Sequence record: PZ445523.1 | Reading direction: 5' to 3' (one strand) | DNA: 64,000 nucleotides | Origin: a phage | In this document: one piece after another, positions 1 through 64,000 of the stretch | Numbering within the stretch: position 1 is the first letter of the stretch | Layout: the number at the start of each line of letters is the position of its first letter | Position numbers and translations under genes: made by a program | Notes under the pieces: model-generated | The model's input: only the letters and a program-made list of their open reading frames with translations | What the model was told of the DNA's origin: nothing | The model's database searches: none

Positions 1-1248
1 AGAATCTTTGAGCATATCAGTCAAAATTCCTCGGTGGTATTTTTCCATTACTAAATTAGTTTTTGTCTTAACAATTTTATCAAGTTCTTCTTGAAGCAGT
101 GCTATTTCATCAGCATGGTCAATAAACTCAGAAGATGCTTTTTCTATAGCCGCTTTAACTTTTTTAGCTTTATCTACCGTCGTGATTAGAGATTGCTTTT
201 TATTGCGAATATCATTTGCCAACGACTGTTGGGTTTTAATATTATCTCGGTATTCATCAACAAGAACTTTTAAATTATCACGATGTGTTGAAAGCTGTTC
301 AAACGAATGCGTACATTCAGAAACTTTATCTTTAATTTTAGAAACAACTTTATCACCGGAACTTAATTGTGACAAGCAGGTTGGACATAATCCACCTTCG
401 TGATACATATTAATGACTTTATTATACGAGTCAATTTTTGATTTAATTAAAACTGCTTCTTGACCGATTTTATTAAATGCATCAGTCGGGTCTTCATCTA
501 AAACAATATTAACTAATCTTTCGTTAGCTTCTTCTATTTCCGATTTTAGCGTTCTAGCTTCTTTTGCCAAATCATCATACATATTTTGCAGACGAGTAAG
601 GTTGTCACCCGTTAATTTTTTCTGGCGTTCAACGTTATCATTATATATTTTAATTTGTTGGATAATACTATCTTTTTTAACATCAAGCACTTGGTTCTGC
701 GAATTTAATTCACGTATTAGTGCTTTATTAAGCTTATCCATTTCAGCTAATGTTCCTACCTCAAGCAGGTCTTCCACAAGCTTTCTTCGCGCAGGGGTCG
801 ACAAACCCATGAAAGGGGTATACCCTGCTGTACCAAGGACAACAATCTGCTTGAAACTGGCATATGACATTCCGATAAGCTGTTCAAATTCTGCTTGGAA
901 ATCTTTACTGCTGGCAGATTCATTAAGACGTGTACCGTTAACGGTGATTTCGAAAACGTTTGGTTTTTGTCCTCTTTTGATATAGTACTTTTTCTCATCA
1001 TATTCCATCCACAGTTCAACTAAAAGTTCTTTCTTATTTGTGCTGTTTATTAATTGGCCTTTCTTTACATCACGAAATGGCTTGCCAAAAAGCCCAAATG
1101 TGATGGCTTCCAACATAGTAGACTTACCACCGCCATTTCGTCCAGTAATAAGAGTTTTTTGAACCTTATCTAATTGAATGTCAATAGGATTTCCACCTAC
1201 TGACATTATATTTTGATACCTAACTCGGTTTAGTTTAAAATTCTTCAC
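1..1248 (-). CDS. 46: Recombination endonuclease subunit gp46 (Rad50/SbcC-like ATPase); 3' end runs off the window
   Basis: Frame open from 1248 to window edge; GTG start preceded by AAGGA; Walker A GRNGGGKST; N-terminus matches recalled T4 gp46; lies downstream of gene 47. Confidence 0.85.
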   Translation of the reverse strand, partial: MKNFKLNRVRYQNIMSVGGNPIDIQLDKVQKTLITGRNGGGKSTMLEAITFGLFGKPFRDVKKGQLINSTNKKELLVELWMEYDEKKYYIKRGQKPNVFEITVNGTRLNESASSKDFQAEFEQLIGMSYASFKQIVVLGTAGYTPFMGLSTPARRKLVEDLLEVGTLAEMDKLNKALIRELNSQNQVLDVKKDSIIQQIKIYNDNVERQKKLTGDNLTRLQNMYDDLAKEARTLKSEIEEANERLVNIVLDEDPTDAFNKIGQEAVLIKSKIDSYNKVINMYHEGGLCPTCLSQLSSGDKVVSKIKDKVSECTHSFEQLSTHRDNLKVLVDEYRDNIKTQQSLANDIRNKKQSLITTVDKAKKVKAAIEKASSEFIDHADEIALLQEELDKIVKTKTNLVMEKYHRGILTDMLKDS

Positions 1249-1508
1249 AAAAGATTCCTTTTAATGTATCTTTTAGACCATTCTATCATATCATCATAAT
1301 CTAAAAAGTATTCATCAAATTCAGCCATGCAAACAACACCTTGCGCTGTTTTTGATGTAATATAAATTATTCCAACATATCTAGAATCTTCTTCTGTATA
1401 ATCAATATTTGCTATGAATTCATCATTAATGTCAAATGTCGAAAACTTCACAATACGCATCCTTAATACAAGATATAGCCATATCTCGCAATGATTTAGG
1501 TGTGTCAT
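1245..1508 (-). CDS. Hypothetical small protein between genes 47 and 46 (start uncertain)
   Basis: Stop overlaps gene 46 GTG start (GTGA); overlaps the upstream ORF in another frame, so the true start may be the internal ATG near 1460. Confidence 0.3.
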   Translation of the reverse strand: MTHLNHCEIWLYLVLRMRIVKFSTFDINDEFIANIDYTEEDSRYVGIIYITSKTAQGVVCMAEFDEYFLDYDDMIEWSKRYIKRNLL

Positions 1509-1695
1509 TATCTAAAATGTTGAAGTTAAAAGATACAGCCCAGTCAGTGCAGACCGTAACCTTTTTAATACAATTATCTTCAACCTCTAGTGGTTCAAAC
1601 CAGTATTCAATAATTTCTTTATGCCCAATATCATCTTTTACTTCGCATTCAAAATGCTGACTCATCATAACATTTTTAAATTCATCAAAAGTCAT
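1432..1695 (-). CDS. Hypothetical protein (87 aa)
   Basis: ATG overlaps gene 47 stop (ATGA coupling); same strand as flanking genes. Confidence 0.45.
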   Translation of the reverse strand: MTFDEFKNVMMSQHFECEVKDDIGHKEIIEYWFEPLEVEDNCIKKVTVCTDWAVSFNFNILDNDTPKSLRDMAISCIKDAYCEVFDI

Positions 1696-2711
1696 TGTGT
1701 TGCCTCTACATATAGCTGATTTGCATATTGAATAAGTGCTTCACGGTCAGAATCAGTGATGTCTGGAATTGCATTAATATACTCTTCCATTAATGTCTGA
1801 AGCGATTGAACTTCAACTTCTTCACTGTCATCTGACTCGACAGAGTTATCAATCTTTGACACAACTCGTAATGAATGCACAACTTTTTCTAGTTCAGATT
1901 CGAACTTCGTTAGATTTTTGTCTACTTCAGCTACTATAACACGTACTGATAGATTTGTAAAATCTTTATAGTCAATTTTTCCTTTAAATGGATAATGAAT
2001 TCTACGGTGCCAGGTAGTATTGTTTGGAATAAATTCCATTCGTTCTGTTTCTGTATCAAACATCCAGAACCCACGAGGGTCATTCTCGTCACCTGCAGTT
2101 AGTGTCCATGGTGTCCCAATATATCTGACGTTAGCAGCCTCAGAGATAGTATGGAAGTGACCAGACCACACCTCTTTATAAGTCTTAAGGAAATCAGGTT
2201 CAAGACCGTGAGATTTCATTCCTTTATAAAAATAAAATCCATTCAGCTCCCAGTGACCAACACAAAAAGAAGCAGATGAAGTTTTGATGTGCTCAAGAAT
2301 TTCACCAGTATTTTCTTCGCACATCCAAGGAATCAAATCAATCAAACATCCGTCAAAATCTACTGTAGTAGGCTTATCATATACTTTAACATTAGGATAT
2401 TTAGCCAAAAGCTCAGTAGAAGCATTTGGAGTTAAAGTATTTTTAAAGTGCATATCATGGTTTCCTACAACAGTATGTAGGGTAATACCAGCATCATCAA
2501 GCATTTGAACTATTTCACGAGCGAACTCCATAGTTTTATGCGTGATTGCTTTTCGCACATCAAAAATATCGCCGTATTGAATCCAGGTAGTAATTCCATT
2601 TTTCTTAGAATATTCTATCGCTTGCTTAATTCCATCCAACTGAATGGATTGAACCCACTCATCATCGGCTTTAACGCCTAAATGCCAATCACCTAAATTT
2701 AAAATTTTCAT
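1692..2711 (-). CDS. 47: Recombination endonuclease subunit gp47 (Mre11/SbcD-like nuclease)
   Basis: 339 aa; calcineurin-like phosphoesterase motifs (GDWH, GNHD, GHFH); length and sequence match T4 gp47. Confidence 0.92.
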   Translation of the reverse strand: MKILNLGDWHLGVKADDEWVQSIQLDGIKQAIEYSKKNGITTWIQYGDIFDVRKAITHKTMEFAREIVQMLDDAGITLHTVVGNHDMHFKNTLTPNASTELLAKYPNVKVYDKPTTVDFDGCLIDLIPWMCEENTGEILEHIKTSSASFCVGHWELNGFYFYKGMKSHGLEPDFLKTYKEVWSGHFHTISEAANVRYIGTPWTLTAGDENDPRGFWMFDTETERMEFIPNNTTWHRRIHYPFKGKIDYKDFTNLSVRVIVAEVDKNLTKFESELEKVVHSLRVVSKIDNSVESDDSEEVEVQSLQTLMEEYINAIPDITDSDREALIQYANQLYVEATQ

Positions 2712-2848
2712 ATATCAAGAACCGTCATTGAAATGCAAAATAAAATTATTGAAATAAATCCATCTGGAGTGCTAAAGAACCCAATCCAACATGCTCTAGT
2801 GAATAGATAAAATGCAAGAAAAAGTATCACATATCCAAGAAATATCAT
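2708..2848 (-). CDS. Small hydrophobic protein (about 46 aa)
   Basis: Hand-translated ORF MIFLGYVILFLAFYLF...; GGAG about 10 nt upstream; stop overlaps gene 47 ATG; below the ORF-track size cut-off. Confidence 0.35.
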   Translation of the reverse strand: MIFLGYVILFLAFYLFTRACWIGFFSTPDGFISIILFCISMTVLDI

Positions 2849-2873
2849 TATATCAAACTCCGTATAAAGCTAA

Positions 2874-2887
2874 AGGGCCGAAGCCCT
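2874..2887 (-). terminator. Stem-loop with UUCG tetraloop just after agt
   Basis: Minus-strand RNA GGGCUUCGGCCC immediately after the agt stop; weak U tract, so may be an RNA-stability hairpin rather than a strong terminator. Confidence 0.45.
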
Positions 2888-4090
2888 TTATTTTGTAATA
2901 ATGTCAAACTGTTCTTTAAAGCAGAAGCTTGAATCTTGATGCTGATACAAAAATTCATATGCTTTTTCACGTTCGCGGTCATAAAGAGCTCGGTCAGATG
3001 ACAGTTCTTTAATACGTTCAAATGTTGATTCCATGTCATTTTCATCAAACCAAATGATACCGCTATCATGCGAGGTCAAAGGAGTATTATCAACACGGAA
3101 TTTTAAATTTTCGCCAGTAGATTTCCAAAATACCGGAATTGTTCCACATGCACCAAGCTCGAGATGAGTATATTCTAAAGAACGTTGTAGATATTTTTTG
3201 TCCAACTTACTCAACTGATAACCAAATCCGGATTTACTCATGCGTTCAAGCATTTCGCTATTTACATAACGGTCAAGAATTTGCGTTGGCAAATTAGGAG
3301 CAATTTTAATTTGGTCTACTTGATGAAGACGATAATACTCGTATGGAATTCCTTTTTCTTTAATAGGAATGAACGCTGGAGAACGTTCCAGACCTTCCAT
3401 AATAGTACTTAGTCCTGCAGGTTTAAGATGTTTTTCATGAAAATCAAACATCTGATAAAAACCTTTCCATGTAGTCGTACGACCAATCCAACGGTTGATA
3501 TTCATGTTAATTTCAGAAACATCTTTCCAGTATGTTGATCGAACCTTTGCAATATCCATCGGAGGCTGAAAGTTATATACGGTCGGTGCTTCTTCAATAT
3601 CATCAAACAGAGAAACAGTTTCTGGATACCACTCTTTCATCAGAACTTTATTAAAATCACCATTATCAGAATGGCTAAAAATAATATCAGCTCGACGAAC
3701 AGTTTCTTCTAATCCCAAATTTCGACGCAAAGAAAGAGAAGAATGGTCATGCTGATAAACTACAACACGAACCGAAGGTTTAATGTTATCAATAATTTTT
3801 TTATAGTTATTAATAGTGTCTTCTTCAACTGAAGTAGCAGGAACTGAATTGATAATTAGAATATCACAATCATTTACCAGCTTAAGTGTTTTATCGTATT
3901 CTTTTGCCAATAAAACCGGAATTGAAAATGATTTATAATCATGTGCACAGTTACGAGTAAATGATTTATCTTTAGCATAAACCAAAGTTACTTCATGACC
4001 ATTTTTAATAAACCAATCACGCTGCTCGAGTGAGAATTTTGTTACACCACAACCTTCAAGACCTCGAGCCATAAAAATACATACTTTCAT
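2888..4090 (-). CDS. agt: DNA alpha-glucosyltransferase (glucosylates hydroxymethylcytosine)
   Basis: 400 aa; near full-length identity to recalled T4 alpha-gt (MRICIFMARGLEGCGVTKFSLEQRDWFIKNGHEV...). Confidence 0.95.
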   Translation of the reverse strand: MKVCIFMARGLEGCGVTKFSLEQRDWFIKNGHEVTLVYAKDKSFTRNCAHDYKSFSIPVLLAKEYDKTLKLVNDCDILIINSVPATSVEEDTINNYKKIIDNIKPSVRVVVYQHDHSSLSLRRNLGLEETVRRADIIFSHSDNGDFNKVLMKEWYPETVSLFDDIEEAPTVYNFQPPMDIAKVRSTYWKDVSEINMNINRWIGRTTTWKGFYQMFDFHEKHLKPAGLSTIMEGLERSPAFIPIKEKGIPYEYYRLHQVDQIKIAPNLPTQILDRYVNSEMLERMSKSGFGYQLSKLDKKYLQRSLEYTHLELGACGTIPVFWKSTGENLKFRVDNTPLTSHDSGIIWFDENDMESTFERIKELSSDRALYDREREKAYEFLYQHQDSSFCFKEQFDIITK

Positions 4091-4142
4091 TTAATATCCT
4101 CTTTGTTTTGGTTTATTTTACCAAAAATTTATAAAGCAATAT

Positions 4143-4158
4143 AGGAGCCGAAGCTCCT
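4143..4158 (-). terminator. Stem-loop with UUCG tetraloop
   Basis: Minus-strand GGAGCUUCGGCUCC hairpin in the intergenic region upstream of agt. Confidence 0.4.
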
Positions 4159-4333
4159 ATCCACATAATACGCCATACAGAGGCTCGTTAGAACTTTTAA
4201 ATTTTATGCGCTTATATGTTATAGTTCCTTCTGCTTTAGCTTTATCATGAGACTCTTTAAAGCGTCTCATCATTTCCTCTTTAGAGGAACGAATTTTATT
4301 ATAATCTATTTCAGAAGTCTGGGTGTTCATCTT

Positions 4334-4540
4334 TCACAGTTGCCACCATTTTTTAACTTGATAAGAATCAACCCACACTTTCATATTAGGGTCTGCTCTT
4401 ACAATAGGAGGATTAACTTCTTTAATTGAACTATCATGGTATTCTTTTTCAGAAATTTTCACACAAAGATGACCATTCAAAGATTCAGTAAATCCTGCAT
4501 TAATTTTAAGACGCTTGAATTTTACGTGTGTAAGCATCAA
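4334..4540 (-). CDS. Hypothetical protein (68 aa)
   Basis: ORF on the early strand between gene 55 and agt; no recognisable motif. Confidence 0.4.
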   Translation of the reverse strand: MMLTHVKFKRLKINAGFTESLNGHLCVKISEKEYHDSSIKEVNPPIVRADPNMKVWVDSYQVKKWWQL

Positions 4541-4823
4541 TCATATCCTCAATTTGCGATCTAGTAGTCTTCCAAAGAATACTGATGAGTTCATCGTTAT
4601 ATGGCTGTTTTAGAATATCCCGACTTTTCTTGATAGCATATTCGTATTGAGCAAAATTATTATTTTCAGCTGCAATCTGAGCGTGCTTATAAAGACGATT
4701 CAGTTCGCGTTTGTTTTTAGACAATAACTTATTTGCTTTTCTTTCTGCTTCAAGACGGTTCTTTTCTTCAATAGAAGAAATAAGCTTTTCCACTTCATCA
4801 TTAATTTCGGGTTTATCAGTCAT
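4506..4823 (-). CDS. Hypothetical protein (105 aa), predicted helical
   Basis: ORF on the early strand; start adjacent to the upstream ORF stop. Confidence 0.5.
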   Translation of the reverse strand: MTDKPEINDEVEKLISSIEEKNRLEAERKANKLLSKNKRELNRLYKHAQIAAENNNFAQYEYAIKKSRDILKQPYNDELISILWKTTRSQIEDMIDAYTRKIQAS

Positions 4824-4824
4824 A

Positions 4825-5043
4825 TTATTTCTCTAATATAAAATAAAAATCATCATCTGTTAAATGATACCGATAGTTTAATTCTACACCATTAGATTTA
4901 AAAGCGGTATCATACGGATTTTCTGGATCAATATCAATGTCAAGAGCTAAAACTTCCCTGAGATACATTTTAAGTAAATAGGGAATAGCTTCAACTTCAG
5001 GTATTTCTTCCAAGAATCCGGAGAGGTTAATCGTTAGCCTCAT
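4825..5043 (-). CDS. Hypothetical protein (72 aa)
   Basis: ORF immediately downstream of gene 55 on the same strand. Confidence 0.5.
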
Positions 5044-5584
5044 ATAAAAAATCCAAACTAGGAGAATCGTCTACAACACTTTTCTTTTCAGCCCCCGGTG
5101 TTCTATAGGTTGATTCTTCGTAATGCGTCATTTTATCGTAGATGTCTTGAATAAAAGTTTCATCTACTAACGCAACCATATCGTCGTCACGGCTGTCATA
5201 GACATTGTGAACGAAGTAACTATATTTCTTTGCAACTTCCTTACGTTCTTTTTTAATACGTTGGACGAATGCATTAAAACAAGCTTGAGTTATATACGCA
5301 TGTGGGTTTTTATATTTCGTTTCATCAAAATTGTGAAGTCCCTTAATAGAAGCTTCTATACCATCTGCAATCATTTCTTGTTTCCAAGACTGGGTGTATC
5401 CTGAAAAGTTGAAACGTTTAGATAAGCCTTCTGCAATAAGCATAATGGCTAATCCGATAGTATCATTCTGACGAACTACTTTATTTGGGTCTTTATTATT
5501 TGCTAATTCTGTTTTCCAATCAATAATAGCTTGTAAAAGCTCTTTATTGTTTACGTAATTATATTTAGGCTTAGTTTCTGACAT
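5027..5584 (-). CDS. 55: Late-transcription sigma factor gp55
   Basis: 185 aa from ATG at 5584 ([17 protein letters not shown]...); matches T4 gp55; the ORF track starts two codons earlier at an in-frame GTG. Confidence 0.93.
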
Positions 5585-5662
5585 TTTCACCTCTTAGCTC
5601 AATTCATAGATCTATTATATCATAATATTTGAAGATCTATCTTAAAGCATAGAGGATATCAG

Positions 5663-5932
5663 TTATCTAAGTAAGCAGTATGCTTGGAACACTTTCTCCA
5701 TCATCTTTTTAAATTCATGAATATCTATGTAATGATCATTAATATCAGCGCGATATAAAAAGTCTAAAAACTTTTTATGGGTATTAGAATATTTACTTCC
5801 AGTTAATTCAGAAACATGGCTTTCCCAATATCCAACACCAGTTTTATTTGGGAAAAATGAAATTTTCATGTATTGGTCAACATAGAAAATACCAAAATTT
5901 TCAATAGCAATAGAAATATTAATTAATTTCAT
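5663..5932 (-). CDS. Hypothetical protein (89 aa)
   Basis: ORF on the early strand in the 55-nrdH interval. Confidence 0.5.
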   Translation of the reverse strand: MKLINISIAIENFGIFYVDQYMKISFFPNKTGVGYWESHVSELTGSKYSNTHKKFLDFLYRADINDHYIDIHEFKKMMEKVFQAYCLLR

Positions 5933-6144
5933 ACATTCATCAACTTAGCCGCTTCAAGAGCTGCATCTAGTGAATCAAACTGGTCAACGTATTCAATCAA
6001 TTCGCCGTAATTGGCATATAACCACCATTGGCTAAATTCATACTCAAGGATGAATCCATTTCCTTCAATTTGAGTTAAACCAATGCCGTTTGTATTTACT
6101 TCATATCCGGCAAGACGCAAATCGTTAATAAGAGCTTCGTTCAT
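5929..6144 (-). CDS. Hypothetical protein (71 aa)
   Basis: Start overlaps... stop overlaps the downstream ORF start (coupled). Confidence 0.5.
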   Translation of the reverse strand: MNEALINDLRLAGYEVNTNGIGLTQIEGNGFILEYEFSQWWLYANYGELIEYVDQFDSLDAALEAAKLMNV

Positions 6145-6153
6145 AATTATACC

Positions 6154-6474
6154 TTAGTAATTTTCAGGTCTGCAAATTTTTTTCTTGCGTTGATTTTTCA
6201 TGCGACGAATAGTTTTATCGGAAATTTCATGCTTTTGATAAGCTTTAGATTCTACACCAAAAGCTTTAACATCAAATTCTGACAAGATATATTGAACCAA
6301 CAATTCACGGATAGTGTTGCGTCCAATCTTCTGATCATTCTGTTTCATCGTCTGATGAAGCTCTTTTTCCCATTTATCCAAAATTTGAGGAGTTACAATA
6401 TCGCCTTTTTCTAGTAAAGAAACTACTTTATCATATGCGTAAGAATTGATGGCGTTTTTAATTTGAATAGTCAT
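6154..6474 (-). CDS. Hypothetical protein (106 aa)
   Basis: ORF on the early strand; basic C-terminus. Confidence 0.5.
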   Translation of the reverse strand: MTIQIKNAINSYAYDKVVSLLEKGDIVTPQILDKWEKELHQTMKQNDQKIGRNTIRELLVQYILSEFDVKAFGVESKAYQKHEISDKTIRRMKNQRKKKICRPENY

Positions 6475-6512
6475 ACATTATCCTCAATTGCGTTAAAATT
6501 TTATTATCCAAA

Positions 6513-6527
6513 AAGGGCCGAAGCCCT
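6513..6527 (-). terminator. Stem-loop with UUCG tetraloop
   Basis: GGGCUUCGGCCC on the minus-strand RNA at the end of ORF 6527..6727. Confidence 0.45.
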
Positions 6528-6727
6528 TAGCTAAACTTTTTGGCACCCTTCCAGCCTTCGTACATCATTGCGGCTGATATTAATATTGCTCCTGAGCAAC
6601 TTGAATATTTGTGATTCCAAAACCAGTTTAGAAAAACTTCGTCATCAATACCTTGGGCTATCATATTTTCAAAGAACTGACGACGAGCTTCGGCAATTCG
6701 CTGCGATAATTTAGATTCAGGATTCAT
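6527..6727 (-). CDS. Hypothetical protein (66 aa)
   Basis: ORF on the early strand followed by a tetraloop hairpin. Confidence 0.45.
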   Translation of the reverse strand: MNPESKLSQRIAEARRQFFENMIAQGIDDEVFLNWFWNHKYSSCSGAILISAAMMYEGWKGAKKFS

Positions 6728-6867
6728 TTAAATTTTCCAGTTACCGTTTTCATCAATAAATTCAATCCAGTCATTTACTGACCACTTAGTTGTATCACCT
6801 TTTTGGAGTAACATTTAAAGTGTATAACCCCTGCTTAAAAAGCATTCGTTTGATATTCATATTTTCC

Positions 6868-7161
6868 TCAGCTGTAACGATAACACTCGTTTGATTTACG
6901 TTTAGCAACTCGTTGAGATGTATTATAATCTAATTCATCGTCGATGTAAACATCTTTTTTCAACTTTCTCACTTCATTACGTAATTGACGATTTAATTCA
7001 TTCTTAACCTCTGAATCAACACCTCGCATACGTCGCCATTTATCTGAACGAAAAATGTTTTCAACCATATCTTTATGACTTACACCATCAGGAGCTTTAC
7101 GCTTTCCGAAATAGTCATAATCACGTACTTTTAAATCTTTACGACGATACGTTTTACCCAT
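6868..7161 (-). CDS. Hypothetical basic protein (start uncertain)
   Basis: Internal ATG (MGKTYRRKDLK...) avoids overlap with the upstream ORF; Lys/Arg-rich. Confidence 0.4.
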   Translation of the reverse strand: MGKTYRRKDLKVRDYDYFGKRKAPDGVSHKDMVENIFRSDKWRRMRGVDSEVKNELNRQLRNEVRKLKKDVYIDDELDYNTSQRVAKRKSNECYRYS

Positions 7162-7336
7162 GGAGTTTAATTTCCTTAGCAACTGAACTAAATACAGCAC
7201 GGTCACAAATCATCTGTTTATGTAACTTAAGTATAAGATAATAAACTTCAAAACCGTTTACATAAGTAACACGAACAACATTACCATTAATAAAATAATA
7301 TTGTCCCCTTTTAATTTCTTTATCAACCACAACCAT
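7154..7336 (-). CDS. Hypothetical protein (60 aa)
   Basis: ORF directly downstream of the early promoter at about 7367-7396. Confidence 0.45.
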   Translation of the reverse strand: MVVVDKEIKRGQYYFINGNVVRVTYVNGFEVYYLILKLHKQMICDRAVFSSVAKEIKLHG

Positions 7337-7366
7337 ATCAAATCCTCAAAGGCAATTCATATGTCA

Positions 7367-7396
7367 ATAATACCACAGTTTGAACTTGTTGTAAAC
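7367..7396 (-). promoter_or_regulatory. Early promoter (GTTTACA -35, TATTAT -10, A/T-rich upstream)
   Basis: Minus-strand GTTGTTTACA, 17-nt spacer, TATTAT; member of the repeated early-promoter family in this window. Confidence 0.5.
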
Positions 7397-7477
7397 AACT
7401 TTGTGAAAAATATTTTAGGGAATGACAAGAAGGGAACGATAGCTTAGAATGGTAATATACAGAATGCGAGAAAGAAA

Positions 7478-7492
7478 GGCCCAGAGGGCCCG
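7478..7492 (-). terminator. GC-rich stem-loop after nrdH
   Basis: ggcccagagggcc palindrome right after the nrdH stop. Confidence 0.4.
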
Positions 7493-7494
7493 TC

Positions 7495-7818
7495 TTAATC
7501 TTCTATGATATCTCTATCATATCCAAGTGAAATGAGAGTTTCTTTGAAGTGTTTAATGTTCTTTTGTCTAGAATCATTAATGAAAATGACTGGATAACGA
7601 ATGTTAAGAGATGTGAATCCAGCGCGTTTAGCAAGAGATACAATCAGTGGACGATCATACTCAATCTTACCGTTATTTGTAAGAACTTTATAGAAAGTAA
7701 AAGGAGCATTGAGCTCCTTTAGAAGTTTTGTAACTGATTGACATCCAGGACAACGACCTACTTCATCTGGAATTCCATAGACTTCAATCTTATTCTTTAA
7801 GTTCGAGTTTTGTTCCAC
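7495..7818 (-). CDS. nrdH: Glutaredoxin-like protein NrdH (start uncertain)
   Basis: CPGC redox motif in a thioredoxin-fold context (EVYGIPDEVGRCPGCQSV); lies upstream of nrdG/nrdD as in T4; ORF-track N-terminal extension rejected; GTG at 7818 is the nearest in-frame start. Confidence 0.6.
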   Translation of the reverse strand: MEQNSNLKNKIEVYGIPDEVGRCPGCQSVTKLLKELNAPFTFYKVLTNNGKIEYDRPLIVSLAKRAGFTSLNIRYPVIFINDSRQKNIKHFKETLISLGYDRDIIED

Positions 7819-8101
7819 GAGAAATAATTCCTTGGTAAGCCCAATAAGGAGGATTAACAGAATCATCACCAGAATTTTCTTCAGGGAAATAAACCTGGAT
7901 AACGAAGCCGGATTCATCAAAGGTGAAATAAGTAGTAGGCAGTTCACCTAACAAATCGGCACGAGCGTTGATTTCTTCGAGGTCTTGTTCACGTCCAGCC
8001 CAGAAGCTTGGGTTCAGACTACATTCATAGAAATAATAGTCATTACCGAACATATCAAAACCATTCCAACTCTCTACTACATACCGCTCAAAACTAATCA
8101 T
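7790..8101 (-). CDS. Hypothetical protein (103 aa)
   Basis: ORF with globular-looking composition; coupled to neighbours. Confidence 0.5.
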   Translation of the reverse strand: MISFERYVVESWNGFDMFGNDYYFYECSLNPSFWAGREQDLEEINARADLLGELPTTYFTFDESGFVIQVYFPEENSGDDSVNPPYWAYQGIISRGTKLELKE

Positions 8102-8103
8102 AA

Positions 8104-8319
8104 TTAAGCCTTTTTATCAAGAACAGCATTCAGCTTGTTAGTAATTTTATCCAGACGCTCATTGAACTCACTAGAAGATAAGCCCTTTTCTGGAGAAATT
8201 AAACTAATAACGAAAAATACAACAATAAAAGGAATAAGAAAAATAGCTCCAACTGCCATAAACAGAAAGAATGTTACAGTTGTAAGAAAATCAGCTAAAC
8301 CTTTACGAAATTTATACAT
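8104..8319 (-). CDS. Small membrane protein (71 aa)
   Basis: Two predicted transmembrane helices (FFLFMAVGAIFLIPFIVVFFVISLI). Confidence 0.5.
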   Translation of the reverse strand: MYKFRKGLADFLTTVTFFLFMAVGAIFLIPFIVVFFVISLISPEKGLSSSEFNERLDKITNKLNAVLDKKA

Positions 8320-8434
8320 ATTTTACCCTTAATTGATTAACCAAGCATTAATAAGCACTAAACTATATTGCGAATAAAATTCTGGACCAAAATGAAAAAT
8401 CATATCATTTATAGTATCCATAATGTAATTCAAT

Positions 8435-8905
8435 TTAATCATGTGTCCACCCCTCATCGGTATTTGACCAAAGTCGCTGATTATCTGATCCTCGCCACAG
8501 CTTTTTGGTAGGAAGATTTTTCTCATACTTCCCATCAATAATAACATCAACATATTTAAGCATTTCTAGTTGTTTAATATCTTCAAACTTATATCCTGTC
8601 CACAACCAAATGCTTTTATTGGGATAAAGATTTTTAATAGTTTGAACCACAGAGTGAATCACGTCTCTGTTATCAGGATAAAGAGGGTCTCCTCCAGTTA
8701 TAGTTAATCCTTCTATATAATCATTATTCAAACATTCAATTAATTGCTCTAGTGTTTCACCAGTGAATGGAATGCCATTTCTAGCATTCCATGTTGATTT
8801 ATTATAACACCCTTCACATTTATGCAAACAACCTGTAACGAAAAGAACGACCCTGCAACCAGGGCCATTCACAAAATCGCAAGGATAAAATCTATCATAA
8901 TTCAT
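8435..8905 (-). CDS. nrdG: Anaerobic ribonucleotide reductase activating enzyme (radical SAM)
   Basis: 156 aa; CxxxCxxC radical-SAM cluster (CLHKCEGC); matches T4 NrdG; start overlaps nrdD stop. Confidence 0.92.
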   Translation of the reverse strand: MNYDRFYPCDFVNGPGCRVVLFVTGCLHKCEGCYNKSTWNARNGIPFTGETLEQLIECLNNDYIEGLTITGGDPLYPDNRDVIHSVVQTIKNLYPNKSIWLWTGYKFEDIKQLEMLKYVDVIIDGKYEKNLPTKKLWRGSDNQRLWSNTDEGWTHD

Positions 8906-10719
8906 TGGTGTTTAACCCTATGCATGATTTCTTTATTTTTACCGAGATTAAATCCGCGTTCGTTCGGATTTCCCAAATAACCACATGTTCTTCTTATTGT
9001 GTTCATCTTTTTAGGATCAGTTTCTCCACAAATAGAACAAACAAATCCGTTTTCAGTAGGAGTCATTTCATGGGTACTTCCGCATGTAAAACATTTATCT
9101 ACCGGCATGTTAACACCAAAATAATCTAAATGTTGTGCAGCATAATCCCATACGGCCTCAAGACCTTTTAAGTTATTTTTCATATCAGGAAGTTCAACAT
9201 AAGAAATGTGACCACCTGTCGCAATGAAATGATATGGTGCTTCGCGGGAAATCTTTTCAAACGGAGTAATATTTTCTTCTACTGAAACATGGAAACTGTT
9301 AGTGTACCAGCCTTTATCGGTAACATCTTTTACGCTTCCATATTTTTCGGTATCGAGTTTACAGAAGCGATAACAAAGGTTTTCAGCAGGAGTCGAATAT
9401 AAACTAAAAGCAAATCCGGTTCTTTCAGTCCACTGTTTAAGATGAGCATTCATTTTAGTTAAAATTTCTCGTCCAATATCACGACCGACAAGAATATTCA
9501 ATTCGTGAATACCAATGTATCCTAAAGACACTGAACTTCTACCATTTTTAAATAACTCAATTATGTCGTCATCAGGTTTAAGACGAACCCCGAATGCACC
9601 TTCTTGGTAAAGAATAGGAGCAACAGTTGCTTTAACTCCTTTTAAGGAACTAATTCTACACATCAAAGCTTCAAAACACAAATCCATTCGTTCATTAAAT
9701 AGCTCAACAAATTTCTGTTCATTGAACTGTGTTCCAATATAAGAATCTAACGCGATGCGAGGAAGATTCAGTGTTACAACACCAAGATTATTACGTCCAT
9801 CAAGAATTTCATTGCCAGTCGAATCTTTCCATACGCTCAAGAAACTACGGCAACCCATTGGAGAAACAGGAACAGATGAACCAGTGATAGCTTTATTGTT
9901 CTTAGCTGAAATAATATCAGGATACATCCTTTTGCTTGCACACTCTAGAGCAAGCTGTTTAATATCATAGTTCGGATCGTCTTTATAAAGATTAACACCT
10001 TCTTCAACAAACATAACAAGCTTAGGGAAAATAGGAGTTATCCCATCACGACCAAGACCTTTAATACGATTTTTCAGAATTGCTTTCTGAATCATTCGTT
10101 CAGTCCAGTCAGTTCCCGTACCAAATGTAATTGTTACAAAAGGCGTTTGTCCGTTTGAACTAAAGAGAGTATTTACTTCATATTCATAAGCTTGGAATGC
10201 ATCGTATACGTCTTTTTCTGTTTTAGATTGAGCATAATTCAACGCATCGGCGATTTGCCATTTTTCTGCATCCTCAATGTGTTTTGCATAGGTGCGTTTA
10301 ACATAAGGAGAAAGTACTTTATCTACATTCGCAAAAGTCGTTCCGCCGTATTGGTGAGAAGCAACCTGCGCAGTAATTTGTGCCATAATCGCAGTAGCAA
10401 CGCCAATTGATTTAGGGGTTTCAATCTGCGCATTACCTAGCTTAAATCCGTTCTCAAGCATTCCTTTTAAATCTACTAAACAGCAATTAGTAAATGGAAG
10501 AGCAGGGGAATAATCAATATCGTGGAAATGGATAATTCCGCTTTCATGTGCTTTCATAATAAAAGACGGGACCATATTTTTGGCAATGTGTTTAGACACA
10601 ATACCAGCCATAAGGTCCCGTTGAGTTGGAAAAACACGAGAATCTTTATTAGCATTCTCGTTTAAAAGGTCTTTATTAGTTTTATGAATCAATCCTTCAA
10701 TTTCTTTTTCAATTGTCAT
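8902..10719 (-). CDS. nrdD: Anaerobic ribonucleoside-triphosphate reductase (class III RNR), uninterrupted
   Basis: 605 aa continuous ORF; C-terminal glycyl-radical region and Zn-ribbon cysteines (CFTCGSTHEMT...CSICG); length matches spliced T4 NrdD. Confidence 0.95.
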   Translation of the reverse strand: MTIEKEIEGLIHKTNKDLLNENANKDSRVFPTQRDLMAGIVSKHIAKNMVPSFIMKAHESGIIHFHDIDYSPALPFTNCCLVDLKGMLENGFKLGNAQIETPKSIGVATAIMAQITAQVASHQYGGTTFANVDKVLSPYVKRTYAKHIEDAEKWQIADALNYAQSKTEKDVYDAFQAYEYEVNTLFSSNGQTPFVTITFGTGTDWTERMIQKAILKNRIKGLGRDGITPIFPKLVMFVEEGVNLYKDDPNYDIKQLALECASKRMYPDIISAKNNKAITGSSVPVSPMGCRSFLSVWKDSTGNEILDGRNNLGVVTLNLPRIALDSYIGTQFNEQKFVELFNERMDLCFEALMCRISSLKGVKATVAPILYQEGAFGVRLKPDDDIIELFKNGRSSVSLGYIGIHELNILVGRDIGREILTKMNAHLKQWTERTGFAFSLYSTPAENLCYRFCKLDTEKYGSVKDVTDKGWYTNSFHVSVEENITPFEKISREAPYHFIATGGHISYVELPDMKNNLKGLEAVWDYAAQHLDYFGVNMPVDKCFTCGSTHEMTPTENGFVCSICGETDPKKMNTIRRTCGYLGNPNERGFNLGKNKEIMHRVKHQ

Positions 10720-11189
10720 TTTAAACTCTTTCTAAGCTGCTTCTTAAATGAAGCTATTAACTGTGTTTTGGTGTCAGATTCATTATATTCAAATCCTCTT
10801 TGAAGCATCTCGGCCATCATTTCCTCTTTTCCTAAACGAGAAAATTCCTTTGATTTATCTCCAACAAAGTTAGGGTGAATATTATTTTGGGTGTAATCGG
10901 ATTTTAAGTAAGTAAGTAAATTTTCTAACCATTCAAGATAATCAACACCTTGTCCCTTTAAGCCAGAACGATTAAATTTGTGCTTCATTTGACCTTCTGC
11001 AGCATTGCAAAGATTACAAAGCAATCCACGTACCTTTCCTGCTTTTGGTCCATTTAATTCATGGTCATGATCAAGATGATTAGCTTGAACATCAGGATTT
11101 AGTTCTCGTTGGCAAATTAAGCATTTACCGTTTTGTGCATCATAAAATTTCTGTTTTTCTTCTTTATATAATTTGCCAGTCAATAACAT
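10716..11189 (-). CDS. 49: Endonuclease VII (Holliday junction resolvase) gp49
   Basis: 157 aa; sequence matches T4 endo VII (MLLTGKLYKEEKQKFYDAQNGKCLICQRELNPD...); His-Cys zinc site. Confidence 0.93.
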   Translation of the reverse strand: MLLTGKLYKEEKQKFYDAQNGKCLICQRELNPDVQANHLDHDHELNGPKAGKVRGLLCNLCNAAEGQMKHKFNRSGLKGQGVDYLEWLENLLTYLKSDYTQNNIHPNFVGDKSKEFSRLGKEEMMAEMLQRGFEYNESDTKTQLIASFKKQLRKSLK

Positions 11190-11230
11190 AATAAACCCTT
11201 ACCTTAAATAGATAAGGGTATTTATTATTT

Positions 11231-11716
11231 TCAAGTATTGTAAAACATTTGATGCAATCGCTTATATTGCCGAATCTTTTGGTCAGAAAAAGAAATTTGA
11301 GTTTCAAGCCATTCAATGTACTCTGCGGCAGCTTGCATTAAATTTCCTTCATAACCATCGTTATTTTCTTGTGCAGCTAATTTAGCTAATGCGTATGAAA
11401 TACGTTCACCTTGAAAAGCGGATTCAGGCTTCTGAACATCTTGACTAGTTCGCTCTACGACTTCTTCAATTTCGCCATTTTCTACTGATTCAGTATTCCA
11501 TAAGCACCAATACGCAGTTGGCTTATCGTAGATGTTAATAATCTTTCCGTCGGAAAGTTCAATTTCAATAATTCCAGTATCAGGTTCTATATCATCTTCA
11601 CATTCTTTTGCAAGTTCACGAACTTTAAAGACAGTACCTGCACTAAGTTCCGGCCAGTAATTACATAGCTCTTTATCAGCACGATTAATTCTAAACCACT
11701 TATCTACTGTAATCAT
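11231..11716 (-). CDS. pin: Putative protease inhibitor Pin (161 aa from internal ATG)
   Basis: Position between gene 49 and nrdC as in T4; 161 aa from MITVDKWF matches recalled T4 Pin length. Confidence 0.55.
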   Translation of the reverse strand: MITVDKWFRINRADKELCNYWPELSAGTVFKVRELAKECEDDIEPDTGIIEIELSDGKIINIYDKPTAYWCLWNTESVENGEIEEVVERTSQDVQKPESAFQGERISYALAKLAAQENNDGYEGNLMQAAAEYIEWLETQISFSDQKIRQYKRLHQMFYNT

Positions 11717-11839
11717 GTCCCATCTCCATATCAATTAAGTCATTTATCGTTGGTTCATTATATACTGTTTCTTCATCAGTGTAAACCGGTTCTTCCGGCT
11801 CTGGCTCTACAGTTTCCCATCTAGCCGCCCACCAAGGTT

Positions 11840-12160
11840 TTATAGCGTAATCCATTCTCGTACTGTCTGAATTACTACACGTTCTCGAAGCTCAACCAGT
11901 TCAACGGTAGGAACTGCATAATACCAGTCAGAATGGTAAGAACCTGAGCGAGATTCATTTACAGAAACATATACGTGGTGTTTTGGGCTAAAGTAAATTA
12001 CTCGACGATATTGGCATTTGCCTTGTTGAGTCCATTCTTCGGATTCAATCTGAATAAGATAGTCGGAAAAATCGAAATCATAGTTTTCCGAAAATGCATC
12101 ATGGTCTTCGATGATTTCACTCAGAACTGCATCAACATCTAATTTATTTTCAATAGTCAT
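11840..12160 (-). CDS. Hypothetical protein (106 aa)
   Basis: ORF on the early strand between nrdC and pin. Confidence 0.5.
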   Translation of the reverse strand: MTIENKLDVDAVLSEIIEDHDAFSENYDFDFSDYLIQIESEEWTQQGKCQYRRVIYFSPKHHVYVSVNESRSGSYHSDWYYAVPTVELVELRERVVIQTVREWITL

Positions 12161-12171
12161 TTTTTCACCAA

Positions 12172-12381
12172 TTAATTTCGCAATTTATTAAGTTCTTCAT
12201 AATCAATCCAGGATTCTAATCCTGATGGCAAATCAGATTCAATTTCCCAAAGAAGCTCTTCAATTTTCTGAAGACGATCTAGTTCTTCAGCTGGAATAGT
12301 AACCATTGATGGAGTTCTTGATACACTAATATCGTAAATCATATTTACCCCAGTTTGACCATACAATCGCCGTATTTCCAC
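12172..12381 (-). CDS. Hypothetical protein (69 aa)
   Basis: Small acidic ORF on the early strand. Confidence 0.45.
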   Translation of the reverse strand: MEIRRLYGQTGVNMIYDISVSRTPSMVTIPAEELDRLQKIEELLWEIESDLPSGLESWIDYEELNKLRN

Positions 12382-12560
12382 TTAGAAATAGACTTTTCAC
12401 CATTAGAATAATAAACTTCGAGTTTAGCACGATTATTTTTAATTTGAATAACCTTGGCTGTCATCAAAGTTCCATACCCATAGTAAACTGCAACTTCATC
12501 ACCTACATATACCGCGCTTCCGCGGTAATCATGGATATAATCAGTTCCTTCGAGAATCAT
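12345..12560 (-). CDS. Hypothetical protein (71 aa)
   Basis: ORF immediately downstream of nrdC. Confidence 0.45.
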   Translation of the reverse strand: MILEGTDYIHDYRGSAVYVGDEVAVYYGYGTLMTAKVIQIKNNRAKLEVYYSNGEKSISKWKYGDCMVKLG

Positions 12561-12820
12561 TTAAAGTATTCCCGCAATTGGTCAAATCCACCAATATGAC
12601 TTCCATCAGGAGCAAATACCTGAGGCATTGTCAAGCCGATTTGAGTATCACGACCTAGTTTCGTTAGAAGCTCAGCAATTTTCTCATCATCAAAAACACC
12701 TTTTTCCGGCATAATGTTGATAAATTCAAACGGCTGTTTCTTCACGGTCAAAAGACGTTTTGCATTATCGCAATACACGCATTTGTGGATGTTGCTATCA
12801 TAACCATATACTTTAAACAT
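12557..12820 (-). CDS. nrdC: Thioredoxin/glutaredoxin NrdC
   Basis: 87 aa; CVYC active site; sequence matches T4 NrdC (MFKVYGYDSNIHKCVYCDNAKRLL...). Confidence 0.92.
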   Translation of the reverse strand: MFKVYGYDSNIHKCVYCDNAKRLLTVKKQPFEFINIMPEKGVFDDEKIAELLTKLGRDTQIGLTMPQVFAPDGSHIGGFDQLREYFK

Positions 12821-12821
12821 A

Positions 12822-13064
12822 TTATTCCTTAATTCCTAGTACTTGTTTGAAGGTCTCAGTATAATCGGAGTATTGACCGGTTTGTTCTTTATATTTGTTC
12901 ATAATATCATAAACTTCTAAACGCATATTATTATACGAACGGGTTAAAGCGGATTTCAATACTGAATAACTATCCGGAAATTTACCATGTTCTTTATAAT
13001 AGGCCAGAGTTAATTCACGGACCGCTTTATCAGCAGTCTCAAGATATTCTTTACGCTTTGCCAT
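12822..13064 (-). CDS. Hypothetical protein (about 80 aa, start uncertain)
   Basis: Internal start [15 protein letters not shown]... chosen; the longer ORF-track version overlaps the upstream gene. Confidence 0.4.
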
Positions 13065-13365
13065 TTTCTTCTCGCTCAAATCGGTGTTTACAATGGCGAC
13101 ATTTATAACGAAGATTATTAGTCTGCCAATGGACCAATTGCACCTGTTCAGTTCCACATTCAGGGCAATTAGGAACGTTTTTAGAAGCCCTTTCGCGACG
13201 TTCAATCATGACCATTACAGAATCCCAATTAACAGGAGGGCTATAATCATCACAACCATGAATCTTTCCACGCATTTCCAGATCGTCTTCTTCACCAGCC
13301 ATAATAATTTTAATTAAACTGGAATTACTTGAAGCTGCAATGTCTTCTAATAGACGCTTTTTCAT
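13051..13365 (-). CDS. Zinc-ribbon protein (104 aa)
   Basis: CPECG...CRHCKH four-cysteine zinc-ribbon pattern. Confidence 0.5.
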
Positions 13366-14288
13366 TTCAATACCTCAATAGCATTACGTAAACCATTTGC
13401 TTTGGCGGTTAAAGCCTTAAGAACTTTAGTATGCTCTTCAATTTGTTTTTCAACTTCAATCAAACGAGCATTGAGATATTCGCGTTCTTCTTTCATAGTA
13501 TCATTTCCATGATTGGATTTTGGTGTAGGTTTAAATTCACTAGGGTCCTTTAATTTAATAACAAATTTAGTTTCAAACAGTGAAAGACCATAATTCGTAT
13601 TATCATCAAAGGATTTGACTACATCCATATCAGATAATAACACGCGCAAATTATAAGCCAAAGAACTAATAGTTTCATTGTGTTTATTAGCTTCGCGTGG
13701 TTTCATATACGGAAGATTTTTATATATCTCATGCGGAGCGCAAACGATAATTGACAATTCAAATTGTCCATTCTGGGACGATGGAGTGAATTTAGCCGTA
13801 ACCCAGTCTTTTACATTCACATTAATAGTACGGTTATCACCATGACAAAACAGTCTACGAGAATGCTTAAAAAGCATATTCACGTTATTATTGAATTCGT
13901 GTGAAAATTCACTAGCAAATTTTTCTTTACTATCTTTAGAAAACCATTCTTCTAAATAAGTTCTTTTCACGTCGTTAATAATATTAAATGTAACAACATT
14001 AGCATTTGATACATTAGTCTCAATGTAGCTTGGATACATAAATTTTTTAACATTATTAACAGCTATCACAGAAGATAGTAATCGGGAACGTTTGAACCAC
14101 TCGAGCAAAGAACCAAGAGAATGTGAATACGCATTTTGTGTATCTTTACAAATATGGTTTTCCCATCCAATATAGTCTAAAAAATCACGAAGAATATTAT
14201 TGATTACTGCTCTGTGTCCGATCTGATAATTACGGTGTTTAGTAATAAGACTGTCAAAATAATCAATATAATGTTTACGAGTTTTCAT
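13362..14288 (-). CDS. Hypothetical protein (308 aa) with C-terminal coiled coil
   Basis: First of four tandem 300-350 aa ORFs; C-terminal heptad segment ([42 protein letters not shown]). Confidence 0.55.
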   Translation of the reverse strand: MKTRKHYIDYFDSLITKHRNYQIGHRAVINNILRDFLDYIGWENHICKDTQNAYSHSLGSLLEWFKRSRLLSSVIAVNNVKKFMYPSYIETNVSNANVVTFNIINDVKRTYLEEWFSKDSKEKFASEFSHEFNNNVNMLFKHSRRLFCHGDNRTINVNVKDWVTAKFTPSSQNGQFELSIIVCAPHEIYKNLPYMKPREANKHNETISSLAYNLRVLLSDMDVVKSFDDNTNYGLSLFETKFVIKLKDPSEFKPTPKSNHGNDTMKEEREYLNARLIEVEKQIEEHTKVLKALTAKANGLRNAIEVLK

Positions 14289-14340
14289 GTTCTTCTCACT
14301 TGGTTAATGGTTTATACTCCGAGCCATCCTTGGCTTTAAA

Positions 14341-15342
14341 TTACTTAATTAACTGTAAAGCTTGTTCAAGACGATCCAGGCGATTAACAGATTCTTCCCA
14401 AATCCTTTTAGCCTGCTCATATTCTTTCTGTGCTTTATTAGAAATTTCTAGAACTTCTTTATAAGCTTTTTCTAGTGCAATAACTTCTGGACGAATTTCT
14501 ATCGGTTCAGGTGAATCGTCAAGACATTCCATTAGTTCCTCAAGGGTAGTTTCTTCTTTAGGAGTATTCACAATTTCATCACATTTTTGCTGGTAAATTT
14601 CTTTATCAGTCGGTGAGTACGCACACTTTACTTCACGAAGACTAACTACAATTTTATATCCTTCCCAACCGCATATATTCTTAAAAGGATAAGTATGAAT
14701 ATTTTCTACTGTTTCCATACAAAGTAATGCAGTCTCTAACTGACGAGTTATATCACTAGCAATTGAGAAAAATTTATTAATGTTCTTTTGATTAGCTTCT
14801 GGTGTAAAAAATTCATAATTCACAAAAATAGCTGCTTTATTTTTATCAAGTTCATATTCTTTTATGATAATCATATCAGAAGCCAAAGGATGAATTTGAC
14901 GATAATCGCCATAACATAATTTAGAAGCTGATTTTAGAATTTGCTTCTTGAAAAGTCTAAAATTACTAACCCAACGACGAGTAAAAATATTCTCAGGGTC
15001 TTCTTTATTATTAAGATGATAAGAATTAACATCACCGAACCAGCTGTATCCTACTACATTTTTAGTTCGTTTAATTTCTTTCCCAAATTTACTAAGAATA
15101 TCTTGATTAACTAAATATGAAAGAAGACGAGACTCTTTAAAGGTTTTCTTGATATTATCTTTATCTACACGGCTAGAAATTTTACGAATTTCATGAATAA
15201 ATTTAGCAGAAGAAACAATACCTGCATCAACACTATTGAGCCATTGATTGATAATAGAAAGAACGCTATTTTGGCCAAACATCGGTATAGCTTTACCATC
15301 AATAACGCTATTGAATGATTTGATATATTCGTTACGAGTCAT
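14341..15342 (-). CDS. Hypothetical protein (about 333 aa) with C-terminal coiled coil
   Basis: Start reset to MTRNEYIK downstream of promoter and GAGGAG; the ORF-track N-terminus is promoter read-through. Confidence 0.55.
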   Translation of the reverse strand: MTRNEYIKSFNSVIDGKAIPMFGQNSVLSIINQWLNSVDAGIVSSAKFIHEIRKISSRVDKDNIKKTFKESRLLSYLVNQDILSKFGKEIKRTKNVVGYSWFGDVNSYHLNNKEDPENIFTRRWVSNFRLFKKQILKSASKLCYGDYRQIHPLASDMIIIKEYELDKNKAAIFVNYEFFTPEANQKNINKFFSIASDITRQLETALLCMETVENIHTYPFKNICGWEGYKIVVSLREVKCAYSPTDKEIYQQKCDEIVNTPKEETTLEELMECLDDSPEPIEIRPEVIALEKAYKEVLEISNKAQKEYEQAKRIWEESVNRLDRLEQALQLIK

Positions 15343-15370
15343 AATAATCTCCTCAGTAGAAAGTAAGAAC

Positions 15371-15400
15371 ATTATACCACATCCTTGTGGCAAAGTAAAC
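15371..15400 (-). promoter_or_regulatory. Early promoter (GTTTAC -35, TATAAT -10)
   Basis: Minus-strand GTTTAC, about 17-nt spacer, TATAAT; upstream of ORF 14341..15342. Confidence 0.5.
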
Positions 15401-16422
15401 TAGTTCAGTGCATTTAGTGCATTGTTCAGTTTAGAACGTTGCTTTGCCAGATTTTGAACCCTTGACTGCGCTTGTTCTAACACCTTTTCAGCTTCTAGCA
15501 CTTCATTGGTCGCTTTAACGAGTTCATCATCTACTGCCTTAAGAGACTTCTCAATCGCATCAGCGTGCCATTTTTCTACAGGTTTAAAATTTGAATTTTC
15601 AGTAGGAAGAAAATTCACTTTATTAAGTTTACATGCATCTATATTGCTTGAGCTATACATCCAAAATTTAGGATCGTTTGAGGAGTAATTAGATGAATTT
15701 AAGGTATCTTGCACTTCCTGCTTTTTCTCTTGAACAACTTCGTCCTTTCTCAAAAATTCATATTTAAATGAAACGACCATATCAAGTTCATATGTTGTTG
15801 TGTCTAATTTAAATCGTTCGAAATGCCGCGAAATCCTAGACTGAACACCAGCAACAACATCCATATACTTAAATGCTTCTGTCAACTGTGATTTAAGGCA
15901 TTCACAAATTGAAAGAGAATTTTTTGTATTAGGTTTAAAGCTAATTCGTGCAGTTCTATTATTTTCTTTTAACGGTCTTACTTCCATCTGAAGAGTATAA
16001 CCATCAAATTTAAGATTCTTTAAGTTAATATCAGAACCTTTTAATCGACTAGCAGTAGACAAAATTTGCTTTAATTGTTTACGGAATAAAGCAATAAATC
16101 TCCATTCAAGACGATAATGATTTGGATTAAAAAATCCAGTTGATAGATCGGTCTTACTTTGACCAACGCCTCGAACAAATAGAGGATTTTTATAATCAAT
16201 AGTTTTACAGAAATCAACGAGCTGCTCGCGAGCAGTCATTTGTGTAATATACCCTGATTCATTAAAATTACGCACCCATTCACTGCTGTTCAGATGTTTA
16301 AAGGCGTGAATGGAACAATTAACTTTATTAAGGTCTAAATTATTTTCACACAAAAATGTCATAACATCACGATTATAGCTGGCATTACGAACCATATCTT
16401 CAATTTGAGAACGAGTTTTCAT
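15400..16422 (-). CDS. Hypothetical protein (340 aa) with C-terminal coiled coil
   Basis: Third member of the tandem set; N-terminus MKTR as in 13362..14288. Confidence 0.55.
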   Translation of the reverse strand: MKTRSQIEDMVRNASYNRDVMTFLCENNLDLNKVNCSIHAFKHLNSSEWVRNFNESGYITQMTAREQLVDFCKTIDYKNPLFVRGVGQSKTDLSTGFFNPNHYRLEWRFIALFRKQLKQILSTASRLKGSDINLKNLKFDGYTLQMEVRPLKENNRTARISFKPNTKNSLSICECLKSQLTEAFKYMDVVAGVQSRISRHFERFKLDTTTYELDMVVSFKYEFLRKDEVVQEKKQEVQDTLNSSNYSSNDPKFWMYSSSNIDACKLNKVNFLPTENSNFKPVEKWHADAIEKSLKAVDDELVKATNEVLEAEKVLEQAQSRVQNLAKQRSKLNNALNALN

Positions 16423-16430
16423 GGTGTTCC

Positions 16431-17345
16431 TTAAGATTTAAGTAAATCAACAATTTTAATTAACTTTTCACGCTCAGATTTAGCTTTACTACTCAGTCCA
16501 GATAGTCTGAAAATTTCATCGTCATATTGTTGAATAGAAATATTCAGCTCTTCAATTTGCTTATTAAAATAATCAATTTGCTCAGAATGTTTTTCGTTAC
16601 TACGAACTGGTGCAGGTTTTGTAGGCAATTTAGTTGAACTGGATTCATCCGGGCGATAAATTAAAATACAATTTGAACCAATCGGGCATTTAGCACCAGA
16701 CACATATTCTAATGTTCCAGCTTCTTTTAAAACTTCAAAAGCTAAACAGAGATGATGCCCCATATTAACATAATCTGTAGAGCGAGCTCTGATGTAATAA
16801 TCATCTCCACGAGTACTAAATTTAAAGCATTTAAGGTCTTCTGTATTATTAGTTTTAAAAATCATTTGTTTATCTAGACCTTTAGCTAATCGAGCGCCTA
16901 ATGCTAATAATCGTCGTTGATTTTCCCACAAATCCGCAATCATTTGGTCGAATGATAATTTCGGCATTAGTCGGCCATAAAGGTCATATCCTTTATTATA
17001 ATTACGAAGGATTTCACTCGCGTTAATACGAGACAATGCTCCAATTTTATTAAGGGCTTTCATAATGCGATTAGATAAACTCATTCCAGACCCATTTGTT
17101 CGCTGTAAATGTTTTTCTAATCCAAATCCAATATCAACTTTAAATTTATCTAAAATTTCAGCATGAACATCTCTGTCAATAACATTCAAATCCAAAGTTG
17201 GGTTAAATCTATGAAAAAATTTATCTGGCTCTCCACGACGAAATACAGTCCATTCATTCATCATTTTTTTATTAACTAAGGATTTAATTACTGCATTGAC
17301 ATTATTAATTACTACTGACATATTTTCCTCACTCAATTTTACCAA
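16431..17345 (-). CDS. Hypothetical protein (304 aa) with C-terminal coiled coil
   Basis: Fourth member of the tandem set; C-terminal heptad segment. Confidence 0.55.
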   Translation of the reverse strand: MVKLSEENMSVVINNVNAVIKSLVNKKMMNEWTVFRRGEPDKFFHRFNPTLDLNVIDRDVHAEILDKFKVDIGFGLEKHLQRTNGSGMSLSNRIMKALNKIGALSRINASEILRNYNKGYDLYGRLMPKLSFDQMIADLWENQRRLLALGARLAKGLDKQMIFKTNNTEDLKCFKFSTRGDDYYIRARSTDYVNMGHHLCLAFEVLKEAGTLEYVSGAKCPIGSNCILIYRPDESSSTKLPTKPAPVRSNEKHSEQIDYFNKQIEELNISIQQYDDEIFRLSGLSSKAKSEREKLIKIVDLLKS

Positions 17346-17730
17346 TTACGCGGAATAAGATTGAACAGACTATATAAGTACCACATATAGATTGAACTAA
17401 TGCCATTCCAAAGAACCAAACAATATTATCAAACCATGTCTGTTTTACGTCGAAAGGACGTAAACTTACAGTAATATTATCACCTTTTTCTATTGATGAA
17501 TACATCTCTGGGGAAATATATTCACTAAATCTATAACCGTCTTTGAGTTCATATACGGCAATAAACGATAAACTAGACCCCTTTCCTTGAGTTCCTGTAA
17601 GGGTATTAACTACAGGAACATCATAATCTTTATAATGCATATAATCATTAATTGCGTAATAACCATATGCAATTACTATACATAAACAACATATCAATAA
17701 ATTCAATCTTTTAATTATCAACTGTTTCAT
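17329..17730 (-). CDS. Membrane protein (133 aa)
   Basis: N- and C-terminal hydrophobic helices; directly downstream of an early promoter. Confidence 0.5.
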   Translation of the reverse strand: MKQLIIKRLNLLICCLCIVIAYGYYAINDYMHYKDYDVPVVNTLTGTQGKGSSLSFIAVYELKDGYRFSEYISPEMYSSIEKGDNITVSLRPFDVKQTWFDNIVWFFGMALVQSICGTYIVCSILFRVIGKIE

Positions 17731-17759
17731 AATAATCTCAATTAAAAGGGCTTAGAACC

Positions 17760-17786
17760 ATTATACCATCCTTGGTATAAAGCGGT
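17760..17786 (-). promoter_or_regulatory. Early promoter (TATAAT -10)
   Basis: Minus-strand TTTATAC...TATAAT upstream of ORF 17329..17730. Confidence 0.4.
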
Positions 17787-18313
17787 TATGCGAGTACCGT
17801 CTTTAACCGTTCTTCAAACTTCCGAAGAGTATTCTGGCGTTCAGCTCTTTGCTTTTTGTAAGTTTCAATACGCTCTGAAATGAGAGTGTATCGTTCATTT
17901 ACTGATTCTTTCATAAAATCAGGAATTTCACGAGAAGCTTTAATCTCGTCAAATTTATCAATAACAGCTTGCTCTTCAGCAATTAAGTTATCATACATCA
18001 AAATATCTTTCTTGATGAACTCAATATCTTCTTGAGTTACACGAGATAACTTAGATGCTTTATCCTTTTTGTACTGTTCGTTAGTATCACGAGACCAGTG
18101 TAATGTACGATTTTTATTCGTATTCTTGTAAATTTCTACAATACCAATCTCATCAATAATAACGATCCAATTCCAACGGGATTTGTAAATTTGTCCTCCA
18201 TCAACAGTGATTTCACCTCCGATTGAGATGTCATTAAAGAACTTGCTTTGTGCTTCAGATTTAAATTTACCATCGTTGTAATTTACCAGGTTGAAAATAT
18301 CTTTAGCGTTCAT
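17786..18313 (-). CDS. Hypothetical protein (about 175 aa) with C-terminal coiled coil
   Basis: Start reset to MNAKDIF after GGAGGAAC; the upstream 20 codons in the ORF track translate the promoter block. Confidence 0.5.
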   Translation of the reverse strand: MNAKDIFNLVNYNDGKFKSEAQSKFFNDISIGGEITVDGGQIYKSRWNWIVIIDEIGIVEIYKNTNKNRTLHWSRDTNEQYKKDKASKLSRVTQEDIEFIKKDILMYDNLIAEEQAVIDKFDEIKASREIPDFMKESVNERYTLISERIETYKKQRAERQNTLRKFEERLKTVLA

Positions 18314-18337
18314 TTTGTGTTCCTCCGTAGTTGATAG

Positions 18338-18371
18338 TTGTATAGTACCACAGAGGAACGGTCTTGTAAAC
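18338..18371 (-). promoter_or_regulatory. Early promoter with conserved downstream block
   Basis: Minus-strand GTTTACA, 17-nt spacer, GGTACTATACAACTATCAAC block, then GGAGG and ATG. Confidence 0.5.
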
Positions 18372-18373
18372 AA

Positions 18374-18688
18374 CTAAAAGAAACTTCTTTCACAATTTTT
18401 TCCACTGAACCACGCGCTCACTGCTTTCTTAGTCTCAGGAGCAGTATTATCCATAAACCATTCAAAGGCAGCCTTTTTATGATTCTGGAGGGCTTCTCGG
18501 GCTTTAATCTGCTCACGGTCTATTAACACTAACATATGAGCCTTTCTTGTCACCATGGGCTTCTTATGATTTTTTGAATACTCCCAATCATTTGTCCATC
18601 GCATCGTTGTTGCGAACTGGAATACAGCTTCTTTAATTTTAGTTTCGTAAATTTCACGAGCCTTTGAGTATAACATCACTACCTCCAT
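18374..18688 (-). CDS. Hypothetical protein (104 aa)
   Basis: ORF on the early strand upstream of the 18338 promoter. Confidence 0.45.
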   Translation of the reverse strand: MEVVMLYSKAREIYETKIKEAVFQFATTMRWTNDWEYSKNHKKPMVTRKAHMLVLIDREQIKAREALQNHKKAAFEWFMDNTAPETKKAVSAWFSGKNCERSFF

Positions 18689-18758
18689 TTACCAGTTTAA
18701 TTCTAGTCATCTTTTTGATGGCAGTCCATATAATCTATTTCTGAACTGCCTTTTTGTC

Positions 18759-19478
18759 TTATGATTCTTCTAAATGTCTTTTCTGAAAAGTTGATACCAT
18801 ACTACGATAAGGTTCATTTGGATACCCGTGTTTTATAGCTTCCTTTGTAAATTTTCTCCATCCGTATTTAGTTTCTTTCCAAAGCTCGAATAATTCATCT
18901 TCATACTGCCATATAGTTAAATGAGAACGCTTTGCAGCTTTAATTCCATTAATGTGCTTTTCTTTTACTGTAGGATTGCTTAGTGTCTTTTTAATAATAT
19001 TACTAACTTTTCTAACAAAAGCTGGGTCCTTATATCGTTGTGAAGTTTTTATTGAAGTGTTTAATTTAGCTTCCGGCGTGGATGTGACCTCTTTCATCTT
19101 TTTCTTCATATGCTCTATATGATTAGGATTTTTCCATAAATTTATAGAATGCTTTTTACATTTTATCCTAGTTTCATCTGCAACCTTTCCTCCTTCACCC
19201 CCATATGACAGGTTAACGCAGTTTTTTCCATATTTCAATTTACCTGCCATGATATATAATATTTCGGCTTGTACCATTTTATCATAATTATCAAAAACTT
19301 CTAAAACCGTTTTTGATAATATATGGTCATTTGACACTTTTACACGTTCTATATAATTTCCACTACCAACATACGAATCATTGATGTTATTAGTTATATG
19401 TCGACCATAATAGTATTTCTTAATACCTGTCTTTAAATTTAATATTTCAGTTTTATAGATAGTAAAATATTTTTTCAT
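18759..19478 (-). CDS. GIY-YIG homing-endonuclease-like protein (Seg/Mob-like)
   Basis: N-terminal GIY-YIG-type pattern (IYKTE...YYGRH...YVGSG) resembling segB; basic C-terminal region. Confidence 0.55.
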   Translation of the reverse strand: MKKYFTIYKTEILNLKTGIKKYYYGRHITNNINDSYVGSGNYIERVKVSNDHILSKTVLEVFDNYDKMVQAEILYIMAGKLKYGKNCVNLSYGGEGGKVADETRIKCKKHSINLWKNPNHIEHMKKKMKEVTSTPEAKLNTSIKTSQRYKDPAFVRKVSNIIKKTLSNPTVKEKHINGIKAAKRSHLTIWQYEDELFELWKETKYGWRKFTKEAIKHGYPNEPYRSMVSTFQKRHLEES

Positions 19479-20443
19479 TTTAATAATACCGTTTCAGCAA
19501 TTTCTTCCCAATGGTTTTTGTCGGTCATAATAAAGTCAGCAAGATAAAGTGCAGTACGCAGTGAAACATTGCGTAAACGATTAACATTGACTTTCATCCA
19601 TGATAATGCTTTATAAGTTTCTTCATCAGAAAGACCGCGCTTTTGCATCATGTCAGTTGAAAGAATAACATCTTCAACCCTGACCATAATTTCTTCATTA
19701 GTGTGAACACCCAAATCTAAATAAACTGAGCGGGACACTAATGCTTGTAAATGTGGAGCAAGTTTAGTACCACGGTCTAATTCGCGGTCAATATCAACGT
19801 TTGTGATAAAAACAATCGTTCCTTTAAATTCAAACTCACGCTCAATGCCTTTTTCTTCTAAGTAAGAAGATGCAGTGCTCCAGCAGACTTTACGGGTCTC
19901 TCCAGTGTCCAGAGCAGCTTTCAGAAGATTAAGAATGTCCATATCAGAGAAAACATCCACATCATCAATCAAAAGGACAGAATTCTCTTCACGATTATTC
20001 CAAAGCTGTTCATAAAGACCGATACCAGAGATTTTACCATTAATGCTTTTATACTCAATGTATCCAATATCATTTGCTTTATTCAAAGCTTTATCTAAAG
20101 AATACGTTTTACCAATACCTGCCGCACCAGAGATAATTAATGAACGAATGTTTCCGTTAATAATACCATTCGTCATCATTCCCATAACATTAAATCTTTT
20201 ATTAATGCGGGTTTTCATATCTTCATATGATTCTTTAACTTCTTCAACTTTTACACCATCATATGAAATGTCTGATTTGTAAACCCAAACACCGCGACGT
20301 TTACCATCAATTTCAACAAAAACTTTACCGTCTCCTTGTGCATCTACCGGAGCATTATCTGGGAACCATTCGCCTAAGAGCTCAAAAGTTCCAGAAATTT
20401 CTTTACCGAAGTAGATACCCTTATTGATAGTTACAGTTTTCAT
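19475..20443 (-). CDS. P-loop NTPase (AAA-like ATPase)
   Basis: Walker A GAAGIGKT and Walker B VLLIDDVD; start reset to MKTVTINKG after GGAG; ORF-track extension is promoter read-through. Confidence 0.6.
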   Translation of the reverse strand: MKTVTINKGIYFGKEISGTFELLGEWFPDNAPVDAQGDGKVFVEIDGKRRGVWVYKSDISYDGVKVEEVKESYEDMKTRINKRFNVMGMMTNGIINGNIRSLIISGAAGIGKTYSLDKALNKANDIGYIEYKSINGKISGIGLYEQLWNNREENSVLLIDDVDVFSDMDILNLLKAALDTGETRKVCWSTASSYLEEKGIEREFEFKGTIVFITNVDIDRELDRGTKLAPHLQALVSRSVYLDLGVHTNEEIMVRVEDVILSTDMMQKRGLSDEETYKALSWMKVNVNRLRNVSLRTALYLADFIMTDKNHWEEIAETVLLK

Positions 20444-20473
20444 TTTATTCTCCAAATCCGTATCAGTTGATAG

Positions 20474-20507
20474 TTGTATAGTACCATAAAGCTTTATGCT
20501 TGTAAAC
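20474..20507 (-). promoter_or_regulatory. Early promoter with conserved downstream block
   Basis: Minus-strand A/T-rich upstream, GTTTACA, TACTATAC block; upstream of the ATPase gene. Confidence 0.5.
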
Positions 20508-20536
20508 AACTTTGTGAAAAATTTTTGAAATAAAAA

Positions 20537-20556
20537 AGGGGAGCCCGAAGGCTCCC
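20537..20556 (-). terminator. Stem-loop terminator after the nucleotidyltransferase-like gene
   Basis: Minus-strand GGGGAGCCUUCGGGCUCCCC followed by a U-rich run. Confidence 0.55.
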
Positions 20557-20558
20557 CA

Positions 20559-21572
20559 TCATTTATAATAACTTCGGTGGTTTTCAAGATAGACCTTCTC
20601 AAGGAAGTCATCCCAGAAACTCATGTCTACTTTTTGCTGCATACCGTTCTTAGAAGCTTCAGTAGATGCTGCTTCTACTTGATCGACCACATCTTCCAAA
20701 AACTCTTGAACCGTTTTAAATGGATGTTTACCCAACTTCACGTCGAGAATAAATGGAGCATCTTGGAGTGGATAAATCAAGTCGCCAGTTTTGTAAATTT
20801 CCAATAGTTGAAGTCCACCACGACAAGCATGGCTCAGAGCTTTCCAGTCAATACCTTCATTGGCTTCAGCCTTACGAGCACGTTCACCGTATTCAGCATC
20901 TAATTTGTTCAGTGACTGCTTAAGCTCAATAAGAGAAAGCGTTGTCTGATATTTACGACCCAACACAGTGTAGAACGTTTGTGGGCCTGTTTTCTCATGA
21001 TTATGGAACACCCATTCACAGAATTCGTTTTCTGGAAGACGATGCTTAATATCTTCAACTTTAGTGCGACGCTGCTTAATAGAACCATCTTCTTGGTAAT
21101 CAACCCATTGCTCAGGGATTTGATTAACTACTTTCAATACATCACGTAATGCAGCCAAACGAGAACCCTTGACACCGTATTTAGAAGCTTGCTTGCGGAC
21201 ATATCCTAAATATGATTTCATGTTAGTCGTATAAAAACGAGAACGGTTGTCTTGAATAAACTTCCACACATCAGGCAAATCAGATTTAACCACTAGTTCA
21301 GGTGGAGTGTGAAGCATATCTAATGCTACAGTTTCACCATCTGCTGCTAATTTAAAGAAATATTTAAGACTGTATAGTTCATGGTCAATATCATCTTTAG
21401 TGTTTTTAGATGATGTGTTGTTAGTGTTTTTACTCATATGCTCTTTAACATTTCCGATAAGAATATCGCGAGCAGGAGGAACAAAGATTTCTTTAAAATC
21501 TACATCAGATTCTGGGGTAGAAGTTCCATAAAGATGACTACCAAAATAGCTTTTCATTACTGTTTTCATCAT
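20559..21572 (-). CDS. Pol-beta superfamily nucleotidyltransferase-like protein (337 aa)
   Basis: N-terminal GS-x9-DxD motif (GSHLYGTSTPESDVDF) typical of minimal nucleotidyltransferases; large C-terminal extension. Confidence 0.5.
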   Translation of the reverse strand: MMKTVMKSYFGSHLYGTSTPESDVDFKEIFVPPARDILIGNVKEHMSKNTNNTSSKNTKDDIDHELYSLKYFFKLAADGETVALDMLHTPPELVVKSDLPDVWKFIQDNRSRFYTTNMKSYLGYVRKQASKYGVKGSRLAALRDVLKVVNQIPEQWVDYQEDGSIKQRRTKVEDIKHRLPENEFCEWVFHNHEKTGPQTFYTVLGRKYQTTLSLIELKQSLNKLDAEYGERARKAEANEGIDWKALSHACRGGLQLLEIYKTGDLIYPLQDAPFILDVKLGKHPFKTVQEFLEDVVDQVEAASTEASKNGMQQKVDMSFWDDFLEKVYLENHRSYYK

Positions 21573-22030
21573 TCAGCCTTATATTCAATAACAGGACATA
21601 CTTTAGCTTTACGAGCTTTTAAAAATTCAACGATAATCGATTTCTTGGGTTGAATAGGAGGTAAACCTTTATACGCCCTATCAATATTTTCTATGTGTAA
21701 AGCATAATCCTTTTTCCATTTATAATCTTTATATTTTTCACGCAAATGTGCAGGAATAACAAATGAACCGATAATAAGTAAAACAACCAAAAGCGCAAGT
21801 ATAAATGCTGATGGAAGCAAAGTCCATAAACTACCAAAAATAAGCCAACGTTGTAGGCTTTCTGCACAAATAATTGTTAGCCCTACGAGTATAGCACACC
21901 CAAAAATAGAAACGAAAAATGTAGGAATAGCAATAGACCAAAAATATGCGCATAGTGTCTTAGGTCGTTGCCATTCATCGTTAAACAATTTGAATAATTT
22001 ATAGTGCCAAGAGTTTTCATTAATAATCAT
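21569..22030 (-). CDS. Membrane protein (153 aa)
   Basis: Several hydrophobic helices; start overlaps... stop overlaps the downstream gene start. Confidence 0.5.
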   Translation of the reverse strand: MIINENSWHYKLFKLFNDEWQRPKTLCAYFWSIAIPTFFVSIFGCAILVGLTIICAESLQRWLIFGSLWTLLPSAFILALLVVLLIIGSFVIPAHLREKYKDYKWKKDYALHIENIDRAYKGLPPIQPKKSIIVEFLKARKAKVCPVIEYKAE

Positions 22031-22032
22031 AA

Positions 22033-22554
22033 TTATCCTTTCATTGAAGGCGTAACGGTTGTTAAATACTTAATCATAGCTTCAGCTTCTGATTTTGATA
22101 ATGAAATTTCTCCATTGTTTTGACGAATAGAAATAAAATCCGGATGACGGTCACCACCAGCTTTTAAAACACACATATAAGTATCAACTTCGCCTTCAAT
22201 ATTTGAAATGATTGAAGCAGTTCCACATGAATGTGGTTTTTGATAAATCAATACAGCTTTTCTTCCGCCATTTGACTGTTCATATGCTTTTAACACATCA
22301 AGCAAATCAGTTCTTTTATCAATAGCTAAAATGTTATTTTCATCTTCAATGTTAAATCCTTCGGATACTTCATAAAGCGTTACCCATAAATCACCAATGT
22401 CAATAACAGCATTTACGTTTCCACGGCTTTCAAGAGCATGACAAATTTTCTTGATTTCGTCATAACTCATTTTAATAATATCATCTCCTTGAATAAGAAA
22501 GATGTCATTTTTAAATTCAACACGAATTAAACCACTTCCACTTGAAATAAACAT
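22033..22554 (-). CDS. Hypothetical protein (173 aa); paralog of 22561..23115
   Basis: Shares a C-terminal motif (EAxxLKxYLxxVxPxM) with the adjacent ORF. Confidence 0.5.
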   Translation of the reverse strand: MFISSGSGLIRVEFKNDIFLIQGDDIIKMSYDEIKKICHALESRGNVNAVIDIGDLWVTLYEVSEGFNIEDENNILAIDKRTDLLDVLKAYEQSNGGRKAVLIYQKPHSCGTASIISNIEGEVDTYMCVLKAGGDRHPDFISIRQNNGEISLSKSEAEAMIKYLTTVTPSMKG

Positions 22555-22560
22555 ATTTCC

Positions 22561-23115
22561 TCACTTTGAAATCATAGTTGGAATGACAGAATCAAGATAA
22601 GTCTTTAGCGCAATAGCTTCGTCTTTGGTAAATGTGACAATATGTGCTCGAGAATCATCAATTTGGCGAACAAGTACGACATCGCCATCTTCATAAGAAG
22701 TCTTGACATCCAAAGTCGTAGTATAATTTGCAGCTACTGGATTAATAATGCTAGCACCGCGATCTTTAGCCCATTGAAGTTTAGACTTTTCGGGTGTTTC
22801 GACTGTTTCAGATTCCAAGAATTCTTTCACCTTGGCAACGAATGTTGCCCAATTGTTGATAGAAAGACACGCAAGTTCAGTTTCAATATTACCACCGTGA
22901 GTGCCACGATAAAAACGAACTTGGAGGTCGTCTGTAATATTAGTTACACAGGTAACTCCTGAGGGAGCATAAGATAAAATCGCAGGCAATTCCATAGGAA
23001 GAATAGTAATACTATCGTCTTCCTGCGTCAGAACGTATATATTACCACGTTTTTCGATAACCAGGTCACCGAACAAATCAGTTGTTTCAATTACAGCTTT
23101 CATATTATTTACCAA
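22561..23115 (-). CDS. Hypothetical protein (184 aa); paralog of 22033..22554
   Basis: Shared C-terminal motif with the adjacent ORF. Confidence 0.5.
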   Translation of the reverse strand: MVNNMKAVIETTDLFGDLVIEKRGNIYVLTQEDDSITILPMELPAILSYAPSGVTCVTNITDDLQVRFYRGTHGGNIETELACLSINNWATFVAKVKEFLESETVETPEKSKLQWAKDRGASIINPVAANYTTTLDVKTSYEDGDVVLVRQIDDSRAHIVTFTKDEAIALKTYLDSVIPTMISK

Positions 23116-23290
23116 TTAAAGTTTCAATATAAGAATCAAGATTTACTTTAGCTTCTTCCATAAGAGTTTTGTATTTAATCTTGTTGGCATGTCCGGAGAA
23201 AGCTGATTCATCAATAATTGTTGATGTATGAACAGCTTTACTATACGTCTCAATTAATTCTCTTAATTTAAAAGCCTGCTCACTTGTCAT
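23105..23290 (-). CDS. Small acidic helical protein (61 aa), paralog family member
   Basis: N-terminal xSEQ-K-L motif shared with 23619, 23816, 25809 and 25994. Confidence 0.5.
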   Translation of the reverse strand: MTSEQAFKLRELIETYSKAVHTSTIIDESAFSGHANKIKYKTLMEEAKVNLDSYIETLIGK

Positions 23291-23417
23291 TACATACTCC
23301 TCTGAATCATATCAATAATGTTGTTCACCAGATTATAAGTAAACATTGGGTAATTATATTGAATCATCACATACACAACAAACAAAACTTTCATTCTCTT
23401 CTCCTTGGCAGTTGACA

Positions 23418-23452
23418 AGATTACTATACCATAACCTTGCCAACTTGTAAAC
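23418..23452 (-). promoter_or_regulatory. Early promoter
   Basis: Minus-strand GTTTACA, 17-nt spacer, TATAGT; followed by GGAG and a short ORF. Confidence 0.45.
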
Positions 23453-23454
23453 CA

Positions 23455-23629
23455 TTAAATGACGTTTTCGATAAAATTCTGAAGCTTTGTATGAGCATCA
23501 ACCATGATTTTCATTTCTTCTTTGGCGAAAGCTATACCTCTTTCACGAGAAGAATATTCATAGTCAGAAACTGCATTAGCATATTCTTCAATTAGCTTTC
23601 ATTAAAAACATCTGCTTTTCAGTTTTCAT
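23455..23629 (-). pseudogene. Frameshifted member of the small acidic paralog family
   Basis: ATG after GGTGGA gives MKTEKQMFLMKAN then a stop; the +1 frame continues as IEEYANAVSDYEYSS... to a stop near 23455. Confidence 0.4.
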
Positions 23630-23813
23630 TATTCCACCTAATCATTTCAAGATATTGAACTAACTTAGCTTTGGATTTATCCAAATCCTTTTTAGCTGCT
23701 TCTATACCGTCGTATGAATATCCTTCACAATGCTCAACTGCTAATTGATATGAATCTATTTCAATATCATGCGCTAATTTAATGATTTTTTCAAACTGTT
23801 CGTGTGTTAGCAT
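23619..23813 (-). CDS. Small acidic helical protein (64 aa), paralog family member
   Basis: MLTHEQFEKIIKLAH...; coupled to neighbours. Confidence 0.5.
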   Translation of the reverse strand: MLTHEQFEKIIKLAHDIEIDSYQLAVEHCEGYSYDGIEAAKKDLDKSKAKLVQYLEMIRWNNEN

Positions 23814-23815
23814 AC

Positions 23816-23998
23816 TTACACTCTCGTATTATGATCGATAATTTCATCAAGAAACATATCTAACGCTTCTAAAGCATTATCAACTTTAGCTTCAAATTCT
23901 TCAATACCTGATAAGGCAAAGTTAACGCGTTCCTCATCTGCTTTACGAATTAAAGCTACCAATTCCTTAATTTTATCCGCTTGTTCAATACTAATCAT
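23816..23998 (-). CDS. Small acidic helical protein (about 60 aa), paralog family member
   Basis: Start reset to [14 protein letters not shown] (TGATG overlap with upstream stop). Confidence 0.45.
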   Translation of the reverse strand: MISIEQADKIKELVALIRKADEERVNFALSGIEEFEAKVDNALEALDMFLDEIIDHNTRV

Positions 23999-24186
23999 TA
24001 TTCCACCACATATGAAAGAGAGAATATTGCACACGCCATGTGAGTTGCAGCTTCATCACACATATTATAACGTTTCTTAAGAAGTTCTACAAGTTCTTCA
24101 CTAGTGACTTCATCCATGTCGACGAAAAAATCACCATTAATGATGACGTAGATATTTCCTTCTTGATTGAGTGCTTCAATTTTCAT
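23998..24186 (-). CDS. Hypothetical small protein (about 62 aa)
   Basis: Start reset to MKIEALNQ after AAGAGGAGAA; upstream codons in the ORF track are the promoter block. Confidence 0.5.
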
Positions 24187-24211
24187 GATGTTCTCCTCTT
24201 TATCCGATGGT

Positions 24212-24244
24212 TGTATAGTACCACAGCTCAAACGGAAAGTAAAC
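24212..24244 (-). promoter_or_regulatory. Early promoter with conserved downstream block
   Basis: Minus-strand GTTTAC, spacer, GGTACTATACAAC block. Confidence 0.5.
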
Positions 24245-24259
24245 CGGTAAAATGAAAAA

Positions 24260-24275
24260 AGTCTCCCGAAGGAGA
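24260..24275 (-). terminator. Stem-loop with UUCG tetraloop
   Basis: Minus-strand GUCUCCUUCGGGAGAC followed by a U run, downstream of ORF 24282..24668. Confidence 0.55.
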
Positions 24276-24281
24276 CTAATG

Positions 24282-24668
24282 TTATTCGAGGGAAAGAAGA
24301 TACTTACTCTGGTAAAACATTCCAGTAATATCATCTATCGTGCTTTGGATGGCTGGAGGCATTTCTTTATAAATGCTGTTAGATTGGTCTAGTATGCGAT
24401 CAATCATTTTAATTGTGTCGGTAGGAAGTTTACTGGCATCTGGAATTGAAGGTGTGTATTTTCGACCAGAATACCCCAAATATTGCTCACCAAATTTATC
24501 AATCAAATCTGGCAACTCGGAGAAAATAAAATCGTATGCTTTGTGTCTAGCATAACTTTTAGTTTCAAAATGTGCAGAATGAAAATAAGCTTGTGCAGCC
24601 ATTAATAAACCTAAGTATTCATCTGCCTTTGAAGGTTTTCCACTTTGTGAAAAGTCGCTGAATTTCAT
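24282..24668 (-). CDS. Hypothetical protein (128 aa)
   Basis: ORF on the early strand, followed by a terminator hairpin. Confidence 0.5.
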
Positions 24669-24958
24669 TCAGTCTCCAATTTAATGTTCATAATTCTAGC
24701 GTATGATTGTGCCATCTCCGCGCCTCGTTCTATACATTCAAAATCAGAAGAGCACGGGTCATTTTTATAGGTCGTTCTCATAAAACTATAGAATTGTTCA
24801 GACGATTCTACGCTTTTATTTTCAAAAAGCATATAAACGTGCCTAATACCAGATTCCATAAATTTATCAAAATGAGGATCGGCATTCGCTTCAATCGATG
24901 GAGATAAAACAAATGACAATCCTAGCATGGCAAATAGTGCCGTTGCTTTTAAGGCCAT
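24665..24958 (-). CDS. Secreted protein with signal peptide (97 aa)
   Basis: N-terminal signal peptide (MALKATALFAMLGLSFVLSPSIEANA); Cys pair in the mature part. Confidence 0.5.
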   Translation of the reverse strand: MALKATALFAMLGLSFVLSPSIEANADPHFDKFMESGIRHVYMLFENKSVESSEQFYSFMRTTYKNDPCSSDFECIERGAEMAQSYARIMNIKLETE

Positions 24959-24970
24959 AAAGGCCTCCTA

Positions 24971-25183
24971 TCATTTTTGTCCTGTATTTACTTTATGCCG
25001 ATGCACGGCCTTAACTTTATCAAGGTATTTTTCAAAATTTCGCAATCTAGTATAGTCTGCCGGAGATTGGTTGAGTGATACTTCTCGACGCAAAGCTGAA
25101 ATGATATTTCCAACTTCCCTACGAATTTCATCTAATTGAAGCACAGTAAGATTGCGAAGTTGCTTTTCAGTTAATTGTAGCAT
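24971..25183 (-). CDS. Hypothetical protein (70 aa)
   Basis: Basic helical ORF immediately downstream of tk. Confidence 0.45.
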
Positions 25184-25225
25184 ATATACCCCTTTAGTTA
25201 GATAAACCTATTTATAACTTTTGCA

Positions 25226-25807
25226 CTAACCGAGCTTTTTAGTTAATTCATTCCAATGTTTTCTACACAAAGAAACATAAATTTCATCACCAATACAGAT
25301 TTGATTACCTTCTTTAACTGATGTTCCATCTTCCATTAATCGAGCTGTCATAATCGCTTTTTTACCACAATGACAAACTGCCTTTAGTTCAATAAGTTTA
25401 TCTGCAATCGCTAAAAGTTCTTTAGAACCTTCAAACAATTTTCCAGCGAAATCAGTCCTTAATCCATAAGCCATAACAGGAACATTATATGTATCAACAA
25501 TTCGGCTCAATTGATGCACCTGTTCAGTTTTTAAAAATTGGGCTTCATCTACAAATATGCAATGAATATCTTTTTGTGCTTCAGCCCATTTATAGAACTC
25601 GAAAATATCCATATCATCCGTAATAATATTCGCTTCCTGCTTAATTCCAATGCGAGAAACGACTTCACAGACAGAATCGCGAGTATCAATAGCAGGCTTA
25701 AGAACTAATACGCCCATTCCGCGTTCTTTATAATTGTGTGCAGCAGTCAAAAGAGAAGCAGATTTTCCAGCATTCATTGCTGCATAAGTAAAAATTAAAC
25801 TCGCCAT
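25226..25807 (-). CDS. tk: Thymidine kinase
   Basis: 193 aa; P-loop MNAGKSASLL and C-terminal zinc cysteines; matches T4 Tk. Confidence 0.95.
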   Translation of the reverse strand: MASLIFTYAAMNAGKSASLLTAAHNYKERGMGVLVLKPAIDTRDSVCEVVSRIGIKQEANIITDDMDIFEFYKWAEAQKDIHCIFVDEAQFLKTEQVHQLSRIVDTYNVPVMAYGLRTDFAGKLFEGSKELLAIADKLIELKAVCHCGKKAIMTARLMEDGTSVKEGNQICIGDEIYVSLCRKHWNELTKKLG

Positions 25808-25808
25808 T

Positions 25809-25997
25809 TTAGTCCTTAGTTAAATTTTCTAAATATGTTTCTAAATCATTTTCAGCTTTATCGATAGATTTTACTAATTCGTAATATGTTTCGGCATCTC
25901 CATATTCAGAAGATATTTCAAAAGACAAATCCTTTTCTAAACTAATAATTTCACCAACTAAAAATAATATTTCGTTCTTTTGTTCGCGAGTAATCAT
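25809..25997 (-). CDS. Small acidic helical protein (62 aa), paralog family member
   Basis: MITREQKNEILFLVGEI...; family motif. Confidence 0.5.
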   Translation of the reverse strand: MITREQKNEILFLVGEIISLEKDLSFEISSEYGDAETYYELVKSIDKAENDLETYLENLTKD

Positions 25998-26179
25998 AAA
26001 GAATTTATATAATCAATGAGTTCTTGCTCTTTATCGTCGAAATCTTTACACAGTTCTTCGTATTCGTCAGTATTAAAAGGACCGCATTCATTACAAACTT
26101 TTTCCAATTCACTATTTTTATCCATAACTTCGTGGATAAGAGAAAAGAGTTTGTCTTTTTGTTCTTTGCTTAGGCTCAT
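25994..26179 (-). CDS. Small acidic helical protein (61 aa), paralog family member
   Basis: MSLSKEQKDKLFSLIHEV...; family motif. Confidence 0.5.
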   Translation of the reverse strand: MSLSKEQKDKLFSLIHEVMDKNSELEKVCNECGPFNTDEYEELCKDFDDKEQELIDYINSL

Positions 26180-26349
26180 ATATTAATTTCCAGAAGTTTT
26201 AAAATAATTCGCTTTTGCTTAAATATTTCCACAGTTAAATGATCAGTATCTTTTTGACCAATTCCAATGGCAAAACCTTTATTAACAGCGAGTTCAATTA
26301 AATTATCAAGTTCACGTAACACTTCGTATTGTAACTCAGAACTATTCAT
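26176..26349 (-). CDS. Hypothetical small protein (about 57 aa)
   Basis: Hand-translated ORF (MNSSELQYEVLRELDNLIELAV...); ATGA overlaps at both ends; below the ORF-track size cut-off. Confidence 0.4.
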   Translation of the reverse strand: MNSSELQYEVLRELDNLIELAVNKGFAIGIGQKDTDHLTVEIFKQKRIILKLLEINI

Positions 26350-26558
26350 TTTGGTTTACCTTCTTTAACGAAATCAGGATAAGGATAAAATCCTGAATAA
26401 AATCCTTCACCTTTATGATTGATGCATCCTTTATTAGAACAATAGCACCAATAATCGAAATCACAAGCCATTTCATCATTGCATAAAGCAAAAACAACCG
26501 GCCACTTACACTTTTCACAGTGGGCATTTTTAAGAATACTAGTTTGGCTCATAACCAT
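26346..26558 (-). CDS. Cysteine-rich small protein (70 aa)
   Basis: About ten Cys/His in CxxC-like spacing; likely a metal-binding fold. Confidence 0.5.
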   Translation of the reverse strand: MVMSQTSILKNAHCEKCKWPVVFALCNDEMACDFDYWCYCSNKGCINHKGEGFYSGFYPYPDFVKEGKPK

Positions 26559-26776
26559 GTCACCTTTAAGCAGTATTCTTCTACATGTTGTTTACGACCT
26601 TTCTTATCAATAAAGGTATATTCAACGAATGTTCCAATGTAGTCTTTATCTACATCATGTGGACTATTAATTGGACATTTAGTACGGCAAATGCGTTCCC
26701 ATTGACGAATAATTACTGCCTTATTCTTTGGGTCATACGGATGTGGATAATGTATATTCATAATAACGGTTCCCAA
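26549..26776 (-). CDS. Hypothetical protein (75 aa)
   Basis: ORF on the early strand. Confidence 0.45.
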   Translation of the reverse strand: MGTVIMNIHYPHPYDPKNKAVIIRQWERICRTKCPINSPHDVDKDYIGTFVEYTFIDKKGRKQHVEEYCLKVTWL

Positions 26777-27225
26777 TCAACAATCACAATTTCTAATTTA
26801 GAGGAATATGTATCTAAAATCCCCTCAATAATATCCCAGTTCCCTTTACCTATGCCTGCACCAATCCTAGGCATATAGATTGTAGGTTTAATCAGTTTAT
26901 TTTCACCAAACTCATTTAATTCTAACATACAATTCATTAAAGCGGAATACTCAAAATTTGGCCCTGGTTGAAATTGAGTATAAAGATTGAAGCAGTAAGC
27001 TTTATGAGTCCTAAAGTATTTTTCATAGACTGAGTAAGAACCGAGTTTAGTTACATCGCCCCATTCTGTCTGTAATTTATCAGCTTCCAAAATTTTAGGG
27101 AAAGCTTTGGTTAATTGACCCGCTACGCCTGAACCCATAGTATGAAAACAATTGCATCCATGCGCAATATTTTTACCTTCAGCGAAAAGGGCGACAATAT
27201 CGCCCTTGATATATTTTACAATCAT
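26758..27225 (-). CDS. Macro-domain protein (ADP-ribose binding or hydrolase fold)
   Basis: Macro-domain signatures: NC...MGSGVAGQ (glycine-rich loop) and PRIGAGIGKG. Confidence 0.55.
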   Translation of the reverse strand: MIVKYIKGDIVALFAEGKNIAHGCNCFHTMGSGVAGQLTKAFPKILEADKLQTEWGDVTKLGSYSVYEKYFRTHKAYCFNLYTQFQPGPNFEYSALMNCMLELNEFGENKLIKPTIYMPRIGAGIGKGNWDIIEGILDTYSSKLEIVIVDWEPLL

Positions 27226-27569
27226 CTAGTACTCAATCCTCGATTATAAGAATCTACCAAACGGTCAACCATTGAATGACAAGCGGCTTTATCTTTCTCC
27301 TCCGCAACTGAGCATTCTAAGGTATTCCACTTTTTAGCATATCGTTTTAATAATGTATCGTTTTTGTATCTGCTTGATTTATCTCTTTCTCCGTCTTTAT
27401 ATGCATATATTAATTTCTGTGCAAATTCAGCTTGGCATGCTTTATTTTTCCCACAATAATCTGCCGCAGTGCGGTTTACATATTCTCTAATTTCAGTATA
27501 TGATGTATCTGCTGACGCAGAAGCAGAAAATGAAATTAATCCTATACATAAAACCAAAATTTTAGTCAT
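27222..27569 (-). CDS. Secreted Cys-containing protein (115 aa); occupies the T4 vs position
   Basis: Signal peptide (MTKILVLCIGLISFSASASA); four Cys; lies between tk and regB; identity with T4 Vs not verified. Confidence 0.45.
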   Translation of the reverse strand: MTKILVLCIGLISFSASASADTSYTEIREYVNRTAADYCGKNKACQAEFAQKLIYAYKDGERDKSSRYKNDTLLKRYAKKWNTLECSVAEEKDKAACHSMVDRLVDSYNRGLSTR

Positions 27570-28107
27570 TTACTATTTCCAAAAGTTTATTATTTTTAAG
27601 GTAATTAGCCTTTTCTAGGACTTCAGAAGCATATTTAGAACCAGCTTTAACATTCCATCCCGAATTATAAGAGGATATTGCTTTTCTTATATCGCCCTTA
27701 TGTATATTTAACCAATAAGAAAGTTCAATGTACGCCCAGGAAGCTGAATTGGATCGTTTATTCAACATTCTTTTTATTTCAGCATCGGTCATATTATAAC
27801 CAAGTTCCTTAACTCTTGCTCGCATAGTAGGCAAATAATTTTGGAACATTCCATAGGCGTGATGCTTTGGTTTAGATTTTAAATTAACTCCGCCAGAGCT
27901 TTCTTGCCATAAAATAGCAGCCATTATATGACCTAATCCGCTCTTGTGGATATTTTTGTGTGTTTTATATTTTCCATCCTTAGAAAATTGTTCCCCGAAT
28001 TGATACGCGTAACGCATGTTATCGAGTTGGACATTACTGAAAGTATGCTCGGAGCTATGTGCCATCATTGAAATGGCCAATAGACCAGCGAGTAGTGCTT
28101 TTCTCAT
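27562..28107 (-). CDS. Secreted lytic transglycosylase-like protein (SLT domain)
   Basis: Signal peptide; SLT-type motifs WQESSGG (catalytic Glu), YGMFQ and SSYNSG. Confidence 0.55.
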   Translation of the reverse strand: MRKALLAGLLAISMMAHSSEHTFSNVQLDNMRYAYQFGEQFSKDGKYKTHKNIHKSGLGHIMAAILWQESSGGVNLKSKPKHHAYGMFQNYLPTMRARVKELGYNMTDAEIKRMLNKRSNSASWAYIELSYWLNIHKGDIRKAISSYNSGWNVKAGSKYASEVLEKANYLKNNKLLEIVND

Positions 28108-28114
28108 GCTTACC

Positions 28115-28576
28115 TCATTGAGTTTTAATTACTGCTTTAGAAGCCTTTCCTGGTAAACGACGACTGTTGATAATTGCCATCCTACATTGAAGTGACGGGT
28201 CTTTGAACTTCTCGTTAGGTTTACAAACTGTAAATCCAAGCCAAAGATTTCCATCTGTGATTTCTAAACGTCCAGGACGATATTCAACCCCATCAATAAA
28301 ATCCTCATCAATGTCAGGACGCGGAGGCATACTCAGGAATTCATTAACTTCTAAAACATGGTCTTTTATTTTATGGAATAATTCAAAAACGTATGTCTCA
28401 TCAATCTCCCGTTGAATTGCACGATCAAGAAGATGCTGAGAATATTTTAGATGAAACGATGAGACCCCTGCTGCTTTTGATGCCTCACGAATCTCATTGT
28501 TAATTTGACGAAACTCCGACTCAAAGTGACGACGAAGCTTATTTCGACGGATAAAAACTTCAGTGTTGATAGTCAT
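28115..28576 (-). CDS. regB: Sequence-specific endoribonuclease RegB
   Basis: 153 aa; sequence matches T4 RegB (MTINTEVFIRRNKLRRHFESEFRQINNEIREASKAAGV...). Confidence 0.92.
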   Translation of the reverse strand: MTINTEVFIRRNKLRRHFESEFRQINNEIREASKAAGVSSFHLKYSQHLLDRAIQREIDETYVFELFHKIKDHVLEVNEFLSMPPRPDIDEDFIDGVEYRPGRLEITDGNLWLGFTVCKPNEKFKDPSLQCRMAIINSRRLPGKASKAVIKTQ

Positions 28577-28604
28577 GTTATTCTCCTCTTAACTGATAGG
28601 AAAA

Positions 28605-28633
28605 TTATACCACAGCCAAGAGGAAAAGTAAAC
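28605..28633 (-). promoter_or_regulatory. Early promoter upstream of regB
   Basis: Minus-strand GTTTAC, about 18-nt spacer, TATAAT; then AAGAGGAGAA and the regB ATG. Confidence 0.55.
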
Positions 28634-28635
28634 AG

Positions 28636-28914
28636 TTATTCTTTAAATCTAATCAATTTATTCATAGACTTTGAAACTTCTGCACGAACCTCATGTAAGT
28701 TTTTGAGCTGTTCAAGACGCTGCTCATAGTAAGCAATTTCATCTTCTTCGAGACAGTCCTGTGAATCTTCTTTAAGATAACGTGCATAGTCCTGGAAAGC
28801 TTTACGAACTACTTCCTGGAAGTCATCAAGACTTTGAATTTTCTTAGGAGCAACAGATACACGACGAGGGGCAGTATAATACTCATAACCAAACCCTGCG
28901 CTTAATTGAGCCAT
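28636..28914 (-). CDS. Hypothetical protein (about 92 aa; vs.3-position)
   Basis: Start reset to [13 protein letters not shown] (overlap coupling with upstream stop). Confidence 0.4.
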
Positions 28915-29228
28915 TAGTATTTTTCCTCGGGTTGGAAAATGGAACGACACGCCCACATGCTTGCTTCTTTCAGACGGTCAATCGCGTTACGAATCTGGGT
29001 GATGCGTTCATGAGCCTGGTCCAGTTCTTGTTCAGAAACTTCTTTGGTATCCAAGTTCATATAATAGGTAACATGTTCATCTTCCAGAGCTTTAAACATT
29101 AACCCAAGACGAACTTCAGCATCTTTAATAGCATTCACTTTACCAATTTTGTCATCGGTATGCGGTTTATAACCTTTAATATCTTCAATCATATTTGACT
29201 TCCTCGCCAGTACCCAAATCATATTCAA
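28914..29228 (-). CDS. Hypothetical small helical protein (92-104 aa); position of T4 vs.4 (Acb2) by synteny
   Basis: Two genes upstream of the GrcA-like gene, as recalled for vs.4; start ambiguous (M1 or [14 protein letters not shown]); sequence identity not verified. Confidence 0.4.
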
Positions 29229-29406
29229 CTAAACGAATAGGTTCATGAATGCCATATCCTTGAACAGAAATTTCTGTCGTAGGATAAATTCCATCAATAT
29301 CCCCCATATTCCATGCTTCATTAAATTGTTGCTCACCTGAATTACTAAACCATTCAGCGAAAGCATTTAGTACATCTTCAGAACCTTCAATAATTATCTT
29401 TGCCAT
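29185..29406 (-). CDS. Hypothetical acidic protein (73 aa)
   Basis: ORF coupled to the GrcA-like gene upstream. Confidence 0.45.
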   Translation of the reverse strand: MAKIIIEGSEDVLNAFAEWFSNSGEQQFNEAWNMGDIDGIYPTTEISVQGYGIHEPIRLVEYDLGTGEEVKYD

Positions 29407-29768
29407 TATAAGCTCTCGGTAAAGGTACGAGCGATAACGTCGCGCTGCTGTTCCGGAGTCAGAGAGTTAAAGCGAACTGCATAACCGGATACACGGATGG
29501 TCAGCTGCGGATATTTTTCCGGATGCTTAACTGCATCTTCCAGGGTTTCACGACGCAGAACGTTAACGTTCAGGTGTTGACCACCTTCAATTTTAACTGT
29601 AGACTGTGGCTCAATTTCAATTTCACGGGCATGTAAACCGTAGAAAATTTCTGGGTCTACAAAAGAGTCCTCTTTAAAGGTTTTAGAGACAATAATTCGC
29701 GCTTGAATACCATCTTCAAAATAAATAGTACCTTTATGCGTGCCTTCAAGAATTTGATATGCTTTCAT
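29406..29768 (-). CDS. Autonomous glycyl-radical cofactor (GrcA/YfiD-like)
   Basis: C-terminal 60 aa nearly identical to E. coli YfiD, including the glycyl-radical motif RVSGYAVRF. Confidence 0.85.
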
Positions 29769-29774
29769 ATAACC

Positions 29775-30155
29775 TCAATTAGAAAATAAATTTATCCAAG
29801 ATTGTTCTTTAATTAAAAATGGCTCAGAATCATATGCCATTAAACTTTGCGTAATTAATCCTTTAAAAGGTCCATCAATAAATTCCATGGTAAAATATGG
29901 AATTTTATTCATTAGCTGCGCGTTAGGAGCAGTGCACAAAACTCTGCATCCTTTGAATACACCCTTTTGTAATTTGTATTGCTTGGGATAAAATTCGCTC
30001 AAAATGTTGTTATTTGCCAAAATTTCAAAATGATTCACCAATTTATTTTTAATAGTTTTTGGTGAAAAATAAAGATATTCGAAAAGTTGCGCATCTGTCA
30101 TCATTGCATTCCGATTACGAAAAACTGTGGACGAGTAATACCACCAATACAACAT
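29775..30155 (-). CDS. Hypothetical protein (126 aa, start uncertain)
   Basis: ORF on the early strand; alternative start at MMTDAQLFEY. Confidence 0.45.
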   Translation of the reverse strand: MLYWWYYSSTVFRNRNAMMTDAQLFEYLYFSPKTIKNKLVNHFEILANNNILSEFYPKQYKLQKGVFKGCRVLCTAPNAQLMNKIPYFTMEFIDGPFKGLITQSLMAYDSEPFLIKEQSWINLFSN

Positions 30156-30688
30156 TTACTATTGCAACAGTACTGTACAGTGTCAATATGAGCATCATAA
30201 ATCTTATCCATATCAGGAGATTTGACAGGCTCATCAATTATATATAAAATTCGCGAAAGCGATAAACCTCTGAACTTGCTTCCTTTATTACCAATAAAAC
30301 TGCGCACAGAATCAGTAAATAAACGAAAACGTATATCATTATTAGAATAACGCGAAAATTCCTTTTTGATGTTATTTGCAGAAATTTTAGCGTAAGCTGA
30401 AGTATTAGAAAGAACAATAACTGTTCCGCCATCATACAGCCAATTAGCAGCAAAGTTAGTCACAGCAATTGATTTACCGGATTGACGTCCACCATCTATA
30501 CGAAGTGTGCAGTACTGTTTAAGTAATTCTTCAAATGGCGGGATATATTCGTTTTTACAAATTTCTTCTACTCTAGCATCAGAATGGTGTGTAAAAGCAT
30601 TCATCAGGGATAGATAAGGACCAGTTAAAAATGTTCTCATTTTATTCTCTCTAAATTTGGGCCATTCCATGGCGCATGAATTGTCCAT
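30101..30688 (-). CDS. Small P-loop NTPase-like protein (start uncertain)
   Basis: Walker A-like GGRQSGKS and Walker B-like ILYIIDEP. Confidence 0.45.
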   Translation of the reverse strand: MDNSCAMEWPKFRENKMRTFLTGPYLSLMNAFTHHSDARVEEICKNEYIPPFEELLKQYCTLRIDGGRQSGKSIAVTNFAANWLYDGGTVIVLSNTSAYAKISANNIKKEFSRYSNNDIRFRLFTDSVRSFIGNKGSKFRGLSLSRILYIIDEPVKSPDMDKIYDAHIDTVQYCCNSKCCIGGITRPQFFVIGMQ

Positions 30689-30793
30689 TTCTGTATTTAC
30701 CCATTACCGCACTCAGGCTCGACCTTATTACAGGTTGGCGGGAATCCCTCATAGAATCATGAGGTCCAGGTTGTTCCCATATTTCTTATTTGC

Positions 30794-31267
30794 TTATTTG
30801 AATGATTTAACGTACTGAATAGAACCTTTACTATTCACAAAGGCAATTTTACCATTTTTGTTATACATGGTAGCAGTACGCTGATAGCCATAAGTTTGTT
30901 TACCAGATTGATAACCAACTAATGCAAAATTATCTTCGCCCATTTTATTCTGCTTAGCGCGGATACGTTCATGACCGTGCGCCATAAGAACCTTAGCGTC
31001 GCCAGTTGCAATGGATCTACGAGTTTTTTCATCTTCAACTGTATTAACAAAGTCGTCAAATGAATCAAATTTAGCATGAGATTTATTATACAGTTTTCCA
31101 TCTACTGCATAATTATATCCCTGTACATCCATCTCAACTTCTGTACCATCATCCAATACAGCAGTGATTTTTTGACCTTTTTTAAATTTCAAAAGATCAG
31201 TAAAAGATTCAGCAATAATTTGAGAATTAATAGCTGCTTCAGTAATAAATTCTTGATATGTTTTCAT
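30794..31267 (-). CDS. Internal-protein-like capsid-targeted protein (157 aa)
   Basis: N-terminal capsid-targeting leader MKTYQEFITE followed by AA, as in T4 IPI/IPII/IPIII; payload unrecognised. Confidence 0.6.
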   Translation of the reverse strand: MKTYQEFITEAAINSQIIAESFTDLLKFKKGQKITAVLDDGTEVEMDVQGYNYAVDGKLYNKSHAKFDSFDDFVNTVEDEKTRRSIATGDAKVLMAHGHERIRAKQNKMGEDNFALVGYQSGKQTYGYQRTATMYNKNGKIAFVNSKGSIQYVKSFK

Positions 31268-31276
31268 ATGTTTCCT

Positions 31277-31693
31277 TTAAATGTAAATATTTTTACCGTA
31301 ATACTTGTACCAATGTGGTTTCATTAAAATTTTTTCATCAAGTCGTTGTTGACTCAATTTAATAGCTGATTTGCATGGATTATAATCATTTTTCCATTCT
31401 ACTGGAATATCGCTGATGTCAGGAACTTCAGTATCTTTTATACTGAACCCGCGTTTTAAGCATTCCGTTATAATGTCTGATTGACGCTTTCGCAAAAATT
31501 CTAACTTATCGTAAAAGAAAGTAACATGACCAGAACCTAAAATAAACTCGGAAGATATTTTAAAATCTTTAACCCGCTTACCATTTGCCACATGTTTACG
31601 AACTATACCAAAAACACGCGGCAATTCACGGTATTCTGCGATTAAATGTTGATCAGCAAGTTCAGATACTAAAGTCAAATTAATACGAGTCAT
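31277..31693 (-). CDS. denV: Endonuclease V (pyrimidine-dimer DNA glycosylase)
   Basis: 138 aa; about 75 percent identical to recalled T4 endo V ([17 protein letters not shown]..). Confidence 0.93.
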
Positions 31694-31716
31694 TTTATCC
31701 CTCCAAGTAACTGTGA

Positions 31717-31748
31717 ATATACTATCACAATTCTAGGAGAAAGTAAAC
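31717..31748 (-). promoter_or_regulatory. Early promoter upstream of denV
   Basis: Minus-strand GTTTAC, spacer, TAGTAT/TATATT, then GGAGGG and the denV ATG. Confidence 0.45.
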
Positions 31749-31752
31749 AACT

Positions 31753-32283
<531 letters not shown>

Positions 32284-32739
32284 TTAAAAGAGGTTGTTCA
32301 TTATTCGGTAAAGCGAAGGACCCATCACATATTGCCACTGAGTACGAGGAATAAGAGCAAAAGCGTCCATCTCTGGAATCATAACGCCATCTTTATTTTC
32401 AAAATAAGACTCGCAGCGGCAATTTCTAAACATCTCATGCTCTACTGGAATCATATAATAAAATAACTGTAGGTCTTTATTACTAGAATATTTAAATACA
32501 CCTAGGTCTTCTAGAAGGTCTGGATTATAATTGCTAAAACCGGTCTCTTCTAAGCATTCTCTTTTTGCAGCTTCCAGTGCATTCAAATCAGAACTTTCTA
32601 CACGCCCCTTTGGAATATCCCAGCGATGTGCCATCATTCCAGGCTTACGAGAACCAGTAACCCGACCCATAAATAAATCTTTATCTTCTGTCATAAAGAT
32701 AATACCAGCTGATAATGTTTTCATTTTAATTTCCTGCAT
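32284..32739 (-). CDS. nudE: Nudix hydrolase NudE
   Basis: Nudix box GRVESSDLNALEAAKRECLEETG; position next to e as in T4. Confidence 0.85.
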   Translation of the reverse strand: MQEIKMKTLSAGIIFMTEDKDLFMGRVTGSRKPGMMAHRWDIPKGRVESSDLNALEAAKRECLEETGFSNYNPDLLEDLGVFKYSSNKDLQLFYYMIPVEHEMFRNCRCESYFENKDGVMIPEMDAFALIPRTQWQYVMGPSLYRIMNNLF

Positions 32740-33209
32740 TCAGCGATAAAGCTATTTAAATTTTGGGTATATTTCTTTTCATCAAAAATCTTTTGTTGTC
32801 TGCGTAAACGCCATGGCATTTCAATGAACACGCACCATATTCCAGATAATATTGCTGCTGTCAAAATATTAACAAGCATAATTAAAAGAATCCAATCTCC
32901 TGTTCTGCCTATTGGACTTTCTCCAAAGAAGCAAAATACGAATGATGACACAGGAAGACTAATGATATACCACAGAATCATAATCTTATTTGTAAACCAA
33001 TCAGCATTTGTTAACTTAGCGCGACCGTTTTGAATACATACGAACTTATCATCTGTTATAGTAGATGGCTTAGCTGCTTGATATCCCATTCTAAACTCCC
33101 TAATCAACAAATTTTTCATATCTTCGGAACAACCATTCCAGTCAACTCTATCAACTGAAATGCCATCATCCCCATCATCTAAATCATACCAGCGAGTTTT
33201 TAAAATCAT
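32721..33209 (-). CDS. Membrane protein (162 aa), tandem paralog 1
   Basis: Two or three transmembrane helices; C-terminal FIAECRKLK motif shared with the next two ORFs. Confidence 0.5.
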   Translation of the reverse strand: MILKTRWYDLDDGDDGISVDRVDWNGCSEDMKNLLIREFRMGYQAAKPSTITDDKFVCIQNGRAKLTNADWFTNKIMILWYIISLPVSSFVFCFFGESPIGRTGDWILLIMLVNILTAAILSGIWCVFIEMPWRLRRQQKIFDEKKYTQNLNSFIAECRKLK

Positions 33210-33568
33210 TTAATTTTCCTACAATCACTCACAAACTCTTCCATTGATTCTTTTTCAATATAAGACATGTAGCTATTATATTCCTTTAATTGTATTTTGT
33301 AATCCTTTTTTCTTTGCCAATTTATTTTAAAATTATCATAATGAAAATATAACATGGTACCAAAGAATGAAAATAATGAAATAATTTTAGTATAGCGAAG
33401 TTCACTCCAAAATTCTATTATATTTACTGTGCCGTCAATGTTTAAAATAAGACAGTCAATTAACAATCCAAAAAGACTACCCGCAAGAGCTGCAAATGCT
33501 GATACGGCAAGAATTAATAGTGCCTCTGGAAACGAATATTTAACTTTATTTAGTTTTGGCTTTTGCAT
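33206..33568 (-). CDS. Membrane protein (120 aa), tandem paralog 2
   Basis: Transmembrane helices; C-terminal FVSDCRKIK. Confidence 0.5.
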   Translation of the reverse strand: MQKPKLNKVKYSFPEALLILAVSAFAALAGSLFGLLIDCLILNIDGTVNIIEFWSELRYTKIISLFSFFGTMLYFHYDNFKINWQRKKDYKIQLKEYNSYMSYIEKESMEEFVSDCRKIK

Positions 33569-33951
33569 CGTGATTCCTTAACAAATTTCATAATTTCATC
33601 AAATTCATACGCAGCAAGTTTAAGCTGATGTTCCTTTTTAATCTTTTTACACTGAGCTTTCCATTCGCGTACGCGTTTACGATAATGTCTTCCTTGATAC
33701 CAGTATCCTACCCAATTTACAGGTACTAATAAAAATGGAACTATCATTGGAAGAAATAGTGTTGACACAAATATTACACCAAATTTATTGGCAGTCATAA
33801 CGTCTATAACCATTCCAACTACAAATGATACAACTACCACAGGACCCATTAATACATCAGTAGAAATTATCTGACGCTTTAATTCATACTTCAACGGTTT
33901 ACTTGGAAGGTATAGTGATGGTTTTGACATATTCTCTACATTCCTTAACAA
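33550..33951 (-). CDS. Membrane protein (133 aa), tandem paralog 3
   Basis: Transmembrane helices; C-terminal FVKESRCK. Confidence 0.5.
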   Translation of the reverse strand: MLRNVENMSKPSLYLPSKPLKYELKRQIISTDVLMGPVVVVSFVVGMVIDVMTANKFGVIFVSTLFLPMIVPFLLVPVNWVGYWYQGRHYRKRVREWKAQCKKIKKEHQLKLAAYEFDEIMKFVKESRCKSQN

Positions 33952-34507
33952 ATTTTTCTAGTAATAAATCGCTTTCAAAATTGGGATTTTCTACGAATTT
34001 ATCAAAAAGATCATCAACAATAGTTAAGATATTCTTTTTACTAAGAATACGTTTATTTTCATGCTTCGTTTCAGAATCAACTATAAGAGTAAAGAAATAT
34101 TTCTTTCCCTGAAATTTTACAGTAGTATCAATATAGAATAAATTTGACTTTTGTAAATTACGTTTAAACCATGCATCACTTAAACTATAAACGCCAAGAT
34201 AATCATAATCGTCGTTTAAATAACAGACCGTCCATTCAGGAGAAACAAAATCAGTAAATTCAACGTCAAAATCGCATGTTAATAAATGAATTGATTCAAT
34301 ACTGTTAATAAGTATTCCAGGACGTATTAAAGACTTTTTACCTCTAGAAAATCTTCCAGAAAGACTTTCATCAGTTTCATATGAAGAACCCCAATAATAA
34401 TTACGTCCTTCTGCCATACGTTTAAGAGCATTTAATAATTGGTCTGGAACATCAACCTGTCTTTGAAACTCTTCAAACATTGAATTGAAATCACTTTGCA
34501 TTTTCAT
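33899..34507 (-). CDS. Hypothetical protein (202 aa)
   Basis: ORF on the early strand. Confidence 0.5.
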   Translation of the reverse strand: MKMQSDFNSMFEEFQRQVDVPDQLLNALKRMAEGRNYYWGSSYETDESLSGRFSRGKKSLIRPGILINSIESIHLLTCDFDVEFTDFVSPEWTVCYLNDDYDYLGVYSLSDAWFKRNLQKSNLFYIDTTVKFQGKKYFFTLIVDSETKHENKRILSKKNILTIVDDLFDKFVENPNFESDLLLEKFVKECREYVKTITIPSK

Positions 34508-34526
34508 TCCTATTTACTCCAAGTAA

Positions 34527-34542
34527 TAGGGGCCGAAGCCCC
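34527..34542 (-). terminator. Stem-loop with UUCG tetraloop
   Basis: Minus-strand AGGGGCUUCGGCCCCU between two genes. Confidence 0.45.
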
Positions 34543-34548
34543 TTATCA

Positions 34549-35142
34549 TTATTTCAGAGAATTAATGTATTCCTGAACATCGGCAGAGGTAGTTTCAACC
34601 CCAGAAATATTACCGTTAAAGGTTTCAACTCGAGCAAGAGTATCTTCAATATCAACCTTAGTCAGTGCTGCAATTTCAACTACATCATCAGCAGTACTAA
34701 TTCCAAGGGCATTCGCGGCGCGAGTTTCACGGATATATTCCAATTTAATTGCAAGTTCTTGGCGAGCATCATCTAGCTCAACTACTTTCTTGGCGATTTC
34801 AATTCGCATTTCAGCATAACCATCAGCTTTAGTAGTCAACTGCTCAGCTGTTCGACGATATAGTAAACCGAGTTTAGCATGCATTGTTACATCTTGACCT
34901 TCGGAAAGAAGCTTGCGAATTTCACGCTCTTTTGATTCGGCCTGCTTATTCTTTTCGACAATAAGTTCACGAATACGCTTTTCTTCATTAATAGATTTAA
35001 CGGAAGCAGTTTTTAGATCTTTAATCTTATCAAGTAGTTTTGCTGCTGCAGCAGTATACTGTTCTTCAACAGATAGATTTTTAGCCATAGCAGAACCAAG
35101 TTTAGTGCGAATAAACTCAACAATTTTCTTCAGTGTGTTCAT
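34549..35142 (-). CDS. Coiled-coil protein (197 aa), possibly PspA/IM30-like
   Basis: Almost entirely heptad-repeat helical, with charged K/E/R-rich segments. Confidence 0.45.
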
Positions 35143-35198
35143 AGTATTTCCTTAGGTTGGTATAATTAGATAATATCACGTTTTAATAGATTGTAAAC

Positions 35199-35534
35199 TT
35201 ATTCTTCGTCTAGCTCATCGATAAAGACGTCGATGGCCTCGATAACGGCATCATTGATAGCCAATAAAGTAAAATCATCGTCAGTGCCTTTAGAAGATTC
35301 TAAAGCATTGATATATGCTTGGTTAGCAAGTTCCCAAGCCTTTTTAAAATAAGGAGCTTCATCATCAGGACAAATATCCCGCACGCCTTCAAAGATACGT
35401 TTGGCATAATCTAACACCCATTGTACAGGCATGTTTTGAGAACGTTCGTTAAACTCTTTAAATTCCTTAGATTCAAAAAGCTCTTCAGGATAATAATTTC
35501 GATTACAAAAAGCTTTACTAAAGTTACGTTTCAT
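35199..35534 (-). CDS. Hypothetical acidic protein (111 aa)
   Basis: ORF on the early strand. Confidence 0.5.
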   Translation of the reverse strand: MKRNFSKAFCNRNYYPEELFESKEFKEFNERSQNMPVQWVLDYAKRIFEGVRDICPDDEAPYFKKAWELANQAYINALESSKGTDDDFTLLAINDAVIEAIDVFIDELDEE

Positions 35535-35589
35535 AATGTTCTCCTCAAATTATGGGCTCATAATATCTCAATCATGAGCCTATGTAAAC

Positions 35590-35853
35590 TTATTTCATAT
35601 TATTGAAATATTCTTCTGCGATTTCGTCGTTATCATGGTAAACTTTAGAAGACAGTTTAACATAACCTTCTGCCGTGAACATGTTAATCACAACCTTTAC
35701 AGTATACCACTGACCATCTTCATTACCCATTACTGCGTAAGTTTCAAACATCGGATGATCAGGACCGATAACTTTAATATCATTCACTGTACGACCGAAA
35801 TCTTCTGAAACACATTTCATAAAGAAGTTGAACAGTTCGCCGTAATTATCCAT
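35590..35853 (-). CDS. Hypothetical protein (about 87 aa)
   Basis: Start reset to MDNYGELFNFF; upstream codons in the ORF track translate the promoter block. Confidence 0.5.
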   Translation of the reverse strand: MDNYGELFNFFMKCVSEDFGRTVNDIKVIGPDHPMFETYAVMGNEDGQWYTVKVVINMFTAEGYVKLSSKVYHDNDEIAEEYFNNMK

Positions 35854-35892
35854 TTCATTCTCCAAGTTGTTTTCTGTATCAGTAGTTGATAG

Positions 35893-35926
35893 TTGTATAG
35901 TACCATGGAAGGACAAGGATGTAAAC
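35893..35926 (-). promoter_or_regulatory. Early promoter with conserved downstream block
   Basis: Minus-strand A/T-rich upstream, GTTTACA, spacer, GGTACTATACAACTATCAAC. Confidence 0.5.
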
Positions 35927-36058
35927 AGTTTTGTGAAAAAATTTTTAAAAAGTTTTAGGGAATTCTAGGGTCAGGAGGGGCAATTAAAAGGTAGGATAAT
36001 ATATTATAAAGGGTATAAACTAAATGATGCCTAGAGAGGCCCGGAAAGGCCTAGATAC

Positions 36059-36090
36059 CAAAAAGCCCCAACCTTTCGGTCGGGGCTAAG
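36059..36090 (-). terminator. Terminator hairpin; copy 1 of a 32-nt perfect direct repeat
   Basis: Minus-strand CUUAGCCCCGACCGAAAGGUUGGGGCUUUUUG; identical copy at 36595..36626. Confidence 0.6.
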
Positions 36091-36094
36091 AATG

Positions 36095-36556
36095 TTATTT
36101 GATTTGTTTAGCAGACCAAATGCGGTCTTTAATAATTTTTTGGATGTCTTCAACATACTCTAGGTCATGAGCATGTGGATTATCTTTGAAACTATGAGCT
36201 CGCGCAAGTTTCTGGCCTTCGGTCTTAATTATCAAAAGTTCTTTAAGAATTGCTTCATATCTAGAGATAATTCCTTTAGCAATATTTTTTTCTTGTGCTG
36301 CTTTAGGGTCAGCCTTAGGAGCAGGTTTACCAGAAGGTTTTTCGAAAGCCGCACCAGTAGCAACCAGGCTTTTCCAGGCGGTGGTAACATAGTTACCCAC
36401 AAAGCCTTCAGCTCTCATATCGTCATAGAACTTGTACCGAGATTCGTCAGAAGCATCTTTATAAGAATATTTACCAGCTTTAATAGCAGCAGTTGCTACA
36501 GCGCGAACATCTGAAGCGGATGCTTCGGTCATTAAAAATTGAGCATAAGTTTTCAT
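36095..36556 (-). CDS. Internal-protein-like capsid-targeted protein (153 aa)
   Basis: N-terminal leader MKTYAQFLMTE followed by ASA; flanked on both sides by the identical 32-nt hairpin. Confidence 0.55.
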   Translation of the reverse strand: MKTYAQFLMTEASASDVRAVATAAIKAGKYSYKDASDESRYKFYDDMRAEGFVGNYVTTAWKSLVATGAAFEKPSGKPAPKADPKAAQEKNIAKGIISRYEAILKELLIIKTEGQKLARAHSFKDNPHAHDLEYVEDIQKIIKDRIWSAKQIK

Positions 36557-36594
36557 TGTTATTTCCTGTGTTAATTAACTCATCTATTTATATC

Positions 36595-36626
36595 AAAAAG
36601 CCCCAACCTTTCGGTCGGGGCTAAGC
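36595..36626 (-). terminator. Terminator hairpin; copy 2 of the 32-nt perfect direct repeat
   Basis: Same 32 nt as 36059..36090; lies downstream of the tRNA/stable-RNA transcription unit. Confidence 0.6.
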
Positions 36627-36639
36627 CTTGCGGCAACCT

Positions 36640-36936
36640 TGTCGGGGTTCCACCTGCTAAGGCAAGTGTTTGTACGAAACGCCGGGATTCGAACCCGGTT
36701 ATTAAGCAGTTGACGCTACTCAATATTTTTAAAAGGCCATATCTCGACCATATCCGAACGTTCCGTCAAAAACGCTACTCGACTTACGGCAAAGATATTT
36801 CCTCGAATCGATAATTCGGTGCGCCGTTTCTGCTGTGATGTAAGAGGGCATCAATAAACGCAAAGATTATTAACGCAATTCCTTACTCAGGGAACATCAG
36901 TCCGACGACTTACCGGTAGCGACCCGGCTTCTTGTC
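36640..36936 (-). ncRNA. Candidate small stable RNAs distal to tRNA-Arg (T4 rnaC/rnaD position)
   Basis: No ORF; tRNA-like T-arm GGTTCGAATCC on the minus strand near 36680; synteny with T4 species 1/2 RNAs; boundaries not determined. Confidence 0.35.
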
Positions 36937-37013
36937 TGGTCGAGGCAGAAGGATTCTAACCTTCAACCAACGGATTAGAAATCCGTTGCTCTATACAATT
37001 GAGCTATGCCCCG
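36937..37013 (-). tRNA. tRNA-Arg (anticodon UCU)
   Basis: Hand-folded cloverleaf: acceptor CGGGGCA/UGCCUCG, anticodon loop UUUCUAA, encoded CCA; immediately downstream of segB. Confidence 0.8.
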
Positions 37014-37016
37014 TAA

Positions 37017-37682
37017 TTAAAATTTCATTTTTCGACCTTTAAACCATCCTTCTGGAATTGGGTCAGTTTTCTTAATACGTTTAGAAACTTTTTCATCTAA
37101 TGAATGAATCCACATCATACCAAATTGGGAATTCTTTTCACCTTTCTGGTGATTATTTTTAGCGTGAATTTCTTTCATTTTATTAATAGTTTCAAGAGTA
37201 TGATGCTTATTTAAAAATCTGCTATTATTTAAAAATTTTTCTTTGTATTCAGGAGTTGACCATAAACGTTTAAATACATTTGAACCATTTTTACGATATT
37301 TTTCTTGAAGTAAAATATCATTTTCAAAACGTGACTTAAACGATTTAGCTCCTTTTAAGCTAGCATCTTTCTTCTGGTTTAGCATTCCAGGAATATTTAC
37401 ATGATCCCATCCGCCTTCACCGCCAAGTTTTAAATTATACACATCTGGTCTATTTAAAAACTCTTCTGTGACAATATTTTTCTCGGCTTCAAGCATAGAT
37501 TCTTTATCATCAAAATACTCTAATATTTCTTTAGAAAAATTTTCTATACCATATTTATCTTGGGCTCTTTTTAATAATTTACCAGAACCCATATATCCAT
37601 CATCTAAATTTTCGGTAGAATGCACACCAATATAAATTTTATTATTAATTTTATTTGTTATTTTATAAGTGTAATAGAACAT
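37017..37682 (-). CDS. segB: GIY-YIG homing endonuclease SegB
   Basis: 221 aa; GIY-YIG motifs (YTYKITN...IYIGVHS...YMGSG); sits inside the tRNA cluster as in T4. Confidence 0.85.
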   Translation of the reverse strand: MFYYTYKITNKINNKIYIGVHSTENLDDGYMGSGKLLKRAQDKYGIENFSKEILEYFDDKESMLEAEKNIVTEEFLNRPDVYNLKLGGEGGWDHVNIPGMLNQKKDASLKGAKSFKSRFENDILLQEKYRKNGSNVFKRLWSTPEYKEKFLNNSRFLNKHHTLETINKMKEIHAKNNHQKGEKNSQFGMMWIHSLDEKVSKRIKKTDPIPEGWFKGRKMKF

Positions 37683-37723
37683 AAATATCTCCTATTTCTA
37701 AGAGTATTTATGTTCTCAAAATA

Positions 37724-37797
37724 TGACCCAGACCAGATTTGAACTGGTAACCTTTCCCTTATGAGGGGACTGCTGCTAACCATTGAGCTACAGGGCC
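37724..37797 (-). tRNA. tRNA-Ile (anticodon CAU) or tRNA-Met
   Basis: Cloverleaf with T-arm ACCAG-TTCAAAT-CTGGT and anticodon loop CUCAUAA; T4 encodes an AUA-reading tRNA-Ile here; one acceptor mismatch in my fold. Confidence 0.6.
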
Positions 37798-37798
37798 T

Positions 37799-37874
37799 TG
37801 GTGCTGATTGACGGAATCGAACCGCCGACCTTCTCATTACAAGTGAGTTGCTCTACCTACTGAGCTAAATCAGC
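37799..37874 (-). tRNA. tRNA-Thr (anticodon UGU)
   Basis: Acceptor GCUGAUU/AAUCAGC, anticodon loop CUUGUAA, T-arm GGTTCGATTCC, encoded CCA. Confidence 0.8.
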
Positions 37875-37876
37875 AA

Positions 37877-37963
37877 CGGAGGCGATAGGATTTGAACCTA
37901 TGAGTCGCCGGAGCGACTGCCGGTTTTCAAGACCGGTGCATTAAACCACTCTGCCACGCCTCC
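37877..37963 (-). tRNA. tRNA-Ser (anticodon UGA)
   Basis: Type II tRNA with long variable arm; acceptor GGAGGCG/CGCCUCC, anticodon loop CUUGAAA. Confidence 0.8.
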
Positions 37964-37965
37964 AG

Positions 37966-38039
37966 TCTCCGTGGCAGGATTTGAACCTACGACATTCTGC
38001 TCCCAAAGCAGACGCTCTACCAAACTGAGCTACACGGAG
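37966..38039 (-). tRNA. tRNA-Pro (anticodon UGG)
   Basis: Acceptor CUCCGUG/CACGGAG, anticodon loop UUUGGGA, T-arm GGTTCAAATCC. Confidence 0.8.
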
Positions 38040-38049
38040 TAAATTAAAT

Positions 38050-38123
<74 letters not shown>

Positions 38124-38128
38124 AAATT

Positions 38129-38215
38129 TGGTACGAGAAGTGGGACTCGAACCCACAAGGAAATCATTCCGCAGCATTTTAAGTGCTGTGCCTTTACCAA
38201 TTTGGCCATTCTCGC
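38129..38215 (-). tRNA. tRNA-Leu (anticodon UAA)
   Basis: Type II tRNA; acceptor GCGAGAA/UUCUCGU, anticodon loop CUUAAAA, encoded CCA. Confidence 0.8.
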
Positions 38216-38216
38216 G

Positions 38217-38289
38217 CTGGGAATAAAGGACTCGAACCTTTGCATCTAGCAGTCAAAGTGCTATGCCTTACCAACTTGGCTAATTCCCA
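38217..38289 (-). tRNA. tRNA-Gln (anticodon UUG)
   Basis: Acceptor UGGGAAU/AUUCCCA, anticodon loop CUUUGAC; abuts tRNA-Leu. Confidence 0.8.
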
Positions 38290-38386
38290 ATTATTAACAA
38301 AGGCTCTCAAACAAGAACCCTTGATGATAGAGGGTATTAATCAGTGCGGTATGAGTTAATAATAACAAATAATTCTTAAAGCATAT

Positions 38387-38674
38387 TTACCATTTATGAT
38401 AATACGTATTTACGATACATTCAAGACCCAAAGGATTCTTGAAAATATCATATTCAAGAGGACCTTTTTCTGTTTCAATAAAGAAATCAAAATTTACTGT
38501 ATTAAATTTACGGTCTTCCTTCACTAATTTAACTTGAGAAGATGAACGGTCAATGTAAACCTTTTCAACTTCAAAACATGTTAAAATTCCATAATCATCA
38601 ATCAAGGCTTTAGCAGCGTCTTGATCATATTTATATCCATTTTCAATGGACGATACTTTCGCATAAAGAATCAT
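38387..38674 (-). CDS. Hypothetical protein (95 aa)
   Basis: First ORF upstream of the tRNA cluster on the early strand. Confidence 0.5.
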   Translation of the reverse strand: MILYAKVSSIENGYKYDQDAAKALIDDYGILTCFEVEKVYIDRSSSQVKLVKEDRKFNTVNFDFFIETEKGPLEYDIFKNPLGLECIVNTYYHKW

Positions 38675-38676
38675 TA

Positions 38677-39087
38677 TCAGCCTCTATCAACGATAGTATG
38701 AGTATGGGCATTTACGATTTGCCACCAGTCGAAACGATTGGAACCATAATCTGGTTTATTTTCATTTTCTTTAATGATATCACGCAGTTTATCTTCTGTT
38801 TCAGCATACGCAATTAAATCATCATATCCACCACAAGGATAATAATTATCACCTGCGAATAAAAGAAAATTTACCTTAGATGGATTTACGTAATAATGGT
38901 CTTTAGGATATTTAGTTCCTCTCCAATCAGTTACTTCAACATAACGATAAGAAAATCCATTTTTACTTTCAATCCAACTCCACGCTTCAAAAGGAGTATT
39001 AAAAACTTTATCAGGTATTAAATTACCTTCAAAATGAGAAGGATTTGCATAATCCCCGGCATAAACATAATATTCGTTAATACTCAT
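38677..39087 (-). CDS. Hypothetical protein (136 aa)
   Basis: ORF on the early strand; aromatic-rich. Confidence 0.5.
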   Translation of the reverse strand: MSINEYYVYAGDYANPSHFEGNLIPDKVFNTPFEAWSWIESKNGFSYRYVEVTDWRGTKYPKDHYYVNPSKVNFLLFAGDNYYPCGGYDDLIAYAETEDKLRDIIKENENKPDYGSNRFDWWQIVNAHTHTIVDRG

Positions 39088-39273
39088 TTATTCACCTTTA
39101 GAAATTTTATCCATAACGATAGCGATTAAACCAATTAAAAATGCTACTACAAGTGAAAACACATTTTCTGCTGTAGTCAGTAATCCGCATATAAATCCAA
39201 CAAACATTGAAAAACTAAAAGCGGAAGCAGAAATTGCAATAGCAACATTTCGAATTAATTCACAGCGTTTCAT
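39088..39273 (-). CDS. Small membrane protein (61 aa)
   Basis: Two hydrophobic helices; downstream of an early promoter. Confidence 0.5.
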   Translation of the reverse strand: MKRCELIRNVAIAISASAFSFSMFVGFICGLLTTAENVFSLVVAFLIGLIAIVMDKISKGE

Positions 39274-39300
39274 TTTATTCTCCTCAGTAGTTGATAGGGT

Positions 39301-39331
39301 AATAATATCACCACCCTATCTAAAAGTAAAC
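39301..39331 (-). promoter_or_regulatory. Early promoter
   Basis: Minus-strand GTTTAC, spacer, TATTAT-like -10; then GAGGAG and ATG. Confidence 0.45.
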
Positions 39332-39341
39332 GGTTTATAAA

Positions 39342-39650
39342 CTATTTTATTCCGCGTGATGCAATTGTGTTCTGTCGTTTAACGCCAGTTTGTTTAAAGT
39401 CATGATTGTCGATTTGATCGGTACGAGCAACTCCGAATGATGATTTGATCTTAGCTTTAGATCCTTTAGTTATAGAAATAAACATCTCGGAAGCCCCTTT
39501 CTTAAAGTCCGAGGCGATTACTTCAACGCCGTTCTTAGCAAGTGACTTCAGAATTGCCTCCGCATACTCATCGTCAAGACTCGCCTGAGTATTAATAACG
39601 AATGTCTTTGGTGCAGCAGCTTCATTGATAAATTCTTTAAATGTTTTCAT
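39342..39650 (-). CDS. Internal-protein-like capsid-targeted protein (102 aa)
   Basis: Leader MKTFKEFINE followed by AAA; own copy of the duplicated promoter/leader module. Confidence 0.6.
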   Translation of the reverse strand: MKTFKEFINEAAAPKTFVINTQASLDDEYAEAILKSLAKNGVEVIASDFKKGASEMFISITKGSKAKIKSSFGVARTDQIDNHDFKQTGVKRQNTIASRGIK

Positions 39651-39679
39651 TTTATTTTCCTAATTAATTTTGATAGGGT

Positions 39680-39711
39680 AATAGTATCACTACTAAAACC
39701 CTGTGTAAACA
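39680..39711 (-). promoter_or_regulatory. Early promoter (module copy A)
   Basis: Minus-strand GTTTACA, 17-nt spacer, TACTAT; near-identical to the copy at 40010..40041. Confidence 0.5.
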
Positions 39712-39722
39712 ACTTTGTGAAA

Positions 39723-39980
39723 TTATTTTAAATCTTCTAATCGTTTCTTCATCTTAGAACCGTTCTTAGCGATTTCGCCTGCATCAGAGCATAATGCTAA
39801 AAGCGCTTTAACTTTAGTTTGGTCTCCTTTAAAAGATGAAGGATCAACAGCAGCAGCAAGTTCTTTAATACGAGAGAAAAGACGCTCAGCTTCAGCTAAA
39901 GCCATTCCAAGCTTTACTTCCATACCATGAGAAGATTCAGTAATAGTAGTTTTTGTAGCAAACTCTTTGAAAGTTTTCAT
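39723..39980 (-). CDS. Internal-protein-like capsid-targeted protein (85 aa)
   Basis: Leader MKTFKEFATKTTITE; occupies the T4 ipI position next to 57B, but the payload differs from recalled IPI. Confidence 0.55.
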   Translation of the reverse strand: MKTFKEFATKTTITESSHGMEVKLGMALAEAERLFSRIKELAAAVDPSSFKGDQTKVKALLALCSDAGEIAKNGSKMKKRLEDLK

Positions 39981-40009
39981 TTTATTTTCCTAATTAATTT
40001 TGATGAGGT

Positions 40010-40041
40010 AATAGTATCACTACCTCATCAGTATGTAAACA
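40010..40041 (-). promoter_or_regulatory. Early promoter (module copy B)
   Basis: Same architecture and flanking sequence as 39680..39711. Confidence 0.5.
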
Positions 40042-40052
40042 ACTTTGTGAAA

Positions 40053-40737
<685 letters not shown>

Positions 40738-40738
<1 letters not shown>

Positions 40739-41463
40739 TATAGTACCTTTAGTGTATTTTTAATTTTAGAAAAAAGTTCTTCAAGAGAACCATCGTTTGT
40801 AATTACTAAATCGCCATCACGAATTGGCAATCCAGCTTCTGTAATATGTGTATCATTGGATTTTTGACCAGGACGAACTACATGAATTACTGTAGCACCC
40901 ATCGCCCTAGCCGCATCCATTTCATGATCTTGACGAGTATCAGGAACGATATAATAATCATAACCTGTGTTAAATTTATCAAGATAATCTAAAGCAAATA
41001 ATTTTACCCAGTACATGCGGTCGAAGTTATTAACAATCAAATCCGTACCTAGGGCTTGCATCAGACGACGGACTGACCATTGATCTTCAATATTATTTAT
41101 AACGTCAATAATCTTGTTAAATGCTACGGAATTAACTGATTCTTGTCCTTCGTCATCAAAAACAAACACACCTTTAATTGGGCTTTTACCATTAAGATAG
41201 CAAAATGCTTGTTCCATAATCGTGATTACTTCTAATTTAGTCAGATTTAAATTAGTCTCACGATCATAGTCAATTCCTTCAAACTCTTTACGAGTTAAGC
41301 AAGGATAGTCGGTATTTGCTGCAAATACCCCCCATGCATAAACCAATGCATCCTTAATAGGACCAGCAAGTTGGTATTTAACTGCAGAATAATTGCTCAT
41401 GATAAAATCAGCAGTAGTATCTTTTCCACTACGCTTTACACCGCTTAAAAAGATTAGTTTCAT
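40738..41463 (-). CDS. 1: Deoxynucleoside monophosphate kinase gp1
   Basis: 241 aa from MKLIFLSGVKRSGKDT (P-loop); matches T4 gp1; ORF-track extension rejected. Confidence 0.92.
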
Positions 41464-41488
41464 GTGTTTCTCCTCAAATTTAATTAAG

Positions 41489-41514
41489 ATTATAACACAC
41501 AAAACTGAAGCATT
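41489..41514 (-). promoter_or_regulatory. Candidate MotA-dependent middle promoter upstream of gene 1
   Basis: Minus-strand AATGCTTCA (MotA-box-like), about 11-nt spacer, TATAAT; then GAGGAG and the gene 1 ATG. Confidence 0.45.
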
Positions 41515-42043
41515 AAACTTCTGCTATAATTTTACCATCTTTTTCTACTTGAAAATAGGTGTAAGGAATTGTTGCAGTACATACTAAAGCCGGGTCTGAA
41601 TCTTCCGTGTAGCTAAATTCTACTTCAGATAGGTCAGAAACCCAAGGCTTATAAAAATTTATTGACATCACGATTTCAGTTTTGCTATTATCTAAGATGT
41701 AAAGCGTAATGTACTCAGGACCTGTTTTTTGGGCAGTATTTTCACCTGTAAGATAGTTGCTAGTTCCTAGCATCCATTCATACATTCCTATCCATGACTT
41801 AAGTTCTTCATCAACTATAAATCTCACAATGAGTGGATCATACTCGAATGTAACACCTGGACGTTGTGCTCGGCCCAGTCCAAACGGCCCAGTCACGGTA
41901 TCAGTAACAGGTATTCTAATTCCTGGAATAGGAACTGACTGAGCATTTAAAGTAAAAGCAGATGTAGTATTACTATGTGGTATTGATACTACAAAGTTAG
42001 TTGTATTTGCTTGGTTAAAAATTTGTTGCAGAGCTTGCGACAT
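41513..42043 (-). CDS. 3: Tail completion / sheath stabiliser gp3
   Basis: 176 aa from MSQALQQIFNQ; matches T4 gp3 length and sequence. Confidence 0.9.
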   Translation of the reverse strand: MSQALQQIFNQANTTNFVVSIPHSNTTSAFTLNAQSVPIPGIRIPVTDTVTGPFGLGRAQRPGVTFEYDPLIVRFIVDEELKSWIGMYEWMLGTSNYLTGENTAQKTGPEYITLYILDNSKTEIVMSINFYKPWVSDLSEVEFSYTEDSDPALVCTATIPYTYFQVEKDGKIIAEV

Positions 42044-42149
42044 ATATTCCTCATAATGCTTTATAACTGTTGGTGGTATAATGGGTCTAAGTCCCTTCCA
42101 TTCAATTCCATTTAGAACAAACAACAGAAAAGAATGGAAGATAATAGAA

Positions 42150-42974
42150 TTAGATATTTGACCAGACTTTGTTTGCAGAGAAACGTTTTCCTTTTGAAAC
42201 GAACTGCTGAAGTGGCATTAACACAACGTTCGCCCAGTCTTTCGGGGCGATTTCAACAAGGCTACCCATAATATTACCAGGTATATATGCCTTAATCATT
42301 TGGTCTGCACCCCTAAATCCTTTCACTTGACTCCAATCAATTTTTAATTTCGTTTTATTAGTAATAGTAGGTGTATTTGCATATTGCTTTAAAAGCTCTT
42401 CTAGGAATTGCTGACGAGCTTTAGGTGGAATATAGTGCAAGTTTAATCCGTACATTAAATTATGCTTACCTAAACCAAGGTAAATTATCAAAGGAAATTT
42501 ATCCCAGTAAGGAAGAGTTTCCTTGTGTTTAGCATCATAAGCAAAAGCATATATTCGTCCCGGCTGCGGGCGAACAACTTTATGTCCTTTTACTTGCTTA
42601 ATAGTTTCAGCAAACCACTTTCTGGTTTTATTATTAATTGCTGCACCTTCATTACGAATTTTATCGCGCAATGTTTGTCTGAATGAATTTATCATAAGCA
42701 GTTGTCTTTCTTGCTTATTGAGTTTATTCATTGGTTTTGATTCAAGCTTTTGAATCTTTTCAGCCGTTTTAATTCCTGAAGCATATTTTGACATTGCCGA
42801 AGTAAACGTAGAGTATTTGATTCCTCTTTCTTCAGCAAATTGCTTTCCTGTCATTCCTTTTGCTTTGGCCTTTTTATATTCAAGACCTATCTGAATCCAT
42901 TTCTTTTCATTTAATGATTGCTTAACCTTTGGAACTTGGGGAGTGCTTTCATTAATTATTTGAAAAATAGCCAT
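42150..42974 (-). CDS. 2: DNA end protector protein gp2
   Basis: 274 aa; matches T4 gp2 by length and synteny. Confidence 0.88.
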
Positions 42975-43426
42975 TATGCCCCCTTAAAGCCAAGAGCTCG
43001 TAATCCATCTTCTGTTAGAATTCTAAATTTTATTCCACGCTTTTCAGCTAAAGATTGTGCTGCTTTCCATTTGTCAGTGTTCACAGACCAGGTATAAATT
43101 TCATTCATAAATCTTTTCTTCGCTGCTGTTGTTAGATGCGCCGGTTTAACTGGTGGTTGTGTTTCTTTTTTAGGTTTTATTTCAATAAAAAATTCTTGCC
43201 CAGAAGAATCTTTCATCCAAATATCCATGAAGTATCTACGTTTTTTCCCTTCTGCATTACAAAAATAAGGAATTACTGCTGTTTCACTACCCCATGCAAT
43301 AATTTCTGGATTTTTATCTAACCATTCAAAAAAGAATTTTTCCCAATTTGATCTATACGTAATTTTTTTAGGGTCACCTCTATACTTTGATATATTTTTA
43401 GGAACCCATTTTCCAGAATATGCCAT
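42974..43426 (-). CDS. 4: Head completion protein gp4
   Basis: 150 aa; matches T4 gp4 by length and synteny; overlaps gene 2 start. Confidence 0.88.
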
Positions 43427-43437
43427 TGGATTCTCCT

Positions 43438-43445
43438 TATAAATA
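43438..43445 (+). promoter_or_regulatory. Late promoter (TATAAATA) for gene 53
   Basis: Plus-strand TATAAATA about 28 nt upstream of the gene 53 ATG; AGGAGG Shine-Dalgarno. Confidence 0.6.
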
Positions 43446-43452
43446 GATAATA

Positions 43453-43460
43453 TATTTATA
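43453..43460 (-). promoter_or_regulatory. Late promoter (TATAAATA) for genes 4-2-3
   Basis: Minus-strand TATAAATA about 27 nt upstream of the gene 4 ATG; AAGGAG Shine-Dalgarno. Confidence 0.55.
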
Positions 43461-43473
43461 AACAGGAGGGCCC

Positions 43474-44064
43474 ATGCTCTTTACATTTTTTGATCCGATT
43501 GAATATGCGGCCAAAACGGTGAATAAAAACGCGCCGACTATTCCTATGACAGATATTTTTAGAAACTATAAAGACTATTTTAAACGTGCTCTTGCGGGAT
43601 ACCGCTTACGTACTTATTATATTAAAGGTTCACCACGCCCGGAAGAATTAGCAAATACTATATATGGAAATCCACAGTTGTATTGGGTTTTATTGATGTG
43701 TAATGATAATTATGATCCATATTATGGATGGATTACTTCGCAAGAAGCTGCTTATCAAGCATCTATACAAAAATACAAAAATGTAGGTGGAGACCAAATA
43801 GTATATCACGTGAATGAGAATGGTGAAAAATTTTATAATTTAGTATCATACGATGATAATCCATATGTTTGGTATGACAAAGGTGATAAAGCTAGAAAAT
43901 ATCCTCAATATGAAGGAGCGCTTGCTGCGGTCGATACGTATGAAGCGGCTGTTCTTGAAAATGAAAAACTTCGTCAAATAAAAATAATAGCAAAATCAGA
44001 CATCAATTCATTTATGAACGACCTTATACGTATAATGGAGAAATCTTATGGAAATGATAAGTAA
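43474..44064 (+). CDS. 53: Baseplate wedge protein gp53
   Basis: 196 aa; first gene of the plus-strand late module; matches T4 gp53. Confidence 0.9.
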   Translation: MLFTFFDPIEYAAKTVNKNAPTIPMTDIFRNYKDYFKRALAGYRLRTYYIKGSPRPEELANTIYGNPQLYWVLLMCNDNYDPYYGWITSQEAAYQASIQKYKNVGGDQIVYHVNENGEKFYNLVSYDDNPYVWYDKGDKARKYPQYEGALAAVDTYEAAVLENEKLRQIKIIAKSDINSFMNDLIRIMEKSYGNDK

Positions 44065-45775
44065 TAACCTTAATTGGTTTGTTGGTGTTGTTGAAGATAG
44101 AATGGACCCATTAAAATTAGGTCGTGTTCGTGTTCGTGTGGTTGGTCTGCATCCACCTCAAAGAGCACAAGGTGATGTAATGGGTATTCCAACTGAAAAA
44201 TTACCATGGATGTCAGTTATTCAACCTATAACTTCTGCAGCAATGTCAGGAATTGGAGGTTCTGTTACAGGACCAGTAGAAGGAACTAGAGTTTATGGTC
44301 ATTTTTTAGACAAATGGAAAACTAACGGAATTGTCCTTGGCACGTATGGTGGAATAGTTCGCGAAAAACCGAATAGACTTGAAGGATTTTCTGACCCAAC
44401 TGGGCAATATCCTAGACGTTTAGGAAATGATACTAATGTATTAAACCAAGGCGGAGAAGTAGGATATGATTCGTCTTCTAATATTATTCAAGATAGTAAT
44501 CTAGACACCGCAATAAATCCCGATGATAGACCGCTATCAGAGATTCCAACCGATGATAATCCAAATATGTCAATGGCTGACATGCTTCGCCGTGATGAAG
44601 GATTAAGACTAAAAGTTTATTGGGATACTGAAGGATATCCGACAATTGGTATTGGTCATCTTATCATGAAGCAGCCAGTTCGTGATATGGCTCAAATTAA
44701 TAAAGTTTTATCAAAACAAGTTGGTCGTGAAATTACTGGAAACCCAGGTTCTATTACGATGGAAGAGGCGACGACTTTATTTGAACGTGATTTGGCTGAT
44801 ATGCAACGGGACATTAAATCACATTCTAAAGTAGGACCAGTCTGGCAAGCTGTCAACCGTTCTCGTCAAATGGCGTTAGAAAATATGGCATTTCAAATGG
44901 GTGTTGGCGGTGTAGCTAAATTTAACACAATGTTAACTGCTATGTTAGCCGGAGATTGGGAAAAAGCATATAAAGCTGGTCGTGATTCATTGTGGTATCA
45001 ACAAACAAAAGGCCGTGCATCCCGTGTTACCATGATTATTCTTACGGGGAATTTGGAATCATATGGTGTTGAAGTGAAAACCCCAGCTAGGTCTCTATCA
45101 GCAATGGCTGCTACTGTAGCTAAATCTTCTGACCCGGCTGACCCTCCTATTCCAAATGACTCGAGAATTTTATTCAAAGAACCAGTTTCTTCATATAAAG
45201 GCGAATATCCTTATGTGCATACAATGGAAACTGAAAGCGGACATATCCAAGAATTTGATGATACCCCTGGGCAAGAACGATACAGATTAGTTCATCCGAC
45301 TGGAACTTATGAAGAAGTATCACCGTCAGGAAGAAGAACAAGAAAAACTGTCGATAATTTGTATGATATAACCAACGCTGATGGTAATTTTTTGGTAGCC
45401 GGTGATAAAAAGACTAACGTCGGTGGATCAGAAATTTATTACAACATGGATAATCGTCTTCACCAAATAGATGGAAGCAATACAATATTTGTACGTGGCG
45501 ATGAAACTAAGACGGTTGAAGGTAATGGAACTATCCTAGTTAAAGGTAATGTTACTATTGTAGTTGAAGGTAATGCTGACATCACAGTTAAAGGAGATGC
45601 TACCACTTTAGTTGAAGGTAATCAAACTAATACAGTAAATGGAAATCTTTCTTGGAAAGTTGCTGGGACAGTTGATTGGGACGTTGGTGGTGATTGGACA
45701 GAAAAAATGGCATCTATGAGTTCTATTTCATCTGGTCAATACACAATTGATGGATCGAGGATTGACATTGGCTAA
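44048..45775 (+). CDS. 5: Baseplate central spike with lysozyme domain, gp5
   Basis: 575 aa; central T4-lysozyme-like domain (DEGLRLKVYWDTEGYPTIGIGHL) and C-terminal VxGxxxxx beta-helix repeats. Confidence 0.95.
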   Translation: MEMISNNLNWFVGVVEDRMDPLKLGRVRVRVVGLHPPQRAQGDVMGIPTEKLPWMSVIQPITSAAMSGIGGSVTGPVEGTRVYGHFLDKWKTNGIVLGTYGGIVREKPNRLEGFSDPTGQYPRRLGNDTNVLNQGGEVGYDSSSNIIQDSNLDTAINPDDRPLSEIPTDDNPNMSMADMLRRDEGLRLKVYWDTEGYPTIGIGHLIMKQPVRDMAQINKVLSKQVGREITGNPGSITMEEATTLFERDLADMQRDIKSHSKVGPVWQAVNRSRQMALENMAFQMGVGGVAKFNTMLTAMLAGDWEKAYKAGRDSLWYQQTKGRASRVTMIILTGNLESYGVEVKTPARSLSAMAATVAKSSDPADPPIPNDSRILFKEPVSSYKGEYPYVHTMETESGHIQEFDDTPGQERYRLVHPTGTYEEVSPSGRRTRKTVDNLYDITNADGNFLVAGDKKTNVGGSEIYYNMDNRLHQIDGSNTIFVRGDETKTVEGNGTILVKGNVTIVVEGNADITVKGDATTLVEGNQTNTVNGNLSWKVAGTVDWDVGGDWTEKMASMSSISSGQYTIDGSRIDIG

Positions 45776-46304
45776 TATACTTCCAATGAGCGCTGATTTA
45801 GGAGAATCCATGGAAGGTTCTTCTATCGACGTCACCTTTACCGCTCAATTAGAAACAGGTGAAACGTTAGTATCTATAAATATAACTAGTTACGAAGAAA
45901 CTCCTGGGGTTTTAGTAGAAGAAAATCGCTTATACGGAACATATGAATCTGTGTTTGGATTTGGAAATGACGCGTTGAAATATCGACTAGGCGATGAATT
46001 TAGAACTGCTGCTTCATGGGAAGAACTTCCTATTGATTCTGATACTCAGTTGTATTTGTGGAAAGCTCCTCAAAATCTCCAGAAGACATTCACTTACGAA
46101 GTAACATTAATATATGACTACCAAGAACAAAGCGAATCTGGAGGTTCTGGCAGTAATTCTAGGTCATCTTCTGATACTACTGAACCGACAGATCCTCCTG
46201 CTCCAGTAAGAAAAACTCTAGTTAAAAATTACACAAAAACTATAGTTGGAAATTGGAGTCGTTGGGCTAATAAATTAAGAAGCTATGTATATGAGAGGTC
46301 ATAA
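45747..46304 (+). CDS. Hypothetical protein (gene 5.1 position)
   Basis: 185 aa ORF between genes 5 and 5.4; Ser-rich segment. Confidence 0.6.
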   Translation: MMDRGLTLANILPMSADLGESMEGSSIDVTFTAQLETGETLVSINITSYEETPGVLVEENRLYGTYESVFGFGNDALKYRLGDEFRTAASWEELPIDSDTQLYLWKAPQNLQKTFTYEVTLIYDYQEQSESGGSGSNSRSSSDTTEPTDPPAPVRKTLVKNYTKTIVGNWSRWANKLRSYVYERS

Positions 46305-46598
46305 ATGTCAGGATTGAGTTATGATAAGTGTGTTACTGCTGGCCATGAAGCGTGGCCTCCAACAGTTGTGAATGCTACGCAAAGTAAAGTATTCACTGGA
46401 GGAATTGCTGTTCTAGTAGAAGGCGATCCAATTACAGAACATACAGAAATTAAAAAACCATATGAAACACATGGCGGAGTGACACAACCCAGAACTTCTA
46501 AGGTATATGTCACTGGAAAGAAAGCTGTTCAAATGGCTGATCCAATATCATGTGGTGATACTGTGGCTCAGGCATCATCTAAAGTATTCATTAAATAG
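46305..46598 (+). CDS. 5.4: PAAR-repeat spike-tip protein gp5.4
   Basis: 97 aa; PAAR-like fold pattern; position before gene 6 as in T4. Confidence 0.85.
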
Positions 46599-46606
46599 GA
46601 TTTAAA

Positions 46607-48589
46607 ATGGCAAATACCCCTGTAAATTATCAATTAACAAGAACAGCAAATGCTATTCCCGAGATATTCGTCGGGGGTACGTTTGCTGAAATAAAACAAA
46701 ACCTCATTGAATGGCTTAATGGCCAAAATGAATTTTTGGATTATGATTTTGAAGGCTCAAGATTAAACGTTCTGTGTGACCTTTTGGCTTATAATACGCT
46801 GTACATTCAGCAGTTTGGTAATGCTGCTGTATATGAAAGCTTTATGCGTACTGCTAACTTACGAAGCTCAGTTGTTCAAGCTGCACAAGATAACGGATAT
46901 TTACCTACTTCAAAATCCGCTGCGCAAACCGAAATTATGTTAACATGCACCGACGCATTGAATAGGAATTACATTACAATTCCTCGCGGAACTCGCTTTT
47001 TAGCATATGCAAAAGATACTTCTGTTAATCCATATAACTTCGTTTCTACCGAAGACGTTATTGCTATTCGTGATAAAAATAACCAATATTTTCCACGTTT
47101 AAAATTGGCCCAGGGACGTATAGTAAGAACTGAAATCATTTATGATAAATTAACACCTATTATCATTTATGATAAAAATATTGATAGAAACCAGGTTAAA
47201 TTATATGTTGATGGAGCGGAATGGATTAACTGGACGAGAAAGTCAATGGTTCATGCTGGTTCAACATCAACGATTTACTATATGCGTGAAACTATTGATG
47301 GAAACACTGAATTCTATTTTGGTGAAGGTGAAATTTCTGTTAATGCTTCTGAAGGAGCTTTGACTGCTAATTATATTGGAGGTCTTAAACCTACTCAGAA
47401 CTCTACGATTGTTATTGAGTACATCAGTACTAATGGTGCTGACGCGAACGGAGCAGTCGGATTTTCATACGCAGACACATTAACAAATATAACTGTCATC
47501 AATATTAATGAAAATCCAAACGGTGACCCAGATTTTGTTGGGGCAGATGGAGGCGGTGATCCAGAAGATATTGAGCGTATTCGCGAATTGGGTACTATTA
47601 AACGCGAAACCCAGCAACGATGCGTAACTGCGACTGACTATGATACATTCGTTTCAGAGAGATTTGGTTCTATTATTCAAGCTGTTCAAACTTTCACTGA
47701 TTCTACTAAACCCGGGTATGCATTTATTGCTGCTAAACCTAAATCAGGACTGTATTTAACTACTGTACAGCGTGAAGATATTAAAAATTATCTCAAAGAC
47801 TATAATTTAGCTCCTATTACGCCATCAATTATTTCTCCTAATTATCTTTTTATTAAGACTAATTTAAAAGTCACATATGCTTTAAATAAACTGCAAGAAT
47901 CCGAACAGTGGCTTGAAGGTCAAATAATTGATAAAATTGATCGCTATTATACCGAAGATGTAGAAATTTTTAACTCATCTTTCGCTAAATCTAAGATGTT
48001 AACTTATGTAGATGATGCAGATCATTCTGTCATCGGTTCATCAGCGACTATTCAAATGGTTCGTGAAGTACAAAACTTCTATAAAACACCTGAAGCAGGT
48101 ATTAAATACAATAATCAAATAAAAGATCGTTCTATGGAATCTAATACGTTTTCATTTAATTCTGGACGAAAGGTTGTAAATCCTGATACTGGTTTAGAAG
48201 AAGATGTATTATATGACGTTCGTATAGTATCAACAGACCGAGATTCTAAAGGAATTGGTAAAGTTATTATTGGTCCATTTGCTTCTGGCGATGTTACAGA
48301 AAATGAAAACATTCAGCCGTATACAGGCAACGATTTTAACAAATTAGCAAATTCTGATGGACGCGACAAATACTATGTTATCGGTGAAATAAATTATCCG
48401 GCTGACATGATTTATTGGAATATCGCTAAAATTAATTTAACATCTGAAAAATTTGAGGTTCAGACTATTGAATTATATTCTGACCCAACCGATGATGTTA
48501 TCTTTACCCGTGATGGTTCACTGATTGTATTTGAAAATGATTTACGTCCACAATACTTAACTATCGATTTGGAGCCTATATCACAATGA
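46607..48589 (+). CDS. 6: Baseplate wedge protein gp6
   Basis: 660 aa; length and synteny match T4 gp6. Confidence 0.92.
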   Translation: MANTPVNYQLTRTANAIPEIFVGGTFAEIKQNLIEWLNGQNEFLDYDFEGSRLNVLCDLLAYNTLYIQQFGNAAVYESFMRTANLRSSVVQAAQDNGYLPTSKSAAQTEIMLTCTDALNRNYITIPRGTRFLAYAKDTSVNPYNFVSTEDVIAIRDKNNQYFPRLKLAQGRIVRTEIIYDKLTPIIIYDKNIDRNQVKLYVDGAEWINWTRKSMVHAGSTSTIYYMRETIDGNTEFYFGEGEISVNASEGALTANYIGGLKPTQNSTIVIEYISTNGADANGAVGFSYADTLTNITVININENPNGDPDFVGADGGGDPEDIERIRELGTIKRETQQRCVTATDYDTFVSERFGSIIQAVQTFTDSTKPGYAFIAAKPKSGLYLTTVQREDIKNYLKDYNLAPITPSIISPNYLFIKTNLKVTYALNKLQESEQWLEGQIIDKIDRYYTEDVEIFNSSFAKSKMLTYVDDADHSVIGSSATIQMVREVQNFYKTPEAGIKYNNQIKDRSMESNTFSFNSGRKVVNPDTGLEEDVLYDVRIVSTDRDSKGIGKVIIGPFASGDVTENENIQPYTGNDFNKLANSDGRDKYYVIGEINYPADMIYWNIAKINLTSEKFEVQTIELYSDPTDDVIFTRDGSLIVFENDLRPQYLTIDLEPISQ

Positions 48590-51500
48590 CAGTAAAAGCA
48601 CCTTCAGTCACTAGTCTCAGAATTTCCAAGTTATCCGCAAATCAGGTGCAAGTACGCTGGGATGACGTTGGTGCTAATTTCTACTATTTTGTAGAAATCG
48701 CTGAGACAAAAACGGACTCGGGGGAAAATCTCCCGAGCGATCAATATCGTTGGATTAATTTAGGATATACTGCAAATAACAGCTTCTTTTTTGATGATGC
48801 TGATCCATTAACAACATACATTATTAGAGTAGCCACAGCTGCGCAAGATTTTGAGCAGTCTGATTGGATTTATACCGAAGAGTTTGAAACTTTTGCTACG
48901 AATGCTTACACATTTCAAAACATGATTGAAATGCAATTAGCCAATAAATTCATTCAGGAAAAATTTACTCTTAACAATTCTAATTATGTCAATTTTAATA
49001 ATGACACTATAATGGCTGCATTGATGAATGAATCGTTTCAATTCAGCCCATCATATGCTGATGTCTCATCAATCAGTAATTTTATTATTGGTGAAAATGA
49101 ATATCATGAAATACAGGGTTCTATTCAACAAGTATGTAAGGATATTAATCGAGTTTATTTGATGGAATCAGAAGGGATTCTGTATCTTTTTGAGCGCTAT
49201 CAACCCGTAGTTAAAGTATCTAATGATAAAGGACAAACCTGGAAAGCTGTAAAGCTCTTCAATGACCGTGTAGGATATCCTTTATCTAAGACAGTATATT
49301 ACCAATCTGCAAACACAACATACGTTCTAGGATACGACAAGATTTTCTACGGCCGTAAATCTACTGATGTTAGATGGTCAGCTGATGATGTCAGATTTAG
49401 TTCGCAGGATATAACATTCGCTAAACTTGTCGACCAATTACATCTAGGATTTGATGTAGAAATTTTTGCCACTTACGCGACTTTACCAGCGAATGTATAC
49501 CGCATTGCAGAAGCTATTACTTGCACCGATGATTACATTTACGTTGTCGCCAGAGACAAAGTTAGATACATAAAAACGAGTAATGCACCTATAGATTCTG
49601 ATCCATTATCTCCGACATATTCAGAAAGACTTTTTGAACCTGATACAATGACTATAACTGGAAATCCTAAAGCAGTATGCTATAAAATGGATTCTATCGG
49701 TGATAAAGTTTTTGCTCTTATTATTGGCGAAGTTGAAACATTAAATGCCAATCCAAGAACATCAAAAATAATTGATTCTGTTGATAAAGGAATATATGTT
49801 TTAAATCATGACGAAAAAACATGGAAAAGAGTTTTCGGTAATACCGAAGAAGAAAGAAGACGTATTCAACCCGGATATGCGAATATGTCAACTGACGGTA
49901 AATTAGTTTCTCTATCTTCGAGTAATTTTAAATTTTTAAGTGATAACATTGTTAATGACCCTGAAACTGTGGTGAAATATCAGTTAATCGGTGCTGTTAA
50001 ATATGAATTTCCCCGTGAATGGTTAGCTGATAAGCATTATCATATGATGGCATTTATAGCGGATGAAAAATCTGATTGGGAGACTTTTACTCCTCAACCA
50101 ATGAAATACTACGCAGAACCGTTTTTTAACTGGTCTAAAAAATCTAACACACGCTGTTGGATAAACAACTCTAATAGAGCTGTAGTAGTTTATGCTGATT
50201 TAAAATACACTAAAGTTATAGAAAATATTCCGGAAACATCACCAGATAGATTAGTTCATGAATACTGGGATGATGGTGATTGCACTATAGTAATGCCAAA
50301 TGTTAAATTCACCGGATTTAAAAAATATGCATCTGGGATGCTTTTCTATAAAGCCTCCGGTGAAATAATTTCTTACTATGATTTTAACTATCGTGTGAGA
50401 GATACAGTAGAAATTATTTGGAAGCCGACTGGAGTATTTTTAAAAGCATTTTTACAAAACCAAGAGCATGAGACTCCTTGGTCACCAGAAGAAGAGCATG
50501 GATTAGCTGATCCTGATTTAAGACCATTAATTGGCACAATGATGCCTGATTCTTATTTGTTACAGGATTCGAATTTTGAGGCATTTTGCGAAGCATATAT
50601 TCAGTATCTTTCTGATGGATATGGAACTCAGTATAACAATTTACGAAATTTAATTCGTAATCAGTATCCACGAGAAGAGCATGCATGGGAATATTTGTGG
50701 TCAGAGATATATAAAAGAAACATTTATTTGAACGCGGATAAGCGAGATGCTGTAGCAAGATTTTTTGAATCACGTAGTTATGATTTTTATTCTACTAAAG
50801 GAATTGAAGCATCATACAAATTTCTTTTTAAAGTTCTTTATAATGAAGAAGTTGAAATTGAAATTGAATCTGGAGCTGGTACTGAATATGATATAATTGT
50901 TCAATCTGATTCTTTGACTGAAGATTTAGTAGGACAAACGATTTATACTGCAACAGGAAGATGTAATGTTACTTATATAGAAAGAAGCTATTCTAATGGT
51001 AAATTGCAATGGACCGTAACTATTCATAATCTTTTGGGACGATTAATTGCTGGTCAAGAAGTTAAAGCAGAAAGACTCCCTAGTTTTGAAGGCGAAATTA
51101 TTCGTGGAGTTAAAGGAAAGGATTTGCTTCAAAACAATATAGACTATATTAATAGAAGTAGATCATACTATGTAATGAAAATTAAATCCAATTTACCTTC
51201 TTCCCGCTGGAAATCTGACGTTATTCGTTTTGTTCATCCAGTAGGATTTGGATTTATAGCAATTACTCTTTTAACGATGTTTATTAATGTCGGTTTAACT
51301 CTTAAACACACAGAGACTATAATTAATAAATACAAAAACTATAAATGGGATTCTGGATTGCCTACTGAATATGCTGATAGAGTAGCTAAATTGACTCCAA
51401 CTGGTGAAATTGAGCATGATTCATTAACAGGCGAAGCAATTTATGAGCCTGGCCCAATGGCTGGTGTAGAATATCCTCTTCCTGATGACTATAATGCTGA

Positions 51501-51684
51501 AAATAATAATTCAATATTTCAAGGTCAATTGCCGTCTGAACGACGTAAATTAATGAGTCCTTTATTTGATGCATCTGGAACAACATTTGCGCAATTTAGA
51601 GATTTAGTTAATAAACGTCTAAAAGACAATATAGGAAATCCAAGAGACCCTGAAAATCCAACACAGGTTAAAATAGATGAATGA
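48586..51684 (+). CDS. 7: Baseplate wedge protein gp7
   Basis: 1032 aa; length and synteny match T4 gp7. Confidence 0.92.
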   Translation: MTVKAPSVTSLRISKLSANQVQVRWDDVGANFYYFVEIAETKTDSGENLPSDQYRWINLGYTANNSFFFDDADPLTTYIIRVATAAQDFEQSDWIYTEEFETFATNAYTFQNMIEMQLANKFIQEKFTLNNSNYVNFNNDTIMAALMNESFQFSPSYADVSSISNFIIGENEYHEIQGSIQQVCKDINRVYLMESEGILYLFERYQPVVKVSNDKGQTWKAVKLFNDRVGYPLSKTVYYQSANTTYVLGYDKIFYGRKSTDVRWSADDVRFSSQDITFAKLVDQLHLGFDVEIFATYATLPANVYRIAEAITCTDDYIYVVARDKVRYIKTSNAPIDSDPLSPTYSERLFEPDTMTITGNPKAVCYKMDSIGDKVFALIIGEVETLNANPRTSKIIDSVDKGIYVLNHDEKTWKRVFGNTEEERRRIQPGYANMSTDGKLVSLSSSNFKFLSDNIVNDPETVVKYQLIGAVKYEFPREWLADKHYHMMAFIADEKSDWETFTPQPMKYYAEPFFNWSKKSNTRCWINNSNRAVVVYADLKYTKVIENIPETSPDRLVHEYWDDGDCTIVMPNVKFTGFKKYASGMLFYKASGEIISYYDFNYRVRDTVEIIWKPTGVFLKAFLQNQEHETPWSPEEEHGLADPDLRPLIGTMMPDSYLLQDSNFEAFCEAYIQYLSDGYGTQYNNLRNLIRNQYPREEHAWEYLWSEIYKRNIYLNADKRDAVARFFESRSYDFYSTKGIEASYKFLFKVLYNEEVEIEIESGAGTEYDIIVQSDSLTEDLVGQTIYTATGRCNVTYIERSYSNGKLQWTVTIHNLLGRLIAGQEVKAERLPSFEGEIIRGVKGKDLLQNNIDYINRSRSYYVMKIKSNLPSSRWKSDVIRFVHPVGFGFIAITLLTMFINVGLTLKHTETIINKYKNYKWDSGLPTEYADRVAKLTPTGEIEHDSLTGEAIYEPGPMAGVEYPLPDDYNAENNNSIFQGQLPSERRKLMSPLFDASGTTFAQFRDLVNKRLKDNIGNPRDPENPTQVKIDE

Positions 51685-52681
51685 TTCAAGTGTTATCTAT
51701 CGTGCGATAGTTACTTCAAAATTTAGAACAGAAAAAATGTTGAATTTTTATAATTCAATTGGAAGTGGTCCGGATAAAAACACTATCTTTATCACATTTG
51801 GAAGATCAGAACCGTGGTCATCAAATGAAAATGAGGTGGGCTTTGCCCCACCTTATCCAACCGATTCTGTATTAGGAGTAACTGACATGTGGACGCATAT
51901 GATGGGAACAGTAAAAGTTCTTCCATCAATGCTTGATGCAGTTATTCCTCGTCGAGATTGGGGAGATACTAGATATCCGGATCCGTATACATTTAGAATT
52001 AACGATATTGTAGTGTGTAACTCAGCTCCTTACAACGCTACTGAATCAGGCGCAGGCTGGTTAGTATATCGTTGTTTAGATGTTCCTGATACCGGAATGT
52101 GTTCAATCGCATCTTTAACTGATAAGGATGAATGCCTTAAATTAGGCGGAAAATGGACACCTTCTGTTAGGTCAATGACTCCTCCTGAAGGTCGAGGAGA
52201 TGCTGAAGGAACAATTGAACCTGGGGACGGGTATGTATGGGAATATCTATTTGAGATTCCACCCGATGTATCTATAAATAGATGCACGAATGAATATATC
52301 GTGGTTCCTTGGCCTGAGGAATTAAAAGAAGACCCGACTAGATGGGGATATGAAGATAATCTCACTTGGCAGCAAGATGATTTTGGATTAATTTACCGGG
52401 TTAAGGCAAATACTATCCGTTTTAAAGCATATTTAGATTCAGTTTACTTTCCTGATGCTGCATTGCCAGGAAATAAAGGATTTAGACAAATATCAATAAT
52501 CACGAATCCTCTTGAAGCTAAAGCTCATCCAAATGACCCAAACGTTAAAGCTGAAAAGGATTATTATGATCCAGAAGATTTAATGAGGCATTCGGGCGAA
52601 ATGATTTATATGGAAAATAGGCCACCTATTATCATGGCAATGGATCAAACAGAAGAAATCAATATTCTGTTTACATTTTAA
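51677..52681 (+). CDS. 8: Baseplate wedge protein gp8
   Basis: 334 aa; length and synteny match T4 gp8. Confidence 0.92.
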   Translation: MNDSSVIYRAIVTSKFRTEKMLNFYNSIGSGPDKNTIFITFGRSEPWSSNENEVGFAPPYPTDSVLGVTDMWTHMMGTVKVLPSMLDAVIPRRDWGDTRYPDPYTFRINDIVVCNSAPYNATESGAGWLVYRCLDVPDTGMCSIASLTDKDECLKLGGKWTPSVRSMTPPEGRGDAEGTIEPGDGYVWEYLFEIPPDVSINRCTNEYIVVPWPEELKEDPTRWGYEDNLTWQQDDFGLIYRVKANTIRFKAYLDSVYFPDAALPGNKGFRQISIITNPLEAKAHPNDPNVKAEKDYYDPEDLMRHSGEMIYMENRPPIIMAMDQTEEINILFTF

Positions 52682-52685
52682 ATTA

Positions 52686-52710
52686 AGGGAGCCCATGGGC
52701 TCCCTTTTTC
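52686..52710 (+). terminator. Rho-independent terminator after gene 8
   Basis: Plus-strand GGGAGCCCAUGGGCUCCC followed by UUUUU. Confidence 0.65.
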
Positions 52711-52712
52711 TT

Positions 52713-52720
52713 TATAAATA
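52713..52720 (+). promoter_or_regulatory. Late promoter (TATAAATA) for gene 9
   Basis: TATAAATA about 25 nt upstream of the gene 9 ATG, right after the terminator. Confidence 0.6.
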
Positions 52721-52744
52721 CTATAAACTCATAAGGAAACCGCT

Positions 52745-53611
52745 ATGTTCATTCAAGAACCAAAGAAATTGATTGATACCGGCGAAATTGGTAACGCTTC
52801 TACTGGTGATATCTTATTCGACGGTGGTAATAAAATTAATAGTGATTTTAACGCAATTTATAATGCGTTTGGCGATCAGCGTAAAATGGCAGTAGCAAAT
52901 GGCACTGGAGCAGATGGTCAAATTATCCATGCTACTGGGTATTATCAAAAACACTCTATTACAGAGTACGCAACTCCAGTGAAAGTTGGCACTAGACATG
53001 ATATTGATACCTCTACTGTAGGTGTTAAAGTTATTATTGAAAGAGGCGAACTCGGCGATTGTGTTGAATTCATTAACTCTAATGGATCAATATCAGTTAC
53101 TAATCCTTTAACAATTCAAGCTATTGATTCAATTAAAGGTGTTTCAGGTAATTTAGTAGTAACTAGCCCATATAGTAAAGTAACTTTACGCTGTATTTCA
53201 TCTGATAATTCTACATCGGTTTGGAATTATTCTATTGAAAGTATGTTTGGACAAAAGGAATCACCAGCTGAAGGTACATGGAATATTTCTACATCCGGAT
53301 CAGTTGATATTCCACTATTTCATCGCACTGAATACAATATGGCTAAATTGTTAGTTACGTGCCAATCGGTAGATGGAAGAAAAATTAAAACGGCAGAAAT
53401 AAATATTCTTGTGGATATTGTTAATTCAGAGGTCATTTCTTCTGAATATGCTGTCATGCGAGTTGGGAATGAAACCGAAGAAGACGAAATCGCTAATATT
53501 GCATTTAGTATTAAAGAAAATTATGTAACGGCGACTATAAGTTCTTCAACTGTCGGTATGAGAGCAGCAGTTAAAGTTATCGCTACGCAGAAAATCGGGG
53601 TGGCTCAATAA
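52745..53611 (+). CDS. 9: Baseplate protein gp9 (long tail fiber socket)
   Basis: 288 aa; matches T4 gp9 by length and synteny. Confidence 0.92.
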   Translation: MFIQEPKKLIDTGEIGNASTGDILFDGGNKINSDFNAIYNAFGDQRKMAVANGTGADGQIIHATGYYQKHSITEYATPVKVGTRHDIDTSTVGVKVIIERGELGDCVEFINSNGSISVTNPLTIQAIDSIKGVSGNLVVTSPYSKVTLRCISSDNSTSVWNYSIESMFGQKESPAEGTWNISTSGSVDIPLFHRTEYNMAKLLVTCQSVDGRKIKTAEINILVDIVNSEVISSEYAVMRVGNETEEDEIANIAFSIKENYVTATISSSTVGMRAAVKVIATQKIGVAQ

Positions 53612-55416
53612 TGAAACAAAATATTAATATCGGTAATGTTGTAGATGATGGTACCGGTGACTACCTGCGTAAAGGTGGTATAAAAATAAATGAAAACTTT
53701 GATGAGCTTTATTACGAGCTTGGTGACGGTGATGTTCCATATTCAGCTGGTGCCTGGAAAACTTATAATGCTTCATCAGGACAAACACTAACAGCAGAAT
53801 GGGGAAAATCATATGCCATTAACACTTCATCTGGAAGAGTAACTCTACAACTTCCTAAAGGAACCGTTAATGATTATAATAAAGTAATTAAAGCTAGGGA
53901 TGTATTTGCAACATGGAATGTTAATCCAGTTACTCTAGTAGCCGCTTCTGGTGATACTATTAAAGGATCATCGTCATCAGTTGAAATTAATGTTCAATTT
54001 AGCGATTTAGAATTAGTTTATTGTGCTCCAGGACGTTGGGAATATGTCAAAAACAAACAAATTGACAAAATTATTAGTTCAGATATTAGTAATGTAGCAC
54101 GTAAAGAATTTTTAGTTGAAGTTCAAGGACAAACAGACTTTTTAGATATTTTCCGTGGAACTAGCTATAATGTTAATAACATCCGAGTAAAACACCGCGG
54201 TAATGAATTATATTACGGCGATGTATTTAGTGAAAACAGTGACTTTGGCTCTCCTGGGGAAAATGAAGGAGAATTGATTCCTCTTGATGGATTTAATATT
54301 AGGTTAAGACAGCCTTGTAATATTGGTGACACTGTTCAAATTGAAACATTTATGGATGGTATATCACAATGGAGAAGTTCATATACAAGACGCCAAATAA
54401 AAGTATTAGATTCAAAATTAACGTCAAAAACTTCTTTAGAAGGAAGTATTTACGTTACTGATTTATCAACAATGAAATCAATTCCATTCTCTGCATTTGG
54501 ATTAATTCCCGGAGAACCTATTAATCCTAATTCTCTTGAAGTTCGTTTTAATGGAATTTTACAACAACAAGCTGGAACAGCTGGATATCCTCTGTTTTTG
54601 TGTGAAGGTGCTAATTCAGATACGCAAGCAGGATGTATATCTCTTGGTGGTGAATGGAAAGAATCGAACACAGATTATTCTATAGAATATGAAGATGGAA
54701 AACCTGTCAGTCTTTTATTTGATAGAAAATTTGAATCAGGAGATATAATCGTTATAACATGGTTCAATAATGATTTAGGAACTCTTTTAGAAAAAGATGA
54801 CATTATTGAATTAACTGATGACCGTTATGTTAGTAAAGGATCATCTACTGAAGTTACTGGTGATGTAGCCTTAACAGATTTTGATAAAATCGGTTGGCCA
54901 AATGTTGAAAAAGTTGATTCTTATACTAGAACGTATAATTCAATATCATCTATTTTCGACAGCATTTATCCTGTTGGTTCAATTTATGAAAATGCTATAA
55001 ACCCAAATAATCCGGTGACTTATATGGGATTTGGTTCATGGAAATTATTTGGTAAAGGACAAGTTTTAGTAGGATGGAATGATGATGTTACGGATCCAAA
55101 CTTTGCTTTAAACAATAATGATTTAGATTCTAGCGGAAATCCTTCACATACTGCCGGTGGAACAGTTGGTACAACATCAGTAACGCTTGAAAACGCAAAT
55201 CTTCCTGCGACTAAAACTGATGAAAGAGTTTTAATTGAAGACGAAAATGGATCAGTTATTATTGGAGGTTGCCAATATGACCCAGACGAAACTGGTCCTA
55301 TATATACAAAATATCGTGAAGACTACGCAACAACAAACTCTTCACATACTCCTCCTGCTAATATTAGTAATATTCAACCGTCTATTACTGTATACCGTTG
55401 GATAAGGATTGCATAA
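53611..55416 (+). CDS. 10: Baseplate wedge protein gp10
   Basis: 601 aa; TAATG overlap with gene 9; matches T4 gp10. Confidence 0.92.
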
Positions 55417-56075
55417 TGAGTTTACTTAATAATAAAGCGGGAGTTATTTCCCGCTTAGCAGATTTTCTTGGTTTTAGAACTAAGAAAAATGATATTTCGG
55501 TTATGAATAATCAACCGGTAGGCGCTGTAACAATTTCACAAATAGCAAAAGGTTTTTATGACTCAAATGTAGAATCTGCTATCAATGATGTTAGAAATAT
55601 GGCAGAGCAACAGGTTGGAGCTGTATTAATTAATATAAGCGGCGTATCTCCTACTGGCGTGCAACAAACCGACTATTGGTCATTTGAAGGAACTGTTACT
55701 GATACTTCAGCCAAACCAGGTGACCCAGTTATTGTTAACATGTTTGGTATTCCAGTTAAAGCTACTAATGGAATGACTTCAATTGAATTTACTAGTGCTG
55801 TTAGAACAGCTCTACAGGAAATGGTTGTAAAATTTATTGCAATTGATTCATTTGAAGACCATCCTACTATAGGGAATAAAATACAAGTTAAGTATTTAGA
55901 TAACCAAGAACATATCTTAGAGCAATACTCTGATAAAGGAATTACTTTCAAACAAGAAATAATTTCTCCTTCTAAACCCGGGTATGGAACTTGGCAATTA
56001 TTAGGTGCGCAAACTGTTACGCTAGATAGTCACACACAACCTACAGTATTTTATTATTTTGAGAGAATAGCATGA
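55416..56075 (+). CDS. 11: Baseplate wedge protein gp11 (short tail fiber connector)
   Basis: 219 aa from [20 protein letters not shown] (TAATG overlap with gene 10); ORF-track start 18 nt upstream rejected. Confidence 0.9.
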
Positions 56076-57622
56076 GTAACAATACATATCAGCACGTATC
56101 AAATGAATCAAAATATGTTAAATTCGATCCTACTGGATCGAATTTTCCTGGCACTGTTACGACAGTACAGTCTGCATTATCAAAAATAAGTAATATCGGC
56201 GTAAATGGTATTCCTGATGCAACTATGGAAGTTAAAGGAATAGCAATGATTGCATCAGAGCAAGAGGTTTTAGATGGAACAAATAATTCTAAAATCGTTA
56301 CACCAGCTACATTAGCAACAAGATTATTGTATCCAAACGCTACTGAAACTAAATATGGTTTAACGCGCTATTCAACAAATGAAGAAACATTAGAAGGCTC
56401 AGATAATAATTCATCAATAACGCCGCAAAAACTGAAATACCATACTGATGATGTGTTCCGAAATAGATATTCATCTGAGTCATCAAACGGGGTTATTAAA
56501 ATATCATCTACGCCTGCAGCTTTGGCTGGTGTCGATGATACTACGGCGATGACTCCGTTGAAAACCCAAAAACTTGCAATAAAATTAATTTCACAAATAG
56601 CTCCTTCAGAAGACACTGCAACAGAATCTGTGAGAGGAGTAGTTCAATTATCTACTGTTGCACAAACTCGTCAAGGAACTCTCCGTGAAGGATATGCAAT
56701 TTCCCCGTATACCTTTATGAATTCTGTTGCAACACAAGAATATAAGGGTGTTATACGTCTAGGAACACAATCAGAAATTAATAATAATTTGGGGGATGTT
56801 GCAGTAACAGGTGAAACACTAAATGGTCGAGGAGCTACTGGTTCTATGCGTGGAGTAGTAAAATTAACGACGCAGGCCGGTATTGCTCCTGAAGGCGATA
56901 GCTCTGGGGCATTAGCCTGGAACGCAGACGTAATTAATACTCGTGGTGGACAAACTATTAATGGTTCTTTAAATTTAGATCATCTCACAGCAAATGGAAT
57001 TTGGTCGCGCGGCGGAATGTGGAAAAATGGCGATCAACCTGTTGCCACTGAAAGATACGCGTCCGAAAGAGTTCCAGTTGGAACTATTATGATGTTTGCG
57101 GGTGATTCAGCACCTCCAGGTTGGATTATGTGTCATGGTGGAACCGTGTCAGGTAACCAATTTCCTGATTATAGAAACGTAGTTGGAACAAGATTTGGTG
57201 GCGATTGGAATAATCCTGGCATTCCTGATATGCGAGGTCTTTTCGTCAGAGGCGCGGGCACAGGCGGTCATATTTTAAATCAACGAGGACAAGATGGTTA
57301 TGGGAAGGATAGACTTGGTGTAGGATGTGATGGAATGCATGTTGGCGGTGTTCAAGCACAACAAATGTCATACCATAAACACGCTGGTGGTTGGGGGGAA
57401 TATAACAGAAGTGAAGGTCCATTTGGCGCGTCTGTTTATCAAGGATATCTTGGAACTAGAAAATATTCCGACTGGGATAATGCTTCATACTTCACCAATG
57501 ATGGATTTGAATTAGGTGGACCGAGAGATGCCCTTGGTACACTTAATCGCGAAGGATTAATTGGTTATGAAACTAGACCATGGAATATATCATTAAACTA
57601 TATTATTAAAATTCATTACTAA
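56072..57622 (+). CDS. 12: Short tail fiber protein gp12
   Basis: 516 aa; central repeat region and C-terminal receptor-binding end (...NYIIKIHY); synteny. Confidence 0.92.
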
Positions 57623-59089
<1,467 letters not shown>

Positions 59090-59092
59090 CAT

Positions 59093-59108
59093 GGGGCCGC
59101 AAGGCCCC
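59093..59108 (+). terminator. Stem-loop with GNRA tetraloop after wac
   Basis: Plus-strand GGGGCCGCAAGGCCCC; no U tract, so probably an RNA-stability or processing hairpin. Confidence 0.4.
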
Positions 59109-59120
59109 AAAGGATTTTAA

Positions 59121-60822
<1,702 letters not shown>

Positions 60823-60863
60823 TAAATATTATAAACTAATTAAAGCCCAGATTAGGAGAAATC

Positions 60864-64000
<3,137 letters not shown>

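Follow-up and report, generated by a model that had tools for sequence, protein, structure and literature searches.

Sigma-70-type early promoter cassettes of a T4-like phage and over-extended reading frames in its longest-ORF track

Fourteen sites in a segment of phage DNA (PZ445523.1) are almost certainly sigma-70-dependent early promoters of a T4-like phage, arranged in compact intergenic cassettes, and the GTIQLST N-termini of several open reading frames (ORFs) are, at the same level of confidence, an artefact of taking the longest ORF. The 64,000-nt stretch analysed here (the window) is a Tequatrovirus (T4-like) segment, with ~96–98% nucleotide identity to T6, RB32, AR1 and T4, and is collinear with T4 36–80 kb. 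The early-promoter interpretation proposed in an initial annotation is supported; its observation overall is partly confirmed, being real in part, and the copy number it gave for a repeated 20-mer fails. The promoter architecture, enrichment, T4 orthology and non-coding nature of the repeated block were computed here, and the exact transcription start and RNA polymerase contacts are inferred from the T4 literature.

Promoter positions and architecture

All 14 early promoters are on the minus strand and span exactly 7367..40040, each co-oriented with its own gene. They are as follows (coordinates run from −35 to −10):

7367..7396 (−), 55.6 early promoter; ATG 7336; GTTTAC to TATTAT; 44 bits; T4 counterpart 41706
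15371..15400 (−), nrdC.4 early promoter; ATG 15342; T4 counterpart 50973
18342..18371 (−), nrdC.8 early promoter; ATG 18313; hairpin z −4.7; T4 counterpart 53943
20478..20507 (−), nrdC.10 early promoter; ATG 20443; T4 counterpart 55384
23423..23452 (−), mobD.2 early promoter; ATG 23394; 15-bp hairpin with the −10 in the loop, z −5.1
24215..24244 (−), mobD.5 early promoter; ATG 24186; degenerate block copy at 24203..24222
28604..28633 (−), regB early promoter; ATG 28576; spacer complementary to the leader, Shine-Dalgarno included, z −4.7
31719..31748 (−), denV early promoter; ATG 31693; 5′ part homologous to T4 promoter 66498 (before ipIII)
35170..35198 (−), e.6 early promoter; 16-nt spacer; begins right behind the e.7 stop codon
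35560..35589 (−), e.7 early promoter; no TGn; begins right behind the e.8 stop codon; hairpin around the −10, z −4.9
35897..35926 (−), e.8 early promoter; ATG 35853; T4 counterpart 70696
39302..39331 (−), trna.4 early promoter; ATG 39273; hairpin z −3.5
39681..39710 (−), early promoter of the internal-protein-like ORF 39342..39650 (MKTFKEFINE...); near-duplicate of 40011..40040
40011..40040 (−), early promoter of the internal-protein-like ORF 39723..39980 (MKTFKEFATK...); z −6.3; counterpart T4 promoter 73939 (ipI locus)

A T4 counterpart is found at the orthologous position for 13 of these; the promoter at 39681..39710 is extra relative to T4 and serves an internal-protein-like gene that T4 lacks.

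Every copy has a GTTTAC(A/T) −35 and a TAnnnT −10, with a spacer of 17 nt in 13 copies and 16 nt in one, and a TGn (extended −10) is present in 13 of the 14. The 25 nt upstream (the UP region) are 60–88% A+T, and five copies have in common the UP sequence TTTCACAAA(G/A)(T/C)T. The leader from the −10 to the ATG is 25–43 nt long, with a Shine-Dalgarno 6–10 nt before the ATG in all 14. The positions kept in all 14 copies correspond to RNA-polymerase contact elements (−35, TGn, −12/−11/−7), and the spacers vary freely.

The motif GTTTAC-N(15–19)-TANNNT has 20 matches where 4.6 are expected, with 18 of the 20 on the minus strand. A position-weight matrix derived from these copies gives 13 minus-strand sites scoring 25–48 bits (shuffle maximum 17.5 bits) and zero sites on the plus strand; the e.6 promoter, with its shorter spacer, was added beyond the matrix set as site 14. 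The e.7 promoter, which lacks TGn, scores only 8 bits in leave-one-out scoring. At least 13 minus-strand genes had initially been described as preceded by A/T-rich DNA, GTTTAC(A), a ~17-nt spacer and a −10, a count that motif enrichment and the weight matrix bear out. A scan with the generic sigma-70 consensus gives no excess of sites (79 where 84 are expected, and 69 where 67 are), which leaves the T4-specific extended consensus as the basis of the case for early promoters. Three further candidates were rejected: 6951 and 17503 are coding-sequence sites with 13 bits, a score that shuffles also reach, and 11786 (inside 49.1, upstream of pin) scores below 12 bits and has neither a UP region nor a TGn.

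Promoter class

Miller et al. 2003 reportedly list ~40 early promoters (Pe) for T4. These promoters have UP, −35, TGn and −10 elements (Hinton 2010, PMC2988021), with GTTTAC at −36..−31 (PMC1524935), and a count of 40 is used in PMC9161530. Time-resolved RNA-seq and proteomics place 55.6, nrdC.4, nrdC.8, nrdC.10, regB, e.7 and e.8 of T4 in the early class, and mobD.5 of T4 is early at the RNA level (PMC9697503).

The chance that the sites are instead T4 middle (MotA-box) or late (TATAAATA) promoters is vanishingly small. Middle promoters share the same −10 elements and the nrdC.10 spacer holds the MotA-box-like AAAGCTTTA, but all 14 sites have GTTTAC at the sigma-70 −35 with a 16–17 nt spacer, which is the defining early feature, whereas in middle promoters a MotA box centred at −30 replaces the −35 (PMC2988021). 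Moreover, the GCTT in the nrdC.10 spacer is misplaced, being 5 nt from the −10 (3 nt from the end of GCTTTA) rather than 11–13 nt, and TATAAATA is in none of the −10 regions. The middle or late reading was rejected on these three grounds.

In each early cassette a terminator hairpin (present in some) comes first, then the A/T-rich UP region, the GTTTAC(A/T) −35, the 17-nt spacer, and TGn with TAnnnT; behind these lie a start region that is commonly (C)TATCAAC, a 25–43 nt leader with a Shine-Dalgarno, and the ATG. Just after infection, host RNA polymerase, either unmodified or modified by Alt, is predicted to initiate a few bases past the −10, such that the mRNA 5′ end would lie inside or just after the repeated 20-mer described below, and translation would begin at the ATG behind the Shine-Dalgarno.

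The repeated 20-mer block

An exact 20-mer, GGTACTATACAACTATCAAC, comprising the TGn, the −10 and the start region, is present in three copies where zero are expected:

18330..18349 (−), copy 1 (nrdC.8), exact
20466..20485 (−), copy 2 (nrdC.10), exact
35885..35904 (−), copy 3 (e.8), exact

A search of the window allowing up to three mismatches finds nothing beyond these; the mobD.5 block at 24203..24222 has 4 mismatches, and the remaining ten promoters differ from the 20-mer at 6–11 of the 20 positions. This alignment of all copies, which the initial annotation had put forward as a check, contradicts its estimate of about six copies of a near-invariant block. T4 has all three exact 20-mers unchanged, and in T4-like genomes from IMG/VR the same block lies ahead of at least 8 different genes. 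The near-identity of −10, start and leader blocks at non-orthologous genes probably reflects strong selection on promoter elements, with a second source in the exchange or duplication of cassettes as units, as in the published shuffling of promoter-early stem-loop (PeSL) and internal-protein cassettes.

False N-terminal extensions

Four longest ORFs that cross a block begin upstream of the true coding sequence (CDS):

17786..18373 (−), nrdC.8 longest ORF; false 20-codon extension with a TTG start; true CDS 17786..18313
19475..20611 (−), nrdC.10 longest ORF; false 56-codon extension; true CDS 19475..20443
23998..24231 (−), mobD.5 longest ORF; false 15-codon extension, GTIQPSD; true CDS 23998..24186
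35590..35916 (−), e.8 longest ORF; false 21-codon extension; true CDS 35590..35853

The initial annotation gave these coordinates correctly and had all four ORFs beginning with GTIQLST; three contain this peptide, and the fourth has GTIQPSD. The nrdC.10 extension crosses both the promoter and a terminator and overlaps the 3′ end of nrdC.11.

The protein starts annotated in T4 are the internal ATGs (nrdC.8 18313, nrdC.10 20443, mobD.5 24186 and e.8 35853), and the short gene forms are annotated in four of four GenBank records with differing feature tags, two of which have RASTtk/PHANOTATE notes or locus tags in the style of automatic pipelines. Across related phages and genes the distance from block to ATG is 15, 16, 22, 25, 29, 30, 31 or 32 nt; it takes the values 30, 31 and 32 nt among e.8 orthologues alone, and 15 or 16 nt in the nrdC.8-type leader. 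As these gaps vary by non-multiples of three, the reading frame is not kept. Most of the distinct gaps are in frame (16, 22, 25 and 31 nt), so the frame argument rests on the minority variants of 15, 29, 30 and 32 nt. The T4 starts, the GenBank records and the broken frame all agree with the earlier proposal that true starts lie after the Shine-Dalgarno downstream of the block.

Were the block a real conserved N-terminal peptide (GTIQLST...) of several early proteins, initiated at TTG or ATG codons upstream, N-terminal peptides such as ...GTIQLSTTEEHK... would be expected in early-infection proteomes. The four ORFs are indeed open across the block in the same frame, and several related phages keep in-frame gaps (16, 22, 25 or 31 nt). 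However, the e.8 orthologues have gaps of 30, 31 and 32 nt, and at other genes behind the block the gaps of 15 and 29 nt break the frame or run into stops. The upstream TTG and ATG codons sit inside the −35/spacer or beyond the terminator and no Shine-Dalgarno is seen for them, whereas each internal ATG has GGAG or GAGG 6–10 nt upstream and is the short start used in T4 and the GenBank annotations. Furthermore, the 20 nt are the same at all three codon positions across paralogues whose coding regions behind the block are unrelated. A shared peptide is thus extremely improbable, and this reading is refuted in practice by the frame changes, the missing upstream Shine-Dalgarno and the short annotated starts; the block extensions are non-coding.

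The shared GTIQLST N-termini arise because the longest-ORF rule walks upstream through a promoter wherever an in-frame stop is absent. The block does yield false extensions, as initially claimed, but it is not their specific cause: over-extension affects 22 of the 68 genes in the track (about a third) and is a general property of longest ORFs. The nrdC.4 longest ORF is over-extended by 17 codons into its own promoter, and mobD.2, also preceded by a promoter, is over-extended as well.

Hairpins, terminators and Shine-Dalgarno pairing

About 10 of the 14 promoters have hairpins with z of −1.9 or lower that hold the −10 within the loop or close to it; the mean hairpin z (dinucleotide-shuffle z-scores) is −2.8 at promoters against −0.2 at controls (p = 2e-4). 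A significant hairpin is absent from four promoters (e.8, nrdC.10, e.6 and 55.6). Substitutions between phages preserve or lengthen the pairing: A-U pairs become G-U in the stems at regB and mobD.2, for instance, and L012/L020 gain two pairs in the stem of nrdC.8 type. Against Rfam, neither the promoter hairpins nor the leaders match a family; the only hits are the 8 tRNAs. Two terminator-like hairpins adjoin promoters:

20538..20557 (−), GC hairpin GGGGAGCCTTCGGGCTCCCC with a trailing T-run; a short way 5′ of the nrdC.10 promoter, within the false extension
24260..24277 (−), AGTCTCCTTCGGGAGACT with a trailing T-run; immediately 5′ of the mobD.5 promoter

The spacer of the nrdC.8 promoter contains GTTCCTC, complementary to GAGGAAC of the Shine-Dalgarno region, and the regB, denV and mobD.5 spacers are likewise complementary to the Shine-Dalgarno regions of their own genes. 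Spacer/leader pairing reached p = 0.004 in a chimera control; this control is weakened by the many pyrimidine-rich spacers, which pair with any Shine-Dalgarno, and was replaced by the dinucleotide-shuffle z-scores. A spacer is not transcribed from its own promoter, so the spacer/Shine-Dalgarno hairpin could arise solely in RNA that reads through from upstream. It is conceivable, if rather doubtful, that read-through RNA of nrdC.8, regB, denV and mobD.5 hides the ribosome-binding site and own-promoter RNA exposes it, which would make translation of these four genes promoter-specific. The pairing may equally be simply the attenuator hairpin of PeSLs.

Cassette exchange

Breakpoints between T4 and the window fall in promoter cassettes at 39311, 39738 and 31697/31704, at two loci only. 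The homology break at 39311 sits within the trna.4 promoter spacer and that at 31697/31704 in the denV leader, the denV promoter being a hybrid of a T4 ipIII-type promoter and the denV leader. Variable internal-protein-like ORFs carry a conserved MKT(F/Y)(K/Q)EF leader. Most breakpoints are away from promoters (18761/19496, 21573, 26180 and 36089).

The repeats could instead be primarily recombination linkers or mobile cassette ends of the PeSL type, with a secondary resemblance to promoters and an identity kept by gene conversion. One promoter-leader cassette does stand ahead of at least 8 unrelated genes, breakpoints lie within the cassettes at both internal-protein loci, and published PeSL mini-circle crossovers fall in the interval from the −10 to the ATG (PMC2839356). 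A linker role is however compatible with promoter function, the positions kept in all 14 are polymerase contacts with spacers free to vary, the majority of breakpoints are elsewhere, and reporter fusions show PeSL promoters to be very strong (PMC2839356). A primarily recombinational origin is accordingly very improbable.

Significance

The repeated block is a well-known strong T4 early promoter, and the finding, while correct, is ordinary and already known; no new biology is implied. Its chief value is in quality control, given the over-extension of 22 of 68 genes here, and an extension across a repeated promoter creates a spurious shared N-terminal motif. The 14 early promoters also give the operon structure of the early region in the PZ445523.1 phage and mark cassette boundaries of gene exchange at the internal-protein loci.

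Comparison with known systems

At T4 e, soc, 49 and I-TevI, the ribosome-binding site is reportedly sequestered in long transcripts and the promoter lies inside the hairpin, as McPheeters et al. 1986 and Miller et al. 2003 are said to have described. Read-through RNA across the nrdC.8, regB, denV and mobD.5 promoters could similarly form a hairpin that would occlude the Shine-Dalgarno, and promoter-specific translation, if true, would be an early-gene counterpart of that control; the known cases have a late promoter inside the hairpin, whereas here it would be an early promoter.

Cassettes of internal-protein (IP) genes in T-even phages are said to have been described by Repoila et al. 1994 in EMBO J, a paper cited in PMC4122927. 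The likeness is in variable IP-like ORFs flanked by conserved blocks with transcription and translation signals. It concerns only 3–4 of the 14 promoters, those at 40040, 39710 and 39331 along with the denV/IP locus.

The PeSL consensus for the T4/PST pair is TTTACW-N17-TAYWAT (Arbiol et al. 2010 PMC2839356; Comeau et al. 2014 PMC4122927). PeSLs resemble the sites described here in having an AT-rich region, an early promoter, a stem-loop often over the −10 with G-T pairs, a Shine-Dalgarno and an ATG, and the cassettes here similarly cluster in variable early regions and, at two loci, coincide with breakpoints between T4 and the window. Unlike PeSLs, four of the 14 copies (those without a significant hairpin) lack the stem-loop.

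The closest match is to the T4 Pe promoters, from which the sites differ in nothing of substance: they have an A-rich UP region, GTTTAC at −36..−31, a 17-nt spacer, TGn, TAnnnT and a preferred start at A, and they precede early genes of the nrdC-tk-regB-e-tRNA region.

Genome organization

The window has a G+C content of ~35%, and as far as ~43 kb its genes are on the minus strand. Hundreds of Tequatrovirus genomes, T6, RB32, AR1 and RB14 among them, match segments 17000–21000 and 7000–31000 at 95–98% identity, and positions 2.2–46 kb are collinear with 36–80 kb of T4 (AF158101). Genes were named by tblastn of 83 T4 proteins against the window, giving the order a-gt, 55, nrdH, nrdG, 49, pin, nrdC to nrdC.11, mobD.x, rI, tk and vs, followed by regB, denV, e, e.2–e.8, segB, the tRNA cluster, trna.2–4, 57B, 57A, 1, 3, 2 and 4. 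The T4 mobile elements mobB, mobC, mobD and the I-TevII-containing nrdD intron are missing from the window. A 239-aa minus-strand ORF (18759..19478) separates nrdC.9 from nrdC.10, an interval that in T4 is intergenic DNA only; T6 and RB32-type records label it a site-specific intron-like or homing endonuclease.

Early promoters

The motif GTTTAC-N15-19-TANNNT occurs 20 times in the window (4.6 expected), with 18 occurrences on the minus strand. A promoter weight matrix spanning -61 to -4, with Markov shuffles as the null, finds 13 sites scoring 25–48 bits (shuffle maximum 17.5 bits), all of them on the minus strand; a promoter with a 16-nt spacer upstream of e.6 raises the total to 14, in the range 7367–40040. 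The initial annotation had placed at least 13 promoter-preceded minus-strand genes at 7367–40041, and this is borne out. A generic sigma-70 consensus scan of the window shows no enrichment, and the e.7 promoter is weak under leave-one-out weight-matrix scoring.

The 14 promoters have TAYWAT-like -10 elements, and 13 have a 17-nt spacer and 13 a TGn; GTTTAC is followed by A at nine sites and T at five. The 25 nt upstream are 60–88% A+T. The ATG is 25–43 nt from the -10 element, with GGAG, GAGG, AGGA or AAGG 6–10 nt 5′ of it in every case. When the copies are aligned, the RNA polymerase contact elements, start region and leader are conserved and the spacers are unrelated. The e.6 and e.7 promoters directly abut the preceding gene: its stop codon touches the -35 element (TAAGTTTAC; 35199–35201/35198 and 35590–35592/35589), such that the UP regions of both promoters are within upstream coding sequence.

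This repeated element is the published T4 early-promoter architecture. In T4 early promoters GTTTAC occupies -36 to -31 and an A-rich region -40 to -44; the sequence 5′ of -12 is GT-rich, and T-12, A-11 and T-7 are conserved (PMC1524935). Termed 'uber UP/-35/TGn/-10 promoters', they out-compete host promoters, and Alt stimulates them further by ADP-ribosylating the alpha subunit of RNA polymerase (PMC2988021). T4 itself has counterparts of 13 of the 14 at orthologous sites, the e.7 promoter having escaped the pattern search solely through an N in the spacer of the T4 record. The exception, promoter 39710 (named, as below, by its upstream end), precedes an extra internal-protein-like gene. Time-resolved RNA-seq and proteomics place T4 55.6, nrdC.4, nrdC.8, nrdC.10, regB, e.7 and e.8 in the early class, with mobD.5 early by RNA (PMC9697503 supplements). 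The architecture and the orthologous T4 sites support the early-promoter interpretation proposed initially.

By analogy with T4, the alpha C-terminal domains would contact the UP region, and sigma-70 regions 4, 3 and 2 would contact GTTTAC, TGn and TAnnnT respectively. The predicted start site is ~7 nt past the -10 element, the A of ATCAAC being the probable first nucleotide, and translation would begin at the ATG that follows the Shine-Dalgarno.

The 20-mer block and N-terminal extensions

The 20-mer GGTACTATACAACTATCAAC, which spans the TGn, -10 and start region, is present in three exact copies, all on the minus strand (starts 18330, 20466 and 35885; chance expectation 0), and the window has no others with up to three mismatches. 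The mobD.5 promoter contains a degenerate fourth copy (24203–24222, four mismatches), and the remaining promoters differ at 6–11 of the 20 positions. 'About six near-invariant copies' was therefore an over-count in an initial observation that is largely confirmed. T4 has the identical 20-mer before nrdC.8, nrdC.10 and e.8. An IMG/VR scan for the exact 20-mer identifies 21 stretches of T4-like contigs, with up to six copies per genome and at least eight different genes behind it.

Four longest ORFs read through the block at the coordinates first described; three contain the GTIQLST peptide then named, and the mobD.5 ORF contains GTIQPSD:

17786..18373, minus strand, nrdC.8; internal ATG at 18313
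19475..20611, minus strand, nrdC.10; internal ATG at 20443
23998..24231, minus strand, mobD.5; internal ATG at 24186
35590..35916, minus strand, e.8; internal ATG at 35853

These extensions are false and the block is non-coding. That the true starts lie downstream, as proposed, is supported by the T4 starts, the GenBank short forms, the varying block-to-ATG gap, a terminator in the nrdC.10 extension and the position of the upstream start codons. T4-annotated N-termini align from residue 1 with the internal ATGs, and all four GenBank Tequatrovirus records compared (with differing feature tags and automatic-pipeline locus-tag styles, and RASTtk and PHANOTATE notes in one) have the short nrdC.8 (528 nt) and nrdC.10 (969 nt). 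Across IMG/VR T4-like stretches the block-to-ATG gap is 15, 16, 22, 25, 29, 30, 31 or 32 nt (30, 31 or 32 nt among e.8 orthologues alone), so the block has no conserved reading frame. The 56-codon nrdC.10 extension overlaps the end of nrdC.11 and crosses a terminator with a GC-rich hairpin and T-run (20538–20557).

Upstream start codons of the extended ORFs fall within the -35/spacer region. Over-extension is a generic, predictable longest-ORF artefact: the longest ORF begins upstream of the T4-type start in 22 of 68 genes, and two more of the promoter-preceded genes are affected, nrdC.4 by 17 codons and mobD.2 by 8. A public-record example of spurious annotation on a promoter cassette is a PHANOTATE-derived 32-aa 'hypothetical protein' in a related phage (ON528742.1, 3467–3565), lying between nrdC.11 and nrdC.10 over the terminator and early promoter.

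Hairpins

Ten of the 14 promoters are within hairpins whose stability significantly exceeds that of dinucleotide shuffles, and the -10 element sits in the loop or close to it; mean z is -2.8, and 60 control segments average -0.2 (p = 2e-4, Mann-Whitney). Differences between phages keep the pairing, often via G-U pairs, as in the mobD.2 stem (T4, the window and related-phage loci L010 and L011) and the regB stem (T4 versus the window). Terminator-like hairpins are immediately upstream of the nrdC.10 and mobD.5 promoters. Rfam has no family matching the promoter leaders of the window.

From the T4 literature, the promoter hairpins would form in read-through RNA only, acting as attenuators. The pyrimidine-rich spacers GTTCCTC, TTCCTCTT, TTTCTCC and TTTCCG (promoters 18371, 28633, 31748 and 24244) show complementarity to the Shine-Dalgarno region that lies downstream, and these pairings too could form only in read-through RNA. 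The hairpin 3′ arm covers the Shine-Dalgarno in nrdC.8, regB, denV and mobD.5, which would allow a model of promoter-specific translation for these four genes, though we regard it as unlikely.

Internal-protein loci and promoter cassettes

Minus-strand ORFs 39342..39650, 39723..39980 and 30794..31267 share the leader motif of internal proteins, MKT(F/Y)(K/Q)EF, and stand in place of T4 ipI, ipII and ipIII. The denV surroundings are unlike the T4 order, with e - denV - IP-like - vs.8 in the window. A further minus-strand ORF absent from T4 (36095..36556; 153 aa, internal-protein-like, MKTYAQFLMTEA...) is flanked by 36-nt direct repeats (36055–36090 and 36590–36625, 97% identical) containing a terminator hairpin, and TATAAATA upstream of it is the T4 late-promoter consensus; the arrangement resembles insertion of a cassette at a terminator, not at an early promoter.

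At both internal-protein loci, breaks in T4/window homology fall within promoter cassettes, and the ORFs between the breaks are internal-protein-like:

39311, in the trna.4 promoter spacer
39738, at promoter 39710
31697/31704, in the denV leader; the rest of the denV promoter is T4 ipIII-type

The promoter-leader unit also recurs before unrelated genes in other phages; an nrdC.8-type unit precedes MKKIIKAIW... in one (L020).

Promoter-early stem-loop (PeSL) cassettes of T4-type phages combine AT-rich DNA, an early promoter and a stem-loop that includes G-T pairs, ahead of a Shine-Dalgarno and ATG; they are indel-associated, with the stem-loop 'most commonly between -35 and -10 or overlapping the -10 box' (PMC2839356, section 14). 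The PeSL promoter consensus from the T4/PST pair is TTTACW-N17-TAYWAT (PMC4122927). In promoter, hairpin at -10 (ten of 14) and leader, the window cassettes have the published PeSL layout, and the feature is already known: textbook T4 early promoters with PeSL cassettes. The T4/window breaks within cassettes represent two loci, and most other breaks lie elsewhere. An older observation of internal-protein cassettes in T-even phages is reportedly that of Repoila et al. in 1994, and the window cassettes agree with it as well.

Follow-up and report, generated by a model that had tools for sequence, protein, structure and literature searches.

Four adjacent genes in a 64,000-nucleotide stretch of phage DNA (record PZ445523.1, hereafter the window) encode proteins with heptad-repeat C-terminal tails. 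The locus raises the question of whether these proteins share a tail mounted on different heads or are related throughout, and of what such an array would do for the phage. The original prediction described a diversifying array of paralogues in which divergent globular N-terminal regions carry a common oligomerization or docking module, an architecture that was likened to that of host-takeover or exclusion proteins.

Identity and relatedness of the array genes

The window is T-even phage DNA (96.5% DNA identity to T2 and 95% to T4) and, by the T4 annotation, its four open reading frames (ORFs) match nrdC.3, nrdC.4, nrdC.5 and nrdC.6. All lie on the minus strand. The orthologues of nrdC.3 (13362..14288; 308 aa; 92.9% amino-acid identity to T4 NrdC.3; a C3/C4-type member), nrdC.4 (14341..15342; 333 aa; 94.3% identity to T4 NrdC.4) and nrdC.5 (15400..16422; 340 aa; DUF7235; 88.5% identity to T4 NrdC.5) have the coordinates first proposed, but the fourth ORF, which had been listed from a TTG at 17345, more likely begins at the ATG at 17321, which is the start in the T4 annotation and is preceded by a GAGG Shine-Dalgarno sequence. 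The nrdC.6 orthologue (16431..17321) then encodes 296 aa with 98.6% identity to T4 NrdC.6.

The Pfam DUF7235 model (PF23882) matches NrdC.5 over positions 1-307 of 307 with 371 bits (E 5.8e-111), the membership cut-off being the gathering threshold of 30 bits across the full-length model. NrdC.3 scored 12.3 bits, in the tail only, and neither NrdC.4 nor NrdC.6 gave a match; by this sequence measure the 15400-16422 product is the sole DUF7235 member among the four. The family phrog_1435 is common to NrdC.3 (E 4.8e-101) and NrdC.4 (E 1.8e-166), and phrog_2257 matches NrdC.6 (E 3.3e-151). Precomputed labels place PF26897 on close NrdC.4 homologues as well as on an NrdC.5::NrdC.3 fusion (P0056), and PF26899 on all 109 of the NrdC.6 homologues found. 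Searches of PADLOC, NCBIfam and PDB sequences returned no meaningful match.

An all-against-all comparison, which had been suggested as a check on the paralogy, did detect pairwise similarity. Plain BLASTP found a single match, NrdC.3 with NrdC.4 (24.5% over 200 aa), and profiles were therefore needed. With hhalign, the probabilities were 96-98% for NrdC.3-NrdC.4, 64-88% for NrdC.3-NrdC.5 and 45-75% for NrdC.4-NrdC.5, with alignments that run collinearly along most of each protein or its entire length. The family HMMs also cross-match (the NrdC.4 HMM detects NrdC.3 with E 3.9e-13), and when 1.84 billion representatives were searched exhaustively by HMM, only 20 matches emerged, all of NrdC.3/NrdC.4/NrdC.5 type. 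In alignments A1 and A3 the N-terminal T-R is invariant, and a central helix (FR...ILK.ASR), the motif MD-VVE and the terminal L..A can also be recognized. As the original prediction had remarked, two of the proteins, NrdC.3 and NrdC.5, begin MKTR; NrdC.4 begins MTR, and the N-terminal Arg is invariant in 20-25 aligned relatives of these three. Judged by their sequence profiles, NrdC.3, NrdC.4 and NrdC.5 are full-length homologues that have diverged very far. The idea of a common module on different heads gives way here to paralogy along the whole length: the N-terminal regions are indeed divergent, yet profiles and the order of elements in AlphaFold2 (AF2) models indicate one common fold and not unrelated globular heads. 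Two further genes, nrdC.10 and nrdC.11, were considered as family members and rejected, as both are without the tail and without similarity. The nrdC.10 product gave weak matches to AAA/STAND NTPases.

The place of NrdC.6 is less direct. Against the other three proteins its hhalign probability was at most 5% and there was no HMM cross-match, and profile significance does not join all four in one superfamily; bridging NrdC.6 to NrdC.3/4/5 by sequence through single-copy relatives also failed. Scans of viral contigs gave only two full-length relatives with a Klebsiella-phage query, the family of which is 95-100% uniform, and three with an Aeromonas-phage query. The protein P0214, which its length had suggested as a bridge, proved to be another TR-type member. 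These null results, together with an N-terminus that reads MS..IN and not KTR, a much slower rate of evolution and a Pfam family of its own, would suit a reading in which only nrdC.3/4/5 form a family and the adjacency, similar length and helical tail of NrdC.6 are coincidence or convergence. That reading seems quite improbable when set against the structural and genomic evidence. The AF2 models of NrdC.5 and NrdC.6, of moderate confidence (pLDDT 68 and 76), have the same order of secondary-structure elements, and both match the same three remote Straboviridae proteins (A0A345AUV5, A0A2Z4QAR2 and A0A1V0DXL6) near full length in Foldseek, with E-values of 1e-6 to 3e-4 but low TM-scores of 0.3-0.46. 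In addition, NrdC.6 shares two collinear motifs with the other proteins, in an hhalign alignment that is itself non-significant, as well as the terminal motif described below, and in every genus with three members one NrdC.6-type gene stands beside NrdC.5-type and NrdC.3/NrdC.4-type genes. Its predicted fold and tail, the motifs it has in common with the others and its synteny make NrdC.6 a probable paralogue of the other three, and in this form the predicted paralogue array holds.

Periodicity and constraint of the C-terminal tails

Each protein ends in a predicted helix of 45-60 residues with heptad periodicity, which is strong in NrdC.3, NrdC.5 and NrdC.6 and marginal in NrdC.4. The heptad score used a 42-residue window and allowed F and Y as core residues; an earlier version, with a 35-residue window and a narrow core set, missed the NrdC.4 tail and under-scored that of NrdC.6. 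The predicted heptad tails were borne out, in that the best window of the whole protein falls inside the tail in all four cases. Hydrophobic residues occupy 12/12 a/d positions in NrdC.5 286-327 (none of 300 shuffles reached the score; z 5.9), 10/12 in NrdC.3 263-304 (0/300 shuffles), 10/12 in NrdC.6 246-287 (1/300) and 9/12 in NrdC.4 289-330, where the 10/300 shuffles that reached the score make the result marginal. A canonical coiled coil was defined by a/d hydrophobic periodicity over at least five heptads within a predicted continuous helix, with AF2 models covering NrdC.5 and NrdC.6, and the tails show such periodicity, NrdC.4 again marginally.

The NrdC.3 tail (13365..13502, minus strand; aa 263-308) ends LRNAIEVLK and is the lowest-entropy region in its family. 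The NrdC.4 tail (14344..14487, minus strand; aa 286-333; end LEQALQLIK) is one heptad shorter than those of NrdC.3 and NrdC.5, a difference that appears in alignment A1 as a gap of 7 columns, exactly one heptad. In the AF2 model of NrdC.5 the C-terminal helix (15403..15582, minus strand; aa 281-340; end LNNALNALN) is a single helix over 281-339, with a block pLDDT of 79-90 over 301-340. The NrdC.6 tail (16434..16586, minus strand; aa 246-296; end LIKIVDLLKS) is modelled as two helices, 246-272 and 278-295, separated by a Gly-containing break at SGLSS, and is 100% identical to the tails in T4 and Ozark.

A terminal motif, L-x-x-A/I-h-x-h-L/I-K, is common to all four proteins. Written as L..[AIV][LIVM].[LIVMA][LIM][KN] and sought within 12 residues of the C-terminus, it is present in these four and in no other of the 127 window ORFs that are 80 aa or longer. 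Because the motif was built from these same four proteins, the control lies solely in its failure to appear in the remaining 123 ORFs. Comparisons between families with tail-only profiles gave nothing significant (probability at most 18%), so that the case for related tails is made by their register, their length and the terminal motif. Within families the tails have the lowest entropy and the lowest dN/dS of any portion (0.04-0.06 for the NrdC.4 tail), and a pair of proteins in Acinetobacter phage Acj61, syntenic and adjoining nrdC, has a tail with a similar ending. Together, these data support tails that are coiled-coil-like and strongly constrained. The tails may oligomerize; analysis of e/g electrostatic pairing was uninformative as to homo- versus hetero-association.

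Variation in the array and its likely role

The array adjoins nrdC in several genera and, when copy number was compared across related phages, comprised one to four copies. ACG-C40 has a deletion, and two natural in-frame fusions both retain a tail. Apparent pseudogenes that would signify loss of nrdC.4 and nrdC.6 in T2 were seen in T2 record LC348380 and were not reproduced in T2 record MH751506, so that gene loss in T2 is not claimed. Much of the variation stems from allele replacement, deletions and fusions, and within families the head and linker vary most and the tail least. The description of the array as diversifying is apt only in part: NrdC.3, NrdC.4 and NrdC.5 have a raised dN/dS (0.17-0.35), but values stay below 1 everywhere and NrdC.6 is conserved (0.05-0.13).

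Early-promoter-like sites, identified by consensus match only, lie on the coding strand of the array. One, a T4 early-promoter-like GTTTAC-N17-TATAAT, occupies the nrdC.5-nrdC.4 spacer (15371..15399, minus strand), and another, TTTACA-N17-TACTAT, lies upstream of nrdC.8 (18342..18370, minus strand), from which a transcript could possibly run through nrdC.8, nrdC.7, nrdC.6 and nrdC.5.

Among the four proteins only NrdC.5 has a reported phenotype. T4 nrdC.5 counteracts the SIR2 defence Dsr1: a plasmid-borne copy enables a deletion mutant to plate again on MG1655 with ECOR17 dsr1 (Srikant, Guegler and Laub 2022, eLife, PMC9391042), a phenotype described in that one paper without a mechanism. Neither a mechanism nor a structure or oligomeric state of NrdC.5 has been published. 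By sequence and by position between nrdC.6 and nrdC.4, as in T4, the window protein is the orthologue of this anti-Dsr1 protein over 340 aa; the rescue itself belongs to the T4 allele, from which the window protein differs at 11.5% of residues, chiefly in the N-terminal helical region and linker. The activity of T4 nrdC.5 places the array in the area of phage-host conflict, as the original prediction had supposed. A neighbour, gene 49.2, has been published as an inhibitor of OLD (PMC13096335), which makes the region an anti-defence neighbourhood. The evidence points to anti-defence in preference to exclusion or general host takeover. The sensor of Dsr1, a TPR array, is reported to recognize the major capsid protein (preprint PMC12803255), and an early, pre-emptive blocker would fit such a trigger.

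With moderate confidence, the four genes are taken to be whole-length, very diverged paralogues of one Straboviridae family of early, dispensable, host-range-type accessory genes directed against bacterial defence. Each protein would open with a helical N-terminal region and continue into a two-layer alpha/beta core, in which a helix pair, a beta-hairpin, a helix and a second beta-hairpin follow one another. A flexible linker, modelled with low confidence and differing in length, would then lead to the C-terminal amphipathic heptad helix of 45-60 residues. The fast-evolving head and linker would bind a specific host target, which for NrdC.5 would be the SIR2 NADase Dsr1, engaged directly at its TPR sensor or effector domain before late phage proteins can trigger it, and the conserved tail would self-associate as a family-specific coiled coil, yielding a multivalent, high-avidity blocker. 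By extension NrdC.3, NrdC.4 and NrdC.6 may also have anti-defence roles. Against an anti-defence family count the dN/dS values below 1 and the housekeeping-like evolution of NrdC.6; self-association sits less easily with the marginal heptads of NrdC.4 and the Gly-containing break in NrdC.6. A bolder version, distinctly unlikely as it stands, would have one scaffold of multivalent sensor blockers diversifying beside nrdC across Straboviridae, each head facing a different immune sensor, NrdC.5-Dsr1 being the first, and homo- or mixed-oligomer tails forming a multi-specific hub.

The tail could serve otherwise. If it were a docking module by which all four proteins attach to one common host or phage partner, with heads supplying different activities, then the terminal motif in all four families, tail lengths equal to within one heptad, strong purifying selection and the many invariant non-core positions in NrdC.6 would be readily explained. 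Yet the tails of different families have no exposed residues in common outside the last nine, their profiles are not significantly alike, and no candidate partner was identified; since the tails differ between families except in the terminal motif, family-specific self-association fits better and docking is unlikely. Helices or extended peptides are commonly bound by TPR grooves, and the tail, or tail plus linker, might instead be the target binder, inserting into the groove of TPR or solenoid sensors such as Dsr1 while the head acts as scaffold. Each family has a tail of its own, conserved among its members, but an arms race predicts that the target surface is the most variable part, whereas the tail varies least, and regularly spaced hydrophobic a/d residues are seen more typically in helices that self-associate, which leaves the tail as binder a decidedly doubtful proposal. 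The charge of the proteins bears on a further reading. Their pI values are 9.1, 6.9, 9.1 and 9.2 and net charges +7, 0, +9 and +9 for NrdC.3, NrdC.4, NrdC.5 and NrdC.6, respectively; mimicry of DNA by acidic proteins of the Ocr/ArdA type was rejected because the proteins are basic and not strongly acidic. A pI of about 9 would also suit nucleic-acid binding, and to that extent counts against the anti-defence reading, but it is very improbable that the proteins are general early host-takeover factors, binding the transcription machinery or nucleic acid, and that NrdC.5 affects Dsr1 only indirectly.

Comparison with known systems

The genes themselves were already known, but the picture of them as a family appears to be new; the searchable literature yielded nothing on the relationship of nrdC.3, nrdC.4, nrdC.5 and nrdC.6 or on a shared tail. 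Even in T4, the phage that has been studied most thoroughly, nrdC.3, nrdC.4 and nrdC.6 are orphan genes. Paralogy with nrdC.5 makes all three anti-defence candidates that can be put to the test, and the same applies to their relatives in the phages of Acinetobacter, Klebsiella and Aeromonas and in further T4-like therapy phages. In structural terms, the head is predicted to bind the target and the tail to self-associate, with a flexible linker between the two. If tail-driven multivalency is correct, it would amount to a design principle of general use to phage proteins that inhibit oligomeric immune sensors, and it would account in part for the way in which closely related therapeutic phages differ in host range.

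The closest known counterpart is T4 NrdC.5, of which the 15400-16422 product is a full-length orthologue in the same position; the other three are paralogues, NrdC.6 probably so, with the same architecture. DSAD1 of phage SPbeta is reported to inhibit DSR2, a SIR2 defence protein, by competing with the phage trigger for the sensor region, and to that extent NrdC.5 is likewise a phage-encoded protein that neutralizes a SIR2-domain NADase defence, though no similarity to DSAD1 in sequence or fold was found for the array proteins. Segments of 60-100 residues match the RNA polymerase alpha-NTD/Rpb11-like dimerization fold and the phage tail terminator fold at 4-15% identity, and neither fold has a counterpart of the N-terminal helical region, the linker or the tail; on the predicted models these matches are read as a resemblance of fold and not as membership. 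Finally, the T-even anti-defence islands (the dmd-tifA-adfA 'anti-TA island' and gp49.2 next to nrdC) are likewise clusters of small to medium-sized early accessory genes that vary between phages, recombine at microhomologies and act each against a different host system. Those islands consist of unrelated genes, whereas here four adjacent paralogues would share one fold and a common C-terminal helix.

Gene identity and paralogy of the array proteins

The window derives from a T-even phage. Its 13000-17800 region, which is matched by hundreds of Tequatrovirus records, has 96.5% identity with T2 and about 95% with T4. The minus-strand open reading frames (ORFs) at 13362-14288, 14341-15342 and 15400-16422 in the original prediction correspond to T4 nrdC.3, nrdC.4 and nrdC.5 and encode 308, 333 and 340 aa. 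The fourth ORF, on the same strand, is nrdC.6. Its predicted TTG start at 17345 overlaps nrdC.7, and the T4 annotation together with a GAGG-N6-ATG arrangement places the start at ATG 17321, giving a 296-aa product. Neighbours of the array are the genes for gp49 endonuclease VII and the NrdC glutaredoxin, nrdC.1, nrdC.2, nrdC.7 (a predicted membrane protein), nrdC.8, nrdC.9, nrdC.10 and a Seg-like homing endonuclease gene missing from T4 at the same spot. The coding strand has sites resembling T4 early promoters, both ahead of nrdC.8 and between nrdC.5 and nrdC.4 (GTTTAC-N17-TATAAT in this spacer).

Several features of the surroundings were also recorded. The Seg-like GIY-YIG homing endonuclease ORF (239 aa; 18759-19478, minus strand) lies between nrdC.9 and nrdC.10, where T4T has no copy; RB7, T4_ev151 and ESh34 carry copies at 98-100% identity, and matches of at least 90% identity occur in about 67 phage records. 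The 378-aa nrdC.10 ORF (19475-20611, minus strand) is over-extended, the true start at about 20443 (MKTVTINKG) yielding 322 aa with weak AAA/STAND NTPase matches in Pfam. The 'GTIQLST' pseudo-translation found ahead of both nrdC.10 and nrdC.8 falls on two early-promoter-like sites of the form TTTACA-N17-TACTAT (20478-20506 and 18342-18370), and a strong GC hairpin terminator is located just upstream (20538-20557). A 106-aa ORF at 11840-12160 (minus strand) is putatively gene 49.2, by position and size as in T4. Gene 49.2 adjoins the array region, and its T6 version is a reported inhibitor of the OLD defence nuclease (PMC13096335).

When the array proteins were compared by BLASTP, NrdC.3-NrdC.4 was the only pair detected, and these two fall in one PHROGs family. 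Profile-profile comparison, using homologues from eight phages plus database matches, linked NrdC.3 to NrdC.4 (hhalign probability 96-98%, about 200-225 columns), NrdC.3 to NrdC.5 (64-88%, collinear and essentially full length) and NrdC.4 to NrdC.5 (45-75%, collinear). Moreover, within the window the NrdC.4 family HMM matched NrdC.3 at 3.9e-13 and the NrdC.5 HMM matched NrdC.3 at 1.8e-4. In a joint alignment the Arg of an N-terminal (K)TR motif is invariant, which accounts for the MKTR start correctly noticed in two of the proteins and for the MTR start of a third; a central FR...ILK.ASR helix, an MD-VVE motif and the terminal L..A are also common. The profile matches and the joint alignment therefore bear out a paralogue array of NrdC.3, NrdC.4 and NrdC.5, and the N-terminal regions are diverged copies of one fold rather than unrelated heads.

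NrdC.6 could be read as unrelated to the other three, since its profile link to them is not significant (hhalign probability at most 5%). Against this, the AlphaFold2 models of NrdC.5 and NrdC.6 display the same order of elements (N-terminal helices, helix pair, β-hairpin, helix, β-hairpin, low-confidence linker and long C-terminal helix), and the non-significant hhalign alignment is itself collinear and falls on two motifs common to all four proteins. The two models also independently match the same remote viral proteins over nearly their full length: A0A345AUV5 (E = 1.9e-6 for NrdC.5 and 1.1e-6 for NrdC.6), A0A2Z4QAR2 (2.4e-6 and 2.8e-4) and A0A1V0DXL6 (3.1e-4 and 2.9e-4). Together with the tail and terminal motif that NrdC.6 has in common with the other three, these data make it very probable that NrdC.6 is a further paralogue.

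Periodicity of the C-terminal tails

Scored over the whole sequence, each array protein has its best heptad window of 42 residues at the C-terminus. The a and d positions are hydrophobic at 12/12 in NrdC.5 (residues 286-327; z 5.9), 10/12 in both NrdC.3 (263-304) and NrdC.6 (246-287), and 9/12 in NrdC.4 (289-330), with the score reached by 0, 0, 1 and 10 of 300 shuffles, respectively. AlphaFold2 models the NrdC.5 tail as a single unbroken helix (281-339; block pLDDT 79-90 across 301-340) and that of NrdC.6 as two helices (246-272 and 278-295) with SGLSS between them. The predicted heptad C-termini are thus recovered by the shuffle test in every tail, marginally for NrdC.4, and as modelled helices in NrdC.5 and NrdC.6. 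The multi-genus alignment shows the NrdC.4 tail to be shorter than those of NrdC.3 and NrdC.5 by exactly 7 residues, a one-heptad indel that keeps the coiled-coil register.

All four proteins close with the motif L-x-x-A/I-h-x-h-L/I-K (LIKIVDLLKS in NrdC.6). No other ORF among the 127 in the window that reach 80 aa carries it in the last 12 residues; since the motif was derived from the four, the control value lies solely in its absence from the other ORFs. Ranked by C-terminal heptad score, the array proteins came 1st, 2nd, 5th and 6th of 90 ORFs, and ranks 3 and 4 were taken by the adjacent nrdC.1 and nrdC.8. The latter (17786-18313, minus strand; 175 aa) has a heptad-like C-terminal helix (a/d 9/12; 4/300 shuffles) and 73% identity to its Mosigvirus counterpart but does not resemble the array proteins; it may be a partner or just one more early protein with a helical tail.

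Distribution and variation across Straboviridae

Other genera have arrays at the corresponding position upstream of nrdC. Dhakavirus and Gaprivervirus carry NrdC.6-, NrdC.5- (289-297 aa) and NrdC.4-type genes; Mosigvirus carries NrdC.6- (331 aa), NrdC.5- (310-319 aa) and NrdC.3-type (316 aa) genes; Acinetobacter phage Acj61 (Twarogvirinae) carries tandem 330-aa and 304-aa genes (by length, the Foldseek matches E5E4A1/E5E4A2), with heptad tails ending ...TLNKALEIMML and ...ILAKALVVSEARLNKK; and Karamvirus PS49 and Klebsiella phage Roth34 carry one copy each, the PS49 protein matching the NrdC.6 HMM at 7.9e-7. Krischvirus GEC-3S and Slopekvirus KP15 have no array member beside nrdC; each has a candidate relative elsewhere in the region, proposed solely from a coiled-coil-like tail (plus an N-terminal KTRKE in KP15_227). 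The NrdC.3/NrdC.4/NrdC.5 profile HMM, run exhaustively against 1.84 billion representative proteins, gave only 20 matches, all of this type, and several of the more diverged ones retain the M(x)TR start and L..A...K ending. Judged from these sequence comparisons, the family is confined to phages, and its evolution between genera is rapid enough for sequence similarity to vanish.

In Klebsiella phage KP15 (locus L012, 5422-7992) the array is replaced, directly upstream of nrdC, by a DNA methyltransferase gene and one for NadV, a nicotinamide phosphoribosyltransferase of NAD+ salvage. Acj61 (L010, 6229-8938) likewise encodes NadV, together with a ribose-phosphate pyrophosphokinase, but at a distance of about 30 kb from nrdC. 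Such genes may be alternative counter-measures against NAD-depleting defences.

Copy number, compared over related phages, ranges from one to four and varies between genera and within Tequatrovirus, where deletion has left ACG-C40 (L016, 4501-4716) with nrdC.6 and a 71-aa remnant of nrdC.5 as its sole array genes. Two natural in-frame fusions were found: P0056 joins NrdC.5(146-272) to the C-terminal half of NrdC.3, and Manna_094 (Salmonella phage Manna; L015, 3715-4752) joins NrdC.6(1 to about 269) to NrdC.4(251-333) at a common D-E-I. Both end with an intact family tail. The array is a hot spot for recombination and deletion.

Pairwise Nei-Gojobori dN/dS (window versus T4 and Ozark) was 0.19-0.35 for nrdC.3 and nrdC.5, 0.17-0.21 for nrdC.4, 0.05-0.13 for nrdC.6, 0-0.12 for nrdC.7, nrdC.8 and nrdC.9, and 0 for gp49 and nrdC. 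Evolution is therefore faster in three array members than in the genes around them, and the suggested diversification holds to that extent; however, dN/dS exceeded 1 in none of the genes or regions compared, and nrdC.6 is slow. Hot spots lie in the N-helical region and linker of NrdC.5 (about 0.5) and in the α/β core of NrdC.3. Tequatrovirus nrdC.3 falls into two allele classes (138 records at 90% identity or more, 294 at about 60%), between which identity is 45% in the core, 77% at the N-terminus and 84% in the tail. Within every family the tail shows the lowest variability of all regions, or close to it, with dN/dS of 0.04-0.06 in NrdC.4 and 100% identity in NrdC.6 among window, T4 and Ozark.

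Two further observations concern single genes. The window carries a divergent nrdC.1 allele (12822-13064, minus strand), with 78.8% aa identity to T4 and a dS of 0.88, whereas T4 and Ozark are 98.8% identical; beside a 100% identical nrdC, this indicates local allele replacement. T2 record LC348380 (L002) has nrdC.4, nrdC.6 and nrdC.2 in fragments, whereas MH751506 (L017) has a whole nrdC.6 (296 aa) and a 313-aa nrdC.4; the discrepancy probably reflects sequencing or annotation rather than real pseudogenes.

A possible anti-defence role

[quoted passage not shown] No follow-up to this NrdC.5-Dsr1 work was found in the searchable literature. Dsr1 was still termed poorly characterised in a 2026 paper, and its TPR sensor recognises the major capsid protein according to a 2026 preprint.

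The array products may be early accessory anti-defence proteins, each with a head, a flexible linker and a self-associating tail, a reading we hold slightly better than even. A host immune protein would be bound directly by the head and linker, the variable parts; for NrdC.5 this would be Dsr1, bound ahead of late capsid protein build-up; the tail would oligomerise as a family-specific coiled coil and yield a multivalent blocker. By extension, NrdC.3, NrdC.4 and NrdC.6 would also have anti-defence roles. The tail might instead be a docking module for a single shared partner, but tails are conserved within families and differ between them, which favours homotypic association. It might also be the ligand for the defence sensor; here the tail is the least variable region and the head and linker the most, which argues against the tail as an arms-race interface. 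The array proteins could also be general takeover factors that bind nucleic acid or RNA polymerase.

The genes themselves are long annotated in T4 and belong to families in Pfam and PHROG, a function is published for one of them, and no paper on nrdC.3 or nrdC.6 was found in the searchable literature. The probable paralogy of all four on a single fold, their constrained coiled-coil-type tail and the syntenic family of 1-4 copies over Straboviridae appear undescribed there. The array places three candidate anti-defence genes and a testable architecture in a model phage, and its members would be instances of an established class, the anti-defence accessory genes of phages.

Follow-up and report, generated by a model that had tools for sequence, protein, structure and literature searches.

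The DUF7438 genes of the mobD–tk region

The stretch of phage DNA analysed here (the window; 64,000 nucleotides of sequence record PZ445523.1) comes from a Tequatrovirus (T4-like) genome and holds its nrdC–mobD–rI–tk region, where the gene order and the neighbouring genes (mobD.5, rI.-1, rI, rI.1 and tk) are as in T4. Six members of one small gene family, DUF7438, lie in this region, all on the minus strand and tightly packed, in two clusters: four in the mobD block and two just upstream of the thymidine kinase gene (Table 1). They correspond to T4 mobD.2a, mobD.3, mobD.4, tk.1 and tk.2, together with a 61-aa copy that is absent from T4. The frame is intact in five of the six, the exception being mobD.2a, in which a stop follows 13 codons. 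The intact members are the five ORFs named in the initial annotation, which had placed them correctly (60–64 aa each); the T4 mobD/tk gene set and the curated Pfam family had escaped it. Both Pfam and the T4 annotation already list the gene family, and its presence here is real but ordinary.

Table 1. Positions of the family members, the mobD.2a lesion and the nearby transcription signals
Feature	Coordinates	Strand	Basis
DUF7438 copy 1, 61 aa	23105..23290	-	PF24219 57.8 bits; phrog_4859 E 8e-39
DUF7438 copy 2 (mobD.2a), frameshifted	23455..23629	-	repaired: PF24219 56.2 bits; phrog_2758 E 6e-35
One-base insertion site, mobD.2a codon 11 (AAA)	23597..23599		DNA alignments against JK23, e11/2 and T4
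DUF7438 copy 3 (mobD.3), 64 aa	23619..23813	-	PF24219 64.4 bits; phrog_653 E 1e-25
DUF7438 copy 4 (mobD.4), 60 aa	23816..23998	-	PF24219 49.6 bits
DUF7438 copy 5 (tk.1), 62 aa	25809..25997	-	PF24219 55.6 bits; phrog_653
DUF7438 copy 6 (tk.2), 61 aa	25994..26179	-	PF24219 69.4 bits
Promoter-like site (TTTACA, 17 nt, TG-n-TATAGT)	23423..23451	-	top score of the scan, 10/12, extended -10; consensus match only
Terminator-like hairpin between rI.-1 and mobD.5	24260..24277	-	e11/2 annotation has a terminator in this position

Copy 1 sits between the mobD.1 homologue and mobD.2, which abut in T4 with nothing between them, and it is also found in JK23, e11/2 and RB27. The last 11 nt of mobD.3 overlap the start of mobD.2a. 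A GTG-start ORF at 23816-24034 was rejected as an over-extension of mobD.4, which begins MISIEQ. In relatives, the mobD.4 product either takes this 60-aa form or has 67 aa and a loop extended by 21 nt (the coding sequence is 204 nt in JK23 compared to 183 nt in e11/2 and T4), and an 18+3 nt indel separates the window copy from that of RB27. In the second cluster, tk.1 adjoins tk immediately upstream and its DNA is 100% identical to T4 tk.1, while tk.2 is joined to both of its neighbours by ATGA start/stop overlaps. The RB27 annotation seemingly lacks mobD.4 and has a shortened tk.2; the RB27 sequence itself encodes six intact copies.

All six ORFs matched Pfam DUF7438 (PF24219; 57 model positions, curated gathering score of 25 bits) at 49.6–69.4 bits over model positions 1-56/57, mobD.2a being scored as the repaired version with one base removed. 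When HMMs were built from five copies and searched against the 917 six-frame segments of the window, the omitted copy was always the top non-training match (E 1e-5 to 0.03), and the PHROG families of the copies match one another. Hence, even though pairwise identity among the six paralogs is 17–30%, the family resemblance pointed out by the initial annotation is not due to chance. Its description of the proteins as acidic was borne out in part: their pI values range from 4.2 to 6.1, but the net charge of two copies is just -1 and -2. No seventh copy was found in the window when an HMM of 102 family sequences was run against all six-frame segments, which returned the same six. Several other candidates were rejected: a weak recurrent match (39091-39315) proved to be a hydrophobic membrane ORF, and rI.1, mobD.5 and a 57-aa ORF at 26176-26349 gave hhalign probabilities below 1%. 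A search of NCBIfam with the family copies gave no matches.

Two transcription signals were noted close to the mobD cluster. The promoter-like site lies directly after the mobD.2a stop and resembles T4 early promoters; an active promoter here would free mobD.2 and copy 1 from any dependence on transcription through the broken mobD.2a. The terminator-like hairpin is followed by the region corresponding to the T4 mobD.5 early promoter, which heads the mobD.5-mobD.4-mobD.3-mobD.2a block and for which, in T4, a primer-extension signal was present in RNA 3 min after infection (PMC1702504).

Fold, distribution and selection

The AlphaFold model of the tk.2 protein is a two-helix hairpin (helices 5-35 and 37-60, pLDDT 89.5), in agreement with the helical character originally predicted for the family. 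No match reached E 0.001 in fold searches of PDB and BFVD with this model, which returned generic hairpins and uncharacterised proteins of T4-like phages; a profile search of PDB with the family found nothing below E 0.28.

At the sequence level, clustering at 90% identity splits the family into 111 groups, each from T4-like phage sources and nearly all 57–67 aa long, and a search of 1.84 billion proteins yielded 40 representative clusters only. The homologues are stand-alone proteins in Tequatrovirus/Mosigvirus-type phage records and in contigs of about 165–172 kb. We conclude that the DUF7438 family is confined to T4-like phages. No domain fusion was found in the representative search, in which the few long matches are repetitive coiled-coil proteins aligned over many short stretches. 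Two apparent fusions were ruled out, one (P0025) because mobD.2a reads through into mobD.2 there and the other (P0060) because it comes from a 603-nt contig, probably a chimera. A copy-number survey anchored on tk found 4–6 copies near tk in close relatives and 1–3 at 70–81% tk identity; at most loci below about 70% tk identity no copies were detected. The pN/pS ratio was 0.11–0.25 in five of the six copies, which shows purifying selection on the orthologues.

The frameshift in mobD.2a

From its ATG at 23629-23627, mobD.2a reads MKTEKQMFLMKAN up to a premature TGA at 23588-23590, and the remaining 47 codons are found in the +1 frame, where the reading resumes as KLIEEYANAVSDYEYSS...IENVI and ends at the original stop (23455-23457). 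The initial annotation was thus right to read the sixth copy as a frameshifted family member, and the test it had proposed, whether a single-nucleotide change restores the frame, came out positive: deleting one nucleotide gives a 57-aa ORF sharing 93–98% identity with mobD.2a proteins found in hundreds of phages. DNA alignments locate the difference precisely. The + strand reads TTT in the window and TT in JK23, e11/2 and T4, so that in the mRNA sense ATG AAA GCT stands where these phages have ATG AAG CTA; in RB27 the codons are AAA CTA and the protein is unchanged. The extra base (AAG to AAAG, mRNA sense) halts translation after 13 codons.

We then compared the lesion with available phage sequences. 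The insertion was present in none of the 60 best phage records, all of which span 230 nt compared to 231 in the query, and exact k-mers containing it had no matches in IMG/VR, the JGI metagenomes or the GTDB genomes; the intact k-mer had three matches in IMG/VR, the sole collection scanned with it. About 490 orthologues encode MobD.2a in a single frame, and in a spread sample of orthologous records the full 57-aa protein was found in one piece in 45 of 46. These results show that the insertion is private to the window genome. When repaired, the window gene has a pN/pS of 0.11, differing from its orthologues mostly at synonymous positions and with no excess of amino-acid changes, so that the lesion must be very recent, unless the gene is in reality intact.

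Breaks in mobD.2a, or its loss, are also seen elsewhere. The mobD.2a of reference T4 (NP_813809) has a 1-nt deletion of its own that leaves 38 aa. In both genomes, a single-base frameshift truncates the gene, but the T4 lesion lies further downstream (GCTTTCGCC to GCTTTT-CC, the protein ending ...TAFPRKK), whereas that of the window is an insertion at codon 11; the two are independent events. In a sewage contig (L048) the gene is broken by a 7-nt tandem duplication at its 5' end, and in a G8-like phage everything from mobD.2a through nrdC.11 is missing. A viable genome-reduced T4 had likewise lost the block nrdC.11-mobD.3 (PMC9825161).

We considered whether the extra base reflects a real mutation or, as the initial annotation had also suggested, a sequencing indel, here a homopolymer over-call in a phage whose 57-aa mobD.2a is intact. 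Sequencing or assembly error would explain why the insertion is unique to this record, why a short run grows from TT to TTT and why conservation seems complete across the remainder of the gene, and T runs in the window have gained a private extra base at two more places (T6 to T7 at 6177 and T4 to T5 at 6800), which is exactly the pattern of homopolymer-prone sequencing. A 2-to-3 run, however, is a poor substrate for homopolymer errors, and errors are blind to the importance of genes. In an alignment of about 61 kb with RB27 and e11/2, the only uncompensated coding frame-breaking indels at which the window differs from both references affect three tiny accessory ORFs (the C-terminus of 55.2, 55.4 and mobD.2a); the large conserved genes, roughly 50 kb in all, have none. 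By a count from the RB27 tables, about 21% of the sequence belongs to ORFs shorter than 120 aa, and three random errors would all be expected to fall in such ORFs about 1% of the time. The error explanation also has to contend with mobD.2a being broken in other, independent sequences, reference T4 among them. It retains a substantial share of the probability, well short of even odds. Since the gene is independently broken in T4 and in the sewage contig, and is deletable, we favour a real loss of a dispensable mobD.2a copy over a base-calling error.

If the loss is real, its age and nature have to be considered. The initial annotation offered a decaying paralog, and the independent breakage in T4, L048 and the window and the deletion in the G8-like phage would fit a gene drifting without function in the window lineage. 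A long-term pseudogene is nevertheless very improbable in view of the pN/pS of 0.11 of the repaired gene, its mostly synonymous differences, the presence of one lesion only and an orthologue that is intact in almost all relatives. As mobD.2a is normally intact and under purifying selection, a recent, private loss, alongside independent breaks of the gene in T4 and the sewage contig, is what remains of that suggestion: probably a loss-of-function mutation tolerated by virtue of the gene being non-essential. The initial annotation had also raised a programmed frameshift. Here, a ribosome slipping +1 from AAA to AAG at codon 11 would produce the exact wild-type MobD.2a, and A-AAG would allow the lysine tRNA to re-pair in the +1 frame. 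The site (AUG UUU UUA AUG AAA GCU AAU UGA) confines such a slip to a single codon, as TAA TGA just ahead of it closes the +1 frame. The requirements for +1 frameshifting are best known from prfB, which has in common with the window gene the direction of the shift and a re-pairing-competent codon (AAA to AAG). In contrast to prfB, the site is unconserved, the A-site codon that follows AAA is GCU, neither rare nor a stop, and no Shine-Dalgarno-like stimulator (a GGAGG-like element) is present within 15 nt upstream. A programmed -1 frameshift (X XXY YYZ heptamer and downstream structure) is ruled out by the direction required, +1, and transcriptional slippage, which takes a homopolymer of about 8 or more, by the longest run at the site being three As, far too short. 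Given that no relative has or needs a shift and that the site has no stimulatory element, programmed frameshifting is rejected as scarcely credible. The segment 23455-23629 is therefore best annotated as a disrupted mobD.2a, and neither as two ORFs nor as a recoding event.

Possible role of the family and comparison with known modules

Overall, the reading we prefer, at a probability of roughly 0.6, is that the locus carries six DUF7438 paralogs, that mobD.2a has suffered a recent, non-programmed loss and that the family may have an early accessory binding role. A private one-base lesion of this kind is common in phage accessory genes and matters little in itself. Our literature search found no experimental report on the function of any family member, only the use of mobD.5 as a primer or control, a table listing the mobD endonuclease and the genome-reduction deletion.

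Labels circulating for two of the genes are unsupported. The family of copy 1 (phrog_4859) is labelled ‘helicase loader’ in PHROGs and RefSeq. The sole significant Pfam match of this 61-aa copy is DUF7438 and no loader family was hit, a match to Toast-rack_PspC-Cterm reaching 14.3 bits against a cut-off of 27. No relation to the loaders T4 gp59, DnaC/DnaI or lambda P was detected, the PDB sequence search being empty and the tk.2 fold matches generic hairpins. The RefSeq label of mobD.4, ‘molybdopterin-guanine dinucleotide biosynthesis protein MobD’, was rejected as no MobA/MobB-type match was found in Pfam (E 1) or NCBIfam (E 0.01), and seems to stem from a mix-up with mobD, the T4 gene name that stands for a mobile endonuclease.

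By analogy, family members may be early-expressed accessory proteins whose hairpins bind a partner with their exposed face: they might self-associate into a four-helix bundle or attach to a host protein, and each paralog, with a surface of its own, might have its own target. Separate targets for separate paralogs are the usual logic of phage host-takeover and counter-defence genes. We regard it as unlikely, though worth bearing in mind, that DUF7438 is a diversifying early host-targeting or counter-defence family in which each paralog meets a distinct host factor and repeated mobD.2a loss reflects host-dependent selection; the losses in T4, the window, the sewage contig and the G8-like phage might then serve, for example, to escape bacterial sensing and not be mere dispensability. 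As a T4-specific, presumably early and dispensable hairpin family, with six copies here, a variable copy number and repeated loss, these genes are reasonable candidates for host-interaction screens.

Among known systems, the two-helix hairpin of the tk.2 model has the same shape as the histidine-kinase DHp domain, CsoR/FrmR, ZraP and Med11/22 (TM 0.7–0.8). All comparisons of these modules with the model gave Foldseek E values of at least 0.5 and identities of 5–20%, with no sign of common descent or function, and the likeness between them is one of shape alone.

DUF7438 copies in the mobD–tk region

Nucleotides 23000-26400 matched 541 phage records by megablast, 463 of which covered at least 80% of the query, nearly all of these being Tequatrovirus (T4-like) phages of Escherichia, Shigella and Yersinia; the top identity was 97.5%, no record among the 541 was identical, and the nearest records to a 24-kb query were ~96% identical. 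The annotated relatives JK23, e11/2, T4 and RB27 give the gene order nrdC.11 – mobD.1 – mobD.2 – mobD.2a – mobD.3 – mobD.4 – mobD.5 – rI.-1 – rI – rI.1 – tk – tk.1 – tk.2 – tk.3 – tk.4, with every gene on the minus strand; the mobD homing endonuclease itself is missing from this region of the window.

The five ORFs from which the initial annotation had proposed a family of ~60-aa acidic helical paralogs are all present, and the proposed similarity held: all six proteins (copy 1, mobD.2a, mobD.3, mobD.4, tk.1 and tk.2), mobD.2a after removal of one base, match Pfam DUF7438 (PF24219) across their whole length (57.8, 56.2, 64.4, 49.6, 55.6 and 69.4 bits; gathering score 25). The copies share only 17-30% identity in pairs, and most BLASTP comparisons of one with another fall short of significance; even so, when an HMM was trained on any five, the omitted sixth was its top non-training match (E 1e-5 to 0.03) in a set of 917 six-frame segments taken from the window. 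PHROGs splits the six proteins into three mutually cross-hitting families (653, 2758 and 4859), and in a 96-sequence family alignment a Glu-Gln close to the N-terminus and two leucines vary little or not at all. A 102-sequence HMM found no seventh copy in the window, which holds exactly six; profile comparison ruled out rI.1, mobD.5 and the ORF at 26176-26349, and a weak match elsewhere proved to be a membrane ORF. The description as acidic fits four copies (pI 4.2-5.0) and fails for two of near-neutral net charge (pI 5.3 and 6.1, net charge −2 and −1). The family is already known, as Pfam DUF7438 and as the small mobD and tk genes of T4. The earlier observation is confirmed, and its interpretation is partly supported.

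The two adjacent ORFs just upstream of the cluster are paralogs of each other (28% identity over 173 residues, E 5e-8), and one corresponds to T4 mobD.1; the hyperplastic stretch that holds the DUF7438 copies thus contains a further tandem duplication. Of the two small ORFs between tk.2 and tk.4, neither of which the reference T4 annotates, one is a 57-aa phrog_3452 protein, and neither is a DUF7438 member. RefSeq relatives call copy 1 a ‘helicase loader’ and mobD.4 a ‘molybdopterin-guanine dinucleotide biosynthesis protein MobD’; neither name is supported by Pfam, NCBIfam, PDB or fold evidence, and the latter probably reflects confusion with the T4 gene name. The RB27 RefSeq record (NC_025448; L047, 24379-24633 and 26578-26763) omits mobD.4 and shortens tk.2, whereas its DNA encodes both at full length; the gap is one of annotation and not gene decay.

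Features of the window discussed in the text
Feature	Position	Strand	Remark
Insertion in minus-strand ORF 55.2	6177	minus	T6 to T7; rewrites last ~10 residues
Insertion in minus-strand ORF 55.4	6800	minus	T4 to T5; truncates 43-aa product at residue 21
Paralogous ORF	22033-22554	minus	~175-184 aa
Paralogous ORF	22561-23115	minus	~175-184 aa
Copy 1	23105-23290	minus	61 aa; between mobD.1 homologue and mobD.2
Promoter-like site	23451-23423		strongest of region; just after mobD.2a stop
mobD.2a	23455-23629	minus	frameshifted
Insertion site	23597-23599	plus	TTT; TT in JK23, e11/2 and T4
mobD.4	23816-23998	minus	60-aa form
mobD.4 loop	23910-23916		polymorphic by 21 nt
Terminator-like hairpin	24260-24277		
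ATGA overlap	25994-25997		
ATGA overlap	26176-26179		
Small ORF	26176-26349		position annotated in JK23, e11/2 and RB27
Small ORF	26549-26776		
Membrane ORF	39091-39315		weak family match; not a copy
Indel-rich segment	58170-58950		late-gene half

The one-base insertion in mobD.2a

As the initial annotation had described, the mobD.2a ATG at 23629 opens MKTEKQMFLMKAN followed by a stop, and the +1 frame continues as KLIEEYANAVSDYEYSS…IENVI-stop. Alignment with JK23, e11/2 and T4 reveals one extra base: in mRNA sense the window reads ATG AAA GCT AAT TGA and the relatives ATG AAG CTA ATT GAA. RB27 carries AAA CTA, a synonymous variant; since the window's mobD.2a is closest to AAG-type sequences, the difference is most simply explained by the gain of an A. 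Where the query has 231 nt, all of the best 60 phage records have 230 nt, and exact k-mers with the insertion had no match in IMG/VR, JGI metagenomes or GTDB genomes (the intact k-mer, scanned in IMG/VR only, matched three times); the insertion is thus private to this genome. A tblastn search with the repaired protein as query returned 643 records, and in a spread sample all 57 residues were in one piece in 45 of 46 orthologous records. Differences from the orthologues were mostly synonymous (pooled pN/pS 0.11, against 0.18-0.25 for four of the five other copies, tk.1 having too few changes to judge); the pairs counted are not independent of one another, and the values are no more than indicative.

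A programmed frameshift, which the initial annotation had offered as one reading, is highly improbable. Were the lysine tRNA to slip by +1 from AAA to AAG, the exact wild-type protein would result; however, no relative has the two-frame arrangement, the codon after the slip site is GCU, neither rare nor a stop, no Shine-Dalgarno-like element lies upstream, the +1 frame is shut by TAA TGA directly ahead of the site, and three As are insufficient for transcriptional slippage. In what is left of the +1 frame, no start at ATG, GTG or TTG would yield at least 30 aa. The frame is broken by a single inserted base that is private to this genome and not programmed, and the copy it affects is dispensable.

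We consider a real, recent loss the best reading (probability roughly 0.6), and an artefact a less likely one that nevertheless carries appreciable weight. The latter is favoured by two further private insertions, each of one base within a T run, in 55.2 and 55.4; RB27, e11/2 and UFV09 lack both and so, judged by length, do the best 25 phage records. However, over ~61 kb aligned to both RB27 and e11/2, these two and the mobD.2a insertion are the only uncompensated coding frame-breaking indels differing from both, all are in tiny accessory ORFs, and none is in a large replication, nucleotide-metabolism, baseplate or tail gene. ORFs below 120 aa make up ~21% of sequence (our count from RB27 tables), and three random errors would all fall in them with a chance of ~1%; such confinement is exactly the pattern that selection would produce. 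Moreover, mobD.2a is broken independently elsewhere: in the reference T4 (NC_000866; L003, 3550-3666) a 1-nt deletion shortens the product to 38 aa, in a Copenhagen sewage contig (L048, 3180-3365), which encodes a MobD.3 identical to that of the window, 7 nt at the 5′ end (TGAAAAC) are duplicated in tandem, and in a G8-like phage (L011, 7001-7700) mobD.3, its end fused, is joined directly to nrdC.11. A genome-reduced T4 without nrdC.11–mobD.3 is still viable (PMC9825161). The confinement to tiny ORFs, the independent breakage and the dispensability of the block are why we favour real loss.

The three frameshifts in tiny ORFs (55.2, 55.4 and mobD.2a) occur in no relative examined. Both downstream genes at the G8-like junction begin with ATGAAAACTG, a possible recombination point. 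The late-gene segment is dense in compensated indels when set against either RB27 or e11/2, and may be a diverged or mosaic part of a structural gene.

Expression, variation and fold

Gene packing is tight: there are two ATGA overlaps, and mobD.3 and mobD.2a share 11 nt. If the promoter-like site is active, transcription of mobD.2 and copy 1 should be free of polar effects from the broken mobD.2a. The T4 mobD.5 promoter gives a primer-extension signal in RNA 3 min post infection (PMC1702504), and we conclude that the DUF7438 copies are probably early accessory genes.

The family is small and narrow (111 clusters at 90% identity; only 40 representative clusters among 1.84 billion proteins), and its members are nearly all 57-67 aa and stand-alone. 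Across 40 tk-anchored IMG/VR loci, close relatives have 4-6 copies near tk, those at 70-81% tk identity 1-3, and most below ~70% no detectable copy; the most widely kept lies just upstream of tk. Every paralog has truncated, fused and length-variant forms in public data: mobD.4 has 60 aa in the window, T4 and e11/2 and 67 aa in RB27, JK23 and several IMG/VR contigs. Rearrangements, natural and laboratory, join family members or neighbours (the G8-like locus and two public proteins, P0082 and the 50-aa tk.2–tk.1 hybrid P0074).

We found no experimental literature on DUF7438 members, and neither PDB sequences nor NCBIfam matched them. Our best guess is that the hairpins act as protein-binding modules, self-associating or binding host proteins, and would form part of the phage's repertoire for host takeover or counter-defence. 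This proposal draws on their size, on a hairpin whose hydrophobic face is exposed, on their early timing and dispensability, on an expansion specific to the lineage, and on surfaces particular to each paralog that its orthologues conserve. The helical character initially ascribed to the family is supported by an AlphaFold2 model of tk.2 (96-sequence alignment; mean pLDDT 89.5, pTM 0.68), a confidently predicted two-helix hairpin with helices at 5-35 and 37-60. Foldseek against PDB and BFVD returned nothing at E ≤0.001; BFVD yielded mainly phage proteins that are uncharacterised, those ranked highest coming from T4-like phages, and the PDB list, none of it within that threshold, comprises generic bundle-forming hairpins such as histidine-kinase DHp, CsoR/FrmR, ZraP and Med11/22.

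What the first reader, a model, noticed from the sequence alone, without database searches (positions are those of the whole stretch)
26758..27225. Macro-domain protein in the tk-regB accessory block
ORF 26758..27225 has the macro-domain glycine-rich loop (HGCNC...MGSGVAGQ) and a second signature (PRIGAGIGKG). Macro domains bind or hydrolyse ADP-ribose adducts. In a phage this could reverse host ADP-ribosylation-based immunity such as DarT-type DNA ADP-ribosylation, or process ADP-ribose-derived signals.
Basis: partly seen in the sequence, partly recalled or inferred. Interest (0 to 1): 0.55.

Follow-up and report, generated by a model that had tools for sequence, protein, structure and literature searches.

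The report
T4 Tk.4 (AdfM) anti-DarT2 macrodomain

Summary

The window is a T4-like phage (Tequatrovirus, about 98.5% identical to RB18). The protein is 100% identical to T4 Tk.4. A November 2025 preprint (HIDEN-SEQ) found tk.4 as the only T4 gene needed to grow on DarTG2 cells. A clean knockout became sensitive, and the gene was renamed adfM.

What I add:
- Tk.4 is not DarG-like in its active site. The catalytic lysine of DarG and TARG1 is an invariant glutamine (Q84, 262 of 262 homologues), as in the thymidine-ADP-ribose hydrolase SCO6735.
- It lacks SCO6735's long mobile loop.
- It is 35% identical to Adpp of Vibrio phage Gary, a proven ADP-ribose-1''-phosphate phosphatase.

Hydrolysis of ADP-ribosylated DNA by the T4 protein itself has not been shown biochemically.

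The parts
26758..27225 (-). tk.4 / adfM coding sequence: 155 aa plus stop, a single free-standing macro domain
27148..27162 (-). Codons 22-26, H-G-C-N-C. His22 and Asn25 correspond to SCO6735 His24 and Asn27. In SCO6735 Asn27 locks the catalytic Gln, and N27S is nearly dead.
   Evidence: hhalign to BT1257. Residue roles from PMC9411070. N25 is kept in 261/262 homologues and H22 in 250/262.
27115..27138 (-). Codons 30-37, MGSGVAGQ: first glycine-rich loop, which binds the distal ribose and phosphate
   Evidence: Read directly from the sequence. G33 and A35 are each kept in 261/262 homologues.
26974..26976 (-). Codon 84, CAA = Gln84, at the end of strand beta 75-84. It occupies the position of the catalytic Lys of TARG1 (K84) and of DarG-type enzymes, and of Gln85 in SCO6735.
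   Evidence: hhalign against TARG1, PhiKZ AdfM 'FPTK' and BT1257 'GQHG'. Invariant in 262/262 homologues. Q85A abolishes SCO6735 activity.
26842..26871 (-). Codons 119-128, PRIGAGIGKG: second glycine-rich (phosphate-binding) loop. G122 and G124 correspond to SCO6735 G126 and G128. G126 sits where TARG1 has Asp125.
   Evidence: Read directly from the sequence. G122 and G124 are invariant in 262/262. Alignment. G128E reduces SCO6735 activity.
27222..27225 (-). ATGA overlap of the vs stop codon with the tk.4 start codon, suggesting translational coupling
   Evidence: ORF coordinates (vs 27222..27569, tk.4 ends at 27225) and the sequence. Coupling is an inference.
27232..27241 (-). GAGGATTGAG, a purine-rich candidate ribosome-binding site 6-11 nt upstream of the ATG
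   Evidence: Read from the sequence. Not tested.
26758..26761 (-). ATGA overlap of the tk.4 stop codon with the start of tk.3, using the ATG start annotated in RB14 and T4
   Evidence: RB14 and T4 annotation. tk.3 = PF23832.
28604..28632 (-). Sigma-70-like site (TTTACT, 17 nt spacer, TG, TATAAT) upstream of regB. It is the nearest candidate early promoter for the regB-vs.1-vs-tk.4 run of closely packed or overlapping genes.
   Evidence: Consensus scan only. Such sites are not enriched over shuffles in this region (27 found, 32 expected), so this is only a candidate.

Best explanation
The ORF is gene tk.4 (recently renamed adfM) of a T4-like phage. It encodes a free-standing 155-aa macrodomain of the ALC1-like/TARG1-like class.

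Proposed mechanism: the host DarT2 toxin uses NAD+ to attach ADP-ribose to thymidines in single-stranded phage DNA, which blocks replication. Tk.4 binds the ADP-ribose between its two glycine-rich loops and hydrolyses the ribose-thymine bond. This releases ADP-ribose and restores normal DNA, so the phage escapes DarTG2.

The chemistry is probably that proposed for SCO6735, not that of DarG. There is no catalytic lysine. An invariant Gln84, held in place by Asn25, would position the distal ribose for attack by an activated water.

What is shown here: macro fold, class, residue correspondences, conservation, and identity to T4 Tk.4.
What is shown in the literature: T4 needs tk.4 to grow on DarTG2 cells.
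What is inferred: the T4 protein is itself the hydrolase, thymidine-ADP-ribose DNA is its substrate, and it uses the Gln-type mechanism.
For: Identity and context:
- 100% identical to T4 Tk.4, with the same gene order as T4 and RB14.

Genetics (bioRxiv 10.1101/2025.11.20.689424):
- tk.4 was the single significant HIDEN-SEQ hit on DarTG2, and a clean knockout was sensitised.
- This agrees with an earlier report that T4 lacking adfA and adfN stays DarTG2-resistant (PMC11825919).

Fold and class:
- Pfam Macro above cut-off and pLDDT 95.3.
- At least three characterised members of this class cleave thymidine-linked ADP-ribose: DarG, TARG1 and SCO6735 (PMC9411070).

Active site:
- Q84 aligns with SCO6735/BT1257 Gln and with the DarG/TARG1 Lys.
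- SCO6735 Q85A is dead and N27S nearly dead.
- Q84, G122 and G124 are invariant and N25 is 261/262 across 262 homologues down to about 30% identity. This is what is expected of an enzyme, not a mere binder.

Precedent:
- A different phage macrodomain, PhiKZ gp104, removes DarT2 ADP-ribose from DNA in vitro (PMC13309987).
Against: - No biochemical assay of the T4 protein is reported in the papers I could read. The preprint itself says the enzymatic mechanism 'seems likely'.
- The DarG/TARG1 catalytic Lys and the TARG1 Asp are absent (Q84 and G126).
- The two lysines that position DNA in SCO6735 (K34, K89) are not conserved. Residue 32 is Ser, and the loop after Q84 (FQPGPNFE) has no Lys and is 6 residues shorter than in BT1257.
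- The closest biochemically characterised phage relative, Gary Adpp at 35% identity, is a small-molecule phosphatase, not a DNA hydrolase.
- The genetic evidence is from a preprint, and the text I read mentions no complementation.
Confidence: 0.75

Rival explanations
1. Tk.4 is mainly an ADP-ribose-1''-phosphate phosphatase (Adpp/Poa1p-like), as its old 'A1pp phosphatase' annotation says. It would clear ADPR-1''P made by RES-type NAD+ phosphorylase defences (aRES) or by RNA repair.
For: - 35% identical (E 2e-23) to Vibrio phage Gary gp137. That protein, purified, converts ADPR-1P to ADPR and is needed for NARP1-AP to overcome aRES (bioRxiv 10.64898/2026.01.28.702374).
- Same PHROG 335, labelled 'phosphatase'.
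- The Gln and all conserved loops are shared with Adpp.
Against: - A phosphatase is useful against aRES only if it feeds NARP1, and no Adps or Namat homologue is in the window (tblastn). From my own knowledge, T4 has none either.
- Tk.4 belongs to the 7-residue-loop subgroup. Only 1 of 46 such loci lies near a Namat-like gene, against 9 of 35 for the long-loop subgroup.
- ADPR-1P plays no part in DarT2 chemistry, so this activity would not explain the DarTG2 phenotype.
Confidence: 0.1
2. Tk.4 protects without catalysis. It would bind and inhibit DarT2 directly, or cap ADP-ribosylated sites or soak up ADP-ribose ligands, acting as a stoichiometric antitoxin mimic.
For: Catalytically dead SCO6735 (Q85A), DarG (K80A) and TARG1 (K84A) macrodomains still inhibit DarT in vitro. 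SCO6735 does so most strongly (PMC9411070). Tk.4 lacks the canonical Lys.
Against: - The full set of residues needed for SCO6735 catalysis is conserved across 262 homologues from phages of many hosts. Surface residues that would contact a particular DarT are not expected to be this constant.
- There is no DarT-binding C-terminal domain; the protein is 155 aa and all macro.
- Binding an adduct would not restore replication.
Confidence: 0.08
3. Tk.4 erases other ADP-ribosylation. Candidates are marks written by the phage's own Alt/ModA/ModB transferases, or host defence marks on protein or RNA such as CmdT mRNA ADP-ribosylation. The DarTG2 effect would then be a side activity.
For: Members of the class are promiscuous. 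SCO6735 and TARG1 also de-modify proteins. T-even phages encode ADP-ribosyltransferases (mentions Alt and ModA).
Against: - No genetic linkage: the neighbours are vs, tk.3 and other small ORFs without ART domains.
- HIDEN-SEQ found tk.4 dispensable on plain K-12 and required specifically on DarTG2.
- CmdTAC is reported to defend robustly against the T-even family of phages (abstract of PMC11618068, listed), and these phages generally carry a tk.4 homologue.
Confidence: 0.05

Closest known systems
T4 Tk.4 = AdfM (anti-DarT factor Macrodomain), bioRxiv 10.1101/2025.11.20.689424
   Same: It is the same protein: 155/155 residues identical. It has the same position between vs and tk.3.
   Different: Nothing at the protein level. 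The host phage is not T4 itself. The DNA is closest to RB18 at 98.5%, and the window carries two small ORFs between tk.2 and tk.3 that T4 lacks.
SCO6735 (Streptomyces coelicolor) and BT1257 (Bacteroides thetaiotaomicron), the Gln-type ALC1-like macrodomains (PDB 5E3B, 2FG1/2AFC)
   Same: - Gln replaces the catalytic Lys, with conserved His, Asn and G-x-G partners.
- Free-standing and not linked to darT.
- SCO6735 cleaves thymidine-ADP-ribose DNA and neutralises DarT.
   Different: - Only about 26-30% identical.
- Tk.4 lacks the 5-6-residue extension of the 'mobile loop' that the authors call characteristic of that subclass.
- It also lacks the DNA-positioning lysines K34 and K89.
DarG2 antitoxin macrodomain (T. 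aquaticus 5M31/5M3E, M. tuberculosis 5M3I) and the DarG-like PhiKZ gp104, also called 'AdfM'
   Different: - The catalytic Lys (FPTK) is Gln in Tk.4.
- No C-terminal DarT-binding domain and no adjacent darT.
- NCBIfam DarG score is 30 bits against a cut-off of 250.
- BLASTP against PhiKZ gp104 aligns only 23 residues. The two 'AdfM' proteins are separate lineages that share a name.
Adpp of Vibrio phage Gary (NARP1-AP pathway), bioRxiv 10.64898/2026.01.28.702374
   Same: 35% identity over 140 residues. Same PHROG. The same invariant Gln, Asn and Gly residues.
   Different: Adpp lies between Adps and Namat in a NARP1 operon and has a 14-residue loop after the Gln, against 7 in Tk.4. Its shown substrate is free ADPR-1''-phosphate, and it counters aRES, not DarTG2.
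Human TARG1/OARD1 and yeast Poa1p
   Different: In HMMER's alignment Poa1p appears to have Ser, not Gln or Lys, at or next to this position (my reading by eye).

Membership tests
Macro domain superfamily (Pfam PF01661) | Profile score above the curated gathering threshold | tested here: met
   27.7 bits against a cut-off of 22, covering residues 22-132.
Macro domain superfamily (Pfam PF01661) | Three-layer alpha/beta macro fold with two glycine-rich ADP-ribose-binding loops | tested here: met
   [not shown]
ALC1-like / TARG1-like macrodomain class (TARG1, DarG, SCO6735/BT1257, Poa1p) | Closer in structure and sequence to class members than to MacroD, viral or PARG-type macrodomains | tested here: met
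   [not shown]
T4 Tk.4 / AdfM orthologue group | Sequence identity and conserved position between vs and tk.3 in a Tequatrovirus genome | tested here: met
   155/155 identical. Synteny with T4 and RB14.
T4 Tk.4 / AdfM orthologue group | Required for phage growth on DarTG2-expressing hosts | not testable with these tools
   Reported for T4 in bioRxiv 10.1101/2025.11.20.689424. It applies here because the protein is identical.
DarG antitoxin (NCBIfam NF048014 equivalog) | Full-length profile score above cut-off | tested here: not met
   30.3 bits against a cut-off of 250. Only the macro part of the 338-position profile matches.
DarG antitoxin (NCBIfam NF048014 equivalog) | Catalytic lysine (T. 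aquaticus K80) after the central beta-strand | tested here: not met
   Gln84 aligns with the Lys of the DarG-type PhiKZ AdfM 'FPTK' and with TARG1 K84.
DarG antitoxin (NCBIfam NF048014 equivalog) | C-terminal DarT-binding domain and an adjacent darT gene | tested here: not met
   The protein is 155 aa and the macro fold fills it. The neighbours are vs, vs.1 (SLT), regB, tk.3 (DUF7202), a zinc-binding ORF, DUF7438 x2 and tk.
SCO6735/BT1257 Gln-type subclass | Gln at the catalytic position, with His, Asn and G-x-G partners | tested here: met
   Q84, H22, N25, G122 and G124 align with SCO6735 Q85, H24, N27, G126 and G128 by way of BT1257. All are invariant or nearly so.
SCO6735/BT1257 Gln-type subclass | Mobile loop about 5 residues longer than in DarG/TARG1, carrying DNA-contacting lysines (K89, K94), plus K34 | tested here: not met
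   hhalign needs a 6-residue gap in Tk.4 relative to BT1257. The loop FQPGPNFE has no Lys. The residue equivalent to K34 is Ser32 (my reading of the alignment).
Adpp (NARP1-associated ADPR-1''P phosphatase) | Homology to Vibrio phage Gary gp137 | tested here: met
   35% identity, E 2e-23.
Adpp (NARP1-associated ADPR-1''P phosphatase) | Encoded within or next to an Adps-Namat (NARP1) operon | tested here: not met
   No Adps or Namat match anywhere in the 64-kb window at E<=1e-5. The flanking genes are unrelated.
TARG1/OARD1 | Lys84/Asp125 catalytic dyad | tested here: not met
   Gln84 and Gly126 occupy these positions.

The most novel reading that the evidence does not exclude
One phage macrodomain family (PHROG 335, with an invariant catalytic Gln) may have split into two counter-defence enzymes. 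The first is a short-loop form typified by T4 Tk.4/AdfM, which repairs DarT2-ADP-ribosylated thymidine in DNA. The second is a long-loop form typified by Adpp, which dephosphorylates ADPR-1''P for NAD+ rebuilding.

Alternatively, the T4 enzyme does both jobs. It would then be a Gln-type, lysine-independent DNA ADP-ribosylglycohydrolase with a DNA-binding mode unlike that of SCO6735. I did not find the link between them made in what I read of the two 2025-26 preprints that describe these proteins.
Probability: 0.4. Interest if true: 0.45.

Novelty: already known. Interest (0 to 1): 0.2.

Why it matters
The gene itself is textbook T4 inventory, and its anti-DarTG2 role is already in a preprint. 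The practical value of this check is therefore confirmation and sharper classification.

It shows that the T4 'AdfM' is mechanistically closer to SCO6735 (Gln-type) than to DarG. It also shows that T4 AdfM is a different lineage from the PhiKZ 'AdfM', and that it is a close relative of the Adpp phosphatase.

This matters for anyone annotating phage macrodomains. At least 2,847 phage records carry a relative. A hit to this family cannot by itself be read as anti-DarT or as anti-aRES. It also points to the mutants (Q84A, N25A) and the substrates to test.

Tried and rejected
- Single-sequence AlphaFold2 gave an unusable model (pLDDT 38.6). I discarded it and used the alignment-based model instead.
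- HMMER's ungapped alignment to BT1257 places BT1257's Gln opposite Cys78. The profile-profile alignment with a 6-residue gap places Gln on Gln. I preferred the latter because it also matches the strand ends in the model.
- I checked whether homologues labelled as bacterial (MAGs of Bacilli and Culicoidibacterales) might reveal a cellular, DarT-linked ancestor. Both lie on T4-like phage contigs, so they say nothing about origin.
- Isoelectric point as a proxy for DNA binding was uninformative. Tk.4 has pI 5.9, and the proven DNA enzyme PhiKZ AdfM has pI 5.1.
- The promoter scan found no enrichment over shuffles, so expression timing is not established here.
- The loop-length versus NARP1-adjacency association (Fisher p = 0.002) is not corrected for relatedness of the loci. 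Some loci are near-duplicates, so it is suggestive only.
- I could not retrieve model coordinates to measure Q84-to-ligand distances. I could not obtain the full SCO6735 sequence, so BT1257 (54% identical to it) served as proxy.

Full report
**Observation.** The window holds an ATG-started ORF at 26758..27225 on the minus strand, 155 aa. The start codon overlaps the stop of the upstream gene vs (ATGA). The stop overlaps the annotated start of tk.3. The gene therefore sits in a tightly packed minus-strand run: regB, vs.1, vs, tk.4, tk.3, two small ORFs, tk.2, tk.1, tk. Pfam assignments for the neighbours are TK, DUF7438 twice, Phage_zn_bind, DUF7202, SLT and REGB_T4. None is related to ADP-ribose. 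Only the strand was left unstated.

**Is it a macro domain?** Yes.
- Pfam Macro (PF01661) scores 27.7 bits against a gathering cut-off of 22.
- PHROG 335 ('phosphatase') matches at E 1.3e-65.
- phmmer against PDB sequences finds BT1257 (E 1.3e-9), Poa1p, SCO6735, T. aquaticus and M. tuberculosis DarG macrodomains, and TARG1.
- A single-sequence AlphaFold2 run failed (pLDDT 38.6). With a 115-sequence alignment (A1) the model reached pLDDT 95.3 and pTM 0.91.

The protein therefore belongs to the ALC1-like/TARG1-like class. According to PMC9411070, reversal of thymidine-linked ADP-ribosylation is a unifying function of this class.

**What gene is it?** The surrounding DNA matches 664 phage records. 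The best is RB18 at 98.5%, and almost all are Tequatrovirus and relatives. In RB14 and T4 the orthologous ORF is annotated tk.4, 'phosphatase; contains A1pp phosphatase motif'. The window's protein is 155/155 identical to T4 Tk.4. The phage is not T4 itself, because it carries two small ORFs between tk.2 and tk.3 that T4 lacks.

**What is known about it?**
- A November 2025 preprint (HIDEN-SEQ, bioRxiv 10.1101/2025.11.20.689424) infected a DarTG2-expressing E. coli with a T4 transposon library. It found tk.4 as the single significant hit. A clean tk.4 knockout sensitised T4 to DarTG2.
- The authors noted structural similarity to the Mtb DarG macrodomain and renamed the gene adfM. They wrote that enzymatic removal of ADP-ribose from DNA 'seems likely'.
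- This fits the earlier finding that T4 lacking adfA and adfN stays DarTG2-resistant, and that T2 lacking adfN does too (PMC11825919).

**How does it work?** The preprint compares Tk.4 with DarG, but the active site is not DarG-like.
- Profile-profile alignment puts Gln84 on the catalytic Lys of TARG1 (K84) and on the Lys of the DarG-type PhiKZ macrodomain (FPTK). TARG1's Asp125 is Gly126 in Tk.4.
- The same alignment method puts Gln84 on the Gln of BT1257 (GQHG). BT1257 is 54% identical to SCO6735, so this corresponds to SCO6735 Gln85.
- SCO6735 lacks the Lys and Asp, yet it cleaves thymidine-ADP-ribose DNA faster than DarG or TARG1. Q85A kills it and N27S nearly kills it, and G128E reduces activity; G126 contacts the diphosphate in simulations. 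The authors propose water-mediated catalysis with the Gln positioning the distal ribose (PMC9411070).
- Tk.4 has the equivalents H22, N25, Q84, G122 and G124. Across 262 homologues, from a word-indexed search and an exhaustive profile search, Q84, G122 and G124 are invariant. N25 is kept in 261/262 and H22 in 250/262.

This is strong evidence for a conserved catalytic site of the Gln type.

Two SCO6735 features are missing. The 'mobile loop' after the Gln is 6 residues shorter than in BT1257, the same length as in TARG1. The DNA-positioning lysines K34 and K89 have no counterpart. Tk.4 is thus a third arrangement: Gln-type chemistry with a short loop.

**A second characterised relative.** While checking the family's distribution (at least 2,847 phage records by tblastn), I saw homologues next to 'ribose-phosphate pyrophosphokinase' and 'nicotinamide phosphoribosyl transferase' genes. 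This occurs in Acinetobacter phage B09_Aci01-1 and in Vibrio phage Gary. These are Adps and Namat of the NARP1 NAD+-rebuilding pathway.

A January 2026 preprint (bioRxiv 10.64898/2026.01.28.702374) shows that this very Gary protein (gp137, 'Adpp') is an ADPR-1''-phosphate phosphatase. It lets NARP1 overcome the aRES defence. Gary Adpp is 35% identical to Tk.4 (E 2e-23). It has the same Gln but a 14-residue loop.

In 81 viral loci the results were as follows:

| Loop after the Gln | Loci | Loci within about 2 kb of an Adps/Namat-like gene |
|---|---|---|
| 7 residues | 46 | 1 |
| 9-15 residues | 35 | 9 |

Fisher's test gives p = 0.002. This is not corrected for relatedness, and some loci are near-duplicates. 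All T4-type orthologues are in the short-loop group, and no Adps or Namat is present in the window.

The family thus contains at least two experimentally supported functions. The conserved Gln does not distinguish them. Context and loop length suggest, but do not prove, that Tk.4 is in a different functional subgroup from Adpp.

**Rivals.**
- A primary phosphatase role is unlikely for T4. There is no NARP1 to feed, and ADPR-1P has no part in DarT2 chemistry. In vitro phosphatase activity remains quite possible.
- A non-catalytic DarT2-inhibitor role has precedent, since dead SCO6735, DarG and TARG1 inhibit DarT in vitro. It does not explain the invariant catalytic set across phages of many hosts.
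- Erasing the phage's own Alt/Mod marks, or other host marks, has no contextual or genetic support.

**Other points.**
- The name AdfM is also used for PhiKZ gp104, a Lys-type DarG-like macrodomain with proven DNA de-ADP-ribosylation (PMC13309987). BLASTP aligns only 23 residues between it and Tk.4. The two are separate recruitments of the macro fold.
- Homologues labelled as bacterial MAG proteins lie on T4-like phage contigs.
- The profile search finds 18,953 cluster representatives at E<=1e-3, so the wider family is very large.

**Verdict.** The function is already known from the literature for the identical protein, at the genetic level. Hydrolysis by the T4 enzyme and its Gln-type mechanism remain inferred. 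Novelty: already known. Interest is low (0.2). A modest residual question is how one Gln-type phage macrodomain family divides, or shares, DNA repair and ADPR-1''P phosphatase activities.

Noticed in passing
L006:4004-4480 (Vibrio phage Gary) and L005:4001-4474 (Acinetobacter phage B09_Aci01-1): Tk.4 homologues sit inside NARP1 operons (Adps / macro / Namat). The Gary one is the published Adpp phosphatase. Across 81 viral loci, a long loop after the catalytic Gln goes with NARP1 adjacency (9/35 against 1/46). I did not find the link between T4 AdfM and Adpp made in what I read of either preprint.
   Followed up: partly
literature; PhiKZ gp104 versus window 26758..27225: The name 'AdfM' is used for two macrodomains that BLASTP barely aligns: PhiKZ gp104 (Lys-type, FPTK, DarG-like) and T4 Tk.4 (Gln-type, YTQ). 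This is likely to cause annotation confusion.
   Followed up: yes
window 26176..26349 (-) and 26346..26558 (-): Two small ORFs lie between tk.2 and tk.3. They are absent from T4 but present in RB14/RB32-type phages. The second is a Cys-rich PF23895 'Phage zinc binding domain' protein, and the first has no Pfam match.
   Followed up: partly
window 25809..25997 (-) and 25994..26179 (-): tk.1 and tk.2 both match PF24219 (DUF7438), so they are tandem paralogues of unknown function.
   Followed up: no
window 27222..27569 (-) vs; 27562..28107 (-) vs.1: Both proteins begin with signal-peptide-like N-termini (MTKILVLCIGLISFSASASA... and MRKALLAGLLAISMMAHS...). This fits Vs.1, which has an SLT transglycosylase domain. 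It is odd for Vs, which is annotated as a modifier of the cytoplasmic valyl-tRNA synthetase. HIDEN-SEQ reports vs as the most depleted T4 gene in minimal medium.
   Followed up: no
window 27187..27207: A perfect 8-bp palindromic stem (AAGGGCGACAATATCGCCCTT) lies within codons 7-13 of tk.4. The terminator scan flagged it on the antisense strand. It could equally fold in the tk.4 mRNA just after the start codon. It may be chance.
   Followed up: no
L003 and L004 (contigs from MAGs GCA_051648945.1 and GCA_051660865.1): Homologues labelled 'Bacilli bacterium' and 'Culicoidibacterales bacterium' lie among T4-type genes (Rnl1, Pnkp, dCMP deaminase, spanin, Dda-like helicase). These are phage contigs binned into bacterial MAGs. 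In L003 a DUF4326 protein and an Rnl1 ligase lie just upstream of the macro gene.
   Followed up: partly
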